Shown here: positions 1-64,000 of the stretch, piece by piece
Layout of the letters: every line of letters starts with the position of its first letter
How positions within the stretch are numbered: position 1 is the stretch's first letter
From: Stylophora pistillata
Lineage: Eukaryota
Direction: 5' to 3'
Length of the DNA stretch: 64,000 nucleotides
NCBI RefSeq assembly: GCF_002571385.2
Contig: NW_019218252.1
Span: forward strand, 4,181 to 68,180
Made by a program: the position numbers and the translations under genes
Notes under the pieces: generated by a model
Database searches by the model: none
The model's input: the letters and a program-made list of their open reading frames with translations, nothing else
Told to the model about the DNA's origin: nothing

Positions 1-541
1 ATAGTTTTGAGAAGTTTTCATCAAAGTCTACCACGAAATTTTTACTCGTCCACTAATAGCCGGAAGTCGCAGACGTACCAGCATCATCAAATTTATCTTT
101 ATACCCTTTTTATTACAGAAAAAATAAGTTAGACATTGTGGTTTTAAGATTTATTCTTGTTTTAGAAGAGAAGACACAATGTGGATGTATATAACTGAAA
201 ATAAAAGCAAGAAGCGTGACACGCTCTCTCCACAACGAGATTCGTGTTGCACGACGTAACAAAGCGGCGGCCGGGAAGCCGGAAGGCTCAAGCATTGTTC
301 GTTACTATTATCGTGCACTACAATGCATAGAGTTAACTGCAATTTTATTGATGTACAAAAAATATATAAATAATTTTCACTCTTAATACTAAAGTGCTTT
401 TTTTTCAAAATCACAATAATGCTAAGATTGTCTATACTGGCGAGTATTACACAGGGAAGATACAACAATTACAGCTTAAGGTTAGCCAAGTTATCTAGCC
501 GGCCGTATCCTATCAATAATTCATTTGGGCTGTTTTGATTA

Positions 542-2638
542 TTATTCTGCCTTTAAGCTATCGACGTTCAATGGCAGATAGCACAAAACCGCTTTTTGGT
601 CGATCTTTCCTAAATTTTCCCACTCGTGAAACACATTCAAAGGTAAGGGATAAACCTCGGCTGGCGAAAATCTAATTCCGCTATCAATTGGAAAATTGTT
701 TATCATAAAATAAACTTTCCCTTCTATTTCCAATGCGTTAAGATCATTTGGAGGAATATGATTTTGTCGAATAATAGACCAGGAGTTGTTCTCCTCGTCA
801 TAAACCTCAACAGAGGCTCCACTGCCAACAGGTGAGCCACATCTTTGGGTAACCGATTCAGATCCCCCAGCGACACAGAGTTTCTCGTTTACTGCCAAAA
901 GACTTGATCGATAATGAGGATTTCTGGTTGGTTCCGTGAGTTTCCATTTATTTGTCCTTGGGTTGAAAAAATGCACTTGAGCCGGTACCGGTTCATAGTA
1001 AGAAGGACATCCTCCTAAATGACCATGAAGTACATATAAACGTGATTTGAAAATAATCGATGCTTTACCGCGAAATGAACCAGGAGTAAACCGATCTGGA
1101 TTGAAAGATTTTATACGCTACCTCTGATTTGTATTCAAACTCAATCTGTGAGGTGGTTTCGATTCATGGATTGCATAGATATAATCACCCATTGAACACA
1201 AGCAGTCAGTCTTAAAATTAAACCCTGGAATTGTTGGTAATGTATCCCAGGCATTATTAACTGTATCATAACTATACATAACAAAATCTTTCTCCCTTTT
1301 TGCGGCTACATACAGGTGATTACCGACGTACTCTGCACAGTAACACTCAGTTGCCTCAATCAGTCGGGCCATGAACGGCAGAGGTCTCCATAATTTTGTT
1401 TCAGCATCAAAGTAATGCATCTCTGCTTGCTGCTGAATGGCAACAAGAACCTAAGAAGACGTAAAGGAAGAATCATTTGATAAATTTCAATATATGAAAA
1501 TCATTTATGTGTGTATTGCGGTTTCATGAAATGTAAGAAAGCGATCCTCGCAGTAATAAACTTTACTAATATGGAAATAAGTGGAAATAAGGCCTGAAAA
1601 AAATTCAGACCCGTACGAGATTTGAACTCATGACGGCTGCGATACAGGTGCAGTGCTCTGGTCATTAGATTGGTTCGTACAATTAAAACGGTAAAATGCT
1701 CTCTCTTCAATGAAAAAAATTTCCTCTAAGTTTCATGATGCGCCGACCACACCTACAACTGTGACTGACGCTTTTGACGTAAATGTGACAGTGAAAAGTG
1801 TTCTTACCGGTTTCGAGGACCTTGCCTTAGTTTTCTCTGCTGCGAACTCAGGCCTTCTTAAAGGCAGGTAGCTGTACAAGAGAGATGAATACAAGTGCAT
1901 GTGAACCTCTGGATCTCGCTGCATTTCCTCTGTATCAAGTTCAGCGATCAGCTCCCTAATATTTACCAAAGCTAATCGCACTGCTCCAATTACTTTGGCA
2001 GCAAAAGACATTCTCTCCTCCTTCTCGTGTTTAATCCATCGCATCACCGATTGAAAGATGAACGTTTCCGAAGGTGCATTGAGGTCATCTCGACTTAGGA
2101 GGCTGAGTAACTGATCGCCGCCGATATGAGCCAAAAATTCCTCGCTTTCGCAAACATCTTTATACTTCTTAGCCATTTCACTCTCAGTAGCTTCTTTTAG
2201 ACCTTTAAGGCCATGGCTGTGAGCAATTTCCCAGATACGAGAGTAAGTTTCAAAATCAAAGCGAAGTTTAACGAACTTGGTCAGCAAGAAATCACAACAC
2301 TGTTGAACAACAGTCGTCACTTGAAGGTGATCTGCTGCCGCAAGAACTTCAAACACATTTTCTTCGTTAACCTGAAGGGTTCCAGTGTAGATGGAGTCCA
2401 GTATAATGTTTAAAATATCAGATAAAATGCTTTCATCTTTCAGCTCGATTACTTCCTGGCTCGCTTCTTTCATTCCATCTGTAAACATGGCGTAGAAATA
2501 ATCGCTATTCGCAGCCAGAACAATGCGATGAGCTGGAAAGATGTCTTCCCCCACTTTTAAAGGAACGTCAGTGAACTGCTCCTCGTCTCTAAACTGGGCA
2601 CATTTGGACAGGAGAATCTCGGAATTGTTTACGACCAT
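542..2638 (-). CDS. Kelch-like BTB-BACK-Kelch protein, paralog 1 (~579 codons); one in-frame TAG, possible pseudogene or null allele
   Basis: Exon 1 2638-1808 has BTB ([17 protein letters not shown]) and BACK, donor CCG|GTAAGA. Exon 2 1450-542, acceptor TCTTAG|GTT. ORFs 1118-1420 and 542-976 are the same frame, separated by TAG 1120-1118 (NQR*RIKSF). AATAAA on the - strand at about 349-344. Confidence 0.85.
1520..1680. repeat. Partial copy of the tRNA-like palindromic repeat family seen at 39753-40014
   Basis: Shares gcgatcctcgcagta...cctgaaaaaa(a)ttcag...gtac..ga.t.gaac....tgac...tgcgatac with the left arm of that element. Confidence 0.6.
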
Positions 2639-2740
2639 TTTGAAAGAGGAATTAACCGATTCCGGAGGAGCAGAAACCGGGGCGAATGTTGTCCTTACAC
2701 GATCGCGTGACTAGGAAATAAAATAGTCACGCTACACTAG

Positions 2741-2920
2741 CAATTACACACCTACCCCTCCCCTAATCTGACATCGGCCCTTAATTGTTGACTGTTGTTA
2801 TAAGGGGAGGGGTAGGTGCGCAGTTGCTCAGATACTGACATTAGGGGAGGAGTAGATGTGCAGTTGCTTAGATACCAACATTAGGGGATGGGTAGGTGTG
2901 CAGTTGCTCAGATTGTGACA
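2741..2920. repeat. MITE-like inverted repeat with one arm triplicated (~40-bp unit)
   Basis: caattacacacctacccctcccctaa (2741-2766) is inverted to three tandem taggggaggggtaggtgcgcagttgctcagatactgaca-like units. Same family as 46670-46796. Confidence 0.7.
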
Positions 2921-2990
2921 CTAATCTGGCATTTGTTGATGTCTGAGACGAATCTCTTTCATGAGGTAAATATCTCGTTCTTCTTTCCGT

Positions 2991-4560
2991 TTTATTGTGC
3001 CTAGTGCTCGTAGAGCCCAAGGCACTATGTCCAATATGTTATCGTGCACACGTGTATGTCCGTAACTCGGGTTGTACTCCACTACAGCGCATGCGTAAAA
3101 TGTGAGCGCATGCGTACAATGAACCCTAGAGCGCATGGTTTAAAGCCATGGCTGCCTTCGTGGACAATATTCCTTGCTTGATGTACCCGAAAGAAATTCG
3201 ATGGCTATTACGCATGTATATACAAAGTCACACGCCTGGGGCAATTACAAAAATTAAGAAAAAAATGCCCTCTGTCTTGACCAATCACAATTCAGTAATT
3301 TTGCCCCTCATATGATAAAATTGAAGTATAGAGCAAGTCGGTATTTATCAATGTTTTCTTGTAATAGACCCATGTGTCTTCATAATGTATCAAACTATTG
3401 TAAATTTCAACTGAGCTCAGATATAGAGACAAACCCTGGTCCTGCTCCAATGTACATTGACCCTAGCAAAACAATAGCAGCACCATGCAGCCAAGCTAAT
3501 GAGTTGATATTTGGACAAAATTCAGGACAACAATGTGTTGCAATGAGGTTATGCTCTTTGATTTACAATAACAAACAAGAAATCAATTCTGCTAATGATC
3601 TCGTTTCAATAATGAATATTGGAAATCAGTTGTATTCAAGGTTGTCTCATTTAACCAGTCAATCATTTTTAATGCAGACAAAATTACCCACACTTTTAAA
3701 TGTGTTCAAGACTGACTGTGAACTTCAATACAGTGAGAGCTACACTAGTACTATTCATCAAGAAGCTACAATAGAAGGATATCAGTACTGTACCTCCTTA
3801 GGTAGAGCCTTTCAATCACTTATATCTGAAAATTTCAACAACTTTGTCTTGACAACAGGATGTACTGTAGTTGCTATCTATTGTAGAGGTAATGTGGGCT
3901 TGAAAATATTTGATTCTCATGCAAGGGATATGGTAGAAGGCATCCTTAAGGTACATGTGTGCAGCTTGAAGTATCATCACTGAATAGCTTAGTACATTAT
4001 TTTCAGAGTATACATAACAATGATATATTTGAGTTGAAAGGGGTTAAAATTAAAGTTCAAAATAGTACCCTTTTTCACTCATGCCTGTGAAACCAGAAAG
4101 TTCAATGTGAGTTGTGCTGTGACCGTCTATTCACTCTACTACTCTGTAATAAAGTCACGTAGTTATTGGAATTCGAACACCTTATCTAATGCTATTCAGT
4201 GTGGCGAAAGATTATAAAAAAATTCATCTTTAACAAGTATTTACCATCAGGTGATTTGCCAAAAACTGTTGATGTTTGTGGAACTGAAGTGAGTTTAGAT
4301 CCTAAAAGTGATTACAGTGAAGGGATGTTGATAGCAAATCAATTCTTGAAAATCTTGTAAGAAATAGTACTGAATGTACGGGGTTTTTGATGTGGTTTTC
4401 AGTTTTTTGTATGACATATTTTTAAACCCACAAAAAGGTCAAAATATGTGTATTCCCTTTTGGTATTTAATGAAAGTCAAATGCCTTTAATTGAAAATAC
4501 TAAAACTGTAAACAGCACTACTTCTCTTGTTGCAGCCATCAGCAATATTCAATATTCAGA
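2991..4560 (+). mobile_element. Degenerate Helitron/Helentron-like fragment encoding a 2A-like motif and a viral-tegument-like (peptidase C76 type) cysteine protease/deubiquitinase domain
   Basis: 5' hairpin gtgcct..gctc-gta-gagc..aggcac (2997-3025). ORF 3312-3983 contains DIETNPGP, then SQ..FG.NSGQQC and FDSH. After a frameshift near 3930 the frame continues YGRRHP*GTCVQLEVSSLNSLVHYFQ. A second decayed copy of the domain follows (CAVTVYSLYYSVIKSRSYWNSNTL, ~4113-4185). No Rep or helicase is present, so the class is inferred. Confidence 0.65.
3420..3443 (+). other. 2A-like StopGo (ribosome skipping) motif DIETNPG/P
   Basis: gat ata gag aca aac cct ggt cct is an exact match to D(V/I)ExNPGP, preceded by KFQLSS. 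Confidence 0.8.
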
Positions 4561-4730
4561 GATTTTTCTATTAAAATCTATGAACTATTGAACGGTAGTA
4601 CTGCTTCAATCTACTGATTTCTGACAACTTCCCTTGGGTGTGAACATTTGCTGCAAACTAAGACTTGGTACCAATAATAGATAAAAAATTCCCTTCTCCT
4701 TGTGGTTAAAGGCAAATACATCACCTACTC

Positions 4731-4985
4731 AGGGTTTGTAAAAGCCTTGAAAGTCCTTGAAAATGCTTGAATTTAAAAATAAAAAATTCAAGGCCTTGAA
4801 AGTAGTTGAATTTGAGGACTTAAGGGCTTCATTTTTGCAGTGCTTTTTCTTTAAAAATTTTCAAGTTGAAAATTACAGTACTTTCATGGAAAAGCTGAGA
4901 AATAGTACTAAATAATTTTAAAATCACTTATGCAAACCTTTCCAAAAGTGGTCCTTCAATTTTCTAAAACTTGGCCTTCAAAGTC
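4731..4985. repeat. Degenerate non-autonomous DNA-transposon-like repeat
   Basis: agggttt start followed by repeated (g/t)ccttgaaa / cttgaattt submotifs. Confidence 0.4.
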
Positions 4986-5630
4986 ATTATAGTCATTGCA
5001 GATGATACTATTTTTCATATCACTAGGCACATGTAGTCATGGACTGTGTATTTTTAATCACGACACTAAGCAAGACAAACGCTGTGGTTTTGAGATTCAT
5101 TTTGCACTTGGAAGAGAAAACACAATGCAAAAAAATTCTAAATCAAAATGAAACCAAAGACTGACACACTTTCCAATACGAGATTTGTATTACGTGACGC
5201 CACAAAGCAGCCGCTGTGGGGGACTTCATTACAATTATTACATTTCTTTGGGTTTTATTTATACTGCACTGAAATATCAACACTATTTTCAAATGATGTT
5301 TTTAATTAAAACACTGTTTGCAGAATTTTTCAAAATGCTTACTAAAATTTTTTGAAAAAGTCTAAGCCTGGTGTCTATCTAGGGAACCAGGGTACTACCA
5401 TGTTATCTTAGTCAAAATAAACTCATATGATCATTGGGATTGCACCTGGCTGGTCAATGGTTAAATGATGCCCCTCTAAAATAGTCTCCTAATGTGACTT
5501 GCACTGAATTCAAAATTCTGCAACTGACTCTGTTGTTTGTATGACCATGGGAATCCCCTTAAGGGCACTTTTACAGTAATGAACTTGTAATATTCTCCAA
5601 AGATATAAAAGATACTTTTTAGGTTTGTAA

Positions 5631-8188
5631 TTAATTGTTCTCAAGCTCATCTGAAGCCTCATAATTTTCTGTCAATTCCTGTTTTGTTTGATCAGTCTTA
5701 GTTCTGTTCACAGGCATGTAAACAAACACTGCATCTGTATCATGCTGAGAAATTGCTTTCCAATCTTCAATATTGACATGATAAACCTCCTCATCTCCAA
5801 TTCTGATTCCGCTGTCAAACGCAACATTTCCAAGTATAAAGTAGATGTGGCCCTCAATCTCCACAGCTCCAAAATTACCAGGTGGTATGTGAGGTTGCGG
5901 AACAGAATGCCATTGGTTATTTTCTTCATCATATACCTCAACATGACTGGATGGTATAAGTCCCCTCTGTCGCTTGCTGGGTGGGTCTGTTTTACCACCT
6001 GCAACATACAATCTTCCCCCAGCCACAAAGGCACAGGCTTGGGTGTGGCTGTAAGCTGTTCCCGCCAACTTTGTCCATTCATTCTTCATTGGATTAAATC
6101 TGAACACCCCATGATCTGCCCCTCCTTTAGCCCAAGAGCCACCAATAGAATAAATACAGTCATTGTACACAGCCACGGCACAGCCATAGAGGCCTTGATC
6201 TACATGGAAGGAAAGGCGCTGCCATATTTTCTTTGAGAAGCTAAATCTCTCGGAAACTGCACTGTGATTAACTTCACTGCCACCAATAAGGTACAGAAAA
6301 TCTTCAAGCAAGCATACTTGGAAATCACAATGTGTATTCCTCATAGGTGGTAATGCTTTCCAAGCATGAGTATCAAGCTGGTGTTGATGCACATCTTTCT
6401 CATCAAAGAGGAACAAGTAATTTCCAGTGTACAGTGCTGCTGGTGTGATTTGAAGGCTTGGTAGTTCAAGACCAGGAAATGGCTGCCATCACTTTAACAC
6501 AGTATCAAAGTACTTAACTTCAGACAAGCATGACAATGAAACCAGGGCCTAAAAAATTAACAATGGTTGTAATTAACTTTTGAAAAAAAAAATGTTGTTT
6601 AAGTCAATGTTTTCTGTCAATTTTGTACTGTGATGGTTGCAAATTTTCTAAAACAAATTGAATGTAACAGTGATTCATATTTTTATCATAGAGCACTGAA
6701 GCCCATGTGTCCTTTAATTGAAAAGGATACAAAATGATCTCAGATGTGGTTTCTACACCATGGTTTGAACCAGGCCTGAAATAGCTGCACGATCATTGAA
6801 GATGTGAGCTTAAAGAACAAAGGAAGAAATGGAAATAGCTGCAGTCCTCTAAAGGATTGCTTATTGACGGAGTTGGGTTAGCCTGTATTTCATGACCTAT
6901 TGCCAAATATTTTCCCATCTGGCACTCCTTCTCAGACACCAAGTACCTGATTCCAATGTAATTGCAAAATTAGAACACAGAAGCAGGTAACTGAGTATCA
7001 ACATAGCCGAGGCTATAAGAGAGGGGCTCCTGGGGAGGGGGGTTCCTGGTGAGGGGGGCTCCTGGGGAGGCAGGCTCCTGGGGTGCATACCAACCCTTCC
7101 TCCTGTTGCTAGCTTTCATCTGAAAAGTATTAACATGTAATGAATAAAAAAAAAAACCGTACTGAGACACTGCCAGTGTAGGCCAACCCTCACAGAAAAA
7201 TCCCCTCTCATGCCTCTGACTTGTGATCAACACACTCTAGCAGATCAAGAATGTAACCTAAGTTCGGTTTGCTTTAGGTCATCTCCCTCCCCAGCCCTCA
7301 AACCATGTATGCATGCAGCAAAACTGCAAGGGACAAAGTACTCACCTTTGATGAAAGGCGTGGCATTCCCTTCTCTTGAGCAAATGGAGAAGACAAAAAG
7401 GGCCGGACGTGCTGTGATAAGCTGTTGTACATGAGCGAAAAACACTCAGGGATGTCTTTAAACTCCTCCGATTCAAGTTCGGATAAAACAACCATTATGT
7501 CGACAAGTGCCAAACGAACTTTGTTCAGCAGTCTTGGTGCAAGTGGCAATCGGTTCTCTTTATCGTGCTTTATCCAAGAGATCACGCTTGTGAAAAGGAA
7601 CGTTTCTGAGGGAACACTTAGATCGTTACGTGGAAGGAGAAGCTCTAGCTCGTCCGCCTTAAAGTTCTCCATAAATCCTTCTTCCTCGCAAATTTCGCCA
7701 AACTTCAGAGCGAGAGCTTGGAGACTTTCTTCACGGAGTTCCGTCAAATTATGCCGATCGGCGACTCTGTGAATTTTTAGTCGAGTTTCCACTTGGAATT
7801 TATCTCGACTGAGGTTATTACCAATGAATGACGAGCACTTCTTAACTACGCTAAGTATCTGCAAATGATCAGCAGCTTCTAAAACGTCTAGTACATTGTC
7901 TTCGGTAAGCGGGAGAATCGAGGAGTAGATGAAATTTAAAATTATTTCGAAGGCCTCTACGGTTAAATCTTCTCCTTTAAGTTCCACCTCATTTTGTGTA
8001 CTTTCTTTCGTCTCGGTAGAAAACATTGCATCAAAGTAACGGCTCGAAGTAGCCAATAAAACTTTATGAGCGTGGAATATCTTTCCTTTGACGCGTAAAA
8101 TGACGTCGGTATAGCTGAGGTTTTCGCGCATTTTCATCAAATTTTTAAACATCTCGCGCGAATAGGCCAGGTCTAATTCTTCTTCCAT
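5631..8188 (-). CDS. Kelch-like BTB-BACK-Kelch protein, paralog 2 (~586 codons); one in-frame TGA
   Basis: Exon 1 8188-7346 (FHAHKVLLATSSRYFDAMF; donor AAG|GTGAGT). Exon 2 6548-5631 (acceptor TTTTAG|GCC) reads ALVSLSCLSEVKYFDTVLK*WQPFPG...LYLIGG...IYSIGG...LYVAGG, with TGA at 6491-6489. Same phase-0 intron position as paralog 1. Confidence 0.88.
7021..7085. repeat. G-rich short tandem repeat in the Kelch-2 intron
   Basis: Four gg(c/t)tcctgg units separated by G runs. Confidence 0.7.
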
Positions 8189-9745
8189 ACTGAAGTGACG
8201 ATCTTAAACATACCAAAAAATCACTATGAATTGTTTAGAAATGTTTGCAGCTCACCTGAAACAAAAATATCACAATATTTACCTTCGAACTTTAAACCAA
8301 TTTTCATTACACGTGGAACTAAGGTTTTTCCCATGTGACAGATTCCACATGGATAAAATGATTGGATGAACCGGTCCCAGACCCAAACAGCATGCTCACA
8401 TTCGGTACATGCTGATCTACGTAACTGCAGCCACGTCTTCATACAAGAAGGATTGTAAGTTGTTATGATCCAATTAAGTAAATTTCGACACTAATGCAAA
8501 GACTGGATTATCTTCTTCATCGCGTGATTTGGTCTAGTGGTCACGAGGCACATGTCAAACACAATTCAGATCACGCACGTCACGCAAGAGTACAAAGGGT
8601 GGACAATGTTTTAAACATTTCTACAAACCACCAACAAATTGTTTTTTCACGAAATAAAAATAGTTATTGGAGAAATCCGGTGAACTCAATGCAGATATCT
8701 CTACCTGACAATTACATGATTTTATATGCAATTTAAACGTGTTTTTTTTCCTTAACCTAATCTTTCCGATAGCAGATAGATGCATCAGTTATGCATGTAA
8801 TTGATTTAATCCCTCCTTCTCAATACACCTTTTAATACAAACTGTTTTCTGCACCAGAAAATTTGATAGTTGGGCTGTTTCAATGCATTCAAAAGGTTTC
8901 AAACTTCAAAAAATGACTTTCAAACACAAAGGCTTGGGTGCAGGAACAATGTAAGGCTTGGTAATTAAGTCTGGTGACATCATACAATTCTTTGAATTGT
9001 AAATCCAATTTATTTTTTTCCACCACTATACATGGCAATATTTTAACTGATTTAAATACTTTGAATTCAAATAAATAATCATAGTTATAAAGCTTTCAAT
9101 GCTGCACACTGAGAGGTAAAAAGAGTCTAAAAATAACTAATGATGCGGGAGCAATGAACTTTATCCTCGAGGTCAGGGGCTGAAGAGAACACATTTACAT
9201 ACATCAAATTCAACAATGATTATGACTGCCCATCAGACAGCCAATGGGGATTAAAATACAATAAGATCAAAATGTTTTATGGTGGTTTTATGGAATTTTG
9301 AGGACTCAGTAATCAGGAGGTAATGGAAAAGAATAAAATCAGCATCTCCCTCACTCATTCCTAACCTAAAAAATCTGAATAATCACAAAAATAGATTTTT
9401 GTCAGCAAGCCTGACAAGATGCTTAAAGTACCAGAAAAAATTCAAATTACAGAACAGATTAAAAAGAATAAAGATAAAATATCTCTGAACAGATTAGAAA
9501 AAGAGGTTCGTCTCTGTAATACTGTACTGAATATCTAGGGTCAAATCTTAGCCGTCCTTCCCCAGGAACTTCCAAATAAAAGAGATGTTGTCAGGAAAGT
9601 AATTTTCAAATCTTTCTAGTAAGAGCACATGTTTAAATATGATCTATGCCTTGCACATGTGACAAATGACTGCTCAAAAGTGATTGCTTGTTCAAATGTA
9701 GAACTTATTTTAGCTTTTATCTGGCTCTTTACACCTGAAATTTCA

Positions 9746-10642
9746 CTAACTGCCAGGTTTTTCAACTTCCCATGCTTCTTTTACTTTAGTGATGGCTTCA
9801 TCTAATTCTTCTTTCTTTGACTTTAAATCTTGGTCCACACTGTTGAGGCATTCCTGAGAAGACTCTAATGTCCTAAATTCTTTCAAAAATGAAGCAGCTA
9901 CACCATAGAGCTCCTCGTTAGATTGACTTTTTGTTTTGAGTTCATCTGCATTTCCTTTATTTTCAGATGTATCTCCACCGGCTGAGAGATCCATAACATT
10001 ATCTAGACAGATCAAACAGAATTTTGTACAAACTCAAAAACGTATACTGAAATTAAACACCATATTTTGAAAAATAAATCTTGTGAACTCTCACAAGTAA
10101 TTAACATGTAACTTTTCCCTATTAATTCCATACAAAACCCAACATACAAGCTAAGAGAATACTCACACTTCTCAAGTTGAAGTTGTTATCGTGATCTAAT
10201 ACCAAATTCTAGTAGCTAATTCACAAAGAAGTGTGTAGCAGTTAGAGGGGAGAGTGAACAATCATATCTTGGCCGGAGTTGAAATTCAACTGTGCTTTTG
10301 TTATGCTGTTGCTGATTGCAAACTATGCTTTTCTGTGATAAGCTTTCAATAACCAGAAGAAGAAGAAGAAGAAGAAACTTTATTAAGGTGTCAAAAACCG
10401 TCTAGCCAGGGAACAAATCCCTTGCCGTGATTCAGAGTTATGAGGTACCAGAAAACTTCAGAAGTTAACTCACCCGAATGACTGACCACTTTGTTTCCTT
10501 TTCCCTTGGACATTTGGGCTGAATCTCCTGCTACGATAGACGACTTAAACACGACATCATCGTCGCTTGCCGCTGCCAAATCTTCTAAAATCTGTTCGAC
10601 TGACGGAGGAGATGGACCTTGGCGAACCTTTTGGCTGGACAT
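9746..10642 (-). CDS. C19orf25: UPF0449 / C19orf25-like protein (141 aa, 2 coding exons)
   Basis: Exons 10642-10474 (donor G|GTGAGT) and 10002-9746 (acceptor TCTAG|AT). N-terminal PSPPSVEQILEDLAAASDDDVVF resembles the family motif PxPPTVEQILED..DxVF as recalled; C-terminal coiled coil. Confidence 0.8.
10095..10285. mobile_element. Degenerate MITE of the TTAA/CCC-ended family
   Basis: Similar to 42640-42822 and 53917-54128 (gagaatactca.actt.tca.gt.gaagttgtta...accaaattct...gtgtagcag). Confidence 0.6.
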
Positions 10643-10852
10643 TGAAAAGGAATCTAGAAGCAACATCACGAATTTGTACATCTAAAAGAGGAAACTACTT
10701 CATCAGCACAGCCGCCATGATGGAAATTGGCTTGAGGAAAAAAAAACCGCTGGCAACTTGTCAGTAGCAATCACTCGCACCAGTCTTCCTCCCGCTGTTG
10801 GAATCTCATGGAAAAGAACGGCCAGAAGAGCGGGAAATGAATTTAGCTCACA
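10643..10852. promoter_or_regulatory. Bidirectional promoter region between C19orf25-like and MSH3, with an E2F-type site
   Basis: 210 bp between divergent ATGs. GCGGGAAA at 10830-10837; GCCGCCAT (YY1-like) at 10711-10718. Confidence 0.6.
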
Positions 10853-13800
10853 ATGAGGAAATTAAACCTCGGAAAGCTACGTTGTTCCACACAGTCAGCC
10901 GCCAGTAGTCAGTCTCTAAGCGGTTCATACGCAAGAAATCAGTCACAGACGACTATTTCCAGTTTTTTCATCACTAAACCTTTGGTGAACAATCCTTGCT
11001 CAAGTGAAACCGGCAGGAAAACAGCTGATGGAAGTAAGCTCACAAAAAGTGCTAAGGTATGCTTGTGGGTAAAACAGCTTTTCATCTGTACAATGGCATT
11101 GTTTTTTTTTAACTGATATTGCACGAAGATTTATAAAAAGCTTATTTGAAGTTTATTTACATCGCGTTCGGGCAATCATACAAAGAACTATTTAACCCAG
11201 CCCTAGGCCTCCGAAGCCCCTTGGCAATTGCCACTTCCGNATTTTCTTCACTGTTTGTTGAACTTGATTATTCTAGAACCTTTGCGTGCAAGTCAGTAGC
11301 AAAGATAAGTAGTTCCCGTGTGTTATCCATGCTACAATGAAGCAATTGTTTTGCCTGTTGGAAGTGGGCTCCTAAATCTACAATCCTTGTAATTTCTCTG
11401 ACACTTCCAGAAACTTCCTTGATAACCTTACATTTGACAAGGGAAAATGAGGCTAATGCAGATTTTGATATATTTTTATCAATTTATTTATATATATTTT
11501 TTTTTAACTATTTGTCAAAACGTTAGAGGTGTGCCAGTGATGTAACTCACAGTGAAGACAAGGACAGTTCAAGCACACAACATTCAAAAAGGCAAAGAAT
11601 CAATCTGGATCTGCATTCCTTAAAGGAATATGTAGTGGAAGATCGTGTCACACTGGATAATAAGGAAGAGCTGAGTTGTTCTACAATGGCTAAATTAAAC
11701 TGCTTTAGGAAAGATTCAAATATCCCTGATTCACATGGTGACAAAAAGCTGAGAAATCTGCGTGTCACAGAAAAACATGGAGACAGAAAAGAGCTGGATA
11801 AAAATCATAACAACATGAGTATTGGTGGAACTAGGGATGATGATGTTGGTGATGGTTTAGAACCAATGGATTTTAATGGCAGTGCACATCAGGAAAACTT
11901 AGACGTCACTAAATTTGCTTGTACATCACATCTATCTGGAAGACCAATTCAGAACATCAAAAATGTAGCAGAAAAGAATGAAACAGAAAGATGTAAACCT
12001 GTAAACTCAAGGACTAAATCCACATATACACCTTTAGAACTTCAGTTTCTTGAAGTAAAATCCAAGTACCTTGATGTTATTTTACTTGTGGAATGTGGAT
12101 ACAGATACAGATTCTTTGGAGAAGATGCTGAGGTATTATATAATAGTTATATAAAAATTGATATACCTTATTCTGGTAAATACCACCATTATCACAGGGA
12201 ATGTAATTGTCTTCATGGCTTTAAACTCAGCCCTCTTTCCAAAAGCATTGTTAGAATGATAATCTATATTTATTATAACATAACCAAAGTGAAGCGCGCG
12301 CTCTGATTGGTCAATGTAGTGTCCCCCATTTGCCCATGGGTGTACGCTGCTGACTTGAGCAAATGCAAAGACTATTTTTCCGTGCNTTTACCAATGTATC
12401 GTTCGACGGCTCTTCAGCGAATATTTCCATCAACTTTCAGTCGAATGTTCATCCCGACGATTCAGCTAACAGCAGTTGCTTTTAGGCTTGGCTAAATCTG
12501 TATATCAATAATGATGATGATGATAATTATATTAATGATAATGACGATGATTATGATATTAATGACAATAACAGACCAAATACTTGCACCAAGTATGGAT
12601 ACTGCTTTCTTGAATTTTGGTTTACAAGTTAGTCCACTTACCCGTTACACAGCACAGTCACACTTCTCTTTTTTTTTTCCATATCTTGACAATCTACAAG
12701 ATCTTTTTCCCTAAAACAATATCTTAATGTGCGTTTTTGGTGGTGCTAACTTGTTCTTTGCACTGTCCTTTTGTTATTGTTCTTGTTTTTTATTGTTGCT
12801 TCTTTTCTTCTTTTTGTGATGTCCAGGACATTTTGCGAACTACGCGTTCCAGTTTTGCGCGTGGGGCCCGTTAAATATTAGTTTAATTTTTGTTTCAGCT
12901 TGCTGCTAAGGAACTGAACATCATGTGCCACTGGGATCACAACTTTAAGACAGCAAGCATTCCTAACCACAGGCTGCATGTTCATGTCAAGAGGTGAGCA
13001 ATTATAGTGGGATATATTATTTGAAAGTTCCTACATCTCTTTCTGGGGTATCATAATGGTTCCCATGCCACACCCTCACACCCATACCCATAGTCCAGAG
13101 AAGCCATTGTGTTGTTTTTAAGGGTGAGACAGGTTTTAATGAAAGGAAACCTCTTGCAATATTCGGATGTACTTGGGAGGGATTAGCAACTTCTCCAGGA
13201 GATGTTGCCCCACATTCTGATTACCACTGCATGTGGCAGATTTAAGAAAAGGTATTTTAAGAATAAGAAATATGGTATATTTTTAACTTGATCTTTGAAA
13301 AAAGAAAGTTGTCACTCATTTACCACAAGAGGAGTACAAAGAAAAAAGGCTTGAAATCTTTGGATATTGGGGTCTATTGCATCTCTAAGCTACCAAAAAA
13401 TTTTGGGTAAATTAGGCCATTTATAAAGTTATAACAAGCACAAAACCAAGGGCAAGCTGGTGAGCCCGTATTTGATCCCTTTAACCTAGCAACTTTCGGG
13501 TATTGTATATGTATAATGAACACCAAATCTTTCCAGATTGGTCAGTAAAGGTTATAAAGTTGGAGTGGTGAAGCAAACAGAGACTGCTGCACTAAAAGCT
13601 GCTGGAGATAACAAGAGTAATCTATTCACAAGAGAACTACAGTCGCTGTATACTAAGACCACACTGGTTGGGGAAGGTATCCTTTGTGTGAGATTGTACA
13701 GAACTGAAATGGGGTGATGGGTGTGGTATGAGGGGTGAGGGGTGAGGGGTGAGGGTGATAGATGAGAGTTAAGGCTTACTTCTCTTTCATAAAAAATACA

Positions 13801-16800
13801 CCTGTAACTCTAATAAACCAAGAGTAGAACTAAAAAATGTACAACAATTGCTTTAATTGGTTTCTTTGGAGCTCATTCCACTTCTTAAATGCATAGCTTG
13901 AAAATTGTTCTTGGTCATTCTTGTTTGTTTGAGGTCAGTTTTTTTTTTTTTTAAGGTATTACTCCTTAATCCCTCACTTTCCACTTGCCTTCCTCAAACC
14001 TTAAATCCTCAATAATTTCCCATCTCTTGGACCCTCATCACTCCTTTGGCAAAACTTTGCCAGAATTAACTCTTGTGATATTTAGTATGCAATTCTAACC
14101 AAACTACAGCTATCTTAGAGTTACTTTCAATTCTATATTGACCTAAATGACACTAAGATATGAAGACTATGGAAGATTTAGATGAAGCAGACTCTGTGGA
14201 GATGGGAAGTGGATATCTTATGTGTCTTGTCGAAGGTGATCCTCAGGATTCCAAAATAAGCAGTGATAGAAAGGTGTTTGGCATAGTGGTAAGTAAATAT
14301 CATAATTGTGAAAGAGTTCCTCAAGGTCATCAAGTCTACCTTAAAGTTAACTTTTAACAAATCCTTGAAAAGTCCACTGATATCCCTAAAGAATTTGTGA
14401 GGTTGCTCTAAGGATCTGTGAGGTTTTTGGATAGATGCAATAGGTCCATTGCAAAGATCTCTGAGGTAGGTCCGTGCCTTTTGGATCCTAGAGGTACTCA
14501 CAAAGATCCTTGAGGAAGATCAAGGATCTTGATAAAGGATACTTGTGGTACTTGCAGAGAAACCATGACTCTATAGAAGATCGTATCTCAGTTTCTCATT
14601 CAGATGTAAAAAAGGATGTACATGTGTTTCTCTTGAATGAATACTTCCAAGATTCTCTGACCCTTAAACTAAGTCAACTAATCACATGGCTCAGTCCTGA
14701 CCAATTTTTGGTTTTAAATTTGATATTCAGGCAGTTCAACCATCCACTGGCAATGTCATATATGATGACTTTCAAGATGGACCAAGCTGTATGGAGCTAG
14801 AAACACATCTTGAACACATTTGCCCTGAAGAATTACTCCTTCCAGAATCTTTGACCATCCAAACAGAAAACTTCATCAAAGATTATGTTACAAGGGTGCA
14901 AAGGTCTGTCCATACTCCATGCATTCAGTGGATGCCTTTGAGACTAGAAAACATTTCCCTCAAACAAAAATTTGTGGGGGAGGGGGAGGGACTGTTTTGG
15001 TGCCAAAAATAATCTGTTTTCAAATTCTTTCATCAGCATTGCACTTGGCAAAATAATGTCATAAAACTTTTTTAAACAGCTCCTGCCTGTGTTTGAGAAG
15101 ATTATTGACTGCAGTATCAGTTCTCCATTAAACTAGACAGTGTGTTTTAATGATTTGATGTGGGGTTTGAGTGTGGTTGGGTGAAAGATAACCCCCACCA
15201 TGTTTCTGGAAAGTGAGAGGTGTGCTGTTAATAGCAGGATTTTTATAAAGAGATGTTGTAGCAGAAGGATAATATATAGAAATGGCAGAACAAATATGAA
15301 CCGCACAATCGCTCGATGTCTGAATTAAAAAAACCTCAGGTCATTCAATTAACAGGGAGAATTCTGGATATTATCCAGAGAATTCTTGGATCTCTCATGC
15401 TACCGTTGAACACCCTGTGATAGACTGAATGATCTTTTCTTTATGTAAATATTTATAAAACAAGCGATTATCTGCCATTCATTGTGGAATTGTTTTTATG
15501 ACTATCCAACTGGATCAACTTTGCCAGCTCTTTAAAGTTATAACTCTGATCTGGTTCTCTCTAGCCCTGCTATGAGCGGTTTTTTGTTAAAAACAAAAAA
15601 ACACTGTTACATATGTTTAAGAGGAAAGTTTAGTTCCTATCAATTTTTAATTAATTCTTCAAAAGTACTGATGGATACAAAAAAGTTAAAAGTGTTTGTT
15701 TGTTACTGTTGTGCAGACCAGAGGACAGTGTAAGGCTTGAAAGAATATCTGATCAACTTTTCGATCATTCCTCTTCTCTGAAATGCATCACTGAATTTTA
15801 TGGGGAACAAAAGCCGGTGAGGAATGAGGAACTCTGCAAAGTTAACATTACCAAAGAATTGCAGTGTAACGAGCAAGAAAACAATTCAGCATTGGAAATA
15901 ATCCTCAAACTTCCCAAATCAGTGCAGACAAGCTTTGCGGCACTTATAAAGTACCTTAAAGACTTCAAGCTTGAAAAAATTCTCAGATTGGCAAGGTACA
16001 GTATGTAAAAGTATTTCCTGATCAATGTATGTGGCAGACTTTATTAAATAGTGTATAACTAATTGATTCATGATTGACTCATTTTAGATTATTATCAATT
16101 ATTTTATTTATTAATTAAATGTGTTTTGTTTGACTTCACAGTAACTTTTCAAGATTTTCTGTAAAGAACAAATTTCTAAAATTGAATGGACAAACTCTGA
16201 GGAACTTGGAAATATTCAAGAATCAGGTATTTTGCTTGACTGACGTTTAGACTTGTCTAGGATGAATGACTTTCTGAATAACTCAACAACTCTAGAAAAA
16301 ACGACTTTAAAGTCGATAACGCGTCCTAAAAATGAAAAATTGTTGTGTTATTCTAAATGTAAATAGGTAGCTCCAGCCCACATGAAAATGCTAAAACTTT
16401 GTCATTTTATATGCAGACAAATGGTGGCGAAAAGTCGTCTTTATTCTGGGTCATTAACCACACAACTACAGCATTTGGGCGAAGGCTTTTAAAGAAATGG
16501 ATTTCTCAACCTCTGCGAGATGCCAGGTTCAGCTTTCTCTTTCCTACTTTGGTATTCAACGATTTTAACTTAGCACGAGGTTTGACCCGACTATTACAGG
16601 GCTGTTGTTAGCAGTCTGCGTAAATCTTTTCCACCCTCGACTACCGTTGTGTTCTATTTCTCTTTTTTGTCTGAATGAGATTGAGGTTATGTGTCACAAA
16701 CAACATATCAATTAGAGAAGGTGTCTCCGCTGAGAAAAATCGATGCATAACAGTGTAAGACTCGAAGAAATCCCTTAAACTGCTAATTTGTTTTCTGTTT

Positions 16801-19491
16801 ACAATAATTGAACATCTTTATATGAACTGTATCTTAACCAGTGAGATCGAGAGGAGACTTGACGCCGTCACAGAGTTGTGTGGTCCTAATAGATCGTGTA
16901 TGGCATCTTTGAAAGGTCTCTTGTCGCAGCTTCCCGACTTAGAGAGAGGATTATGCACCATCTACCATAAAAAGGTCAGTTCAGCAAGAAAAGAAGTTAT
17001 TTATCGGAAGGAGGAAGGAAAAACAAGGATGGAAAGTTACCATCAGGTCTCTCTAAAAATCTGCAGCTGGTTCAGATTTCAACAGTAGAGCTACCTTAAA
17101 ATAAGTTGCGTTGTTTTTGTAAGGCTCTTAATTCATACTCATTAAAGTGGCGCTGTATTTTACGATGCATTAATTTGTTCATTGCCATAGTGAACACCAG
17201 CAGAGTTTGTGCCAATAACCAAAGCTCTGGTGAGGGTTACAAAACACGTGCAGTCAAACTACGAGGTAGCTACAAGCAAATTGGAATCTTCACTTCTGAG
17301 AAACGTTTTCAGTGAGGTATGTAGAATGAAGTTGTATCGATGCAACATTTGTGAAAACACCGTTTTTACTTACTTTGATGCATGGCCAATAAATGACTTT
17401 TTTTATTCTTTCAGGTCCCAAACTATTTGGAGGATGTTGAAGATTTTCTCCGACTGGTTGATGAAAAGGCTGCCAAGTAAATTACATTTCCTAAATAAGA
17501 CTTAAGCGCTTTTGTTTCCGATGCCCAAACGTTTGTACAGCTTAAGTAGTCTTGAAATGAAGAGACCATCGACTTCACGTTCGACTGCCATCTCTGACAG
17601 TGCAATGTTCAACTTACCTCAACATCATTTCTATTTTATTTCCAGAGACGGTGACAAAACCAAGCTGTTTTGTGACCAAACGCAGTTCCCTATGTTAATG
17701 AAATGTAATTTGGTGAGTCAGAGCTCATTTTCTATACATTTTTAAACAGAGCGCAAATTTTTGCATTCCACACACTTGTGTAAACTTTGTACTACGCTAA
17801 ATTTGAAGAGTATTTGTTATTTTCTCCGTGAATCAGGAAATCGAGAAGATTCTGACCGATTTAAGAAATCATCGCTCGGAGTTTAGACAGGTGTTACGAC
17901 ATCCATCTTTGGATTACTGCTGTGTTTCAGGAAACGAGGTATTTTCAATACGTAATTTCTCTTTGCTCGGCTCCAAAACGCGCTCTAACAGTGGTTGGCG
18001 CGCTGAATTCCGGATTGGGAGGTCTTGAATAACCTCCCAACAAGCGCTTTAGACAGTCCTGAGTAAACTGATCACAACGTATACAGGAACTGAGTTACAA
18101 CCAAAGATTTTGCATCGTTTATTTCAGTTCTTAATCGAAGTAAGGAACACGAATATGAAGACAGTGCCTTGCGATTGGATCAAAATAAGCGCGTAAGTCT
18201 TCAGGGCTCGTGAAGCCTTTTCTCCACATTGTGTTATTGATAAAACGTGGCTGTTGATTTTTTACCGATAATTCCTCCTACATAAAGAGATAATGAGTCA
18301 TGTTTTTGGTCAGAAACAGTTTTGGGGTTGCCCGATTGTAGTGTTGCAAGCAACTAACTGCTTAATTTTTAAATAGTTTTTAAAAGAAAACTTCTGCTTC
18401 TGAGACTCCTAACTTTGTCTTTAAACCTTCTCAATTTGTGGCTGAAAAGCTCACATTAGTCTCTCCACCAACCATGTGCGAAATCTCAGTCAAATGGATC
18501 TTAGAGTTACCAACTTGGTCTTTCCTGTTTTTCGGCCCGCGCTTTCGAACTACAAAGTTTTGCTGTGCGACACTCTCATTACAAACGATTTGCGACAAAA
18601 CACAGAGCTCTAATCCAAGCCATTACACAATCCTCCCCAAATGACTTTTGCATCAAGGTAGTGATTTACTGACGTTTAAGTTCCATATTGATCACTTGTG
18701 TCTATGCTTTTTCCAGTACAAAACAGGTGTCCAGATTTAGAACACCATTCGTAGAGGACAAGTTCAAACTTCTTTGCCAGTGGCGGGAACAACTGTCAAT
18801 CTGCTGTCAAGAGGCATGGCTAGAATTTCTAGCGCTGTTCTCAGAAGCGTGTGCCAGATACCGGCGTGCTGTATGTCACATCGCCACACTCGACTGCTTG
18901 TTCTCCTTGGCTACCGTGGCCAGCCAGCGAGGTTTTATCAGGTAGGGCTTGTGATCAAGTTGGAAATATTTTCTATTAAATGTTCAATAAATGGTTGTTC
19001 GCACAATGTGAAGTCACCAGCTATTTAAGAAAATTGTGAATTTTTAAGACAAATCTAAGTCTGCTGTGAGAATTCGAACCCAAGCCCCCAGTTCTGATAA
19101 TGACAGTGATGTGATAATGATCCCGATATTACCAGAATGGTATATGAAAGGGATTTTGGATTTACCATCCTACTGGGATAAAATTCAACAACTTCTCCGC
19201 GAGAAAACAATTTTCATAATGAGTAGTCGTTTTTTATTTATGTGGGAAGTTGTGATAACTTTCAGTGCGAGCTGAGTTTCCGCGCAGATATTCTCTGCCT
19301 TTAGTGCTCTTTGCAAATTGTCTTTGGAAGTAAAATCTTCATACTGATCGATAAACAAAGAATTCTTACATATCCATATTTGGATTTGAATTTATCAGGT
19401 TCTGCTGATAATACATCTCACTCCTTCGCTTCGCGAACTCGGTATGGATATTTTGAAAATACCCAAAAACAGAATTGGATTCTCTCTCTCT

Positions 19492-19554
<63 letters not shown>

Positions 19555-22500
19555 GAGAGATATTCTCAAAACACCCGAAAATAGAATTCGATTTACATCA
19601 AAATGTTTTTTCTTTTGAACGCGGTAAATGAAACAAGGTTTTGTGGTGTAGCTATCGGCAGAAGTCCCCCACTTCAGTTTGTTACTCTGGGGAATGGGGT
19701 TTATATTATGTGAACTTTTATTCTTTTCTGAGCGGAATTGCAATTAAGCTATGCGGACTCTTGAAAGCCACGTGTAAATTATATCCTGACCACCTTTGAA
19801 GTTTGCGATTTGAATGTTGCACACCCGGTAGTTTCCAAGAATATTACGGAATCGAAGTGTAATCATGATAATGGAAGGTGCTTTGCGTAAAATCTCTTGA
19901 CGATCATTGAACTTAAGCGGTTTAAATTTAAATGTTCTGTGAGCCATAGGTTGCTTCACCTATCAGCGTAACATTCTTTAGAATGCTTGATGCTCTGCAC
20001 TTGTCTTCAAAATGGGTACTTCAAGTTAGATGGAATACTGCTTCCTGACATAATAGTTAAACGTCATGTCAGATACCTATTAAAGACTGATCTCTGTGCA
20101 ACAGTTTTTTATTCGGGAACACATTACTTTTGAAGACGTACAATATCCAAATATTTCCAAGACTGAGTCCAAGTCATGAACACCTCTGATTTCGCTGAGG
20201 GACCTCACTTTCCAACTTGTGTTATGAACAAAGTTGTCTGGAGCAACAGCTATTACATAGAGAGGACAAGCTTTGCCATCAGCTCCATAATCCTCCGTGG
20301 TCTCAGCATGCCTGTGACAATTCTTATGAATGCGTTGGTGATCGCGGCAGTGAAGACAACACCCAGATTGCAAACAAATTACAACGTTTTGTTGGCCTGT
20401 TTGGCAGTTACAGATTTGTTGGTGGGATTAATTGTTCAGCCAAGTTTCATTTTCATACAAATTAACGTTCTAAGAGGAATATCACTGGAGGAATTCTGCC
20501 AATACGAGAAAGAGCTTTCCTTTTTCGCTATCATTCCCATTCTCTCATCTTTGTATCTTCTCACCCTTATAAGTTTGGAGCGCTTTGTAGCAATAAAACA
20601 CACTTATCGATACGCCACTATTTGTACTACACGTCGCCTGATAACGGCAGTCGCGATCTCGTGGATCATAGCTATTTTCCCAAGCGTACTTCACTTTCTT
20701 GTCGAAAGTTTACAACCGATAGTCAGAGCTGTGCGCGCATTTTTTTGGATGGTCAACTTTATCGTGATTATATTCTGTCATATTTCTGTTTACTTTGTGT
20801 CCCGTCGACACGAGAGTCGGATCAGATCAGAGCAGGTTTCACAGCAAGCCGCCGCTGACTTTGCAAAGGAGCAAAAAGCTTTGAAGACAACCAGAATTAT
20901 TTTAATGACTTTACTTTTGTGTATTCTCTCTCCTTTCGTGTATAGTTTATTGTTACGGATCTTCTCCAACAGCAGTAGTTATGTTGTAACAGTGATACAT
21001 TTGAGTCATCCTCTCTTGTCAGCGTCTAGTGCGATTAATTCTGCTTGCAACCCGTTCATATACTGCTACAGAAATAGGACATTTCGGGACAAATGCGTTA
21101 GGTTCTTGAAATTTAAATTTGTAAATCAGGAAACTGAAGAGTAGTAACTCTACCTGTGTTTGTCGTGGAAACATCTTTAATTTATTGAACACTGTCCAAA
21201 TGTTTGTTTTTTTTTTTTTTTCATTCTTGAAGAGAGAAGGTTGTTTCCCTCAGTTGGGATGATGGTTTTGGAGGTTTCTTGAACGTTTAAAGTCCCAGTG
21301 AAAAATGTGAACGTATCGGAAAGTAATTCAAGGTTTTCGTAAAAATATTTCTTTTTTTAGTATCTTGACACGAAATAGCTATATTAATGATTTGGACACC
21401 CCAGCTGATTTGTGGAAATACGTGGACGACACATCTTGTTCCGAAATAGTTATTAAGGGCAGTGAGAGCAAACTCCAAGAAGCTGTGGATGACCTTTCCA
21501 GACAAGTGAGTATCGATGGGTTCCAACTGAATGAGGCCAAGTGCAAAGAACTACGAATTGGATTTTCTAACAGCAACCACGAGTTTGAACCCCTAGTCCT
21601 AAACGGCAAAACCCTTGAATTAGTCACCAGTGCCAAATTGCTAAGCGTGCCCATTAGCCACGATTTAAAGTGGAACATGCACACCTCTGAACTAAGTAGA
21701 AAATGCTCATCTCGTCTCTACTTTTTGAGACAACTCAAGACATCCGGAGTTGCACCAAGCGAACTTGTGCAATTCTATGTGACATATATTAGGCCCGTCT
21801 TGGAATACGCATGTCCTATATTCCACCGTTCTCTACCAAACTACATCAGCGAAGATTTGGAACGGATCCAAAGAAGGGCACTCAGAATTATCTATCCTGA
21901 CCTGTCATATAGTGTAGCACTAGAAACAGCTGGCCTACCGAAACTTTACGAGAGGAGAGAAAAGATTTCAACCAATGTATTTGACGAGATAGTCTGTAAC
22001 CCCATCCATAGACTCCACAGCGTCCTCCCCCAAAGGAAGAGATGTAGATACGCACTGAGGCGCAAAAGTGATTTCACTCTCCCCATATGCAAAACCGAAC
22101 GCTTGACGTTTTATTTTTAGCCATATTTATAAGATGTAGATGATTTTCGTTCTTTCTTAATGACGAAGTTGTAATATTTTATACTTCTTTCTTTACCATT
22201 TGCATTTGTAAATATTCCGTAATTCAGCCTATGGCTCCAAGGTGTTTATAATAAAGTATCTATCTATCTATAAAGATATCTTTGTGACCTGACGCGTAAA
22301 ACTGATATGTGTTCTTTTTGGCAGAGACAATCACCAACTATCGGCTCATGAATAAAGTAAAGAGAAACATCTGTTTTCCATTAATTGTGTAGAGATCTGG
22401 GAACCGACACGTTCAATTTTTTGCGACACCAAGTGATATCCTTAATGGAGTTCTCGATACTTAGCAATGTCATTTCCGCAGGTTTGAAAGGCTTCCGATT

Positions 22501-25500
22501 TGTAAAGAAAGGAGCTACCCGACTTTTACTTTGCGCTTCTCTTTCTTTTTGGGATGAAAATTGGAACACCACATTCGGTGAAACACGTTTTCATCTCCGC
22601 GAAAAGTTACTTTGCGATGTGCGACGTTTCTTAGCTTGCGGTAATTCAAACATGGTACGTTAGAAAACTCCTTGAGAATACTTTGCAAAATTCGTTTTGA
22701 CTAATCTTAGAGTGATACTTGTTACGGTGAAGCGTTAACCTAATTTTGATATAATGTCTGCTTGCCGAAAGTTGAAGATACTATAGCTACTAAGCTACAC
22801 TGTAAATTAAATATAAAATAAATTCCTGAATGTGTGGTGACGAAATCCGCACTTCACGAAAAAGAGGTTTTTAAAGTATTAAGCGGTCATCAGAAGCTAC
22901 AAGGTTGGAAACGCTTATTTATGTTATGTTCAATTTAGACCATTTCTTTCATTTGTTTGCAAGGACCTCAATGGAAACTACTGGTTTACCAGTAATTGTG
23001 TAATCCTATAAAAAGACTTTTTATTTATTTATTTTTTTTATCGCATCGACCACGTGGCGACCATAATTGAACTTCTAGTCTTGAATGCGAAGTTGTTCGC
23101 CCCGGAGTCGCCCTTTTGTGTTTGATTTCTCGCTTAGTTCTTTAAAATTCGGTTTTAAATTGATCTTTGGGGCTTTGAAACCCAGTGACATGTTCTAAAA
23201 GCGTTGTTTTAGCGATCAAATACGATGTTATTCGAGATATTTGAAGAAGCGAAAGCGGACACGTAGGGCGATGATATCATCTGTTGTTATGGTAATGCAC
23301 TTTCGGTTACGTTTGTTACGTGCAACATTCGTTGGCGATTTGGCGATCTAATTTAACATCGAATTTCCATTCGATTAATTTTGAGTAACATACGAAATAT
23401 AAACATTGCAAATTTAATACTTTTAGCGAAGGAGAAGTTGAAGATCAGAAGTAATCGAGCGACCTAACGGGCTTGCGCTACTACTTGGCCTGCGTCATTA
23501 CGTTCCTGGGGGCAGAGTGGTGAGTGATATATTTACAACTCAAGCGCCAACTTTTGTGTTTGATTCCTCGCTTAGTTCCTTAAATTCGATTATAGATTGA
23601 TATTTTGGGCTCTAAAACTCAGTGATATGCTCTAAAAGCATGGTTTTAGCGATGGGATGCGATGTCATCCGAGTTATTTGAAGAAGCGAAATCGGACACG
23701 AAGTGCGATATGATAGCTGTTGTTATGGAAATGCATTTTCCGTTACGTGTAATGCACCAATCAATGTCTTGCCCCAACAGGGGGAGCCTGGGCATACCCA
23801 GGGGCTATTGACATTTTTGAAAAAATTGTCAATAAGCCCCTCTGGAGGGCCTTATTAGAATGACAAAAAGCCCCACACAGGGAGGAAAGATACATCGTTA
23901 ATTTATCTAAGGAATACCAGGACACTAAGAGATATATTTCCTCAAGAAAAGTTGAGAAGTATGCCACGATGCCACGAGCGAGACTGTCAAACACAGTTTC
24001 AACTTTAACTTTTTTTCCTATTTATATATACATACATACATACATACATACGTTAGTTGACCACTCCCCATGGGGGCTTTTCAGGGCCAATTCCCACCCA
24101 TCCCACCCCAAGGGAGGACATCCACTACNNNNNNNNNNNTTTTTTTTTTTTTTAAGCTCTTCCAAAAATGGTATCGAACGTTCCGTGGGAAAAAATTTAT
24201 TTGCCTCAATGTAAGTAACAGCATTGGGCCATTAATACGAGGAAACAAGTCTTCATAAGTCGCAAAGGTACCGCAGAAGCAGAGGCACATCATGTGTCTT
24301 CGTTTCTGCGGCAAGTGTCAGCCTCTTAAAGCCGCAGCTTATGTGAGCCTCACTGTATTTCCTTTGCATTCTGGCCTTTGTTTAAGATTGAGTTGCTATG
24401 TATTTCCGAAATTATATGTTATTTGTTTTTAAGCTCTTTGCGGATAGTTTGCGGAACCCGTGTTTTACCTCCTTGCTTATAAAAAAAAAAACACCGCCGA
24501 AGTTCTTTGATTCTTTTTGCTTTTTCCGAAAGTAATCTAAAGGGATTTTCAAGTCAGGGAAACTCTAAATATCCTTCTCAAAAAGAGTTTCTGTACAAAA
24601 GAATACATACTGAAATGTGGAAAAAAAAAATATCAATACTGCGATTCAGTTTTAGTCATAAACATCACAGACTCAGTGGAAGAGATTTCAGTCGGGTCAT
24701 GTTCTATGAACAAATTTGTTTGAAGCAACAGTTATGAAGGAGAGAGGACAAGGATGGCTATGATTTCGATCGTCATCAATGGTCTTAGCATGCCTGTGAC
24801 AATTCTTATGAATGCGATGGTGATCGCGACAGTGAAGACAACACCCAGGTTACAAACGATTTCTAATGTTCTGTTGGCTTGTTCGGCAAAGTACAGATCT
24901 GTCGGTAGGAACTGTTGTCCAACCGAGTTTCATCGCTGCACAAATTAATGTTATAAAAGGCATATCCCTTAAAGATTACTGCTAACACGAAGAGGTTTTT
25001 TTCTTGATCGTCATTCTTCCTGTGTTCTCTTCTTTGTATCATCTCGCCCTTATAAGAGTAGAGCGTTTTGTAGCGATATAACACACCTTTTGTTACAACA
25101 CTCTCGTTACTACGCGACACTTGACAACAGCAGTCGTGATCTCATGGGTCTTGGCTTCTTTGCCAGCCCCACTTCACTTTCTTGTCGATGGAGTTGAGCG
25201 TACGATCACCTTAGTTCGTGCCTCGTTCACATTTATCAACGTTTCTGTGATGATTTACTGTCGTATTTCTGTTTACTTTGTGTCCCGTCGACACGAGAAT
25301 CGGATCAGATCTGAGCAAATTTCACCGCAGGCTGCTGCTGACTTTGGAAAGCCGGAGAAGAAGGCTTTGAAGACCGCCAGAATTATTATGACTACTTTAC
25401 TTTTGTGTTTAATACCTCTTTTAGTGTATATGTTGTAGTTCAATTTTATCCTTGGTTCAAATTTTATTTTCCTTTGTTTCAAACTCATTATTATACATTA

Positions 25501-28500
25501 ACATGACTGAGAACAAAGGAAAATAAAATTTGAACTAAGGATAAAATTGAACTACAACATATACAATAATTGTTCGCAACTTCTTCAAAAGTAGTAAATA
25601 TATTATAACAGTAATACGTCTGAGCTGACCTGTTGTGGTAACCACTGGTTTGATAAGTTCCATTTTCAACCCGTTTCTATACTGCTACCGAAATAAAACA
25701 TTTCGACAAACATGTAAAGTGTTGCTGAAAATGAACCGTGCATGAGTTTATTACGAGGATTAGTAGCTTCTTCTTCACATTCGATATAGAAATCTATCAG
25801 TGTTTTCCATTTATATTTATAAGCCTTCTGTTAGAATAAACCTTCTGTTAGAATAAACCTTTTTGAAACCTCACTGTGCAGTTTTTTTGTCTTCTGAACA
25901 GTGTGACTAACACGGAAAGGTGGAAAAGACTTTTCATATCCTTCAAGTTTGCTTGAGAAACGCTCGTTTTGAAGGACAACGGAAGCCTCTCTTATCCGAT
26001 AAGAGAGTATTTGTGGGTACCGGCTTTTTCCACTTTTCTCTGTGCTAGTGAGTCACAGTAGTTTAGCTTAAGGGGAGGGTTCCCCGCTTCTCCCCATTTT
26101 ACGAGCGCCCTATCAGGCGAGATTGAGTAACTTTAGCAAGACTGAACCGTAAGCTGACAAGGAAGCGACAATTTAGTACTCATTACAACCCATGCTGTCT
26201 TGATTTGTTGTTCTAGGCCTGTCGTAAAAGACTGTGGAGCCCATATTTACATTAAACAAGGACGACATCCAGTGTTGGATACGCTTCTTTCAGAGAATGA
26301 ACAGTTCGTCCCGAATGATACTCACATGGATGTAAGTGAATTCTAAATTAACAGGAGGTCAATGAGCAAGGGCAGCAATTGTGAGCAAGAACAGAAAATA
26401 AAGTAACATGCTTGGCTACGTATACAGCGCAGCAGTAACGGAAGCCTTGCTGCGATTGAATAAATCAACTTGAAAAGCGTGGCAGTTGTAATGGGGATAC
26501 TCAAGCAATTCTAGTCGTTGAGGGCATCAGTAGTTTCTTTTCCTTTCACTTACCTAACAAGCAAGGGCACAGGAAAGAACTTACAACTAGAATTCATGGA
26601 AAGGTGGCGAAAATCACGGTCTTCTTTGTCCTTAGAGTTTTTGGGAGAAGAATCTAGGTTCTTTGCGTGTTTAGCAATTCACACTTTGACTATCGATTGC
26701 TCTCTTTGTAGGTCAACAGCAATCGTTGCATGATCATTACAGGACCAAACATGGGAGGAAAGAGTTCCTACATAAAACAGGTACCAGTCTACCTTTAACT
26801 TACCAGTTATATTCTACCGTCGTTGTTTTTGTGGGAAGGTTAATTCCAAGTTCATTAACATTTTACCTCGCAGGTTGCCTTGATTGTTATTCTTGCCCAG
26901 GTCGGCTCATTTGTACCAGCCGAAGAAGCACGGGTTGGAGTTTTAGATGCAGTTTTTACAAGGTGATGACTTGTAAGCCAAAATGTATTTTTACGCCAGT
27001 TTGGTTTCTAGGCCTTGGTTACTTTTTGTTTAATTGTAATTCCGTTATGTATGGACAGGATGGGGGCTACAGATAGCATTTACAAAGGACAGAGTACATT
27101 CATGGTTGAACTTCAGGCAAGTTGAAAATTTATTCCATTTCATCTACAATAAAGTCTGTAGGTTTCTTTTCCGATTTGTAAGTTTTTACGTTTCTAATTT
27201 GGAATTTCTCATTACCAGTGAAAAGCGCCTTTGAAAAGGAGTGTTGTCACTGGTATAGGGGCTTTTCGTTAAATCTTTCCAGCCTGTAGAGCAGCTTACG
27301 CATATTTGTGAAGCTATCACAATGACTTTAAAAGCGAACAAGTCCTGACGACATTCCGAGCCAATCATCTTTGAAACAAATCCTCGTTGTGCTATATATA
27401 CTTGTGAAGGTTTGATTTAGCATTAAGACGCTCGTTGTAAGAGTTCATTGACCGTCTATTGCTTCCGTTGCAGGAAACGTCTGACATTATTGCCCAGGCT
27501 ACTTCTAAGTCACTTGTCATTCTTGATGAGTTGGGCCGCGGTACTAGTACTCATGACGGCACGGCCATTGCCTATGCCACCGTACACCACTTCATTAGCA
27601 AGGTCGGTGTCACTTATGGTTGAAAGAAGGCGTTACTTATTGCAAAATCTTTATTTCGACAATACACCATAATTATGTAGAACGTTACCTTCAATCCCAC
27701 CAATTTTTTCTCCCACAGATAGCAAGCTTGACTCTGTTTGTAACACACTATCCGTCTCTAGCGGAGCTGGACAGATTCTTCCCAAACCAAGTCACCAACA
27801 ATCACATGGCATTCATGACATCAGAAGAGCAGGGCACCACCTGTGCCGAGGGAGGGGAAGGTGAAGACAACAATGTCGCGTGTCCCGTCGTACCGTCAGT
27901 TACGTTCCTTTACCACTTGGTGAATGGAGCGGCTGCTAGGAGCTACGGGTTAAATGTGGCTCGCTTGGCGGGAATTCCGAATGAAATAATTAACACAGCG
28001 GCCGCAAAATCACGTGAAATGGAGAACTTGATAATGTCAAGACGGTGGGTACCTTTCAGTTAGATTCGAAGGGTTGTTGACAGACTTTACCAAAGCTGCA
28101 GTGATGTTTGTCGTATGCCTGTGAGCCGTGACTTTTCTGAGGGAGCAAACCTGCCATAAGAATTGAGAGGTTTAAGGTTCGGTTTGTCGTCACTTGATTT
28201 TGCGATTTATTTATTAGCTTCGCTATCAGTTTTTAGCAAATCTAAACTCAAATACGAGCTGCTTTGACGCTTTTGAGGCATAGGAAATGCACTTCGCTGT
28301 TAAAAAGTCAATGCATAAACACTGGCTATCTTTAGAATATCTGAGAAATGTTCCTGTGATATTTAATGTCACTAAATGAACTCTCTATCTTTTTTTTTCC
28401 TTACAGATCGATCAAAACCAGTTTTGAGGAAATTTTCTCAAAATCGCCAACAACACATGAAGTGATCGAGCAGCTGAAGACTTCTTTGGAGAAGATTTCA

Positions 28501-28512
28501 CCCGATTTCTGA
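10853..28512 (+). CDS. MSH3: DNA mismatch repair protein MSH3 (23 exons, 1164 codons); in-frame TGA at codon 653
   Basis: Exons: 10853-11056, 11527-12132, 12899-12993, 13537-13676, 14158-14288, 14731-14903, 15717-15995, 16142-16226, 16417-16526, 16842-16974, 17191-17316, 17415-17476, 17646-17712, 17837-17938, 18128-18192, 18717-18941, 26217-26331, 26712-26780, 26874-26962, 27059-27116, 27474-27602, 27719-28044, 28407-28512 (sum 3495 nt, phases consistent). PIP box [18 protein letters not shown]3-type [13 protein letters not shown] (no MSH6 FxE motif), Walker [31 protein letters not shown]. Confidence 0.95.
12507..12571. repeat. Imperfect (ATG/ATA)n microsatellite
   Basis: aataatgatgatgataattatattaatgataatgacgatg... 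Confidence 0.8.
13677..14157 (+). other. U12-type (minor spliceosome) GT-AG intron, MSH3 intron 4
   Basis: Donor GTATCCTTTG is the U12 consensus. The 3' end lacks a pyrimidine tract; branch-like TATTGAC lies ~16 nt upstream of the AG. Phase 1 in GE/D. Confidence 0.85.
19482..19551. repeat. (CT)n microsatellite, about 35 units with two interruptions
   Basis: Read directly from the sequence. Confidence 0.95.
20176..21144 (+). CDS. Intronless class A (rhodopsin-like) orphan GPCR nested in MSH3 intron 16, same strand
   Basis: 322 aa with seven hydrophobic segments: TM1 LMNALVI, TM2 LAVTD, TM3 SLERF, TM4 W, TM6 KALKT, TM7 NPFIY. Confidence 0.92.
   Translation: MNTSDFAEGPHFPTCVMNKVVWSNSYYIERTSFAISSIILRGLSMPVTILMNALVIAAVKTTPRLQTNYNVLLACLAVTDLLVGLIVQPSFIFIQINVLRGISLEEFCQYEKELSFFAIIPILSSLYLLTLISLERFVAIKHTYRYATICTTRRLITAVAISWIIAIFPSVLHFLVESLQPIVRAVRAFFWMVNFIVIIFCHISVYFVSRRHESRIRSEQVSQQAAADFAKEQKALKTTRIILMTLLLCILSPFVYSLLLRIFSNSSSYVVTVIHLSHPLLSASSAINSACNPFIYCYRNRTFRDKCVRFLKFKFVNQETEE
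21384..22271 (+). mobile_element. 5'-truncated non-LTR retrotransposon (CR1/L2-group-like RT 3' end)
   Basis: INDL...WKYVDDT (RT catalytic motif), [32 protein letters not shown]. The 3' UTR ends AATAAAG(TATC)n. Possible short TSD ctata. Confidence 0.88.
23113..23748. repeat. Diverged ~200-bp direct repeat (23113-23312 and 23551-23748)
   Basis: Both copies run cttttgtgtttgatt.ctcgcttagttc...atttgaagaagcgaaa.cggacacg...ctgttgttatgg.aatgca...gttacgt; roughly 80% identical by eye. Confidence 0.85.
24030..24128 (-). mobile_element. SINE 3' end with (TATG)n tail, cut by an assembly gap
   Basis: cccacccatcccaccccaagggaggacatccac is shared with the SINEs at 47612 and 53056, but the terminal segment differs. 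N run at 24129-24139. Confidence 0.6.
24658..25763 (+). pseudogene. Pseudogenised tandem paralog of the nested GPCR
   Basis: Collinear with 20176-21144. Start ATG>ATA (24658), TGG>TGA (24721), several frameshifts and stops, and a MITE inserted after TM6. Confidence 0.9.
25429..25561. mobile_element. MITE with ~49-bp TIRs and TA target duplication (Tc1/mariner-like)
   Basis: tatgttgtagttcaattttatcctt(g/a)gttcaaattttattttcctttgtt is inverted with one mismatch. TA at 25427-28 and 25562-63. Confidence 0.88.
27117..27473 (+). other. GC-AG intron (MSH3 intron 20)
   Basis: CAG|GCAAGT donor is required to join STFMVELQ to ETSDII. Confidence 0.85.
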
Positions 28513-29749
28513 GGCTAAATTACGTCATTACTTGATATTCATACAAAGTAAATGCAGTTTTTTTCTCCTTTAAAATTTATTTTCCTCATTTTCACGCGTA
28601 GCCAAACGATAATTAGATGCTGATCCATTATCAAGACATGTGGGATGCACCAGACCAAGTTACCATAAATAGCCGCGTAAAACTTGCGATAAAAAGATTT
28701 GATCTAAAAACAGCACACTCCATGGAAAACGAGATTTTGTACCTTTGAAAGAATGTCTCCTTCACGCAATGTAGTGGACGTGTATATCAGTAAACTTGAT
28801 AACTTTTATGCTATTCCTGATGGAAACTTGCTTGCAAAGTGTGGCCTTCGGAGAGGAACCACACATAGGTAAACAGTTAACCGGTTTTAGACACTTGAAG
28901 ACAGTGTTCACCTTCACTTGTAAGCTATTAAAGAGTGGCTTGGCCAATTCAGATTTACTTAAATTAAAACACAGCTTGGTCTAAAAGCTGCGACAGAATT
29001 CCAAATTTTAGGGTCTTGGTAGAGGAGGGGACCTTAACAGGTCATACAATGTGACGCGCACCAATACATCAGAACCAATCAGAGAGTCCTATTTACGCAG
29101 GGAATTACTTTCATTTTCCCGCGATTCCAAGGCTTTGTTTCTACATTATACAGGGCACGCCCAAGAGCCATCATTGAAAAAATAAACATACCAAGAAATT
29201 CGTATATTGATTAACTCTCACTTGTCAGGTTTTACATGAGCAACCTGGAAGCAGCAACGAATAATTGATTGGAAAGAGTTGAACAGCTTCAGAATGTGTC
29301 TGAGCAATATTTCATCTATGTTCTTGGGTGTGGTTAAGTTGTTATCAAATGCACCTCTGTCTCGTATTTATCGGTGGTGGAACTTCAAATAATTTGAAGG
29401 GTCGTAAACAACCTCGCACCGCCCTTCTTTACAAGACAACCTGTGATCTGATTTAAAACTTTTGTTTTGAGCCACAATTTGCGTTTCCCTGATGTTTCAT
29501 TCATATTTTTTAACCTTGAATAAATAGAAACGTAAATATTTTGCAAAATGCCAAAATAAGGGTGTGTTTTCTTGATGAAAATAAATTGATCTTATCCTTG
29601 CTTTGACGGCGGGTTGCCTGGTTCAGGTAATTTACCTTAAATAAATAATGATTAAACACCCTTAGCCAATAGAAACTCCGCACACTTTAGATGAAATATA
29701 ACTCCCGGAAATATAATATCATTAGCAATCGAGAGCTAAGTTCTTCAAA

Positions 29750-32674
29750 ATGCTGTCCTTTCTAGTTGTTTTAGCTGTAATTAATTGGCCAGGCTGTCTT
29801 GGCTCCAATAATGTGTACAATCTCAACGAACGGGACTTCGAAGGTTACATCCGGGATAAGGACATAATGCTGGTTGATTTTTACGCGCCTTGGTGAGTTG
29901 TATTAAACGTGTTGACATTTAGAATCGTGCATTAAACGCTTGACTGCGTTCACAAGCTTACGATCTTTTTAACTGGTACTTCCATGTACATACAAAACAC
30001 CTTTGCTTTAAAGGGCGTTTTCGCTCTCCTTTTTCTTTGTCCATTCATATTCGAATAGTGTAATAAGGCAAATTAAGAGGTCAATTATGCGAAGGAGTTG
30101 TTAAACGTATTCTTGCTTTCATATTCTCCCCAAGTTCGATGGAAAATTATCCGTTCTTCTTAACCATAAGTTTGGAAATTATGAATTTTCGTCCGTTATT
30201 CTTACGGAGTACAAATAAACCTGTTTCTTATCCGATTTGATAAACATCCAACAGATAGCAGGTAGAGTCTTTCACCACATCCTTGTTTTGAACAGTTAAA
30301 GTGACATCTTGGACATCAATTGCAACGTTTTAGAAACGTAGAAAATTGACGACAATGGCCATAACGTGCAAAAGAATAGAACCCTATGAGACCCTACCCC
30401 AGAATTGTAGACTCCTTTACAAAAACGTTATAGCTATGGCTTCCAAATTAAAACATAATTGTTGTTTTAGTGACATGTGTTGTTGTCATTGCGGTCATTT
30501 TATCAATTATGTCAAGCTCTTTTTCAGTCAAGTGAATAGGTTTTTTTTTTTACATTTAGAAGGGAAACCATTGAGGTCAGAGCAGAATCATAGATGATTT
30601 TGACCTCAGCAAACATTGTCGACCTGTCTTCTTGATTTCTCTCAATCTGTGATCATGCACAAACTTGAAATGACCAGCCACCCGTTCGTTTCATGGTGAG
30701 AGAAAAGATAGATTCAGCTGACGAGTTTTACAACTTTGTCAGCTCACAATTCAGATCACTAGATGAGGCCAAGGAGCTACTTTGAAAAAGCGCTTTTGAG
30801 GATATAAGAGGATGTACGATGATAACAATTGTAGCCTCCCAAATGAATAATCGTATGGTCGGAATAACTTGGAATCAAGGATGTATGTACGCTACGAGAA
30901 TAGGTCAATGGCACGTGTTGGTTCAGGAGTCTGTGGATTTTTGTTTGTGATCTTTTATTTGGGAGGGGCTGAAGGGCTTCATTTCTCCTTTTTTCTCTCT
31001 CTGTCTAGACTACAGTAAACATCAATCAGATCTCTTGCTTTTTAGTAGCTTGATTAGACTGTTATCAATTTTGATTTTACCTTTAGGTGTACACATTGTA
31101 AAGAACTGAGCCCCGAGATTGATGCAGCCGCTGAACAACTCGCTTCCAAGAACATGTATGTGTTTGCAAAGGTTAGTTCACCGTGCTCAGTACGTATGGG
31201 GGAGGGAAGGGTGGTTGCGTGCAAATGTGGAAAAAAAAAAACGCGGCTATCACGTATCCTAGCTCGGCGTTAACTAGTTTGCCAGTTTACTTTTTTTCTA
31301 TTCAGTTATCTATTCATAGTTTTATTAGTCAATTTATTTGTTTTATTCATTTTTTTATTTAATCAAAAACCTACGTTTAACTCTCTTGACAGGTGGACTG
31401 TGTCAACGACGGCAAACAGTTGTGTCAGCGGTTTAACATACAGGGCTACCCCACGATTAAGTTGTTTAAGTATGGTCAGTACGTTGGAGATTATGTTGGA
31501 CAGCGAGACAGAGGTTAGTGAATCAGTAGAGCTGTTACTATTCACGGCGTCGATAGAGGCTGAGAGGAAACTTCTATCATCGAAACTTTGACGGTAGAAG
31601 TAGTGAGTATATCATAAATGATAACCCTTCGCATCTTTCTTTTTTTTTGCACAGGCTCACTGATGCAGTATGTCGATTCGGTGGCCTCAACGTTTTCGCA
31701 ACGTGCACCGCTGGTCAACAGTTTGGCTACACCTCTGGGTCAACCAATTAACTACAAGCCGCACGCTCAGTTATTAGCTCTGCACCATGCTCCCGCAATT
31801 CAAGCAGCAGCCGCGGCCGTTGCGCCGACTTTCACGAATCAGGCAAACATGCACGCGAAGAACCCGTCTCTTATGAACTCGTTTTACGGTGCGTCAGCGC
31901 ATGCGCAACCTCCTGCAAACCTGGCTGCTTTTCTTGGCAAGCAACAAGCAAGCCCAGACTCTTTGCAGTCAAAATTTGGCAGCCTGTCGTCGCTCGACAT
32001 TTATAGAGCTAAGCTTAAAATGATCGCAGCTTACAAGAACTATCAGCGTCGCCTTAAAGAGTACAGAATGAAACTTATGGCCAGTAAAGCAAACGTAAAT
32101 CCCAATCCTCAAGCCTTTCCAGGCGCGGTAACTCATCCGCCTCGTCCCGGTGTAAATGCATTCGCTCAGCCCCAGCCCTATCGCGGGTATTATCGACCCG
32201 AGGCCCTGGCAGCACAGAATGTGCAGATCAATCGCGCGTATCCCCAAGCTGGCTATGGAGTCAATACCATGGGTTATCCCAACCAGTTTGGCAGTCCTTA
32301 TGGTTATCAAGCTGTGGCCAGTAGTCCGTATTACAGAAGTAAAATGGGTCACGGGAAGGGTAAGAATCCTGGGAAGCTAAGAAGACCTGCGCCGCGTCCT
32401 GCTGCTCTCAGAAACCCCGCTTACAATCGTCAGCCTGGTAGAACTCGATTCAACAGCCAGGCAGCTTATTATTACAAACAACAACACCAGCGACAGCAAC
32501 AATTTCAACAAGCTTCCCGGCAGCAATATTACCGTCAGCCAAAGCAACAGAGGCAACAATTTAGACAGAAGCAGCCACAACGACAATATAAACAGGAGCC
32601 TCAGCAACTCCGGCAGTTTCAACAAGAGCCACAGCAACAACAGCGGTTTCTACAGGAGGCACAGCAACTCCAGC

Positions 32675-32705
<31 letters not shown>

Positions 32706-33424
32706 GTCGCAGGGCGATCAACAAACCTTCAAGCAGAATGAGGTATTTCCACTCTGCTATAATTTTGAAACTCAGTTCTAAGTTCAGGTGCCTCAAAATA
32801 CATACAGCAATGCAAAGAAAATACAAAGAAAAATAATGGAGGTCTCCACGGCTCTACATTTAACGCCACTGGAGCTCATAGAGATAAGTAACTAAACGTT
32901 TTAAGGACATTGTGCACATTATAGGTAAGCTGCAACTCGCACTGAGGGTTTTAACACTTTTTTCTTAACTCTTCAAATATAAAACTTTTCGATGCTCGAA
33001 AAAAACCGAATAATTTAATCCAAAGATTGCACTTCCCTTTACACTTCTCATTAATTTTCAGCAGCCCCAACCTGTGGAAAAGTTTCCTTTATCTCTCCCT
33101 GAACAGCCAAGCGATTCGCCATCAAAACCATCAAAACCAGACACGTCAGCTCTCAAGGATCTGAAAGCTGACATTGAGAGCGCCATCCAGGACGCTCTGA
33201 GGAATGCTGTAACAAAAAGTGCGCAGAAGACTAAGCCGAGTGAGGAGGTACACGTTGACGTTGAGAGGGCTAAGCCTCAGATCCCTGAAGCGTCTCCTGA
33301 ACAAGCGGGATCTGGATCTGGAGTCCAGACACAAAATATATCTCAGCAGGGTAGCGTTGGGGATGCTGTGAATGGTGAAGCCCATAGTGGTAGTGGGTCG
33401 GGTTTAAAACCCGAATCCCGGTGA
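29750..33424 (+). CDS. Signal-peptide, single-thioredoxin-domain (PDI a-like, WCTHC) protein with a long low-complexity Ala/Pro/Tyr/Gln-rich tail (~599 aa)
   Basis: Exons 29750-29892, 31087-31171, 31393-31513, 31655-32742, 33062-33424 (NAGNAG acceptor). MLSFLVVLAVINWPGCLG signal; LVDFYAPWCTHC, FAKVDC, IQGYPTIKLF, Y.G.R. Ends ...KPESR, no KDEL. Confidence 0.85.
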
Positions 33425-33990
33425 AGAACTAAATTAAGAAGCGAGAGACACCTGAGGTTATTCCAAATCTGGAACGAGAATGTTTTTAAACCAAAAATTG
33501 GTCTCTGAATTTTTGTAAAGAGTTCTCTCCACCTTGAGTTGATGAGTAACATTTCTTCTGGCATATCCAAGTGCAAAGTTCCTTCCAAATCAATCTTCAC
33601 GTGCGAATCGTTTGCACATGATAGTTTTCGTTTGCACATGACACTTTCCTTATTTGGTACATCAAAAAAATCAATGAAATATGTTAGAAAAAAGTTACAG
33701 TAATTTTATCTACGAGAAGACGATAGAAGTTCCCTCTTTTGATCTCTGATCAACACATTTCTCCTTCTTTTCTCTCGTATTGCGGAAGAAAGCAGAAATA
33801 GACTATAAAGAATCAAAACAGCCAATCTGAAAATTATAATTTCAATAAAAGTATATTTTGTAAAGTCGAAATAAAAATGAAAATAAAACTATTTTTTTAC
33901 TTATCAGTGTTTCTTGCAAATGCATTGGAAATTATTTAGCAGATATTTAACCAAGAATATTAATATAAATGATTACCGAAATTTCCCGAT

Positions 33991-34208
33991 TAACCCGTTC
34001 ACTGACACCCTAACATCAGTATGCATATTCTCCATACTGTTCTCTATACATTTCCTAACGAGCTGACGAGGAGAATTTATTTAACAATCACGAACATGTT
34101 TTAAGTTGGTGATCATTTAGTTTGTTCTCGTGACCTTAATGTTTAATACAGGGGTGAAATAGTTTGGAGAAATTGGATGCTGGTTAGTCTCAGGGTCGAA
34201 GGGGTTAC
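33991..34208. mobile_element. MITE, TTAACCC...GGGTTA-ended family (piggyBac-like ends)
   Basis: ttaacccgtt ... aggggtta terminal inverted similarity; ~215 bp, non-coding. Confidence 0.65.
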
Positions 34209-35120
34209 GAATAACGAATAGTGGTAGACAAACGTCATACACGAGGAGTTGCATTGCACACGTTCAGTTTTGGATTAGCACAAGAATGGCGATTGTCAAT
34301 GCCTAAAATCTTAAGTCTCTTTATTCAAACACTAAAGAACAAAGACGAACAAAGTCCTAGCAAATTAAGTCAATCAGGTGATGTATCAGGAATACAAATG
34401 GGGTCTTACTCTGCTGCGCTATTAATGTGTGTGGTGGTGTTTTTTTTTTCCGCGCCTTTCGTGGGGTGCACACGTTATGATTTTCCCGTGCTGGCATGGG
34501 CGACCTTCGCGTTTGTAGCACCGGTATTACAATGTCTCATGTTCGAATCGACTTTGAGATAGATTTATTTCATGCGTACCAGAATGGGAGAAGTTTACTC
34601 ACCCCTCACGACTCCTGCTATGTCGACACTAACTTAACTTATACTATCTTGAATATAAACAAATTCTACATTACCTGAGCAGGTTTTGTTTGGTAATCAA
34701 ATCTCCGACAGGTTGAAATTTAATTCGATAGTAAAGCAAAACTACACACCTGTTGTTGTCAATCAGCACGAGTTAGTTGACCAGAAACGATATATGCGAT
34801 AAAAACACAACATGACAATGAGTAGTGAAGTAGGCTTTTTTTTTAACCTGATTTTGAGATGGTAAATACAAAAATTCGCAGAACCAGATCTTTGGGCAAA
34901 TAACACCGATAATTGTGGGTGATGCGACATTGATCCATTACTTACACTTGGAATAATGTGATGCAATACAAAAACTACTCATTAATTGGCGAAGGGGGCA
35001 AGATCAACCAATCAGAATGCTCGAATATGACATATGAAGGGTAGAATGTGAAGTGCCTTAAATCAACACTTTCGATGATTTTCTCGTAGATCACGCCAGA
35101 ATCTCTAAAACAAGTGAACA

Positions 35121-36774
35121 ATGTTTACGGCTATACTTTCGATAGCCTTGTCCCTTGTAGGGACAAGTTTTTGCGCTCCATCTAATCCAGTCTTAAAGTT
35201 GACTGATAACGATTTTGACCATTTTTTGAAAGACAAAGAGACGATGTTGGTGGACTTTTACGCACCTTGGTAAGTTTTGGCTCTTTGGATTTTGGTCCGT
35301 GTACACAGCGCAACTGATAAACGAAGAAGTAGAAAACAACGAATTCGACGAGCCAGTTTTTAAAAAGGTACAATCAGTGGTTGTTTGATGACTACACGGC
35401 TGACGCGTGAAGCGTCCGATTTTAAGACAAACAGGTGAAATAGAACCGTATTGTTTATCCGTTTACGGTTGAGTTGTACGGCAGGTTAGGCATTTAAGTT
35501 TTGTCACAGAGTTTTCGTCTGGCTTATAGTTTATTTTTTTCTTTGATAATGGTTAAACTTAGTTGTCATTGGTGTTTCCTGATACATATTTTGATAAATT
35601 CATTGATTTAAAATTTTATTGCACTCATCCATTTAACACATCTCCATTTAACTTCTTTAGAAGAAAATCGAATAAATTTCGTATTCTGTCGGCAACAGAT
35701 TCACTCTTTGACGCCGTGTTCTTCGCCACTATTAATTAAGATATGATTTAAACCAAATGAGCCTGTATCTTATGCCAGGAGTTATCAGAGCTATTACTCT
35801 GTCCCCGGCCATCCTTACTGCCATTCTTACTACCAAGTGTAATGGTACCACAACAGAACCTGACAAGAAACCAGTGCAAACAAGTGACAATATAATCCTT
35901 CCCCTCCCCCCTCAGGTGCAGCGACTGTGCCAGATTAAAGCCCGAGTTTGACAGCGCCGCAAAGGATTTTGCGCTGAAGGGGAAATTTGTTTTCGCCAAG
36001 GTTTGTATTGAAACTTCAGTTTGACCTATAAAAAAATCTAGTGCCAGACCCGAACAGCCATCAATATGGGCATAGGACTGGGTGGAGACTCGTTCCCAAA
36101 CCCCTCAGCGCTCCATCCCTGGAACTATTGCATTCTCTAGAACAATTACTTTTCCATGTTATCAAAAGCCCTTTCAACATTATTGCATAAGAGACATCGT
36201 GAAACAAGTACCACAGTAGCCTGACATGGACGCTATAAACTTCTTCGGGCCTTTTAAGTCCTAAAGAGCTGATTACTGTTCTGAACAGATTGACTGCTTC
36301 GGCGATGGAAGGAGTATCTGTGAAAACAGGTTCAATGTGCACAGCTGGCCTCAATTGAAAGTTTTCCGTCGCGGGCAATATGCTGGAGAATACAGCGGAA
36401 ATCAAGACAAAGGTACGTCCGCAGAGCGTGTAAGTAAACGAATTTCGCGGTTACTAAATTAGTCAGCAGTGGTTCTGATCATTGTATTATAGTCAGGAAC
36501 TATAGATCATACTTGTATATGATATTTGCAAAAGATCTCAGCGTCTCTTTGGTTAAATCCTCTTTTTTTTTTTTCAGCTTCTATTGAAAGATTTATGGAC
36601 AGCCTTGTTAAACAGAAAGTCCCGGATAATATTGGTCAGGACCAACCCCAGAAAAACCCGTCGGCAATCAAAGAAAACCCATATGGCCCCTGGTACCAAA
36701 AGGGATGGACTTACTGGGCTATGAGTCCTGGAAATGTCCCTTATCAGAACCCACCTGGCTGGAAAAGAGGATAA
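35121..36774 (+). CDS. Signal-peptide, single-thioredoxin-domain protein paralog (WCSDC) with a short Trp/Tyr/Pro/Gly-rich tail (184 aa)
   Basis: Exons 35121-35269, 35916-36000, 36289-36412, 36578-36774, with the same intron positions and phases as the upstream paralog. MFTAILSIALSLVGTSFC signal; LVDFYAPWCSDC, FAKIDC, VHSWPQLKVF. Ends PPGWKRG. Confidence 0.87.
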
Positions 36775-36962
36775 AGTTGAGAAAATCCTCAAAAGAATTC
36801 GAAGTTAAAATTTATCAGAGATCCGCAGCAATTAAGAGCCTAATATTCAATGGCTACAGAAGTTAAAACTTTAAAAAGAGGCCAGTTTCCGTGCTCAAGC
36901 CATATTATTTCAACCATTTTGTACGCAGTCACTGAACTCGTTAAAATGTTATAATTTGGATA

Positions 36963-37040
36963 TATCAACAAAGTTGAAATGGTAAATTGGCCACCGTAAC
37001 GATTACAAAAGCTGACGTTTCGAGCGTTAGCTCTTCGTCG
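36963..37040 (-). mobile_element. Truncated Penelope-like terminal repeat with a hammerhead ribozyme remnant
   Basis: The minus strand reads gcGACGA-a-GAGC-taac-GCTC-GAAAC-GTC-agc. Stem II and GAAA are intact; the CUGANGA core has lost its CU. Confidence 0.6.
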
Positions 37041-38968
37041 CCAAATGTTGTTGAGTGAAGATATTCCGTTACTCTTACCCCTGTTAATTCACTTTCGAAT
37101 TACTTATTTCAACCCTAGCGTTACCTTAAAGTTGAAGTGTTTCATAAAAAGTTGACGGCGTTTCCTTCAATGGAACTTTTTTAAAAACTTTCTAAAGAGT
37201 GTGTTAACCTTGTTTCATTGCTTTACATATTTTCCCCTTCGTTAGTGCCAGACGGGAATTCTGTATAGGATTTGAAATGACCCCTCATTTTCAAGGGTAC
37301 GAAAAGACATATTGCAGGTTGATACAAAAACAAACTAATGAAAAATAGTCTTTTCTGTTTAAATCTACTATAAACTTAAATAAAGCAACATAAAAACAAG
37401 TAGGAGAATGGAGCTCTGTGGGAAAATTTAGTGTTGGTTTAGTGAAAAGAAAATTTGCAGAATGGAGATTAAGGAGGGAGTGCAAAGAACGTATTTAGAC
37501 AAGAATACAGGTGAAGCATTTTAAATAAGTGTCTGAACGATTTTCAAATTTGCGAGATATACTAAACCCTCACAACTGATAAAGATAGATCCCAAGAAGA
37601 GCACATTTGACTAAACCAAATTGTATTCTTCATTTTTAAAGCGGAGCAATCCGAATTACGTAGGTATCAAGAGAGAGCGAATGTTCGATGTGATAGGTTC
37701 TCTGAGTGCTAGCATCGACAAGCTTGTCATAGACCGAGAGCTGAGTGTGAATCCAGAGATGGGCGAACTGTGCATCGTTTACGGCGTTGGGGTGTACAAC
37801 CGCGCACAGAGTTTTAACTCAGTTCAACCTGCAATTAAGAAAAGCAGAGATTTTGCATGTAGCATATAATTGCTTCACGATGATTCGTAAAGGCGGAACA
37901 TACGGTGATTATTTCCCCCGTTGGAATTTCCCTAAGACAGAAAATGGCAGAAAATATCACTGCCCTAATTTACGGCTGGTTTAAAAACGAAACTTTACAG
38001 CCAAGAGCAAAAACTAAGCCATCAGGAAACAAAGCGCGAAATCTGAACAAACATTTCAATACACAAAGTTGTAAGTGAAAAATTGTGTTTTATCTGGTTT
38101 GAGCTAACAAGACTACGAAACAGCCCTTGACTAGTTGAGTGGAAGTTTCACCTCCAGTTCAAATACGATGATTTTATAAAAGTTGTATTTTCAATACCCA
38201 AATGGGTGCATTTCGTAATTAGCAGTAAAAACGTGTAGTATTCCGGTAACATAGCCCTTTAGTTCTAAATTTAACTTACTCTAAGCAAATTGAATTTATT
38301 TGGCCTCTGATTACATGACGAAAAATAAGGCAAATTGACTAGACGCATAGTCAACACTACACTCTTTCAAAAATAAAATATTAAAAACAAGCAAACAAAA
38401 AAGGTAATCTGTAAAAGTTTGTTGTGTTCGCAGGTTCAGCCTGAAATGGAAAAATATGACAACATTGAAAATTTATTTTAAATTTTTTAGATAACAATGG
38501 AAGGAATAAAAAATAGGACCAGTGCGATTCCCAAACTAAACTTTGAAGTCAGCTTGGGAAAAATACGTCAAATTCGTGATTATTTTCGTTTTTTTTTTTT
38601 TTAGATCTATTTGACAGTTTTTGCAAGCAATTCTTCTATTCTCATCTTTACTATCTAACGTGGTTCGGTTCTTCCCCCCCCTCGACATCCGTTTTTCGGT
38701 TTTTCAAAGCACAGAGGAGCAGTTTCTAGTTTTCCTTACTCACTCGTCCGAATAAGTGCCACCAACCATTTCATACCCGTTTAGATCATAACCCTTTATA
38801 ATTTTTCGAATTTGAACGATTTTTATGCCAGTTCTCGTTTCCCTGTTAGACTAGGTGACCTCTCTTAATATAAGTTGGTGGGAATTGAGCAACCGATTTA
38901 GATTTATTAACGTCCCGAAAATAGAAAATTTAGAACAAATGTTTTAGTAATGGCCCTACCAAATTTCA

Positions 38969-41900
38969 TTAGACATCCAAGACCGTCACTGGTGATAATA
39001 TGACCATTACTACCCCACTTGGGTTAACAATGGCATGGAAGCTTCCTGTGAACGTTCCAAGATCCTTGTGTTCAAACAGGTCACGTGCCTCAGCTTTTTC
39101 GGCACTTAACCCAACCTGAAGAAAAAAGAACCATAATTATATGCATTACACAATATGTTCTGTTCTTCAATAATCTTAAAGGTTTGGCAAATATTTTCTT
39201 AAGCATCAATAATATGATAACTCTATGTTACTAACCATTTTAAAACTTGCTTCTATAGTTTCAGGGGTAGACTCCGAGTGTGAAAATAACACCACAGCAA
39301 CTGATCCATTAGACAAGGGCCGCGCCCAGATCTCTCTATTTCCTTCCTGAAATTGCAAACAATAACATGGTACATCATAAAATAAACTTAAATTCAAAAG
39401 GTTGCTCCAGAGAGTGGAATTATACCAACATGTAGTAACTGATAACTACAACTCTGAAGAACAGAATATGTGCATTCCTCACCAGCAGAACTCTCCTCCC
39501 CATTCTCCCCAGTTTGTCCTGATTGACAGCTATCACATCACTGAAACATACACCAGAATGGGTTTCTTTCAGTAACTGCTTGACTGACCGATTGATGACT
39601 GGCCCTGTTTAGGGATTGGAAAAATCTATCTACACACATCAAACATAAAAATCTTACCTCTAAAGAAAAGATTTCCAAATTTTGGCCAAATTTTAGCTGA
39701 AATTTTATCCCCTGATCACAAAACTCTTAGTTTGCATATAATAAATGATTTACGTATGATGTGCGATCCTCGCAGTAGATAGCGCTATTTATGCAATAGC
39801 AAAAATCAGACCTGAAAAAAATCAGGCCTGTACAGGACTCGAACCACTGACCTCTGCGATACTAGGTCAGTGGTTCGAGTCCCGTACAGGCCTGATTTTT
39901 TTCAGGTCTGATTTTCGCTATTGCATAAATAGCGCTATCTACTGCGAGGATCGCACATCATACGTATCTAATACCGCAGTTCAAAATGTATGAACTTCAT
40001 ATATTCATTGCATCTAATAAATGATTTATTCTGAATGCAGTGTTAATTAAGAGGTCTCTATTTTATACCTGTTTTGAAGGATTTGTTTTGCCCATGGTGC
40101 AATGTTACGAAGATCAGTGGACATAATAAAGGGGCTGGAAAAAAGTCAAATCACATTGATTCAGTTCATGACCACGCTTGCCAGCCTTGAGATCATTTGC
40201 TTATAAGATATAAATGCAGTAGGATAATTTCTGCTAACTCAAACTTGGACCCCTACTAGTTGGGGAGTTCAAGTTAGTGGGGTTCCACTGTATTTGAGAC
40301 AAAGTGTCAAAGAAGATATGTCAATCTCTGTCCCTGTGTAAGAACTATCAAAGTCACTGTTTGCTTTATTGTACAACTAAATCTGTTGGTCATCTATGTC
40401 AAAGATACTTACAGATGCCATGACAGACCACAGAGCAAACTGTGCCTTTGACTGTTCAAAACTTAAACTGAAATCTCCAATAATGAGCTGAAAGACAATA
40501 ACATACAAATAAATTCAGATTTTTGATAAACCTAGTGGGAATCAAATATCAATACCAAGCTCACTTTACAAATCAAGCTCAACTACACGTGGAATCTGCA
40601 TAACCTTGAAAGCTCTACACATAGTTCTACTTTTTCTTTTTTATCCTAAGAGTTCATTGTATGCTACTCCTTATACACTAGAAGATGAGCAAGAAATCAG
40701 TATTTAAATGTCTCCCTTGTGTGGCTGTGACAATTAATCCACAAACTCTTCAAAATCATTTTTGTTTTCTGTAGTTTAGTTGTGGTAACTAAGCCATTCT
40801 AATCTATTTACCATATCAGGGTCATTCCAGTTTCCCGGCCCTGCAACTGGGATCATTTCATCTTGATGGTCACCATACCATTTAACTATTGATGTAACAC
40901 TTTGCCAAGAATCCTGCAGAAGAAAAAGTAAAACAAAATTTATTCAAGGTCATGTGCTTTGTTTATTGACATAAATAAAGTACCTGTATGTCATCGTAGT
41001 TCCTCCACAAATTGCAGTTTTCAGCTATCCATGTATAGTTGGGCTGTAAAATTAACACTTAAGTCATTAAACAGCCAATAATATTGGAAAGTAGCAACTG
41101 TACAATAACTTAGCAGTTGATATTAGTAATAACTGTCCACTGTTTCCACCTCAAATTGAAACAATTACAAACTTAACCCACACATCATACCAGGTCAGGG
41201 AATCAAAACCCAAGCCATGGGAGGCCAGCCCTCTTGACACTGCGTTATCTCCGCTCCCCTGGTAATAAGGTCACTATGTCATCTCACACAATTTCGCCTT
41301 CAGCATAGAAGTCAACATTATAGGCCAAGAAAAATATGTTAACAATGAAGTCTATCCTCACGGTTTTCTTTGCACTTTGATAGGCTGGCCAGCTGCAGGA
41401 AAATACTATTGGTCTGCCTGTGTTGTTAAGGGCTTTGGTGACCATTGGGTAACCTGTATCCATTTTGTCGGGGTCACTATAACAACCATCCAGCTTTAGG
41501 TAGTCAACTCCCCAGCCAGCAAATGTCTGAAAAGGAGTCAGTGAAACAATTATGGGAAATATTGATGCAAAGGTCACTTAAAGGGTGAACAGATAAAAGT
41601 AAGAATGTCTCTCTCTGGCACAGTTTTAAAGCTACATATAAAATAACTTATACATAGCAACAAACAACATGACTATTAACCTACATCCATGTCTTGTTGA
41701 ATGTGATCAATGGTTCCTGGGTATCCTGCACAGGTTTTTGTTCCATAATCTTAAGAAATGATAATGCACAGAACTATGAACAAAACAATTTAGTAATATG
41801 TCTTTAAATAATGAGCTAAATTATAAACATATTTTGATTGGTGCTTATTAAATACTCATGATCTGTTGGAAGACAGACACCTCTACAAGATCACCATTAA

Positions 41901-44489
41901 CTACATTTTGCTTCAGTTTTTATCAAATCAAACAGAATAGATCACAGAAGACATCTGGATGAGGTGAGAATATCAATGACACAGTCAGCTGCACCTCGTG
42001 TGCCACTTTTCTGTTTTTACCACATTTTGACATCATCTGTGATTTATTACTGTACAGATGTACAGCAACAATTAATCTTAATGTTAATCTTTACAAGTGA
42101 ACAAAACTATAATGATATTTTAACATACATGTAAGGTCTTCTAGTGCTATACCTGCATATATTCCCAACTTTAATCCCTTAGAATGAATCTGAAATTAAA
42201 ATGGTACGAGTAATCTTAGAGAAAAATAGACATTTCTTTTAGGAAGAAACTCTACCAAAAAATACTTTTAAAAGGATTAAAGTATTGTAACAAACTTACG
42301 TAGTCAGCCAGAGCTTTCATTCCACTCGGAAATCTGGCAGGATCAGGCTGGAGTTGACCGTCAGCTGTTCGGTTATGAGACATCCAACAATCCTGCAAAT
42401 TTAAGTGACTTTTGTGAATTTTTTGACAAGTATTAGCAGGGCAGGTACAGAAAATCCCAAATTAGAGAATAAAAAATGAGTAACAGGGAAGGCCTATCTA
42501 ATGTCTCCACTCTTAATTCACTTGCAGGTAACTATTAAACATGACAGTTAAGAAAACCAGAAAATTGAACTAAACAAATTTGACAAATGCCCAACTAGAA
42601 TCTGAAAGGAAGAGGTACCAATCCAGAGAAGAGATTGACAGATAACTTCTCACTATAATATCTATATATTATCCAGCAAACAGGTAATGAGAATACTCAA
42701 ACTTATCAGGTAGAAGTTGTTACCTTGATCTTACACCAAATTCTCCTAACTAATTTACGAGGAAATGTGTAGCAGCTAAAGAGGAGAATTTACAATCAGA
42801 TCTTAAGAATTGAAAGGTTAAACAGCAATCCACCTGAGTGTGAAGATCCTTTCTTTGCTTTAAATCTCACCACAACAAGATCACATCTCTTTACCTTCCT
42901 GAGTTTATTCCCTACCACAAAGTTAATCCATGCATTTGAATTATTACTACAAGCAGTTGACATCTCTCAGGGATAACACCTCCTCTCCATAGATCCAAAC
43001 TCACAAAATAATTGGTCCAAACAGTCCTCAGTTATCCTCAGATCTCTACAATTTTCAGAGTAAACCAAACAGCAAATGACGATGAATTTAAATAAACAAT
43101 TATCAAACCTTACATCAATAGACACATATTCATAGCCAACATCCTTAAAACCATCTTCAGCCATACGAGATGCCATATCCATGAATAATTTTTCACTGAA
43201 ACAGTTAAAGAAAGAAACATTTTAAACTGCACCAAACTTCTCCATATTACAGATCAGTGTGCAGACTTGCCGATTGCATAAGCCTCCTATCAACCCAAAG
43301 AACATTACAAATTTTGTTTTCCATTCTAATTTCTTATTCTAATTTATTCCATGACTTGCACCAAGTTACTGATTTAAAGAACATTAGTCAAGAGGTTTTA
43401 TACATCACTGATTTGAGAAAAAGGACAGAATTTCACATGTTTCCACCTGCAATATTAGCCACCCATTACACCATCAGCAGCCACTTATAGAAAAAGTTAT
43501 AAAAGCCTCTGCTTAAAGGAAGTCAAATGTGGACAAACAAAGCAAACACTCTCACCCCCTGCTTTGTTTATAACTGCTGTAAATAAACATAAATCAATAA
43601 ATTAAGCAGTTACCCAATGCAGTTGTCAGGGTCATTTTTGCAGTCTGTGTTACAACGGAATCTCTCCCAGTCCATCCATCCCACTATAAAAGGAAAGAAA
43701 CGCTGCTGTAATAAACAAGGGTGTGGGTCCATTATAGCAATTGTCAAAAGCAACCTAGCTACCCCTCCCTCCCCCTAACTCCACTAATGTAGGACATCTC
43801 CTTGGAAAATATTGTCTTCATCCTTGATTAATCTCTTATCCTGTCCATATGGTGGAAAACATCACCCTGTCCCAAGAAAACTCCAGGAGAACTTATTCAC
43901 TTTTTTGAGCTTCATCTTGTCTGTCCTCACCTATTAAGGTAAGCACTTCTCCTGCAAAGAGTGACTGCTTTGAACAAGTTCTCTACAACTGAATTTTAAT
44001 CATTTTGCTTGTAAATGCTGGAAAGAGATTCTTCTTAAAAAAAGCAGTTGTCCTAGAGGCAACCCATTGATTTCTTTATCCAAGAACTGTATTTAGTATG
44101 GGGCTGTGCGGAAATCTTTCCCAGCTTTCAATTGACTTCTAAATGAAGTTTAACGAACTAAATTAGCTAAAAAAAAGAAAAAAAACCAAATCAACTTTGG
44201 GGGAAAGAAACCAGTTAGTCATAGTCCGATAGAAGAAGACGTAAGATTTTCTTCTAGAACACTTGACAAGCTGATTACAAGTCAGTGATCAGCTGTGTAT
44301 CATGTGATATATATAACCGCAACTGATCTGCGATATTCTTCCCGAAAGTTGCCCAAAACTAATATATATTAGCAACTTACTTGGTGGTGTTAAGGCTAGA
44401 CCATTGTCAAGAGACTTTACAAATAAGTTTTCCTGCCATGATGCCATAAAAACAATTAGTAAGAGCACGCAAGACAGTCCGGGCGCCAT
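38969..44489 (-). CDS. NAGA: Alpha-N-acetylgalactosaminidase (GH27), paralog 1 (14 exons, ~412 aa); apparent +1 frameshift in exon 11
   Basis: Exons 44489-44381, 43683-43614, 43195-43114, 42392-42300, 42189-42153, 41749-41685, 41526-41362, 41043-40984, 40913-40812, 40487-40413, 40134-40069, 39540-39483, 39346-39236, 39115-38969. [31 protein letters not shown] (nucleophile), FSCSWPAY (NAGA-type S/A rather than GLA E/L), WRNYDDI, WNDPDM. Confidence 0.9.
39753..40014. mobile_element. Palindromic tRNA-like insertion with a 14-bp target-site duplication
   Basis: Arms 39751-39853 and 39864-39966 (2 mismatches). taataaatgattta at 39739-39752 and 40015-40028. Confidence 0.88.
42640..42822. mobile_element. 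MITE, TTAA-ended family
   Basis: Similar to 10095-10285 and 53917-54128; ends aaaggttaa. Confidence 0.65.
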
Positions 44490-44926
44490 TGTGCATAGAA
44501 ACTGAGAGAGGCGATATACCAGGTCCTCTCATACTGAAAAGTCACGCAATCAGAATAACGTAACATCAACCATTGGTGACAAAATAAATTCAACTGATGT
44601 AACATATTTTCCATGATCAGATCATCCTTTAGTTAAAACAAAAATTAGAACGCGGCAAAAGCGTAGAGTGGAACCTTTTCGTCGCTTTTCACCTTTCGTT
44701 TCTGACTCTAAAAATATATCATTCTCGTAAGATGAGCCAAAGATCACGTGAGTAAAAACCAACTGTAATGAAAACGTTCTAGATGTTTTTAAGGTTCCAT
44801 TTAATTTTTTACATCACAGACTTTTATAATTGTGCCTATCTAGCGGTTGTTCGGAAACTTTAATATTTATATTCTTTATCTTTTTCCATTTATCATAGAT
44901 TACGTTTTCCGAGATTCAATTTGAAA

Positions 44927-45357
44927 GGAGGGGGCATTGGGATTTACGGTTTTGCGGTTTTGGCCAATTTTTTAGATCAGTTTTGCGGTATTTGTGCCAA
45001 AAAAAACCTCGGTTTTTCGGTTTTGTTGTTCATTGCATTTTGTAGGTCTTCTATTTACAGCATTTGGTTTTCGGTTTTCGTCAAAAATTGTGACGGGTAC
45101 TCGGATTTGGTATCCGATGTGCTTTTTCGGTTTTTCATATTGAGTTTCTCTTCGATCTTAACAGCAGCAGGAGCCTCTTGGCAGCAGTTATACGCCGCGC
45201 CTCTGCTGATCTCGAATAGCCGCGAAACCTATGCTGCTCCACTTGTAACCACAGTAGCAGTTGGATTAGGATTTTGACAACTGAGATGAGCAAATTTATC
45301 AGTTTAGACGGTTTTGCATGCGGTTTTTGGTTTTGATCGAATTTTTTGCGGTTTTGC
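44927..45357. repeat. Non-autonomous DNA-transposon-like fragment rich in cggtttt submotifs
   Basis: Terminal gaggggcattgggatttacggttttgcgg; a related inverted end lies at ~48570-48605. Confidence 0.5.
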
Positions 45358-46669
45358 CTGAAAGTTTCTCTTGAACATTAGGGATATCGTAATTGTTACA
45401 TTTGCCATAGTTGTCATTTTACTTAATTTAGTAAGACTTCAAGTGTAGCCAACATACTCTAGGTATAAGCTATAACAATCGCTTGTGATTCAGTTATCGT
45501 GACAAAAATGTATGGACAATCTGGAAAGCTACGGGGACAACACCGTTTCAGAGGTACTTTAAGGCATTTGGACACGCCCAGTGATAATCTCTTGTAAATT
45601 TAAGACCTGCACGTTTTGTTTTGATTTTTTGTTTTTATTGCTATGAATGACAAAGAAGTATTGCTCTGTCCCTCTAGCTGTGTGAGAAGATTACCCAGCT
45701 TGGCTGGGAGTTTATCCACAGCTCATAACAACGAAGATCGCCGGTAACTCTTTTCCGGGCCTTGTCGAGTGCAGCCGTTTGCGCTTTGCGCGCGGATTCG
45801 CTCTTTTCAGCTCGCTATACGGTCGTAGCTAAGAAAGAAGGTCTGTTGATAACTTGCATTACTTAAGTATTGACTTAGAAAGCTCAGCTGAATTCCAGAA
45901 CGTCTGTTCGGTAACTCGGCAAGTGATTTGAAGTTACGCGAGCGAACGAGATGTGGGTGAATATACAGTGACTAGACACGCGCTGTGATGATGGCTATTT
46001 CGCTAAATGAACAATGTAAAAGGCTGCTGTTTGATTTTTACCTTTTTTTTATTTCGCTAGCTTTGATATCGTTACCTTTCTATGGAACTACAGCTTCCAG
46101 TAATGGTAATCAATAACTGAATGGACTTCACTCATAAACACAAGTATACTTTACTATTTCTATTTTCTTGGCTTGTCCATCTAGGTATCTTGGTTACGGA
46201 ATCACAAAATAGGTAAAAACAGTCTAGCTATCACATTCTTAAAATCTAAGTTTTATATTCTTACTTTATATTAAAATAGTTTTGGAGCAATTTTAGCTTT
46301 TAGATATAAACACTCAAAATAAAAATTAAAACTAATTACAAATCTCAACCTAGAAAATACTTTAAACAACGTTTACAGGGCGTTTAACTTAGCAATTCTA
46401 ACTTACAGGGAACTGAATTTAACCTCAATTTCTACGAAGGAAATCATCCTCACCAGAGACGACCTTATAATCGTTAGAAAAGTTACATGTTTCTGCGGTG
46501 ATTAAAAGGCTGTTAAACAAGAAAAGGAGCAAATGTGATTATATGTCTCTGGTAAGAACTGCAAAAATGCTGCGTAAACAAAAAAAATTAAAAACAAAAT
46601 CGATAGGTATTGTAAGTAAAGGATTCTAATCAAATTATAAGTAAAGGCTAATAGAAGAGAAATTTGAAT

Positions 46670-46796
46670 CAATCTCAGAAACTGAGCAACTACGCACCTA
46701 CCCCTTCCCTAACGACCAACAATCAACAAATTATGGTTAATTATTCGGTTAGGGAAGGGGTGGGTGGGCAATTACTTAAGATACTGTCACTGATCC
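46670..46796. mobile_element. MITE with long imperfect TIRs
   Basis: actgagcaactacgcacctaccccttccctaac ... gttagggaaggggtgggtgggcaattacttaag; same family as 2741-2920. Confidence 0.75.
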
Positions 46797-46962
46797 TGAA
46801 AATACGGTAAATTTTGTCATCCAATGTTTATAGTCGTAAAATCAAGGCACCTCAAACGCAACTATAGCATATTGAAATTCAGTTCTTTAAGTCTCCGTAA
46901 ATCTTCCGTGTACATCAAAATATTAAAATCAGTTTATAATCTCTTGTGTACCTGTAATCATC

Positions 46963-47178
46963 TAGCATGTGTACAGCCGCCCCATCCCCTCGAAAAAATC
47001 GGGGAGGGAGCGAAAAAATCGGGGAGAGATCGAAAAAATCGGGGAGGGAGCGAAAAAATCGGGGAGGGAGCGAAAAAATCGGGGAGAGATCGAAAAAATC
47101 GGGGAGAGATCGAAAAAATCGGGGAGGGAGCTCCCTCCCCGATTTCTTCGAGGGGGTTGGGCGGCTGTACACAGGCTA
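46963..47178. mobile_element. Palindromic MITE (TAG...CTA) with a 9-bp TSD and an internal 7x20-bp tandem expansion
   Basis: TSD gtaatcatc at 46954-46962 and 47179-47187. Units cgaaaaaatcggggag(ggag/agat) span 46991-47130. Confidence 0.9.
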
Positions 47179-47611
47179 GTAATCATCCACATATTCTATT
47201 TACCAATTATACAGAACTGACCAATCCGATAGCAAAAAACAAGCACTGAAATCCATCTTAGGTTTTTGTCATCTGCGCTTGATGTGGTCGTAGCCAGTGA
47301 TTGACACAATTTATTGTGACTAGTACGCAGCTGCAGAAGTCACTTTGCTGTCGTCTGGGTTCACGAACGTAAATAACGATCAAAACTGATCAAAATCCAT
47401 TAAGCGGTCTTTCGGAACAATTCGTTTCAAGAAGAATTAACGATTGTTTCAGTTGGAAACACTGTTCGTTTTCTTTAGACTGATGCGATAGTTTTGGTTT
47501 AGAGACCTCGATAATAAACGCAACTTGTTCGCGCGTGTTTTGCTGCCCTTTACGCGTGTCGCGCGGACAGGTCGTAGAATGATCATTGGTTGGTTCTCTA
47601 TATCTACGTTT

Positions 47612-47965
47612 TAAATTAATTTATTAGCTTCGCAGACAGGCAGGGACCCCGCAACAGCTTGCGCCAATTACTGCGGGCCCTAGTACCCACCCATCCCATC
47701 CCAGGGGAGGACATCCACCACGCAGTGATCTCGTGCGTGGGAAATTAACGTCTCCTACCCCTACCCTACAGGAGACGGGACCTATGGTTTATTCGTCCTT
47801 ATCCGAGAAGACTAGAATATCTATCCATTTCCTGATATTATAGAAAGGTAGCACATTCTCCTCAGTAATTTTAAGCCCTGGAGTGTTGGTCCGGCCGGGG
47901 CTCGAACCCTCGACTTCCCGCTCAACAGTCCGGCGCTATATCCATTGAGCTAACCGGGAGGCGGT
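47612..47965 (-). mobile_element. tRNA-derived SINE with a Deu/Nin-like central domain, copy A
   Basis: Minus strand: A box TAGCTCAATGG, B box GGTTCGAGCCC, then gtcttctcggataaggacgaataaaccataggtcccgtc, and an AT-rich tail. Domain name is from recall. Confidence 0.82.
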
Positions 47966-48018
47966 TTTACAAATAAATAATAATTTTAAATAAAAAAACA
48001 AACTGCTGCTGATCCATC

Positions 48019-51000
48019 TCACAACTCATAATGTATAGGAGACAATTTGACCATGACTACCCCACTAGGGTTAACTTTAGCCCTGAAGCTTTTCTTGAAT
48101 GTGCCGAGGTCCTTATGTTCAAAAAGATCGCGTGCCTTCGCCATGATGGTAGGCAGACCAACCTAAAAGAAACAATGATAACAATAATATTGAATTAGGA
48201 ATAGGAAAATCCCTCTCACGCTAGAAGGGAGAAAAAGCGAAATAAAACATCTGTTAAGGTTCGTCATGTCTGTATTCCAGCGAAGTGACCCATCAAGATA
48301 GAAGTTTATCCCGATTTCTATGGCATATTGCGACTCGGAGTATCATTGCCAGTCTATCAAAAGGTCATTGCGTTCGACAATCAATTAACCACGGGTTATC
48401 AAAGGTTAGTTTTTTAAAAGGGTTAAAGAATAAACTTCAACACTGGAAATGGTTTATTTCACCAAACACCGTCGGTTTGAAATTTAAAACATCGTAGGCC
48501 CTAAGGTTTGAGTTCACCGTAACACCGCAATGCGAGTTGTTCTTCATCGCAATACATGTACCGTATTGAAAAAAGGGTCAACACCGCAAACCCCAATGTC
48601 CCCCTGTCTCTAGAATCGAGATTTCGTTTTGTTATCTTTGATGAAGCTATCAGTCAGTTTTTGTTGAGTCAACTTTCATGAAAATTCGCCACCACCCATT
48701 AACATTACAAGGTAAGAAGAGTCACCGTATGTGAGAGTAAACTTTCACAGTTTAAGAAGTTAAACCACCCACTTCGGAAACCATATCTCTCTAAAGATGT
48801 TTCCACTCAAGTGCTAAACATAAATCGTCTCAGCGATTTGCCAAATTATACAGACGCATTAAAGCTAATTTTCAACATTTCAAAGACTCCATGTCAAAAA
48901 ATTTATATTTTAGCTGTACCTCGTGGAAGAACGCCTCAATGTGAATGGGCTGGTCAGCTCTACGACTGGACAAAACCACAGCAACAGATCCATCATGCAG
49001 CGGACGACACCACACCTCAGTAAACCTCCTGGGGGACTAATCAACAATTATATAGAGTTTACTAGTCAGAAATGAGTTGAGAATATAGCCGATGAAGCAA
49101 ATACTGGTATAGCGAGTTTCTCATATTAATGTCCAAAGTATTCCCAAATTGCATACATTTCGCGTTACATCTCAGTGCTCCGATAAACTCTTCCGTGACC
49201 GAAATCGGAAGCTAGTCTTTAAAATCAGACTAGCGTTTGAATTAGATTACTAGTTTGAAAAATGAAACACTTGTGTCTAAAATCGGACATTTGTGACTAA
49301 AATCGTACAATAGTGCAGGGCTTGAAATAAAGGCCCCTTCAACGATAATGTCCGGTCAAAATTAGGTCAAAATTATATTTGTAAGGAAAAATTTAGAGTT
49401 TAAGTCAAGACCTACTAGTGTCTAAAATCGGTCACTAGTGCCTAAAACCGGACACCAGTGCTTAGAACCGGACACTATAGTCTAAAATCGGACACTGGTG
49501 TCCAAAATCGGACACAAGTGTGTTTTCATTTTGGTTTTTCTCTTGTTACTATCGTTGTTGTTGTTGTTTGTTGTTTTTTACTTGTTTTCCCTATCCGGCA
49601 CAAATGCATGATCCCCTTTGTGTTAAGAAACATTTCTTTGTGAGGAATCAGAAGACAGATTCGTTCCTGTTTAACATAAAAACACTCTCGCCTGTACTTG
49701 GATTCTAACCTGAGTCACTCGTCGCCCCATCTTTCCCAGTTTGTCCTGATTCACATCTATCACCTCCCTGACAAAAAAGGGAGAGAAACCAAAAAATTGA
49801 ATAAAAGGAAAATCCTCTGTAACTTGGCTTGGAAGAGGAAAGTGGGGAGTAGCGATGACGCAATGGTAAGAATGCTCGCTTCCTTCTTCTGGTGCCTGGG
49901 TTCGATTCTCAAACCTGACATTACATATGGTTTTAGCTTTTTGTTGATTCTCGTTCTCAGTCCGAGAGTTTTTCCCAGGGTTCTCAGCTTTACCTTCCTG
50001 AATTCAACCTGGCAGCGCTGACAAAGGCCACTCTGCGAGAGTCTTACTTTTAACTTCCAATTTATCTATTTCTATATCAGTGATGATCCAGCTGTTTCTT
50101 CACTGAGTTATTTTAAATCAACTGAACCTCTTACATGTTTAATAATATTTCCCTGGCCCATGGAGCAATATCACGAAGATCGTTTGACATCATGAGAGGC
50201 TGTAACGTAAAAAAATATTACAGAAAACATCAAAATAAAATAAATGACCAATAATCATCTGTCTCCAAACTACATGTAAAATATCTACCAAGATCGCATC
50301 AAAGATCAAAGGACAATTACAGAAAATTGTGCCATAACTTACAGCAGCCAGAATTGCCCAGAGAGCAAACTGTGACTTAGACTGTTCTTAGCTAAGACCA
50401 AAATTTCCAATCAACAGCTGATGAAACAAAACATCTGGTGAGCAATTGATCATAACTCATATTCTACTGTGTAAATGAACGAGTGAGTTTATTCATGCCT
50501 GACATACGTACTGACCTGAATTTTTAGTTTCTTAATTTGCACCAATGAAGTACCATGCAAGTTACTCCGAAAGTTATGAATTTTACGTCTGGTTGCTATT
50601 TTGAACTGTTTTCCCTTCAGTTTGGAATTTTCAATAGAAAAAGAGCATGACTTATAACATGAAGCAGGTAGGTCAGCGGAAACCAAATTTTCGGAATTTA
50701 TAAGTAAACAGGCCCTTTCTAAGGTAAAAGCAACAACTTAGGAAAGTTCAAAAACGATGCCAGTTGGTTAGAGCAGGTCACTTGGTGCCCTCCACAGGCC
50801 CTTTTTGGATACTGGCCATCTTTGTTTGTGTCATGTATCCCAAATGAAAGCCTTCTCAAGTGGAGAATCACTTATGACTGTAGGGTGGAGGTTGTGGTTT
50901 CAAAGTGCTGGATATGAAGCTGGTGTGGCAGGTCTAAAGTCAGGGCTCATGGGTTGTTAGCGCAACAGTACAACATTGACAGGCAGTGGCTTTGAGATCA

Positions 51001-54000
51001 AGTGTAACACAAATGATGCCTTTAAGTCTCTATGCAGTTAGAACACCTCACCTGGTCGGGATCATTCCATTGTCCTGGTCCAGCAACAGGTATCATTTCA
51101 TGTTGGTGATCACCATACCATTCAACAATTCTAACCATACTGAGCCAAGAATCCTTGGACATATGATAATAAAAAAGTTGTCAAGAACAAAGAGAAAGCA
51201 ATAATGATGCAGTACAGGGATTAATTACTAGAAGAAATTTTGGTTCAAAATGATGAAATAAACATCACTGCTTTTAGTAGTTACTTTATAATGATGCGTG
51301 TTACCTGTATGTCATTGTAATTCCTCCATAAATTACAGTGCTTTGCAATGAGCTGGTAATTGGGCTGGCAAGCAAATTAAGAACATTCATAATCACAATT
51401 GATCCTTGCAGCTAATTTGCAATAATTACAAAGTAACAGCATAGACGTAAAGCTATATTTTATATGTGAAAGTCCCTCCAATTCAATTTAAGTGGATCCT
51501 AAAACCCTAAAACTTGACAGAAAAAAGTATCTGGCTCCTGAGAAAGTTACTTCACTTCTGATATGGTAGTGAAGGCTGAAAGTTGTCTGCAAATAAACTA
51601 AAAGTTATAATCTTACACAACTAACATAGAAACATAATCAAAATAAGTCTATGCTCTGTGACACTGATAGGGGCAGGCCAGTGTAGTGGCTAGATAGTTA
51701 TTTAGCTGAGATTCATAAAAAAATTCATAATGATTGCAAAATTACCGTCATTCCACCCCACACTTGATACGCAGGCCAGCTACAGGAGAACACAATATGT
51801 CTCCCTGTTTCATTCAGTGCCCTTGTTACTGTGGGATAACCCTCGTCAAATGTAAGAGGATCAGCAAAACAACCGTCCATCTTAAGATAATCCACACCCC
51901 AGTCAGCAAACAACTACAAATGAAAAACAAAACAGGAACATATATAACAGAGTGATGAATTTTATCTCTCACATGTGCCTACGCCAGCAAACAGGTACAG
52001 CAGAAACTGCGACATCTATCTTGCTTGCAAACCACGGAAATTATTATTGTATGATATGCAAGTGGTAGTGTTTTCATTTGGTTTGAGTATTGTATTTTAA
52101 GGAGTTTTGCATGCAAATTGGTTTAACTGGGATACCATTTCAATGATGTTTCAGACAATGATTTTTTAGAGAGTATTATGTAACGGTAAACATCAGTGAG
52201 CAAAGAGGTACCTGCATGTCCTGCTGAATGTAGTCTATGCTTCCTGGATAACGCTCACAGGTTAGATGACCATAATCTAGAAGAAAACAAAGTTCAAGTC
52301 AGAGCAATTATTGTAAGAGATTGACAATTACTATTTTGACCTTGTACCTCTGGGAAATTTAGATAACATAAACGACAGCCATAATGAAAAAACTATGTCC
52401 GGTGTTCCTTAGTGTAGAGTGCTTAGGTTGTGGTACTAATATTACCTCTTGTTTAATTTTTTTCACCAACTAATTTCACCATGGAAAATTGATTTGTTAG
52501 AATTACGAATAAAACCAACCAGGCCACAGTGCTTGACACTTTTTATGGTCACTACACCACATCGGACAAGTCTTAGAGTTGTTTTAGTTGCTCACAGACT
52601 GAGATGTTTCACATGCCCCTGGCAATGAGGCAAGAATTAGTGTTGAACACTGGACAAGGTGGAAAAGATGTTACAGGGACAAATTTGGTTAAAACATAAC
52701 AACAAAATCCAATTCCTGAGTGTTCTGCCATTTCATGAACAGTTTACCTGCATATAATCCAAACTTGAGACCTTTGGAATGAATCTGAAGAAAATAATGA
52801 TTGATAAAAGAAAATTCAATAAATCTGTGATGGAGAGTCGCAAATTCCAGAAAATGGTTGGAACTAAAGAGAAAGAGTCCTGGTATTGTCTGTTTTGCAC
52901 AATAGATGACATTACTTTACAAAGAGGTTTGATCTGTACATCACTCAACTTATAATTTACTGTTAGAAAGAATTTATTTCATTGGGGTTATGTGGGGTAA
53001 AAATCATCAAATCACCAGGAAGCTAGAGAGGAGTACAAGGATTGGAGCGTGTGTCTAATTTAATTTAATTTAATTTATTAGCTTGGCTGACAAGTAGGGA
53101 CCCCCTAACAGCTTGCACCAATTACTGCGGGCCCTGGTACCCACCAATCCCACCCCAGGGGAGGACATCCATCACACAGTGATCTCGTGCATGGGAAATT
53201 AATGTCTCCTACCCCTACCCTGCAGGAGACGGGACCTATAATTTATTCGTCCTTATCCGAGAAGACTAGAGTGTCTATCCATTTCCTGATATTATAGAAA
53301 GGTAGCACATTCTCCTCAGTAATTTTAAGACCTTGAGTGTTGGTCCGGCCGGGCTTGAACCCTCGACCTCCTGCTCAACAGTCTGGCACTCTATCCATTA
53401 AGCTAACCAGGAGGTGGTTGTCTCTCTTTCTTCCCACTGGCTTACATCCCCCCTTCTCCCAACCTCCTCCCCTCACCCCTACTGTGGCTCTAGTTTCCCT
53501 CACTCTGGTTCCAGTTCAGTGCCCAGCTTGCCATAAATTATTAGTTCACTTTGTTGTTTTTTTTCTTCCTTGCCCTGAGAGTTGTTCTTCCCATTCTGCT
53601 GTTTTCCTCCTCCCTCCTCCCAAAAACCAACACTCCAAATTCAAACTCAATCGGGAGACATTTAAAAAAGAGCCTGCTGCCGATGTGCCTCTGAGTCTAA
53701 TAAATTCCACTCTACTATTATCTACCTTTATTCTTAATCATTATTATCACTTACATAATCAGCAAGCTTCTTAATTCCACTTGGAAATCTTGTAGGATCT
53801 GGCTGAAGATCACCTTCTAATGTGCGATTGTAGGAAGCCCAGCAATCCTGATATATAAGTCACCACAGTGTTAAAATTAGGAGATATAATAATATTGTAA
53901 AGTGTGTTAATTTGTTATAAACCCTTTCACTCCCCAGGAGTTATCAAAAAGGAGTTTCTCCTTACAATTATCAGCACTCTCCAGCAAACAGGTGATGAGA

Positions 54001-55521
54001 AAAAGACACATACCACTTTAGAAATATCACTTTTGATTCAACACCAAATTCTCCTACCTTAAATGAAAAAAAATGTATCAAAGATAGAGAAGGGGGGTGC
54101 TATACAGATCTTGATAGTTTGGGGGTTAAAAATAAAGATGGTACGAACAAAGAATTCTCACTGCTGTGGCTTTCATTGCTTCTCATCTATACTGTCAGGA
54201 TTTCGCTAAGATACCTGAACTTCCCCTCTTTGGGAAAAAACACCAAAAGCCAAAAGCCAAAAATTCAGTTTTACCAGAAAACAGTGGACAACAAAGTATA
54301 CTATGTGTAGATGTATACACCATGGCTAAAATCCAGTTTCATTATTTTTTATGATTTATTATTCAATTGGCCAGTTTAAATTCTGAACTACAACCTACTA
54401 CACAGGTGAGGTGGTAATTATATATATACTAGTAACTGTCAACCTTACTACATGATAAAGTAAAGTCTGTTTACAAGCCAAGTAGCCCATCAGGCCTGTG
54501 CTTAACTCTGGTTTCTGTTGCATGAAGCAACTTGGAGTATTCTACTCTTCCATAGATGCCTAAGAACACAACACAATGTCCCCAGTGAGCCAGGGTTTGA
54601 ACCCAAGACCACTTGATCCAGAGTTGTCAGGGCACTAACCATGAGGCCATCACCCCTCGCACTACTACATAATAACTTACATAATACCATGTTCTACACG
54701 CATCAAATCATAAGTAGCTAAAAAGTTTTGCATGGCACTCACGTCTATACAGACGTATTTGTATCCAGCTTTTTGAAAGCCATCTTCAGCAATGCGATCA
54801 GCCATTTGCATGAACAATTTTTCACTTCAGAAGAAAAAAAAATAACGATTTATAAAATACCAAAGAAGGAAGGTGAAATCTTAAAATCTAGTAAACATTA
54901 TACTGTTTACATATCTAACCTCAAAAAAATGTTTTTCCCAGCTTTACCCCTCATTCACTAGGAATCTCAGAGTGCATATTGTGCACATTTCACTTCATCG
55001 ATAAAAATAAAGTTCTTAAAAATTTCACGGTATTTTAAGAGGTATATTCAAATAATGAGATTGCAAACAAGTTTGAGCTTGCGCTTTAACGTTTTAGCGC
55101 CTTCATAGTACCCGGTATTTAAACTAAAGGCTTTTTAACTTTTACCTGACACAATTTTGTGGATCATCGTCACAGTCTATGTTACATCGAAATCTCTCCC
55201 ATGCCATCCATCCCACTGAAAATAATGTCATTGGGAAATCATTTATAGGGTTGTTTGTTCAAATAGAGACTTAGTTTAATGAAATATGAAAACGCGTAGC
55301 ACAAAAGTTGTGCATCCAGTCAAAACAGCTGATAGAGGAAAAAAAAACATTCTTGTATCAATATCTAAAAAAAAATACGGTCTCTTATTTCTCACTTATC
55401 TGCAACTAACTATTAAAGGCGTACTTGGTGGAGTGATGGCTAAGCCATTGTCAAGGGCATGTGCTGGAAATATGACCAGAAATTTTAAGAAAATAATCAA
55501 ATTTCCAAACAGCGCCGACAT
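48019..55521 (-). CDS. NAGA: Alpha-N-acetylgalactosaminidase (GH27), paralog 2 (14 exons); in-frame TAA in exon 10
   Basis: Exons 55521-55425, 55215-55146, 54824-54743, 53847-53755, 52784-52748, 52276-52212, 51913-51746, 51364-51305, 51153-51052, 50417-50343, 50199-50135, 49767-49710, 49036-48920 (acceptor uncertain), 48162-48019. [22 protein letters not shown]. Exon 10 reads [16 protein letters not shown], with TAA at 50390-50388. Confidence 0.88.
49265..49520. repeat. Degenerate 20-bp tandem repeat in two blocks
   Basis: Unit tctaaaatcggacactagtg, clearest at 49415-49520. Confidence 0.8.
49843..50065 (+). mobile_element. Degenerate tRNA-derived SINE related to 56579-56860
   Basis: tggtaagaatgctcgcttcc...gggttcgattc...catatg...ttgttgattctc...tccgagagtttttcccagg. 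Confidence 0.65.
53056..53418 (-). mobile_element. tRNA-derived SINE, copy B (same family as 47612-47965)
   Basis: Collinear with copy A, roughly 90% identical by eye; (AAATT)n tail. Confidence 0.85.
53917..54128. mobile_element. MITE, TTAA/CCC-ended family
   Basis: taaaccctttcactcccc ... gggggttaa. Confidence 0.65.
54455..54662 (-). mobile_element. Internally deleted tRNA-derived SINE of a third family
   Basis: Minus strand tggcctcatggttagtgccc...gggttcaaaccctgg...acattgtgttgtgttctt, with a (cttta)n-like tail. Confidence 0.6.
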
Positions 55522-55700
55522 GATCTTCCTCTCCTTTATCTAAAGCGCCAGCGACATCTATTTCTGCAGTCAGCGGTGACTTTTGAGGTAATTTTAAAGA
55601 GCCAATCAGCACAAAATATTTTCTAAATTTTTACCAATCAGCGATCACAGTTGACAAGTTTGAAAACAAAGCGCTAGCGATAATTTTCAAACTGACAAAG
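55522..55700. promoter_or_regulatory. Compact bidirectional promoter: two CCAAT boxes 32 bp apart plus CHR-like TTTGAA
   Basis: ccaatcagc at 55602 and 55634; TTTGAA at 55659-55664; 179 bp between divergent ATGs. Confidence 0.65.
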
Positions 55701-56661
55701 ATGGCGGAAGACGCCAAAGAGAAGGAAGAAACCTGGTTTTCCGCTGAACTCAAATTTTTAGAAGCTGAATACGAAAGATCTAAGCTGCAGGTGTACCAGG
55801 ATACGCTTTTCTGCAAACGTTCTATGGTAGAATTAGAGCTCTTGTACAAAAATGAGCAGCTTACAAAGAGTGTTCGTGTCAATAACAAACTCCGAGAACA
55901 CGACTGCAGACTGAAGGTAAAAGTGAAAGACAATGGTGGAAGATCTAGTTATTTACCCACATAAAGTCATTTGTAGTTCTTACCTCATTCAATTTCGCAC
56001 TTATGGTAGTCTTGATGAATTCGGGCGTCAATCTTCTCCCGTGTTTTTACTTTTAGGAGCAACTTGAATCCCTGTCAACAGAACTCAAGAACGCGACAAG
56101 CCAGCAAGAAACTGCTCAAAAGACACTGCAGGTAAATGCCGATTGCTAAGTCCTGTTTTCTCGAGCCTTCTCGGGATCGGCGAAATAGATCGAGATACTG
56201 TAATGTAGGGTCCATTTCGGGTAACCTGTGGAAACTCTCCTCCTCGGAAATCTTGACGCAAACGAGCCAACCCTAGGACCAAGGTTTATACATCATATAT
56301 AGGTCTCAAAAAAGATATTTAAAATTTAATTTTAGAGTGTCTAGATTTTTTATCTATCTATCTTGCCCATTGTGCCTCCTAGCATGTAGGGCAGCAACAA
56401 AAGCTCTCCACTCCCGTCTGTCTTTGGCCAGTCTCTGGACTGGGTGCCAGGTAAGGTTGAGGCTCTTCAGCAAGAGCTGTTTTGGTAATGTCATCAGGTT
56501 CTTTCCTCAGTACGTGGCCAATCCATCTCCATCTTCTTTTCATTAATTTGTTCTCAATCCTCTCCTGATGACATGGAAGGGGGGCAGGGTTGGTGTAGTG
56601 GTGAGAGTGCTCGCCTTCCACCAATGTGTCCCGGGTTCGATTCCCGGACCCGGCGTCATAT

Positions 56662-56693
<32 letters not shown>

Positions 56694-59600
56694 CCGAGAG
56701 GTTTTTCTCCGGGTACTCCGGTTTTCCCCTCTCCTCAAAAACCATCATCATATGAGTTTATTTAATTTAGATTTTATTTGGATTTACACACGACCCCACA
56801 AACTGTTCAGCTTTAAACATTATCGTGTCTAAATAAAGGTGTTATTATTGTTACTATTACATCTGTATCATTATTGTAAAAATCATTATCATTGTCATTT
56901 TATTCATGCTTGTTATAGCTATTATCACCATCATTCTAACTTTAACCCATAGGATGAAAAAATTCAGCATCTTCAAGAGAAGAAAGAACTGGAAGACAGA
57001 ATGAAATCGGAGATGGATAGGAAAATTGAAAAATACAGAGCCACTTCGAGTAACAAGGAAAATCTATTGAAAAGGGAGATTATGACATGGAAGGTAATTT
57101 TCATGAAGCGTTTTCTAACAAACAAGAAAGTAAAAACTGCTTGCCAGCCTTAAAAGATGTATTCATTACGATGGTCCAAGTTCCGGAATTTATACACGTC
57201 TTAGAGAATAGTTCTTGAACCCCTCTCTTATGAAAACTCCTCCATTGCTTAAGCCATGCCTTAGTTTTTTTGTCATATTTTTCTATTTATTTCCGCAAAG
57301 GACAAGCAGGTTCAAGCATCTAAGGACGCTGAAGACCTTAGAAGGGAGTTGAAAAAGAAAAAAGTTTCAATGAGGGTAAATATTTTCTTTTTCCTTTCGC
57401 CATCTTATTCTTGAAGATTAAGGCGTTTTTGGTGCTGTTTTCCATTTTTTGAGCGTTTCCAGTCAGGCCCATACGCGCTACATGAACTGATTTTTCTCTT
57501 TATGGTCAGCTGCACGAATTCAGACTGGCTTCAATTCGTGTAACTGATTGCAAAATTCAGTCAGTATGACAGCTTTTCACACACAAAGTCATAGCACGCG
57601 AGACAAATTGTCGCGGCGATTTGTCGTGGAAGCAGTTCATACAGAGCCGGGCTTGTTGTTCAGACTTGCCGCTGCGCGATGCCGTCTAGTTGGCCCAGCC
57701 TTTCAGTGCACCCAAACGTAATCCAGAAAAACGAACGAATGCGAAGGAAACGCTTTCTGCAACTCAACTAGCTTCTGATTATTTGACGCAAACACGAATG
57801 AATCTAATCAAGGATCCGGTATTTTCTCTTTGGATCAAGACTAAGGGTATTCAAGCAAGGACTGATGTGAACAACGCTTCGACAATGACTCAAGTTGATT
57901 CTCAAAAGAGTAACGCCTCGACGCAAGTGCAGTCTTCAACTTCGATGAGCGAACTTTCCCAGGGGTCTAATTATGATGGCCAAGAGATTGGAAGAGATCT
58001 AAAAAATGGGAATGGAAGCGACAATGGAAAGAAGGATGTTGTGAAAGAAGATGGGAAAGTGAATAGCAAGGGTGGAAGAAAAAAAGCGGAACCGAAGAAA
58101 GATCAACGCAAAAATGAAAAGGGGAGAAAAGCGAAAGATAAAACTGTCCAAGACAATAAGAAAGAAAAAGAAGATGACAAATTTGGTAAGAAAATAATCG
58201 AAGAAAAACAAAAGAGTCTTCGAAAGAAGAAAGTTCTTTGTGATCATAAGGTTACATGTGAGGGGAATACTTCAACTCTTACAGGAAAACAAGCGGCGAA
58301 ACCTCAGAGAGATTCAAGTACACTGAGAGAGGCGCCGAGAGAATTCCTTCAACCCAGCAACGTCAGACGTTTCTCCATAGCAGCCAGTGCTTCTGTAGAG
58401 GATGACGTCCCTTTTCAGTATTGCAAAACCCCGAGAAGGTTACAGAAATCACCAGAGATTGATAAAAATCTGGAGAAAGGTGAAGATAAACCTGGTAAAG
58501 AGGTTCAAGCTGAAGAAATAAAATCAATAAAAGAGAGACGTTGTGAAATTGTACGAGAGATGTTAAAACATGTAGTTGTTGAGGATACTGCAAACAGGGG
58601 AGAATTGGAAAGTGGCGACGAAGCAAAAGGGAACTTAAATAACCACGAATTACAAGATCACGAAAAGAAATTTGAGAAAACAGCTTCACAGAAGCAGATT
58701 CCAAAAAGTACGAATCCAGGGACTGGGGAAGAGAAGAGCTTATCCACTGACGAAGACAACGATTTCTTTCTTGATTTAAGTGAAGAACATAAACAATGGA
58801 CCGGGGAAAATGAAAAAGCAGAGGAGTCTTCCAAAGATGAGCGGAATGAAGAGTTCTCAGGCGTCCGAGAACAGGATAAGAAAAAACGTAAGAGCATAAA
58901 GGAAAAGGGAAGCCAAAGACAAGCAACATCGGCAGAGGAAAAGCCTTCACCTGCGGAAGAAAAAGGGATTGAGCTGAGAAGTGCACATGGCAATAGAGAT
59001 CATGGGTCAAGAAAAGTCTTGAGAAGGAGAGCTAAGGAAATTAAACAAAAAACAAATATTATTGAAGGCGAGACCGTGACAAAGAAAGCCAAAACCAGCG
59101 TCGAATGTCTGAAAGGTCGCGAACCCGCCATTTTGAAGAAATCATCACCAGAAGTTGAGCCATTTTCCCGTGACATTGAGATGCCATCAAGCGAAATTGA
59201 TCGCCCGCGTGTTGACAAGTTACGCCCCTCACGAGGAACGACAGCTCACAAACCTCTTGACGGGACATCTCAACTACCGGAAACAGAAGTGCTGGGAGGG
59301 TTGAGTAAAAGGGCATCCGCTCATGGCCAACTTTTCAAAGATCTTGAATCGGATGAAGGGAAGTTAGTATTAAACGACAATCCAATCAAAACGGTCGAAG
59401 AAACATTCTCTGTCCATGAAAAACCCTCGCATAGCGAGAAATTCCAACGAGGGCTTGAAGTTAACAATGAAAAGGAGAAAAATGGCCTTTCCTCGAAGAA
59501 CAGAAACTGGAAACAAAAAGAGGAGCAGTTACAAGCAGTTGATGATGTCACTGAATCAAAGAGAAAACGAGACGTACACACAACTGACGTGGATTCCAAC

Positions 59601-61261
59601 ACGCAACTAACGAGTCAGACTCATGAACAGAAGTCGCAGGACAAAGGTCGATCGAGAAGAAACAAGCAAGGTCCCCCAGAGGCAAGAGGCGAAGAAAAAA
59701 TAACAAAGGGCTCAAAAGAAAACACCCTGCGTGGCAAACAGACGGGACAAAAGAAAAGGTAAGAGATCTTTCCTTATTTTCCTGAAGTTGATGAGGTTTT
59801 GTTTAGGAAGTGGAGATTTTTTTTGCGGAAAGATGATTGAAATTTTTCAAAAGCGTGACGATTCGAACCTCAGACCTTACGATTTTTCAGTCTGATGCTT
59901 GACCAGCTGAGCTACAGAACACTCGGAAATGAACCGGACCTTTCCAGGATCAGAGATGTACAGATCATTTTGAGGCATTTCAAGCTTATTAAGAGAAATC
60001 ACTTTTTTTTTCCTAGTCGCTACTCCATCTCCATTGGCGGTTTCACTTACAATAAATCGTCTTAATTAGTAAGTACTCAGAATTCAAAAGCGCCCTCGAC
60101 TGACCGCCGCCAATGAACGCCACCTCGAAAACGCAAATAAAAATTATCAACGCCGTAGCGTTTAATCAAATAGCTTGGGGGGGGGTCCAATATCATTGAA
60201 ATTCCTTCTTCCCTTTTCCAACAACGGCACGCAGAGATGACGCCAATAAGACGAAACAACATCCGAGTGTTAGAAAGAAACAGTAAGTTTTCGGCGTTGA
60301 AGGGTATTTTGATACAAATACTGCTGTGAAAAACAGTGTCGAGACTATGACCTTGCAAAATATTCCTCAATGGATCACTTTCGTCGGGAATTTCAACTAT
60401 GACAAGCTCAATAACAATACTGTCTTCAAGTTTAGATACTTCATTTAAAAATACCAGACGAGAAAAATCTTTCTAGAGGCAAAATGTTTATATTTCCAGT
60501 TTCTTCTCTTTACTTATTTTTAAAACGAAATATCTTTCCAAGGACTCCATTTGAAATGTATTTCTTTGTGCGGCCTTCTCACGAGGGACACTTGGGTCGT
60601 AGAAATCTCTTAGATTGTTCAAACTGTGCAAAACCTCAAACAAAAACAAAAAAATGTGGCTAAGTTGAACTTGAAAGATTCCATGACCCTCGGGGTATTT
60701 TGATAACCATCAGAAAGAGACACACTAGGTTGCCCATCATGTAACGACATCACTCAGGGCTTGTTGAAACTAGGGTTACTTGATTTAAAGTCAAACGCTC
60801 TGTCAATAGGGAGTTGAGCTCGTTTGTAGACACGTAAAATAACGTGATTAAAACCTCTGTTTTTGTCTGGTCTTAGGAAACCTATTTCGAGTGCTCGTGA
60901 GGTGTTAGCTCCGCCCGAAAAGCAGTTTGGCTCGACCTGCACCTCAAGTACTGAAAACCCATCCATATTAGACTGCACCAAAAAACGCAAGACTTTGTTC
61001 AACTCGCGAGAAAATTCGCTACTGGTTCAGAGGCCAGATGTACAGGTAAGCAAATGAAAGGAGAGAAGAAAAATAGAATTATGTGATGATCATGTTTTTT
61101 TTATCCTGATTCATTTTAGTATTTACATAATTTCTTTCTTCAAACAGATATCGTTTGTGAATAAGACTCTATCGAGAAGCCGTGCCAATGCTGGTATTCC
61201 GCCTTCCTTGTCAGCCTTCATGAGAAGTTTCATTGCTCCAAAGCTCAAGAAATCCACCTGA
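55701..61261 (+). CDS. Uncharacterised protein (~902 aa): N-terminal coiled coil, long Lys/Glu-rich disordered region, short basic C-terminal motifs
   Basis: Exons 55701-55916, 56057-56131, 56953-57093, 57301-57375, 57840-59758, 60877-61045, 61148-61261; all GT-AG, phase-consistent, no internal stop. C-terminus KKRKTLFN...SFIAPKLKKST. Confidence 0.75.
56350..56570 (-). mobile_element. RTE-clade-like LINE 3' fragment
   Basis: KRRWRWIGHVLRKEPDDITKTAL, then in another frame WRAFVAALHARRHNGQ; (ATAG)n tail. Confidence 0.7.
56579..56860 (+). mobile_element. tRNA-derived SINE with a V-domain-like centre
   Basis: A box TGGTGTAGTGG, B box GGTTCGATTCC, then tgtggattgagtttgttggttctc...tttctccgggtactccggttttcccctc; ends AATAAA plus (TTA)n. 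Confidence 0.8.
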
Positions 61262-64000
61262 AGTCATTCCTAGCGGGCTCGACTTTTCCTGGATTCTTTC
61301 TGTAAAAAGACCTGGATCGAGCTCCTAGATTTTTTTTTTTTTTTAAAGAATGAGCAGAGAACAAAGCTGATAGTTGTCCAAAATTTCACCAATATATGAT
61401 TATAATACGGTTTGGAGTTATGCTCTTAGTGGAACACTTTAAGGTCTTTTTGTTTACGTCGTAGCTCTCCAAAAAGGATATAAAAACAGGAAACGCTAAA
61501 AATAGCATGAACTGAGCCGACGTTTTGTTTTCGACGATCGGTTACAAAATAATTTACGTTCCCATTTTGAAATGCCCCACTGAACACGCCCTTGAAATGG
61601 AGTTTGGGCTAGACACAACTTCCAAGGTTATATATTACCGCGGTCAAAAAAGGGTTCGATCTTTCGTGACAATAACTTATTTTCCATCGTTAACTGAAGT
61701 TAAAAAAAACAACTGCAAATATGATTGATCTGCGTAGTTTGCTAAATACTTTTAACCGCAGCTATATTGTCGCGATGTTTCAACCACAAAACCTGCAAAG
61801 AACTCACAGACGGTCACACGAGAAGGCGAGAACTGAAGAGTATTCCAAACTGCGGAACTCAAGGTGACTGCTTAGATCCATTTCAATTTACAAATGTTTG
61901 CGTTGGAAAAAAAAAAACCTTTTTTGGAGGATGATTGTTTGTTTTAAACTGTATATGCAGCAACATCTTTGACATAGATCGTAAGAGGCCGGATCATGTG
62001 TCAATATTGATATGTTTTTCTTTTTTTCTCAGGGAATATAAGAAGTAACTTAGTGGCGTATATTAGCATGTGTTTACGCGCCTTCTTCACCCAGTCCTCT
62101 CCCCTTGATTTGAGAAAGTTTGTGCAATACCATTCACCACTGAACTCTGAAATTACGTGTAGCTCTTGTGATGGTACATTTATCAAGAGACCCCTTTTTC
62201 AGCTGTGCTTGTTTGTTTATTTTCCTTCCATTGCATGTTTTTGATATTCAATATTTTTGTAAGATGTTAAATTTGCATGAAAAGTAAACCCGCGTGTCAT
62301 AATGATGTGAAGTGAGTCAGGTGCAATATATTTAATGTCTCTTTACCCTTTTAATTATAAAAAAAAATAACAAACTCCAACTTCCTTGCTGTTCCCCACA
62401 GCACCTTACCTGTTTACCCTTCTCCCCCTCGCTTCTAGACAAAATAACCGCAGTAACAAAAGAACCAGCAGACAGGTTGAAGAAATTAATTCGTCCCTCT
62501 GTGAAAGTTTCCTATTTCGCCTTCTAGTTTTCCATTAAGAGGAGGCGAAATTAAAACCATCTCGTATCAGCTTTTGAGCAATGCGCGTCGAATTAAAGCC
62601 TCTTATTAAGTGACAATATTTTGAAACCCGCCCTCTTCCGAAAAGCGTTTGTCAGACAGTAAACAAAGTTCTGAAACAAGCGACTTCTTTTCACAAGTTG
62701 TGGAATTGAAATTTGCATCTGAGGTTCCTCGAGGACAAGGTCTCGTGACGGTAAGACAAAAACTGTCCGAAAGATCCAGTCCGTATCAGGGTAGAATCCA
62801 TTTTTCCTTTTTTTTAGCATTTTTATGTGATCGGTTTTAAAAATGCGATTTGCCTCCGGCTGATTGCGAGAAGTATCCGGTAAGGGGTAATTTTCGTCGA
62901 CCTCCTGGAGAAACTCATCAATTTATTCAACTTTGCATTTTATGCCAACTAATATCAGAAACGGTTTTAATGTGCACCGATTGTTATATCAAAAGTTTGA
63001 ATTCTACGTACCGGCACATCGATATCTAGTTCATTACAAGGATTGATGTTATTGCAATAAAATTTCGCGTTACAACGCGATGCTCGCGCGTGACTGACAC
63101 GCAATGAAATCTTATGGCGTTCCGAGTGCCGCTCTGTCGATTCCAATTTTTTATTGCTTTCTTGACAGCGTAGTTTCTCTGAGAGAATCTAGAAATTAAA
63201 AAAAAAATCGAAGGTTTGATCATAACTCACAAAGAAGAGTTGAGTAGAGAAAATGTCTTAATATTACACTCGATCTGGGAGGTATTCAGCAAACTCAAAC
63301 ATGCAGCTTTTATTCCTCAGAAATTTTCCGGAAAATATCCGTCATCTTCAATTGACGGTGAACAACATCGGACCTCCCTGGGACTAGTAAAAGAACGGGT
63401 GTTTTGTTTTAGCCCATCCAATAAACGAAATGTTAAACTGAATTTTAATGTTCTAAACTGTAAACAAGGTTTGTTAAGTACGAGCTGTTGGTAGTTGTTC
63501 GTCAATTGTTCGGGAACGTTGTGAGGGCCATGAATTCTGAATTAACTGACAACTGTCATTTTACGCCAGAAAACAATGGGAAATAGTGGTTCTCTGAGCA
63601 GCTATATGTTTTTAGTAAATCGCTGGGGTCCCTCACAGAAAGACCTTTTCTTTGTTTTTAAGTTACTCAAACAAAAGTTAGATGGCTCCCAGGTACAAAA
63701 TAACAACAACGCTCCTTCACAAACTTAGTGATTCTTTATGCTGATAATTTTGTTCTTTGGGTTCGAAATTCTCCTTAAAAAGGGGAGAAAAAGGAAAAGG
63801 TATTTCAGTTCTTTTATATGAACATTTTCCAGTCAGATGAAAGACAGAAACTAAAGGGCTTTTTTTTTTCGTTTATAGTTTCATTTCCTTTTTCGTAATC
63901 GTTCAGTCGGTGACTGCCGGCTTTCTTGACCTCAGTGTATGCAGTGTGGGTGTTTTCGTTCAAGAAAAAAATGATAGAGGTATTTTGTTGAGAACACCTA

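What the first reader, a model, noticed from the sequence alone, without database searches (positions are those of the whole stretch)
542..55521. Five otherwise intact genes each carry a single ORF-breaking lesion
Seen in sequence: Kelch-1 TAG (1120-1118), Kelch-2 TGA (6491-6489), MSH3 TGA (17191-17193), NAGA-1 one extra base (~40134-40128) and NAGA-2 TAA (50390-50388). In each gene the remaining exons and catalytic motifs are preserved. That is 5 of the 10 apparently complete genes, including a normally single-copy repair gene. Inference, three options: (a) consensus errors, since the window has N bases; (b) a recently silenced haplotype or segmental duplicate that is starting to decay, such as a non-recombining region or a redundant subgenome in a clonal or polyploid coral; (c) recoding, unlikely overall because all three stop codons plus an indel are involved. 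Three stops could each be one third-position C>A change (TGC>TGA twice, TAC>TAA), as is NAGA-2 IAVNQD>IDVNQD, which would fit oxidative damage.
Basis: partly seen in the sequence, partly recalled or inferred. Interest (0 to 1): 0.8.

Follow-up and report, generated by a model that had tools for sequence, protein, structure and literature searches.

The report
Five broken genes in coral reference
Five otherwise complete genes in this stretch of the published Stylophora pistillata coral genome each carry one disabling mutation; three could be checked in other Stylophora samples and none is seen there, so they are private defects of the reference coral or of its assembly, not a new coding mechanism.

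Summary
All five lesions are in the sequence at the stated places. The window is the GenBank v1 assembly of the coral Stylophora pistillata. The deposited Kelch-2 protein model matches it and starts its second exon just after the TGA.

Contigs assembled from other public Stylophora runs carry sense codons at all three testable sites:
- Kelch-1: CAG (Gln), 5 alleles.
- Kelch-2: TCA (Ser), 2 alleles.
- MSH3: TGC (Cys), 3 contigs plus an outgroup.

The NAGA-2 TAA is TAT in another genus. NAGA-1 has one extra base right after the acceptor of exon 11; no other Stylophora sequence covered either NAGA site.

The C>A oxidative-damage idea holds only for MSH3, and the NAGA-2 "IDVNQD" motif is ancestral. 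The 11-N gap lies in MSH3 intron 16 and breaks no reading frame. No SECIS element was found.

Four nonsense changes in 9.4 kb of coding sequence is about what roughly 1% unconstrained divergence would give. Tests for relaxed selection point that way but are not significant.

- Most likely (about 0.5): real loss-of-function alleles of the sequenced Gulf of Aqaba lineage. Four of them sit in redundant tandem genes.
- Next (about 0.3): consensus artefacts.

Only the original reads can settle it. Interest is modest.

The parts
542..2638 (-). Kelch-1: BTB-BACK-Kelch gene with two coding exons (2638-1808 and 1450-545, then the terminal stop codon at 544-542)
   Evidence: Pfam finds BTB, BACK and Kelch domains. 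Exon ends were read from the sequence.
1118..1120 (-). Kelch-1 in-frame TAG. Five other alleles have CAG (Gln).
1121..1123 (-). Kelch-1 AGG (Arg), directly upstream of the TAG. All five alleles and all four outgroup sequences that cover this column have the kelch-repeat Trp (TGG in the three alleles with DNA).
5631..8188 (-). Kelch-2: BTB-BACK-Kelch gene (exon 1 8188-7346; ancestral exon 2 6548-5634, then the terminal stop codon at 5633-5631). It equals GenBank PFX17510.1 apart from the skipped start of exon 2.
6489..6491 (-). Kelch-2 in-frame TGA. Other alleles have TCA (Ser); outgroups have Ser, Thr or Asn.
6483..6484 (-). Downstream AG that the deposited gene model uses as acceptor. Exon 2 then starts at 6482, which drops 22 codons including the TGA. 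The site has a weak pyrimidine tract. The model comes from AUGUSTUS.
6288..6290 (-). Kelch-2 codon CTT (Leu). Both alleles that cover it and all six outgroups have Val in this kelch motif.
10853..28512 (+). MSH3: about 23 coding exons. MutS domain I is in exon 2 and the Walker A motif is in the exon near 26718-26780.
   Evidence: The outgroup contig L007 shows the same gene order.
17191..17193 (+). MSH3 TGA, the first codon of exon 11 (17191-17316). Three Logan contigs and the outgroup have TGC (Cys).
17101..17570 (+). Locally very divergent haplotype patch (about 5-7% from three other contigs), bounded by a 1-bp indel and a 20-bp indel. It contains MSH3 exons 11 and 12.
24129..24139 (.). Assembly gap (11 N) inside MSH3 intron 16. 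It lies in no exon.
38969..44489 (-). NAGA-1: GH27 alpha-N-acetylgalactosaminidase-like gene with 14 coding exons.
40128..40134 (-). NAGA-1 CCCCTTT at the start of exon 11. It is one base longer than in NAGA-2 and the outgroup, giving a +1 frameshift and a stop six codons later.
48019..55521 (-). NAGA-2: tandem paralogue of NAGA-1 with 14 coding exons.
50388..50390 (-). NAGA-2 in-frame TAA in exon 10 (50417-50343). Four related ORFs have Tyr here, and the outgroup DNA has TAT.

Best explanation
The five lesions are real, recent loss-of-function variants of the sequenced coral lineage. That lineage is Stylophora pistillata clade 4 from the Gulf of Aqaba, kept in culture in Monaco. The assembly froze them into a haploidised Illumina reference.

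Each gene carries a single young lesion on a haplotype that is about 1% diverged from other sampled Stylophora haplotypes, and locally 5-7% diverged. Four of the five genes are members of tandem, redundant families: two genes of a large BTB-Kelch expansion and two NAGA paralogues. Null alleles of such genes are tolerated.

The fifth lesion truncates MSH3 after about half of the protein, before the ATPase domain. It should be a null allele unless a weak in-frame GAG acceptor 15 nt downstream is used.

Shown here:
- The lesions exist in the deposited assembly.
- They are derived relative to other alleles or to an outgroup: all but NAGA-1 by direct comparison, NAGA-1 by comparison with NAGA-2 and its outgroup ortholog only.
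- The three that could be tested are absent from other datasets.

Inferred, not shown:
- The lesions are in the animal rather than only in the consensus.
- Whether they are heterozygous or fixed.
- Whether they share one haplotype.
For: Source of the window:
- PFX17510.1 (Kelch-like protein 12, S. pistillata) matches Kelch-2 exon 1 at 281/281 residues and exon 2 at 283/284 from just after the TGA.
- So the TGA was in the sequence that the submitters annotated.
- The assembly used about 221x paired-end plus 96x mate-pair Illumina data with ALLPATHS-LG (PMC5730576). At the usual accuracy of such assemblies, four random errors that all create stops would be very unlikely.

Derived state of the lesions:
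- Kelch-1: CAG in 5 alleles.
- Kelch-2: TCA in 2 alleles.
- MSH3: TGC in 3 contigs and in the outgroup.
- NAGA-2: Tyr in 4 related ORFs.

The lesions ride on natural haplotype divergence:
- In Kelch-1, window-private changes are as dense in coding sequence (8 in 906 bp) as in noncoding sequence (3 in 391 bp). They comprise 6 nonsynonymous and 2 synonymous changes, and they hit the kelch Trp that is kept in all other sequences.
- In MSH3 exons 11-13, four nonsynonymous changes are derived on the window branch and none on the other branch. Polarised noncoding changes are 5 versus 6.
- The expected number of stops is 4.4 per 1% neutral divergence over 9.4 kb.

Redundancy: the Kelch searches returned over a hundred related proteins, several of them on the same contig, and at least four tandem BTB-Kelch genes lie in the syntenic outgroup locus.
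Against: - No independent sequence carrying any of the five lesions was found. The Kelch-1 ORF that ends at the TAG is not on record.
- The reference colony's own reads could not be examined.
- The contrast between coding and noncoding change on the reference branch is not significant (12:8 versus 4:8, p=0.27).
- Kelch-2 evolves fast on both branches (4:5 polarised amino-acid changes in exon 1).
- Five hits in 64 kb is far more than ordinary genetic load predicts, so a regional cause is still needed. That cause could be biological or technical.
- The assembly pipeline included digital normalisation, HAPLOIDIFY and three rounds of GapFiller.
Confidence: 0.5

Rival explanations
1. The lesions are consensus or assembly artefacts. 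They would have been introduced by the v1 pipeline (khmer digital normalisation, ALLPATHS-LG with HAPLOIDIFY, iterative GapFiller) and do not exist in the animal.
For: - All tested lesions are private to this one assembly.
- Some lesions sit in small clusters of private changes. The Kelch-1 Trp>Arg change is 3 bp from the TAG. Kelch-2 has two-base changes at 6288/6290 and 6262/6263.
- The NAGA-1 indel lies in two adjoining homopolymer runs.
- The window has single N bases and a gap.
- The substitution spectrum around MSH3 exon 11 is unusual: C<->G makes up 9 of 32 differences against about 8% in window-outgroup comparisons.
Against: - Coverage was very high and Illumina only.
- Four random errors that all create stops would imply about 1% error in this region.
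- Where changes can be polarised, noncoding changes are not one-sided (5 window-derived versus 6). The odd spectrum affects both branches.
- Window-private changes in Kelch-1 are no denser than ordinary differences between alleles.
Confidence: 0.3
2. The scaffold is a degenerating extra copy: a segmental duplicate or an uncollapsed, silenced haplotype block. An intact functional copy would lie elsewhere in the same genome.
For: - There is one young lesion per gene across neighbouring genes.
- The number of stops fits neutral decay.
- Window-branch changes in Kelch-1 and MSH3 look unconstrained.
Against: - None of the independent contigs at three loci resembles the lesion-bearing copy. If a duplicate were fixed in the species, about half should.
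- The 90% cluster of Kelch-2 holds only one NCBI protein.
- A duplicate private to the reference colony cannot be excluded.
Confidence: 0.08
3. The genes are still expressed as full or near-full proteins through recoding or rescue. Possible routes are selenocysteine or readthrough at TGA, A-to-I editing of stops, or alternative acceptors or exon skipping that remove the lesions.
For: - The MSH3 TGA replaces a Cys codon, which is the classic Sec/Cys relation.
- In-frame escape routes exist. Kelch-2 has the AG at 6484-6483 used by the deposited model. MSH3 has a GAG acceptor 15 nt downstream. NAGA-2 exon 10 is 75 nt and phase 0-0, so it could be skipped in frame.
Against: - No SECIS element was found at the gathering thresholds or in permissive scans downstream of the stop codons of the two TGA genes.
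- Other alleles have ordinary sense codons.
- TAG, TAA and a frameshift are also involved.
- The escape acceptors are weak, and using them would delete conserved strands.
- The Kelch-1 and NAGA-1 lesions have no in-frame bypass.
Confidence: 0.03

Closest known systems
Loss-of-function alleles and polymorphic (unitary) pseudogenes carried by a reference individual
   Same: There is a single disabling change in an otherwise conserved, complete gene. Where it could be tested (three of five), the change is absent from other individuals. Members of redundant gene families are enriched.
   Different: Five such changes fall in 64 kb and include a normally single-copy DNA-repair gene. Zygosity and population frequency are unknown.
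Degenerating non-recombining or sheltered haplotypes (supergenes, clonal Meselson-type allele divergence)
   Same: Neighbouring genes each carry a young lesion. The number of stops equals the neutral expectation for the divergence of the haplotype.
   Different: There is no evidence here for suppressed recombination, for a second haplotype or for clonality. The test for relaxed selection is not significant. HAPLOIDIFY may have mixed the two haplotypes.
Apparent pseudogenes created by draft-assembly consensus errors
   Same: The lesions are private to one draft assembly. One of them is a homopolymer-length change. The gene models were bent around a stop.
   Different: Most of the lesions are substitutions in deep Illumina data. 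The noncoding divergence is symmetric between branches, which errors would not produce.
Selenoprotein genes (TGA read as selenocysteine through a 3' SECIS element)
   Same: In MSH3 an in-frame TGA sits where relatives have Cys.
   Different: No SECIS element was found. MSH3 and KLHL proteins are not known selenoproteins (from my own knowledge). The other stops are TAG and TAA.

Membership tests
BTB-BACK-Kelch (KLHL-type) proteins: Kelch-1 and Kelch-2 | N-terminal BTB/POZ domain followed by a BACK domain | tested here: met
   Pfam BTB at 2e-29 and 1e-28; BACK at 1e-22 and 6e-21.
BTB-BACK-Kelch (KLHL-type) proteins: Kelch-1 and Kelch-2 | C-terminal Kelch-repeat propeller encoded in an uninterrupted reading frame | tested here: not met
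   Kelch repeats are present. The frame is broken by TAG (Kelch-1) and TGA (Kelch-2) inside exon 2. Kelch-1 also lacks the repeat Trp that all compared sequences keep.
MutS homologue MSH3 | MutS domains, with MSH3 rather than another MutS homologue as best match | tested here: met
   MutS_I hit and a weak MutS_III hit. Exons align to human MSH3 residues 589-632, 770-847 and 848-884, and only MSH3 chains were returned. The Walker A motif is visible in the translation.
MutS homologue MSH3 | Continuous ORF through the lever and ATPase domains | tested here: not met
   TGA is the first codon of exon 11. The ATPase exons lie downstream of it.
GH27 alpha-N-acetylgalactosaminidase / alpha-galactosidase: NAGA-1 and NAGA-2 | Melibiase_2 catalytic barrel with the two catalytic Asp motifs | tested here: met
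   Pfam Melibiase_2 at 5.6e-22 and the precomputed PF16499 annotation of the NAGA-2 relatives. Both copies keep the K-(L/M)-D-G-C and R-N-Y-(D/N)-D motifs in translation. That these motifs hold the catalytic residues is from my own knowledge of GH27. Specificity for GalNAc versus Gal was not tested.
GH27 alpha-N-acetylgalactosaminidase / alpha-galactosidase: NAGA-1 and NAGA-2 | Uninterrupted ORF through the barrel and the C-terminal beta domain | tested here: not met
   NAGA-1 has a +1 frameshift at the start of exon 11. NAGA-2 has a TAA in exon 10.
Selenoprotein gene | SECIS element in the 3' UTR of the gene that holds the in-frame TGA | tested here: not met
   No Rfam match at the gathering thresholds in the window. 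No SECIS match at E<=1 in the scans of 28300-29750 and 4300-5700, downstream of the stop codons.
Pseudogene (non-functional copy evolving neutrally) | Disabling lesion that is derived relative to orthologues or other alleles | tested here: met
   For NAGA-1 the comparison is only with NAGA-2 and its orthologue.
Pseudogene (non-functional copy evolving neutrally) | Relaxed purifying selection on the lesion-bearing branch | tested here: inconclusive
   In Kelch-1, window-private changes are 8 coding (6 nonsynonymous, 2 synonymous) and 3 noncoding. In MSH3, nonsynonymous changes are 4:0 against 5:6 noncoding. Combined Fisher p=0.27. Kelch-2 is symmetric.
Pseudogene (non-functional copy evolving neutrally) | Loss of expression or of protein product | not testable with these tools
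   No reads or transcript data of the reference strain could be reached.

The most novel reading that the evidence does not exclude
The reference (Monaco/Aqaba) S. pistillata strain carries a sheltered, degenerating haplotype block of at least 55 kb. The block would be kept heterozygous by clonal growth, an inversion or a private duplication. Every gene on it would have drifted without selection for about 1% of sequence divergence. The block includes a null allele of MSH3, so this widely used laboratory coral could be partly or fully MutS-beta deficient.
Probability: 0.12. Interest if true: 0.65.

Novelty: new member of a known kind. Interest (0 to 1): 0.3.

Why it matters
The S. pistillata v1 assembly is a standard coral reference, and the Monaco strain is a standard laboratory coral.

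If the lesions are real:
- The reference misrepresents five genes that are intact in other Stylophora samples.
- The strain carries at least one null allele of a mismatch-repair gene. That bears on studies of somatic mutation and microsatellites in corals.
- A cluster of five would point to a region where selection is not acting on one haplotype.

If the lesions are artefacts, they flag a low-quality patch, and gene models bent around stops, in a much-used annotation.

Either way the practical message is the same. Do not use these five gene models, or this window, for evolutionary-rate or gene-loss inference without checking the reads.

Tried and rejected
Look-ups that found nothing:
- Exact look-ups found nothing on record for the intact GPCR, the Kelch-1 ORF ending at the TAG, PFX17510.1 itself, the NAGA-2 exon-9 ORF and an MSH3 exon-6 ORF.
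- As a result, neither the reference haplotype nor any lesion-bearing contig could be found in independent data. No other Stylophora sequence covering either NAGA site was obtained.
- The word search with the ORF after the NAGA-2 stop returned only more distant taxa, at 67-85% identity.
- The MSH3 exon 11 peptide has no match among solved structures. Its alignment to the human Cys therefore rests on the coral DNA comparisons only.

Ideas rejected:
- Oxidative C>A origin: only one of the four stops fits.
- NAGA-2 IDVNQD as a lesion: the motif is ancestral.
- An error burst in MSH3 17101-17570: polarised noncoding changes are symmetric.
- Gene conversion from paralogues as the source of the Kelch changes: the compared kelch sequences all keep the Trp and Val that the window has lost.
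- Selenocysteine: no SECIS element.

Tests of asymmetry gave direction only: p=1.0, 0.31 and 0.27.
Full report
**What the window is**

The sequence is eukaryotic, with about 39% G+C and many introns. A 90%-identity protein cluster found with the second exon of Kelch-2 contains GenBank PFX17510.1, "Kelch-like protein 12 [Stylophora pistillata]". That protein matches the window at 281/281 residues over exon 1. It matches at 283/284 over exon 2, starting just after the TGA. The window is therefore part of the published S. pistillata v1 assembly.

That assembly was built from colonies collected in the Gulf of Aqaba (clade 4) and kept in Monaco. It used Illumina paired-end and mate-pair data after digital normalisation. 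The assembler was ALLPATHS-LG with HAPLOIDIFY=True, followed by SSPACE and three rounds of GapFiller. Genes were predicted by AUGUSTUS with transcript hints (PMC5730576).

- N 24129-24139 is flanked by a (TACA)n stretch and a T16 run.
- It lies in the roughly 7-kb MSH3 intron that also holds a nested GPCR gene, a retroelement fragment and a GPCR pseudogene.
- The MSH3 exons on either side align to human MSH3 residues 770-847 and 848-884. No exon is missing and no reading frame crosses the gap.
- The two single N (11240 and 12386) are intronic.
- I did not fill or look up any N.
- Linkage across the gap rests on scaffolding, and HAPLOIDIFY can mix the two parental haplotypes. The five lesions therefore cannot be assumed to lie on one chromosome copy.

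**The observation**

All five lesions are present as described.

- Kelch-1 has TAG at 1120-1118, 110 codons into exon 2.
- Kelch-2 has TGA at 6491-6489, codon 20 of exon 2.
- The MSH3 TGA at 17191-17193 is the first codon of a phase-0 exon, directly after the acceptor AG. The previous exon ends in phase 0 at 16974 and aligns to human MSH3 up to residue 632.
- NAGA-2 has TAA at 50390-50388, in the middle of the 75-nt exon 10.
- NAGA-1 exon 11 begins CCCCTTT. It is one base longer than NAGA-2 and an outgroup orthologue, with the same donor. The canonical phase-0 junction then runs into a stop after six codons.

The remaining exons that I could recognise are open. They keep the GH27 catalytic motifs and the MutS Walker A motif. 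I checked exons one by one and did not join them into spliced models, so not every splice phase was verified.

**Independent sequences**

Contigs assembled from other public sequencing runs (Logan) are 97-99% identical to the window at the DNA level, introns included. They carry sense codons at every lesion that could be tested.

| Gene | Window | Other sequences | Source |
|---|---|---|---|
| Kelch-2 | TGA | TCA (Ser) | SRR13196840 and a second allele |
| Kelch-1 | TAG | CAG (Gln) | five alleles; three contigs with DNA, from SRR10968407, SRR13022832 and SRR10968449 |
| MSH3 | TGA | TGC (Cys) | SRR21099428, SRR21098854, SRR21098856 and a syntenic contig of another genus (ENA ERZ25067556) |
| NAGA-2 | TAA | Tyr in four related ORFs; TAT in outgroup DNA | other taxa only |

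No near-identical Stylophora allele was recovered for NAGA-2, and nothing could be retrieved for the NAGA-1 site. No contig carrying any lesion was found, and the Kelch-1 ORF that ends at the TAG is not on record.

- The ancestral codons give C>T (Kelch-1), C>G at the second codon position (Kelch-2), C>A (MSH3) and probably T>A (NAGA-2). The common third-position C>A, oxidative-damage reading fails.
- "IDVNQD" in NAGA-2 is shared with the outgroup orthologue, so it is ancestral.
- The genes are not otherwise untouched. Next to its TAG, Kelch-1 has Arg where all other kelch sequences compared have Trp. Kelch-2 has Leu for a Val that all alleles and outgroups keep.

**Real or artefact**

Points that favour real variants:

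- About 4.4-4.9% of random substitutions in these 9.4 kb of coding sequence create stops. Four stops therefore imply about 1% unconstrained change. That is as much as the whole divergence between this haplotype and the others. It is far above the error rate expected for a deep Illumina assembly.
- In Kelch-1, changes private to the window are as dense in coding sequence (8 in 906 bp; 6 nonsynonymous, 2 synonymous) as in flanking noncoding sequence (3 in 391 bp).
- Around MSH3 exon 11, noncoding changes polarised with the outgroup split 5 on the window branch and 6 on the other branch. Nonsynonymous changes split 4 to 0.

This pattern suggests natural haplotype divergence in which the reference branch has not been purged by selection. 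It does not look like a one-sided burst of errors.

Points against, or limits:

- The numbers are small. The combined contrast of coding versus noncoding changes gives p=0.27.
- Kelch-2 changes fast on both branches.
- The substitution spectrum near MSH3 exon 11 is odd, with an excess of C<->G changes.

I therefore rate real reference-lineage loss-of-function alleles at about 0.5 and assembly artefacts at about 0.3.

- A fixed degenerate duplicate is unlikely, because none of the independent contigs resembles the lesion-bearing copy.
- Recoding is unlikely. No SECIS element was found, and all three stop types plus a frameshift are involved.

**Consequences if the lesions are real**

- Kelch-1 would lose most of its propeller.
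- Kelch-2 would lose its whole propeller, or 22 residues if the weak downstream acceptor of the deposited model is used.
- MSH3 would end before the ATPase domain.
- Both NAGA copies would lose the end of the barrel and the C-terminal domain.

Four of the five genes have obvious back-ups: a large tandem BTB-Kelch family and the two NAGA paralogues. Both paralogues are hit, however. MSH3 is the notable case.

**Known or new**

Loss-of-function alleles, polymorphic pseudogenes and assembly-made pseudo-pseudogenes in reference genomes are well known. I found no paper that mentions these lesions or an MSH3 defect in S. pistillata. The finding is a new instance of a known kind. Its only unusual aspect is the clustering of five lesions in 64 kb. 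That clustering is explained neither by ordinary genetic load nor, so far, by a demonstrated technical fault. Mapping the original reads would settle it within an hour.

Noticed in passing
window 3312-3983 (+): A 223-aa ORF with no Pfam match carries a 2A-like D-I-E-T-N-P-G-P motif near its N-terminus. It is probably part of a mobile element lying between the two Kelch genes.
   Followed up: no
window 20176-21144 (+) and 24658-25730 (+): An intact rhodopsin-type GPCR gene is nested in MSH3 intron 16, and the outgroup contig L007 has a GPCR in the same relative position. A second copy, about 60% identical, is spread over three reading frames with in-frame stops, so it is an old pseudogene with several lesions.
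   Followed up: partly
window 17101-17570: This patch is 5-7% diverged from three other Stylophora contigs and is bounded by a 1-bp indel and a 20-bp indel. It sits next to about 320 bp with almost no differences. Over the whole comparison that includes this patch (window 16454-17940), C<->G changes are in excess: 9 of 32, binomial p=7e-4 against the roughly 8% seen in window-outgroup comparisons. The cause is unknown.
   Followed up: partly
window 7346-8188 (Kelch-2 exon 1): The window and another allele (P0231) differ at nine amino acids in 296 residues. Polarised with the outgroup, 4 are derived in the window and 5 in the other allele. The family evolves fast on both branches.
   Followed up: yes
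window 9749-10681 (-): A small two-exon UPF0449-family gene lies between Kelch-2 and MSH3. The outgroup contig has the same family in the same position, between its Kelch-2 orthologue and MSH3.
   Followed up: partly
window 21311-22117 (+): A 269-aa ORF with an ALKBH8_N-type Pfam hit. It is most likely a retroelement fragment inside MSH3 intron 16.
   Followed up: no
window 31618-32781 (+) and 57690-59762 (+): Two long ORFs have no Pfam match. One is a 387-aa Gln-rich protein with a 30-bp tandem repeat. The other is a 690-aa Lys/Glu-rich ORF on a strongly purine-skewed strand.
   Followed up: no
window 46991-47131 and 49414-49521; 19481-19552: Tandem 20-mers occur between the two NAGA genes (7 copies) and inside a NAGA-2 intron (5 copies). 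A (TC)36 microsatellite lies in MSH3 intron 16.
   Followed up: no
outgroup contig ERZ25067556 ctg25928 (proteins P0122 and P0123): The closest counterpart of Kelch-1 exon 2 on the outgroup contig is called as two separate ORFs of 180 and 131 aa. It may be interrupted there too, or the two ORFs may be different paralogues.
   Followed up: no
window 50193-50459 (NAGA-2 exon 10 and the following intron): No Stylophora-like ORF reading through the TAA site exists in the protein collection, although such ORFs were found for Kelch-1, Kelch-2 and MSH3. This may mean that the TAA is widespread in the species, or only that coverage is patchy.
   Followed up: partly

Follow-up and report, generated by a model that had tools for sequence, protein, structure and literature searches.

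The in-frame TGA codon found in the MSH3 gene of Stylophora pistillata, at positions 17191-17193 of the window (the whole 64,000-nucleotide stretch of DNA that was analysed), is probably a wrong base in the assembly at 17193. This base appears to be a mis-resolved heterozygous site, and the gene an ordinary, intact coral MSH3. The letters of the codon are as originally described, but the existence of A17193 in a living animal is doubtful.

The MSH3 model extends from 10853 to 28512 on the forward strand and consists of 23 exons with 1164 codons. All of its acceptors are AG and all of its donors GT, apart from the GC donor that follows exon 20 (GCAAGT). The resulting GC-AG intron (27117-27473) lies outside the coverage of the RNA examined. 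The model has no frameshift and a single in-frame stop among its 1164 codons, the TGA at codon 653. Exons 12-23, including the MutS_V domain, are open frames, which confirmed the original prediction that all 12 exons downstream of the TGA are intact. Pfam domains were found in exon 2 (PF01624, MutS I) and exon 22 (PF00488, MutS V), and the Walker A motif is present. The model aligns end to end with MSH3 of Porites, Acropora and other animals, and the proteins retrieved with the window exons in a protein search carry the name Msh3. The Porites orthologue scored 977 bits against human MSH3, 301 against MSH6 and 199 against MSH2. In full-length alignment the window gene is like eukaryotic MSH3, a subunit of MutS-beta (human PDB chains 8rz7_B and 3thw_B; Porites, Acropora, Oculina), with which it has in common the MutS I to V domains, the Walker A motif and the local sequence around the site. 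It is unlike known MSH3 only in TGA653 and in a small number of unusual residues (Pro660, Leu732), none of which recurs in other data of the same species. The window gene is a member of the MSH3 family, and selenoprotein status is rejected.

Four of the 24 sequencing runs found were examined, namely X1 and X2 (DNA contigs), X16 (an RNA contig) and X24 (RNA reads). Protein similarity and the run labels both mark the host as a stony coral. The MSH3 mRNA is expressed and spliced: nine GT-AG joints across exons 7-16 are present in the X16 contig and eight of these nine in the X24 reads. Protein searches with exons 11, 2 and 10 found no spliced or annotated MSH3 of S. pistillata, and there is thus no independent translation across the exon 10/11 junction.

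Several other features were observed in the window. Intron 16 of MSH3 (18942-26216, 7.3 kb) holds a same-strand single-exon frame of a rhodopsin-family GPCR (20167-21144, PF00001) as well as a frameshifted similar GPCR copy at about 24724-25438. A 269-aa frame in the same intron (21311-22120) resembles, by eye, the end of a LINE-type reverse transcriptase and gave only a weak ALKBH8_N match in Pfam. On the reverse strand, a BTB-BACK-Kelch gene (5631-8203) and a small frame (10391-10681) lie in head-to-head orientation to MSH3, whose ATG is about 170 bp away. A 387-aa frame rich in Gln, Pro and Ala (31618-32781, forward strand) has a signal-peptide-like start and no Pfam match.

Exon 10 (16842-16974) is followed by a GT donor at 16975, and exon 11 (17191-17316, 126 nt, phase 0, MutS III region, joints 16974^17191 and 17316^17415) is preceded by the acceptor AG at 17189-17190. 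The TGA is the first codon of exon 11, as had been claimed, and the human sequence YHKKCSTQEF quoted for this site matches the human MSH3 PDB chain. A contig of another coral (L001) has the acceptor at the same position, followed by TGT. Eighteen coral MSH3 records were inspected; the 12 that cover the site have Cys in ten cases and Ser in two, so that the proposed check of the codon in relatives returned a sense residue in all 12. The two records with Ser at the position of Cys653 are those of Acropora palmata and A. cervicornis (P0202, P0171).

Both DNA contigs carry C at 17193 (depth 21.7 of 21.7 in X1 and 132.2 of 132.2 in X2) and therefore TGC, coding for Cys. X1 and X2 come from different studies and have identical contig break points, and they may represent one genotype. 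The reads of the source animal are absent from the examined runs: at 16735 neither arm of X1 or X2 matches the window. A third genomic contig, on which the ORF P0217 was called, reads through in another frame. Its exon 10 is identical to that of the window, and it has His against Asn in the window, which requires C at 17193 (this comparison rests on the block from 17100 onward). A T allele at 17193 was not seen in the S. pistillata data examined. These results demonstrated that TGA is not fixed in the species and that S. pistillata has TGC here. The original prediction had listed a null allele or an error as its first option and had named reads with TGC/TGT as its own refuting finding; reads with TGC are present in both DNA runs examined. 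The loss of MutS-beta that it had derived from a true null is refuted for the species as a whole, since TGC alleles exist.

The RNA is less uniform. C was scored at 17193 in two of seven X24 reads, the other five not being scored as C, and in 0 of 22.8 in the X16 contig. The underlying table lists differences only, so that at face value the unscored X24 and X16 bases are A, that is, the stop; differences near piece ends were dropped from this table, and 17193 is the third base past the junction, which leaves the table ambiguous at this position. The exon-11 piece of X16 has four mismatches, three of which are among the rows listed, and the fourth may be 17193C. X16 also carries 17212G, 19 nt from 17193, which accompanies 17193C in X1, X2 and P0217. 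The X24 tally has no unassigned A>T class left, hence a scored TGT allele is absent, which leaves A, G or no score for the five reads. X24 showed the same shortfall at 17212 (2/7), 17298 (2/5) and 17695 (1/5); there the classes C>A, G>C and T>A among its unshown rows would fit second alleles (17212A, 17298C and 17695A) and not the window's own base.

Read at face value, these unscored bases, in five of the seven X24 reads and in the X16 contig, speak for a genuine nonsense allele on one haplotype (TGC>TGA, C653X), either confined to the assembled animal or segregating within S. pistillata. Its product would consist of 652 residues without the clamp and ATPase domains and would be a null, tolerated as a heterozygote. 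We consider such an allele unlikely. Nonsense-mediated decay is expected to deplete an mRNA whose stop lies far before the last junction, and the TGA sits 1430 nt upstream of it; yet the stop allele would make up the majority of X24 reads. The unscored X24 reads at neighbouring sites are probably better explained by second alleles, a nonsense allele leaves the cluster of third bases described below unexplained, and A at 17193 was positively shown in no dataset examined. On the other side, a real MSH3 null is not implausible because MSH3 is often lost in animals: according to the available part of PMC8438181, 11 of 17 cnidarian genomes have it, and the mutator phenotype of an MSH3 loss is weaker than that of a MutS-alpha loss. 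In addition, a human MSH2 nonsense mRNA gave no sign of decay in the available part of PMC10602924. A bolder version seems distinctly improbable: TGA would be a fairly common allele, carried by the five unscored reads of X24 as an independent sample, its mRNA would evade nonsense-mediated decay, perhaps accompanied by a degree of Ser/Cys readthrough, and colonies homozygous for the allele would be without MutS-beta. A fixed loss of MSH3 with further decay was not found, as TGC alleles exist, the stop is single, there is no frameshift and downstream conservation is unreduced. Within the text accessible to a literature search, no report of a coral MSH3 null was found. Two short coral models were considered as carriers of a shared stop and rejected: that of Desmophyllum (621 aa) skips exons 10-15, and that of Oculina (711 aa) reads through the Cys and ends at exon 12.

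The original prediction had further proposed that a real stop might be bypassed by splicing to the in-frame GAG acceptor ending at 17205, with loss of five codons, and had judged two CAG acceptors, with ends at 17200 and 17203, to be out of frame. The frames were confirmed for all three. Use of the donor GT at 16979 together with CAG 17200 or CAG 17203 restores the frame, and all three joins are open. Moreover, the acceptor ending at 17190 is weak (0.2 bits with a matrix built from MSH3's own acceptors) and CAG 17200 is similar (0.4 bits); with the same matrix the 21 other acceptors scored 0.3-17.4 bits, CAG 17203 scored -4.6 bits and GAG 17205 -8.1 bits. Despite this, the only joint listed in the RNA was 16974^17191, represented by seven X24 reads with five different starts and by the X16 contig, and none of the three alternatives was listed at a floor of three reads. 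The CAG/CAG/GAG sequence (17198-17205) is conserved coding sequence (Pro-Ala-Glu), identical in the coral with TGT, and gaps occur in 0/80 homologues at positions 648-661, which include 653-657. The rescue through GAG 17205 was therefore not borne out, and a stop that is real and skipped by splicing in any of these ways is very improbable.

Least probable of all is a G at 17193 in the unscored RNA reads, giving TGG (Trp), as an allele or through A-to-I editing of the stop. X16 and X24 have one unshown A>G row each. Trp was present at the site in 0/80 homologues, the reading would require G on two different haplotypes, and ADAR editing is disfavoured by a 5' G neighbour.

Recoding of the UGA, as Sec via a SECIS element or by Ser/Cys readthrough, would give a full-length MSH3. 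Cys is indeed the commonest residue at the site among 80 homologues (41/80), as the claim that orthologs have Cys implied, but the site is variable, with Ile in 13, Ser in 9, Ala in 9, Val in 5, Thr in 2 and Leu in 1. Since 39 of the 80 homologues are non-Cys, the position is unlike a catalytic Sec/Cys (redox) position. Ser, found in two of the 12 coral records, is tolerated. The conspecific DNA carries TGC (X1, X2, P0217), by which Sec is excluded as a feature of the species, and an in-frame UGA fixed in the species or common to relatives was not found (TGC in these three, TGT in L001). A SECIS element was sought and not found by Rfam in 28000-30000 at E values up to 10 or in the window at the gathering score. 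A SECIS-like pattern scan of 28512-29900 gave three matches, all of them past the first AATAAA (29181) and weakly folding (0 to -7.5 kcal/mol). Rfam also returned a nuoG match (29202-29251, 28.1 bits against a gathering score of 33) and an RT-16 match, both taken as chance. The folding of exon 11 was no better than that of its shuffles (z -0.06).

The literature bears on recoding in two ways. The original prediction had regarded recoding in a MutS protein as without known precedent. For selenocysteine this stood, as a literature search found no report of Sec in MSH3 in the text it could reach, and 'MutS' is absent from the main text, as available, of a survey of invertebrate selenoproteomes (PMC3473315). 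For readthrough it did not: the available part of PMC10602924 describes human MSH2 p.S612X, a Sanger-confirmed nonsense codon with a downstream stem-loop, at which SECIS-independent readthrough is promoted by SerRS in an overexpression system. Like TGA653, p.S612X interrupts a MutS homologue midway with a premature stop, and in the same source the MSH2 mRNA is not depleted. In contrast to that confirmed, stem-loop-bearing case, the coral TGA653 is an unconfirmed allele in an exon without unusual structure. Nothing in the coral data calls for readthrough, and the proposed recoding as Sec or Cys fails on the conspecific TGC, on the outcome of the SECIS searches and on the variability of the residue; we give it very little credence. 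Recoding, splicing rescue and a Trp codon are very improbable even when taken together.

In favour of a wrong base, the window departs from both known alleles at several polymorphic sites near the stop. At 18 listed sites X1 and X2 carry different bases, and at four of these the window has a third base: G at 17377 (T in X1, C in X2), T at 17383 (C and A), T at 17390 (A and G) and A at 18042 (C and T). The binomial probability of four in 18 is 3.9e-4 at a rate of 2% per site and 0.011 at 5%. The first three sites are adjacent in the intron and fall within 14 bp (17377-17390). At 17695 the window has T (Leu732) and both DNA contigs have G (Val); 7/7 proteins of the P0001 cluster imply A, which gives Ile as in other corals. 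At 17212 the window has C (Pro660), whereas X1, X2, X16, P0217 and 5/5 informative proteins of the P0001 cluster have G (Ala), and other corals have Ala, Ser or Thr at residue 660; this is probably a second mis-resolved site. Positions 17181 and 17298 show the same pattern more weakly, their second allele coming only from P0217, a divergent haplotype. Counted on the 40 rows listed of 61, transitions account for 12 of the 18 differences between X1 and X2 and for five of the 15 window-only differences (Fisher P 0.084), the latter being mostly transversions. On the same rows the window differs from X1 at nine positions in the 210 bp around the stop and at 18 in the other 3141 bp. The differences of the window are not all errors, because its bases at 17617-17639 match a natural haplotype (P0155). 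Over 17100-17312, P0217 differs from the window by 11 amino acids in 71 codons of a frame that is mostly intronic, and several of these differences are absent from X1 and X2; such divergence may point to deep haplotypes or to a cryptic sister lineage. When residues shared by none of 16 homologues were listed for the whole gene, errors could not be told apart from lineage change, and only Pro660 and Leu732 were kept from this list, on the basis of the conspecific data.

The third bases at polymorphic sites near the stop thus suggest that heterozygous positions were mis-resolved. The assembled animal would have been heterozygous across the stretch around 17193, and some of its heterozygous positions would have been written as a base belonging to neither allele, possibly by random filling of ambiguity codes, by codes left uncomplemented or by a poor local consensus. 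In this way TGA may have arisen from a synonymous TGC/TGT site at 17193, and Pro from an Ala/Thr site at 17212, 19 nt away. Third positions of Cys codons are typical places for synonymous C/T variation, and random filling of heterozygous Cys and Tyr third positions is expected to give 0.2-0.4 false stops in MSH3 at a heterozygosity of 1-2%. Decay after the stop was not observed, identity to seven full-length coral proteins being 77-81% after it and 70-75% before it. Against an artefact stand the five of seven X24 reads and the X16 contig that lack a scored C and read as A at face value, and the deeply diverged haplotypes of S. pistillata (P0217), which raise the natural rate of three-allele sites. 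A literature search for such a mechanism of mis-resolution found no papers. Consensus errors at heterozygous sites of draft diploid assemblies are a source of spurious premature stops, and the MSH3 TGA resembles these in being a lone stop in a conserved gene with a sense codon in other data. It is unlike the usual cases in leaving a recognisable mark, namely third bases at polymorphic sites.

The assembly appears to hold bases matching neither allele at heterozygous sites, which makes single-base oddities such as stops, radical substitutions and broken splice sites suspect. Third bases are spread across 17181-18042 (17377, 17383, 17390, 17695 and 18042, probably also 17181, 17212 and 17298), and further findings that rest on one base of this assembly may likewise be artefacts. 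As biology, the TGA probably means nothing. If the stop were real and common, it would be a case of gene loss caught under way, the reef coral would serve as a natural mismatch-repair mutant, and the part of MutS-beta in somatic microsatellite change could be tested in nature, in an animal that is clonal and long-lived.

What the first reader, a model, noticed from the sequence alone, without database searches (positions are those of the whole stretch)
29750..36774. Tandem pair of predicted secreted single-domain thioredoxins with non-canonical CXXC and unrelated tails
Seen in sequence: both have a signal peptide, one PDI a-type domain, identical intron phases and an extra Cys pair (VDC...LC / IDC...IC). 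Neither has b domains, a TM helix or KDEL. Active sites are CTHC and CSDC rather than CGHC. Established: the XX dipeptide tunes redox potential, and cnidarian nematocyst walls mature by disulfide reshuffling of minicollagens. Inference: a cnidarian-specific post-ER redox pair whose tails anchor them to a secreted structure (cnidocyst, mucus or skeletal matrix). I recognise no standard PDI-family member with this architecture.
Basis: partly seen in the sequence, partly recalled or inferred. Interest (0 to 1): 0.7.

Follow-up and report, generated by a model that had tools for sequence, protein, structure and literature searches.

The report
Coral pair of single-domain disulfide isomerases
Two neighbouring, separately transcribed coral genes each encode a stripped-down, one-domain relative of protein disulfide isomerase with no ER-retention tag; they likely act in stinging cells, where they would rearrange the disulfide bonds that harden the stinging capsule, a step whose catalyst has been proposed but not characterised.

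Summary
Observation confirmed. Two real genes, g1 (599 aa, CTHC) and g2 (184 aa, CSDC). Six of seven introns are seen spliced in RNA, the transcripts are separate, no further domains or KDEL appear, and g2 is identical to a Stylophora pistillata record. Both form one clade of single PDI a-domains in 4 of 4 trees, in no sampled PDI class. The tandem is kept across stony corals, and the CxDC branch reaches the octocoral Xenia. Corrections: the extra Cys pair is ordinary (241 of 525 outgroup domains), and g1 is nearly canonical (keeps His, Tyr-cisPro, Arg; first X varies). Only g2 is truly odd: Asp for His, Trp before cis-Pro and loss of the re-oxidation Arg, in 14 of 14 members. g1's tail is modular, with two conserved Ser-Gly clusters resembling glycosaminoglycan sites. 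Best reading (0.42): cnidocyte disulfide-reshuffling catalysts, probably the coral counterparts of Nematostella's consecutive cnidocyte PDI genes NVE15732/NVE15733. Orthology, cell type, secretion and activity are untested. Verdict: new variant of a known kind.

The parts
29750..29892 (+). g1 exon 1: predicted signal peptide (about residues 1-18) and start of the a-type domain, ending in the Trp codon before the CXXC (phase 2)
   Evidence: Pfam PF00085; hydropathy; this intron not among the joints shown
31087..31171 (+). g1 exon 2: active site CTHC (31088-31099)
   Evidence: joint to exon 3 in RNA
31393..31513 (+). g1 exon 3: extra Cys pair, Tyr-cisPro loop, conserved Arg (equivalent of PDI R120)
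31655..32742 (+). g1 exon 4: end of domain; basic tail with a conserved predicted amphipathic helix (about 31981-32079), a conserved Pro/Tyr/Arg block, and a poorly conserved Gln-rich stretch (32446-32742)
   Evidence: helix only at low confidence
33062..33424 (+). g1 exon 5: conserved acidic predicted helix (33140-33211), two Ser-Gly-Ser-Gly clusters after acidic residues (33311-33322, 33386-33403), stop; no KDEL-like end
33425..33890 (+). g1 3' UTR; RNA contigs end at 33822, AATAAA at 33844, 33870, 33882
34959..35036 (+). g2 proximal promoter: TGATGCAAT (-162), CCAAT (-113), CATATG (-90), same spacing within 1 base in 3 of 3 other coral loci holding upstream DNA
35121..35269 (+). g2 exon 1 (coding part): predicted signal peptide and start of the a-type domain
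35916..36000 (+). g2 exon 2: active site CSDC (35917-35928)
36289..36412 (+). g2 exon 3: extra Cys pair (DCFG), Trp-cisPro loop, Gln in place of the conserved Arg
36578..36774 (+). g2 exon 4: last helix and 53-residue Pro/Gly/Trp/Tyr-rich tail ending GWKRG

Best explanation
g1 and g2 are two separately transcribed paralogues, each a single PDI a-type domain behind a predicted signal peptide with no KDEL, forming their own clade, and they likely work in developing cnidocytes, where they would leave the ER with capsule cargo and catalyse the disulfide switch of minicollagen and NOWA cysteine-rich domains. Shown: gene structure, separate transcripts, clade, conservation, active-site residues. Inferred step 1 (about 0.6): they are the coral counterparts of Nematostella NVE15732/NVE15733, hence cnidocyte-specific. 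Inferred step 2 (about 0.65 given step 1): lacking retrieval signals, they act in the TGN or capsule vesicle. Inferred step 3: labour is divided. g1 keeps the PDI oxidase kit (CxHC, Tyr-cisPro, Arg) and would form or shuffle disulfides while held in the matrix by its basic, possibly glycosaminoglycan-bearing tail. g2 (CxDC, Trp-cisPro, no Arg) would be slower to re-oxidise and more reducing, supplying the partial reduction that starts intermolecular reshuffling. Likely origin: partial duplication of the first exons of an ERp57-like gene (not resolved).
For: Two transcripts: stranded depth 0-0.5 over 34166-35026, g1 contigs end at 33822, 5 molecules end at 35114; g2 has its own promoter conserved in 4 of 4 coral sequences. 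One domain each: Pfam on P0291, P0021, P0020; AlphaFold of g2 gives one thioredoxin domain (10-residue block pLDDT 82-88 over residues 21-130) and a low-confidence tail that matches PDI a-domains. Clade support 100/99, 95/98, 99/98, 99/98. Purifying selection on g2: pN 0.071 with pS 0.75 over 108 codons against L001. CxDC branch, 14 of 14 rows: Asp, Trp-Pro, no Arg; outgroup 4, 0 and 391 Arg of 499; g1 branch, 6 of 6 rows: His, Tyr-Pro, Arg; the buried acid/Lys pair is kept in g1 and g2. The Arg is implicated in re-oxidation (PMC4030966 passage); the cisPro-minus-1 residue tunes potential as much as the XX dipeptide (PMC2665069 passages). Nematostella NVE15732 (47-fold, first row of the table), NVE15733 (22-fold, best hit PDIA4) and NVE26200 are cnidocyte-specific by RNA-seq and in situ (PMC6161364); coral g2 records are likewise auto-named PDIA4-like. 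[quoted passage not shown] The CxDC branch is in a soft coral (Xenia), so it is not tied to an aragonite skeleton. Two SGSG clusters with an acidic residue 2-4 positions upstream in 6 of 6 g1 proteins, shuffle p 0.0004 or less in the 4 tested, fit the acidic Ser-Gly attachment motif in disordered regions (PMC10424144).
Against: No Nematostella or Hydra sequence was retrieved, so orthology with NVE15732/3 rests on consecutive IDs and automatic names; the neighbours NVE15730/31/34 are absent from the one table seen. No expression data by cell type for these coral genes were seen. A PDI without KDEL can still be ER-resident (AtPDI11 in PMC4030966; TMX1 in PMC3500226; retention by ERp44 is recalled). 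g2's conserved TGATGCAAT resembles an ATF4/C-EBP stress element (recalled), which fits an ER-stress role as well; g1 lacks the exact motif. g1 orthologues were found only in stony corals (a word-limited search), which leaves a skeleton-linked role open for g1. The direction of g2's redox shift is extrapolated from other scaffolds; no passage seen covers Asp or Trp at these places. The SGSG motif was picked after seeing it and may be a plain linker. In a Stylophora haemolytic-fraction table the only PDI named is PDIA6 (PMC5762905).
Confidence: 0.42

Rival explanations
1. Cell-type-specific folding helpers that stay in the ER or ERGIC by KDEL-independent retention and fold cysteine-rich toxins and capsule proteins, working like cone-snail csPDI or AGR2, without entering the capsule.
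For: Sunagar et al. themselves propose folding of toxins and structural proteins for the cnidocyte PDIs; csPDI is a precedent for venom-cell PDI paralogues (PMC6275033); KDEL-less ER PDIs exist; g1 keeps canonical ER-oxidase residues.
Against: No family member examined ends in a KDEL-like motif and the C-termini vary freely; there are no b/b' domains for binding unfolded clients; g1's Ser-Gly clusters would be elongated only in the Golgi, if used (recalled).
Confidence: 0.25
2. Secreted redox modifiers of another extracellular matrix: mucus from gland cells or, for g1, the skeletal organic matrix from calicoblasts.
For: Signal peptide, no retention signal, and a basic disordered g1 tail (residues 129-479: 45 K+R against 9 D+E) able to bind polyanions; g1 seen only in stony corals; AGR2 is a precedent for mucin folding.
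Against: The CxDC branch occurs in Xenia and in a deeper unnamed clade, and the g1/g2 split predates that in the trees, so the pair is older than the skeleton; no paper in the 15 listed for the skeletal-matrix search points to them (listing only).
Confidence: 0.2
3. Broadly expressed stress-inducible ER redox buffers under ATF4/C-EBP control, with no structural role.
For: Exact TGATGCAAT at -161/-162 in 4 of 4 coral g2 promoters (motif identity recalled).
Against: No ERSE or UPRE within 300 bases of either start; the motif alone is not rarer than chance in the window (2 seen, 0.89 expected); bZIP stress factors were recruited into nematogenesis, so the motif does not discriminate; lineage-specific tails are unexplained.
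Confidence: 0.09
4. One fused two-domain protein (as in four public gene models), or degenerate non-functional fragments of an ERp57-like gene.
For: Fused 789-809 aa models in Montipora capricornis, M. foliosa, Acropora muricata and one Oculina annotation.
Against: In-frame stop and polyA signals after g1, no read depth between the genes, no g1-g2 joint among 15 of 49 joints shown; fused models carry an internal signal peptide; stand-alone 182-aa transcript proteins sit in the Montipora cluster; strong purifying selection.
Confidence: 0.04

Closest known systems
ERp57/PDIA3 and ERp72/PDIA4 a-domains (also ERp46/TXNDC5)
   Same: Fold and sequence: single-domain PDB scores 70.4 (PDIA4), 70.2 (PDIA3), 69.1 (TXNDC5) bits; extra Cys pair; g1 keeps His, Tyr-Pro, Arg. 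The DC-x3-G[KR]-x2-C loop is in 13 of 15 family rows and 9 of 525 outgroup domains, one being the ERp57 orthologue P0257. The three intron positions match those I recall for human PDIA3 (recalled, not tested).
   Different: One domain only, no b/b'/a', no retention signal, long lineage-specific tails, CxDC site in g2; separate clade whose sister is unresolved.
Nematostella cnidocyte PDI-like genes NVE15732, NVE15733, NVE26200 (PMC6161364)
   Same: Divergent PDI-like annotation (best hits Humicola PDI and PDIA4), two with consecutive IDs like this tandem.
   Different: Their sequences were not seen; the passages read give expression only, no architecture, motif, localisation or activity. Orthology untested.
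Single-domain human PDI members ERp18/TXNDC12, AGR2, AGR3, TMX1-4
   Same: Signal peptide plus one thioredoxin domain with a non-CGHC motif; AGR2 is cell-type-specific and serves a secreted polymer.
   Different: ERp18/AGR carry EDEL/KTEL/QSEL and TMX a TM helix; none of these chains is among the 50 PDB sequence hits at E 1e-10.
Cone-snail conotoxin-specific PDI (csPDI, PMC6275033)
   Same: Lineage-specific PDI duplicate serving a venom-producing cell.
   Different: csPDI keeps two CGHC active sites and is discussed as an ER folding enzyme; this family is single-domain and KDEL-less.

Membership tests
PDI family in the broad sense (secretory-pathway thioredoxin-fold proteins) | Thioredoxin a-type domain with CXXC and cis-Pro loop | tested here: met
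   PF00085 E 2e-23 for P0291 and 6e-28 for the g1 orthologue P0021; model and Foldseek; residues
PDI family in the broad sense (secretory-pathway thioredoxin-fold proteins) | N-terminal signal peptide | tested here: met
   Hydropathy only: 11-residue maxima 3.1 and 2.4, and 1.65-3.25 in 9 relatives; no SignalP available
PDI family in the broad sense (secretory-pathway thioredoxin-fold proteins) | ER residence and thiol-disulfide exchange activity | not testable with these tools
   No KDEL-like end or TM helix; needs localisation and assays
ERp57/PDIA3, ERp72/PDIA4, PDI/P4HB orthologues | a-b-b'-a' (or a0-a-b-b'-a') architecture with C-terminal retention signal | tested here: not met
   One domain, transcripts end without further exons
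ERp57/PDIA3, ERp72/PDIA4, PDI/P4HB orthologues | a-domain nests in the orthologue's clade | tested here: inconclusive
   Not nested in 4 of 4 trees; AU test does not reject family+ERp57 a (p 0.27) and rejects family plus one ERp72-architecture domain (0.007) or two ERp46-architecture domains (0.008); one ERp57 row only
ERp46/TXNDC5 and ERdj5/DNAJC10 | Three or more a-domains (plus J domain in ERdj5) and KDEL | tested here: not met
   separate clades
TMX1-4 | Transmembrane helix after the domain | tested here: not met
   Best 19-residue hydropathy after residue 30 is 1.22 or less in 11 of 11 proteins; no TMX row was in the trees
AGR family (ERp18, AGR2, AGR3) | AGR-type domain with EDEL/KTEL/QSEL-type end | tested here: not met
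   No such end; Thioredoxin_7 score 25.9, under its cut-off 27 and far under PF00085 82.6; no AGR row in the trees
Nematostella cnidocyte PDIs NVE15732/NVE15733 | Orthology by sequence and synteny (MSH3-like upstream, alpha-galactosidase downstream) | not testable with these tools
   No Nematostella sequence retrieved; neighbouring IDs absent from the table seen
Chondroitin/heparan sulfate proteoglycan core proteins (g1) | Ser-Gly after acidic residues in a disordered region | tested here: met
   Two clusters in 6 of 6 g1 proteins; motif as in PMC10424144
Chondroitin/heparan sulfate proteoglycan core proteins (g1) | Glycosaminoglycan chain actually attached | not testable with these tools
   Needs chondroitinase shift or glycoproteomics

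The most novel reading that the evidence does not exclude
This clade is the long-postulated nematocyst disulfide isomerase system, older than the anthozoan-medusozoan split: a post-ER two-enzyme module in which a reducing CxDC domain triggers, and a matrix-tethered CxHC domain on a chondroitin-bearing core protein completes, the switch from intra- to intermolecular disulfides that hardens the capsule wall.
Probability: 0.15. Interest if true: 0.82.

Novelty: new variant of a known kind. Interest (0 to 1): 0.55.

Why it matters
How soluble minicollagens are switched into a 150-bar-resistant disulfide polymer is an open question; the catalyst has been proposed in print but, in the papers seen, not characterised. 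This gives two named, small, expressible candidates with a sharp, testable active-site signature (CxDC, Trp-cisPro, no Arg) and a diagnostic sequence motif for finding the family in any cnidarian. It also flags four fused public gene models as probable annotation errors. If they prove to be ER helpers or mucus proteins, the result is a modest lineage-specific PDI offshoot.

Tried and rejected
No whole genome is held, so no paralogue census. Accession search for six orthologue records found 0 papers. ESM Atlas gave only generic thioredoxin clusters for g2 and no usable hit for g1's middle tail; no Pfam family for any tail. AlphaFold of the g1 orthologue was unusable (mean pLDDT 31.7). A two-copy complex of the basic tail helix gave no answer (score 0.19, mark 0.32); not used as evidence either way. 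A POU4-like motif (recalled) upstream of g2 is not conserved in L010 or L018, rejected. My recollection that Hydra nb031 is a disulfide isomerase was not supported: 0 occurrences of 'isomerase' in PMC2687796. Look-ups for named relatives of the deeper CxDC clade gave none, so its being medusozoan is inferred only from tree position. The primary Hydra papers cited for a nematocyst isomerase and chondroitin (PMC3323026, PMC1963347, PMC2919125) are not held. The supplementary tables of the Stylophora single-cell atlas (PMC8162421) were not seen; they bear directly on cell type. Earlier findings of the scan: 3 look-ups, nothing. Extra Cys pair and CTHC as marks of novelty: rejected.
Full report
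Observation. The region holds two intact genes on the + strand. g1 has five coding exons (599 aa) and g2 four (184 aa); all introns are GT-AG and the first three fall at the same residues with phases 2, 0, 1. The domains are 54/123 identical (E 2e-41) and tblastn finds no other thioredoxin exon in the window. Each domain exon scores against PF00085. Upstream lies an MSH3-like gene (MutS_I and MutS_V) and downstream, on the opposite strand, an alpha-galactosidase.

Transcripts. Four runs were laid on 29000-37600. Joints match g1 introns 2-4 (raw reads 2+2, 9+3, 7+6 in X21+X24) and g2 introns 1-3 (26+9, 62+9, 71+11). g1 intron 1 is not among the 15 of 49 joints shown; it is supported by collinear full-length orthologues. 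Depth in the raw-read runs falls to 0-0.5 over 34166-35026, g1's last-exon contigs end at 33822 ahead of three AATAAA, and 5 molecules end at 35114, just before g2's ATG. g2's proximal promoter (TGATGCAAT, CCAAT, CATATG) is kept at the same spacing in the window and in 3 of 3 other coral loci with upstream DNA. So these are two genes, and the fused 789-809 aa public models in Montipora (2), Acropora muricata and Oculina, which carry an internal signal peptide, are probably errors.

Range and synteny. g2 is identical over 184 of 184 residues to P0291, a Stylophora pistillata record, so the window is most likely from that species. Named g2 orthologues: Pocillopora (3 species), Orbicella, Oculina, Desmophyllum, Acropora, Montipora; named g1 orthologues: Oculina, Acropora, Montipora. 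The pair is adjacent in Oculina (ACROYT_G000491/492), in the fused models, and g1's C-terminus lies 2.2 kb upstream of g2 in L018 (E 1e-4); alpha-galactosidase follows g2 in L001, L012 and L016. A profile search of 1.84 billion representatives (best 150 listed) added three single-domain CSDC proteins, one from the octocoral Xenia, and a metagenome scan (18 loci from 136 stretches) added five more with CGDC (4) or CIDC (1), each a signal peptide, one domain and an unrelated tail. These have no named relatives. No named member outside Anthozoa was found, but the searches were capped and dominated by multi-domain PDIs, so 'cnidarian-specific' is likely, not shown.

Phylogeny. In four trees of about 108 columns (126, 57, 33, 63 rows) g1, g2 and the CxDC proteins are one side of a branch with support 100/99, 95/98, 99/98, 99/98. 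g1 is sister to all CxDC proteins; within these, six unnamed proteins (100/98) fall outside Xenia plus stony corals, the place medusozoans would take (inference). The duplication is therefore at least as old as Anthozoa if the trees are right. The parent PDI is unresolved. Outgroups were ERdj5 (named), one ERp57 orthologue (P0257, E 2e-147 to PDIA3) and unnamed proteins labelled by architecture; P5, ERp44, TMX and AGR rows were not included. An ERp57 origin is favoured only weakly: AU p 0.27 for family plus ERp57 a against 0.007 and 0.008 for the two alternatives tried, a shared DC-x3-G[KR]-x2-C loop (13 of 15 family rows; 9 of 525 outgroup domains), and intron positions that match my recollection of human PDIA3 (recalled, untested).

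Active sites. The extra Cys pair is common (241 of 525 outgroup domains; human ERp46, ERp57, ERdj5). g1's motif is CTHC here but CSHC, CHHC or CPHC in orthologues, and 6 of 6 g1 rows keep His, Tyr-cisPro and the Arg equivalent to PDI R120. g2's branch differs at three linked places in 14 of 14 rows: Asp for His (4 of 499 outgroup CXXC domains), Trp before the cis-Pro (0 of 499) and Gln, Glu or Leu for the Arg (Arg in 391 of 499). g2 is under strong purifying selection (pN 0.071, pS 0.75 saturated) and models as a normal a-domain. The Arg is implicated in active-site re-oxidation (PMC4030966, passages), and the cisPro-minus-1 residue and the XX dipeptide both tune potential (PMC2665069, passages). 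That g2 is more reducing and a poor oxidase is my inference; no passage seen covers these exact residues.

Tails. g1's tail is not just low complexity. Across four genera it keeps a basic predicted helix (20 of 25 identical at 226-250), a Pro/Tyr/Arg block (21 of 25 at 276-300), an acidic predicted helix (18 of 25 at 501-525) and two SGSG clusters with an acidic residue 2-4 places upstream, in 6 of 6 proteins; shuffles of the last 125 residues reached two clusters at p 0.0004 or less in the 4 tested, though the motif was chosen after seeing it. This fits the acidic Ser-Gly glycosaminoglycan motif in disordered regions (PMC10424144, passages); a non-sulfated chondroitin is reported in nematocysts (title only, in the reference list of PMC4863159). 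g2's tail is a 53-residue Pro/Gly/aromatic segment conserved among stony corals. Neither has a TM helix or KDEL-like end.

Literature. Sunagar et al. 2018 (PMC6161364; section 9 whole, passages, supplement rows) found three PDI-like genes specific to Nematostella cnidocytes by RNA-seq and in situ: NVE15732 (47-fold), NVE15733 (22-fold, best hit PDIA4) and NVE26200 (9-fold). Two have consecutive IDs, and coral g2 records are auto-named PDIA4-like. That is suggestive only; their sequences were not seen. Tursch et al. [quoted passage not shown] The Stylophora atlas (PMC8162421, passages) does not mention disulfide isomerases in its main text; its tables were not seen. PMC5762905 (passages) names only PDIA6 in a Stylophora haemolytic fraction. 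PMC6275033 and PMC3500226 (passages) supply the csPDI and human single-domain comparisons. Searches (listings) showed no paper describing this architecture or the CSDC motif; subscription journals are largely not covered.

Mechanism and odds. Shown: two conserved, expressed, single-domain, KDEL-less PDI offshoots with contrasting active sites. Inferred: cnidocyte expression (about 0.6), action beyond the ER (about 0.65 given that), g2 as reducing trigger and g1 as tethered oxidase or isomerase. Overall 0.42, against ER-retained cell-type-specific helper 0.25, mucus or skeletal matrix 0.2, general stress buffer 0.09, fusion or relic 0.04.

Verdict. A new variant of a known kind: it works like a PDI a-domain but is not an orthologue of any sampled PDI class by architecture. 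Interest 0.55, because it offers cheap, direct tests of an open question in nematocyst assembly, while the link to cnidocytes is still indirect and may already be half-known as expression data.

Noticed in passing
window 34959-35036; L010, L013, L018: g2 promoter with TGATGCAAT (resembles an ATF4/C-EBP element, recalled), CCAAT and CATATG at fixed spacing in 4 of 4 coral sequences; further conserved non-coding blocks near 34680-34760.
   Followed up: partly
proteins P0147 and P0260: Unnamed 3-4 domain PDI-like proteins with a different CXXC in nearly every domain (CGFC, CIHC, CPYC, CCDC; CPYC, CTDC, CFYC) and no KDEL-like end; they form their own clade (100/98). Possibly a second lineage-specific PDI offshoot.
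   Followed up: partly
L003, L004, L005, L007: Tails of the deeper CGDC proteins share a small Cys motif (SCAKC ... C-x7-C) with no Pfam match; L002 and L006 tails end in Lys-rich stretches.
   Followed up: no
public records P0001, P0284, P0316, P0327: Fused g1+g2 gene models in four coral annotations, with an internal signal peptide; probably annotation errors.
   Followed up: yes
window 34005-34058 and 36951-37040: Two short, very high-copy expressed repeats, one after g1's 3' end and one in g2's 3' UTR (thousands of loose-ended reads).
   Followed up: no
window 29000-29553 and 37010-37600: Transcribed sequence attributed to the MSH3-like 3' UTR runs to within about 200 bases of g1's ATG, and RNA contigs continue beyond g2's stop towards the opposite-strand alpha-galactosidase; L001 joins g2 and alpha-galactosidase in one contig.
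   Followed up: partly
window 38969-51865: At least two alpha-galactosidase-like copies downstream (matches near 38985-40488 and 47971-50418).
   Followed up: no
window 57690-59759: A 690-codon open frame with strong purine skew and no Pfam match.
   Followed up: no
window 545-8203 (-) and 20167-21141 (+): Open frames that read like BTB-Kelch genes (by eye) and a single-exon rhodopsin-family GPCR (PF00001), the latter apparently inside the MSH3-like gene's span.
   Followed up: no
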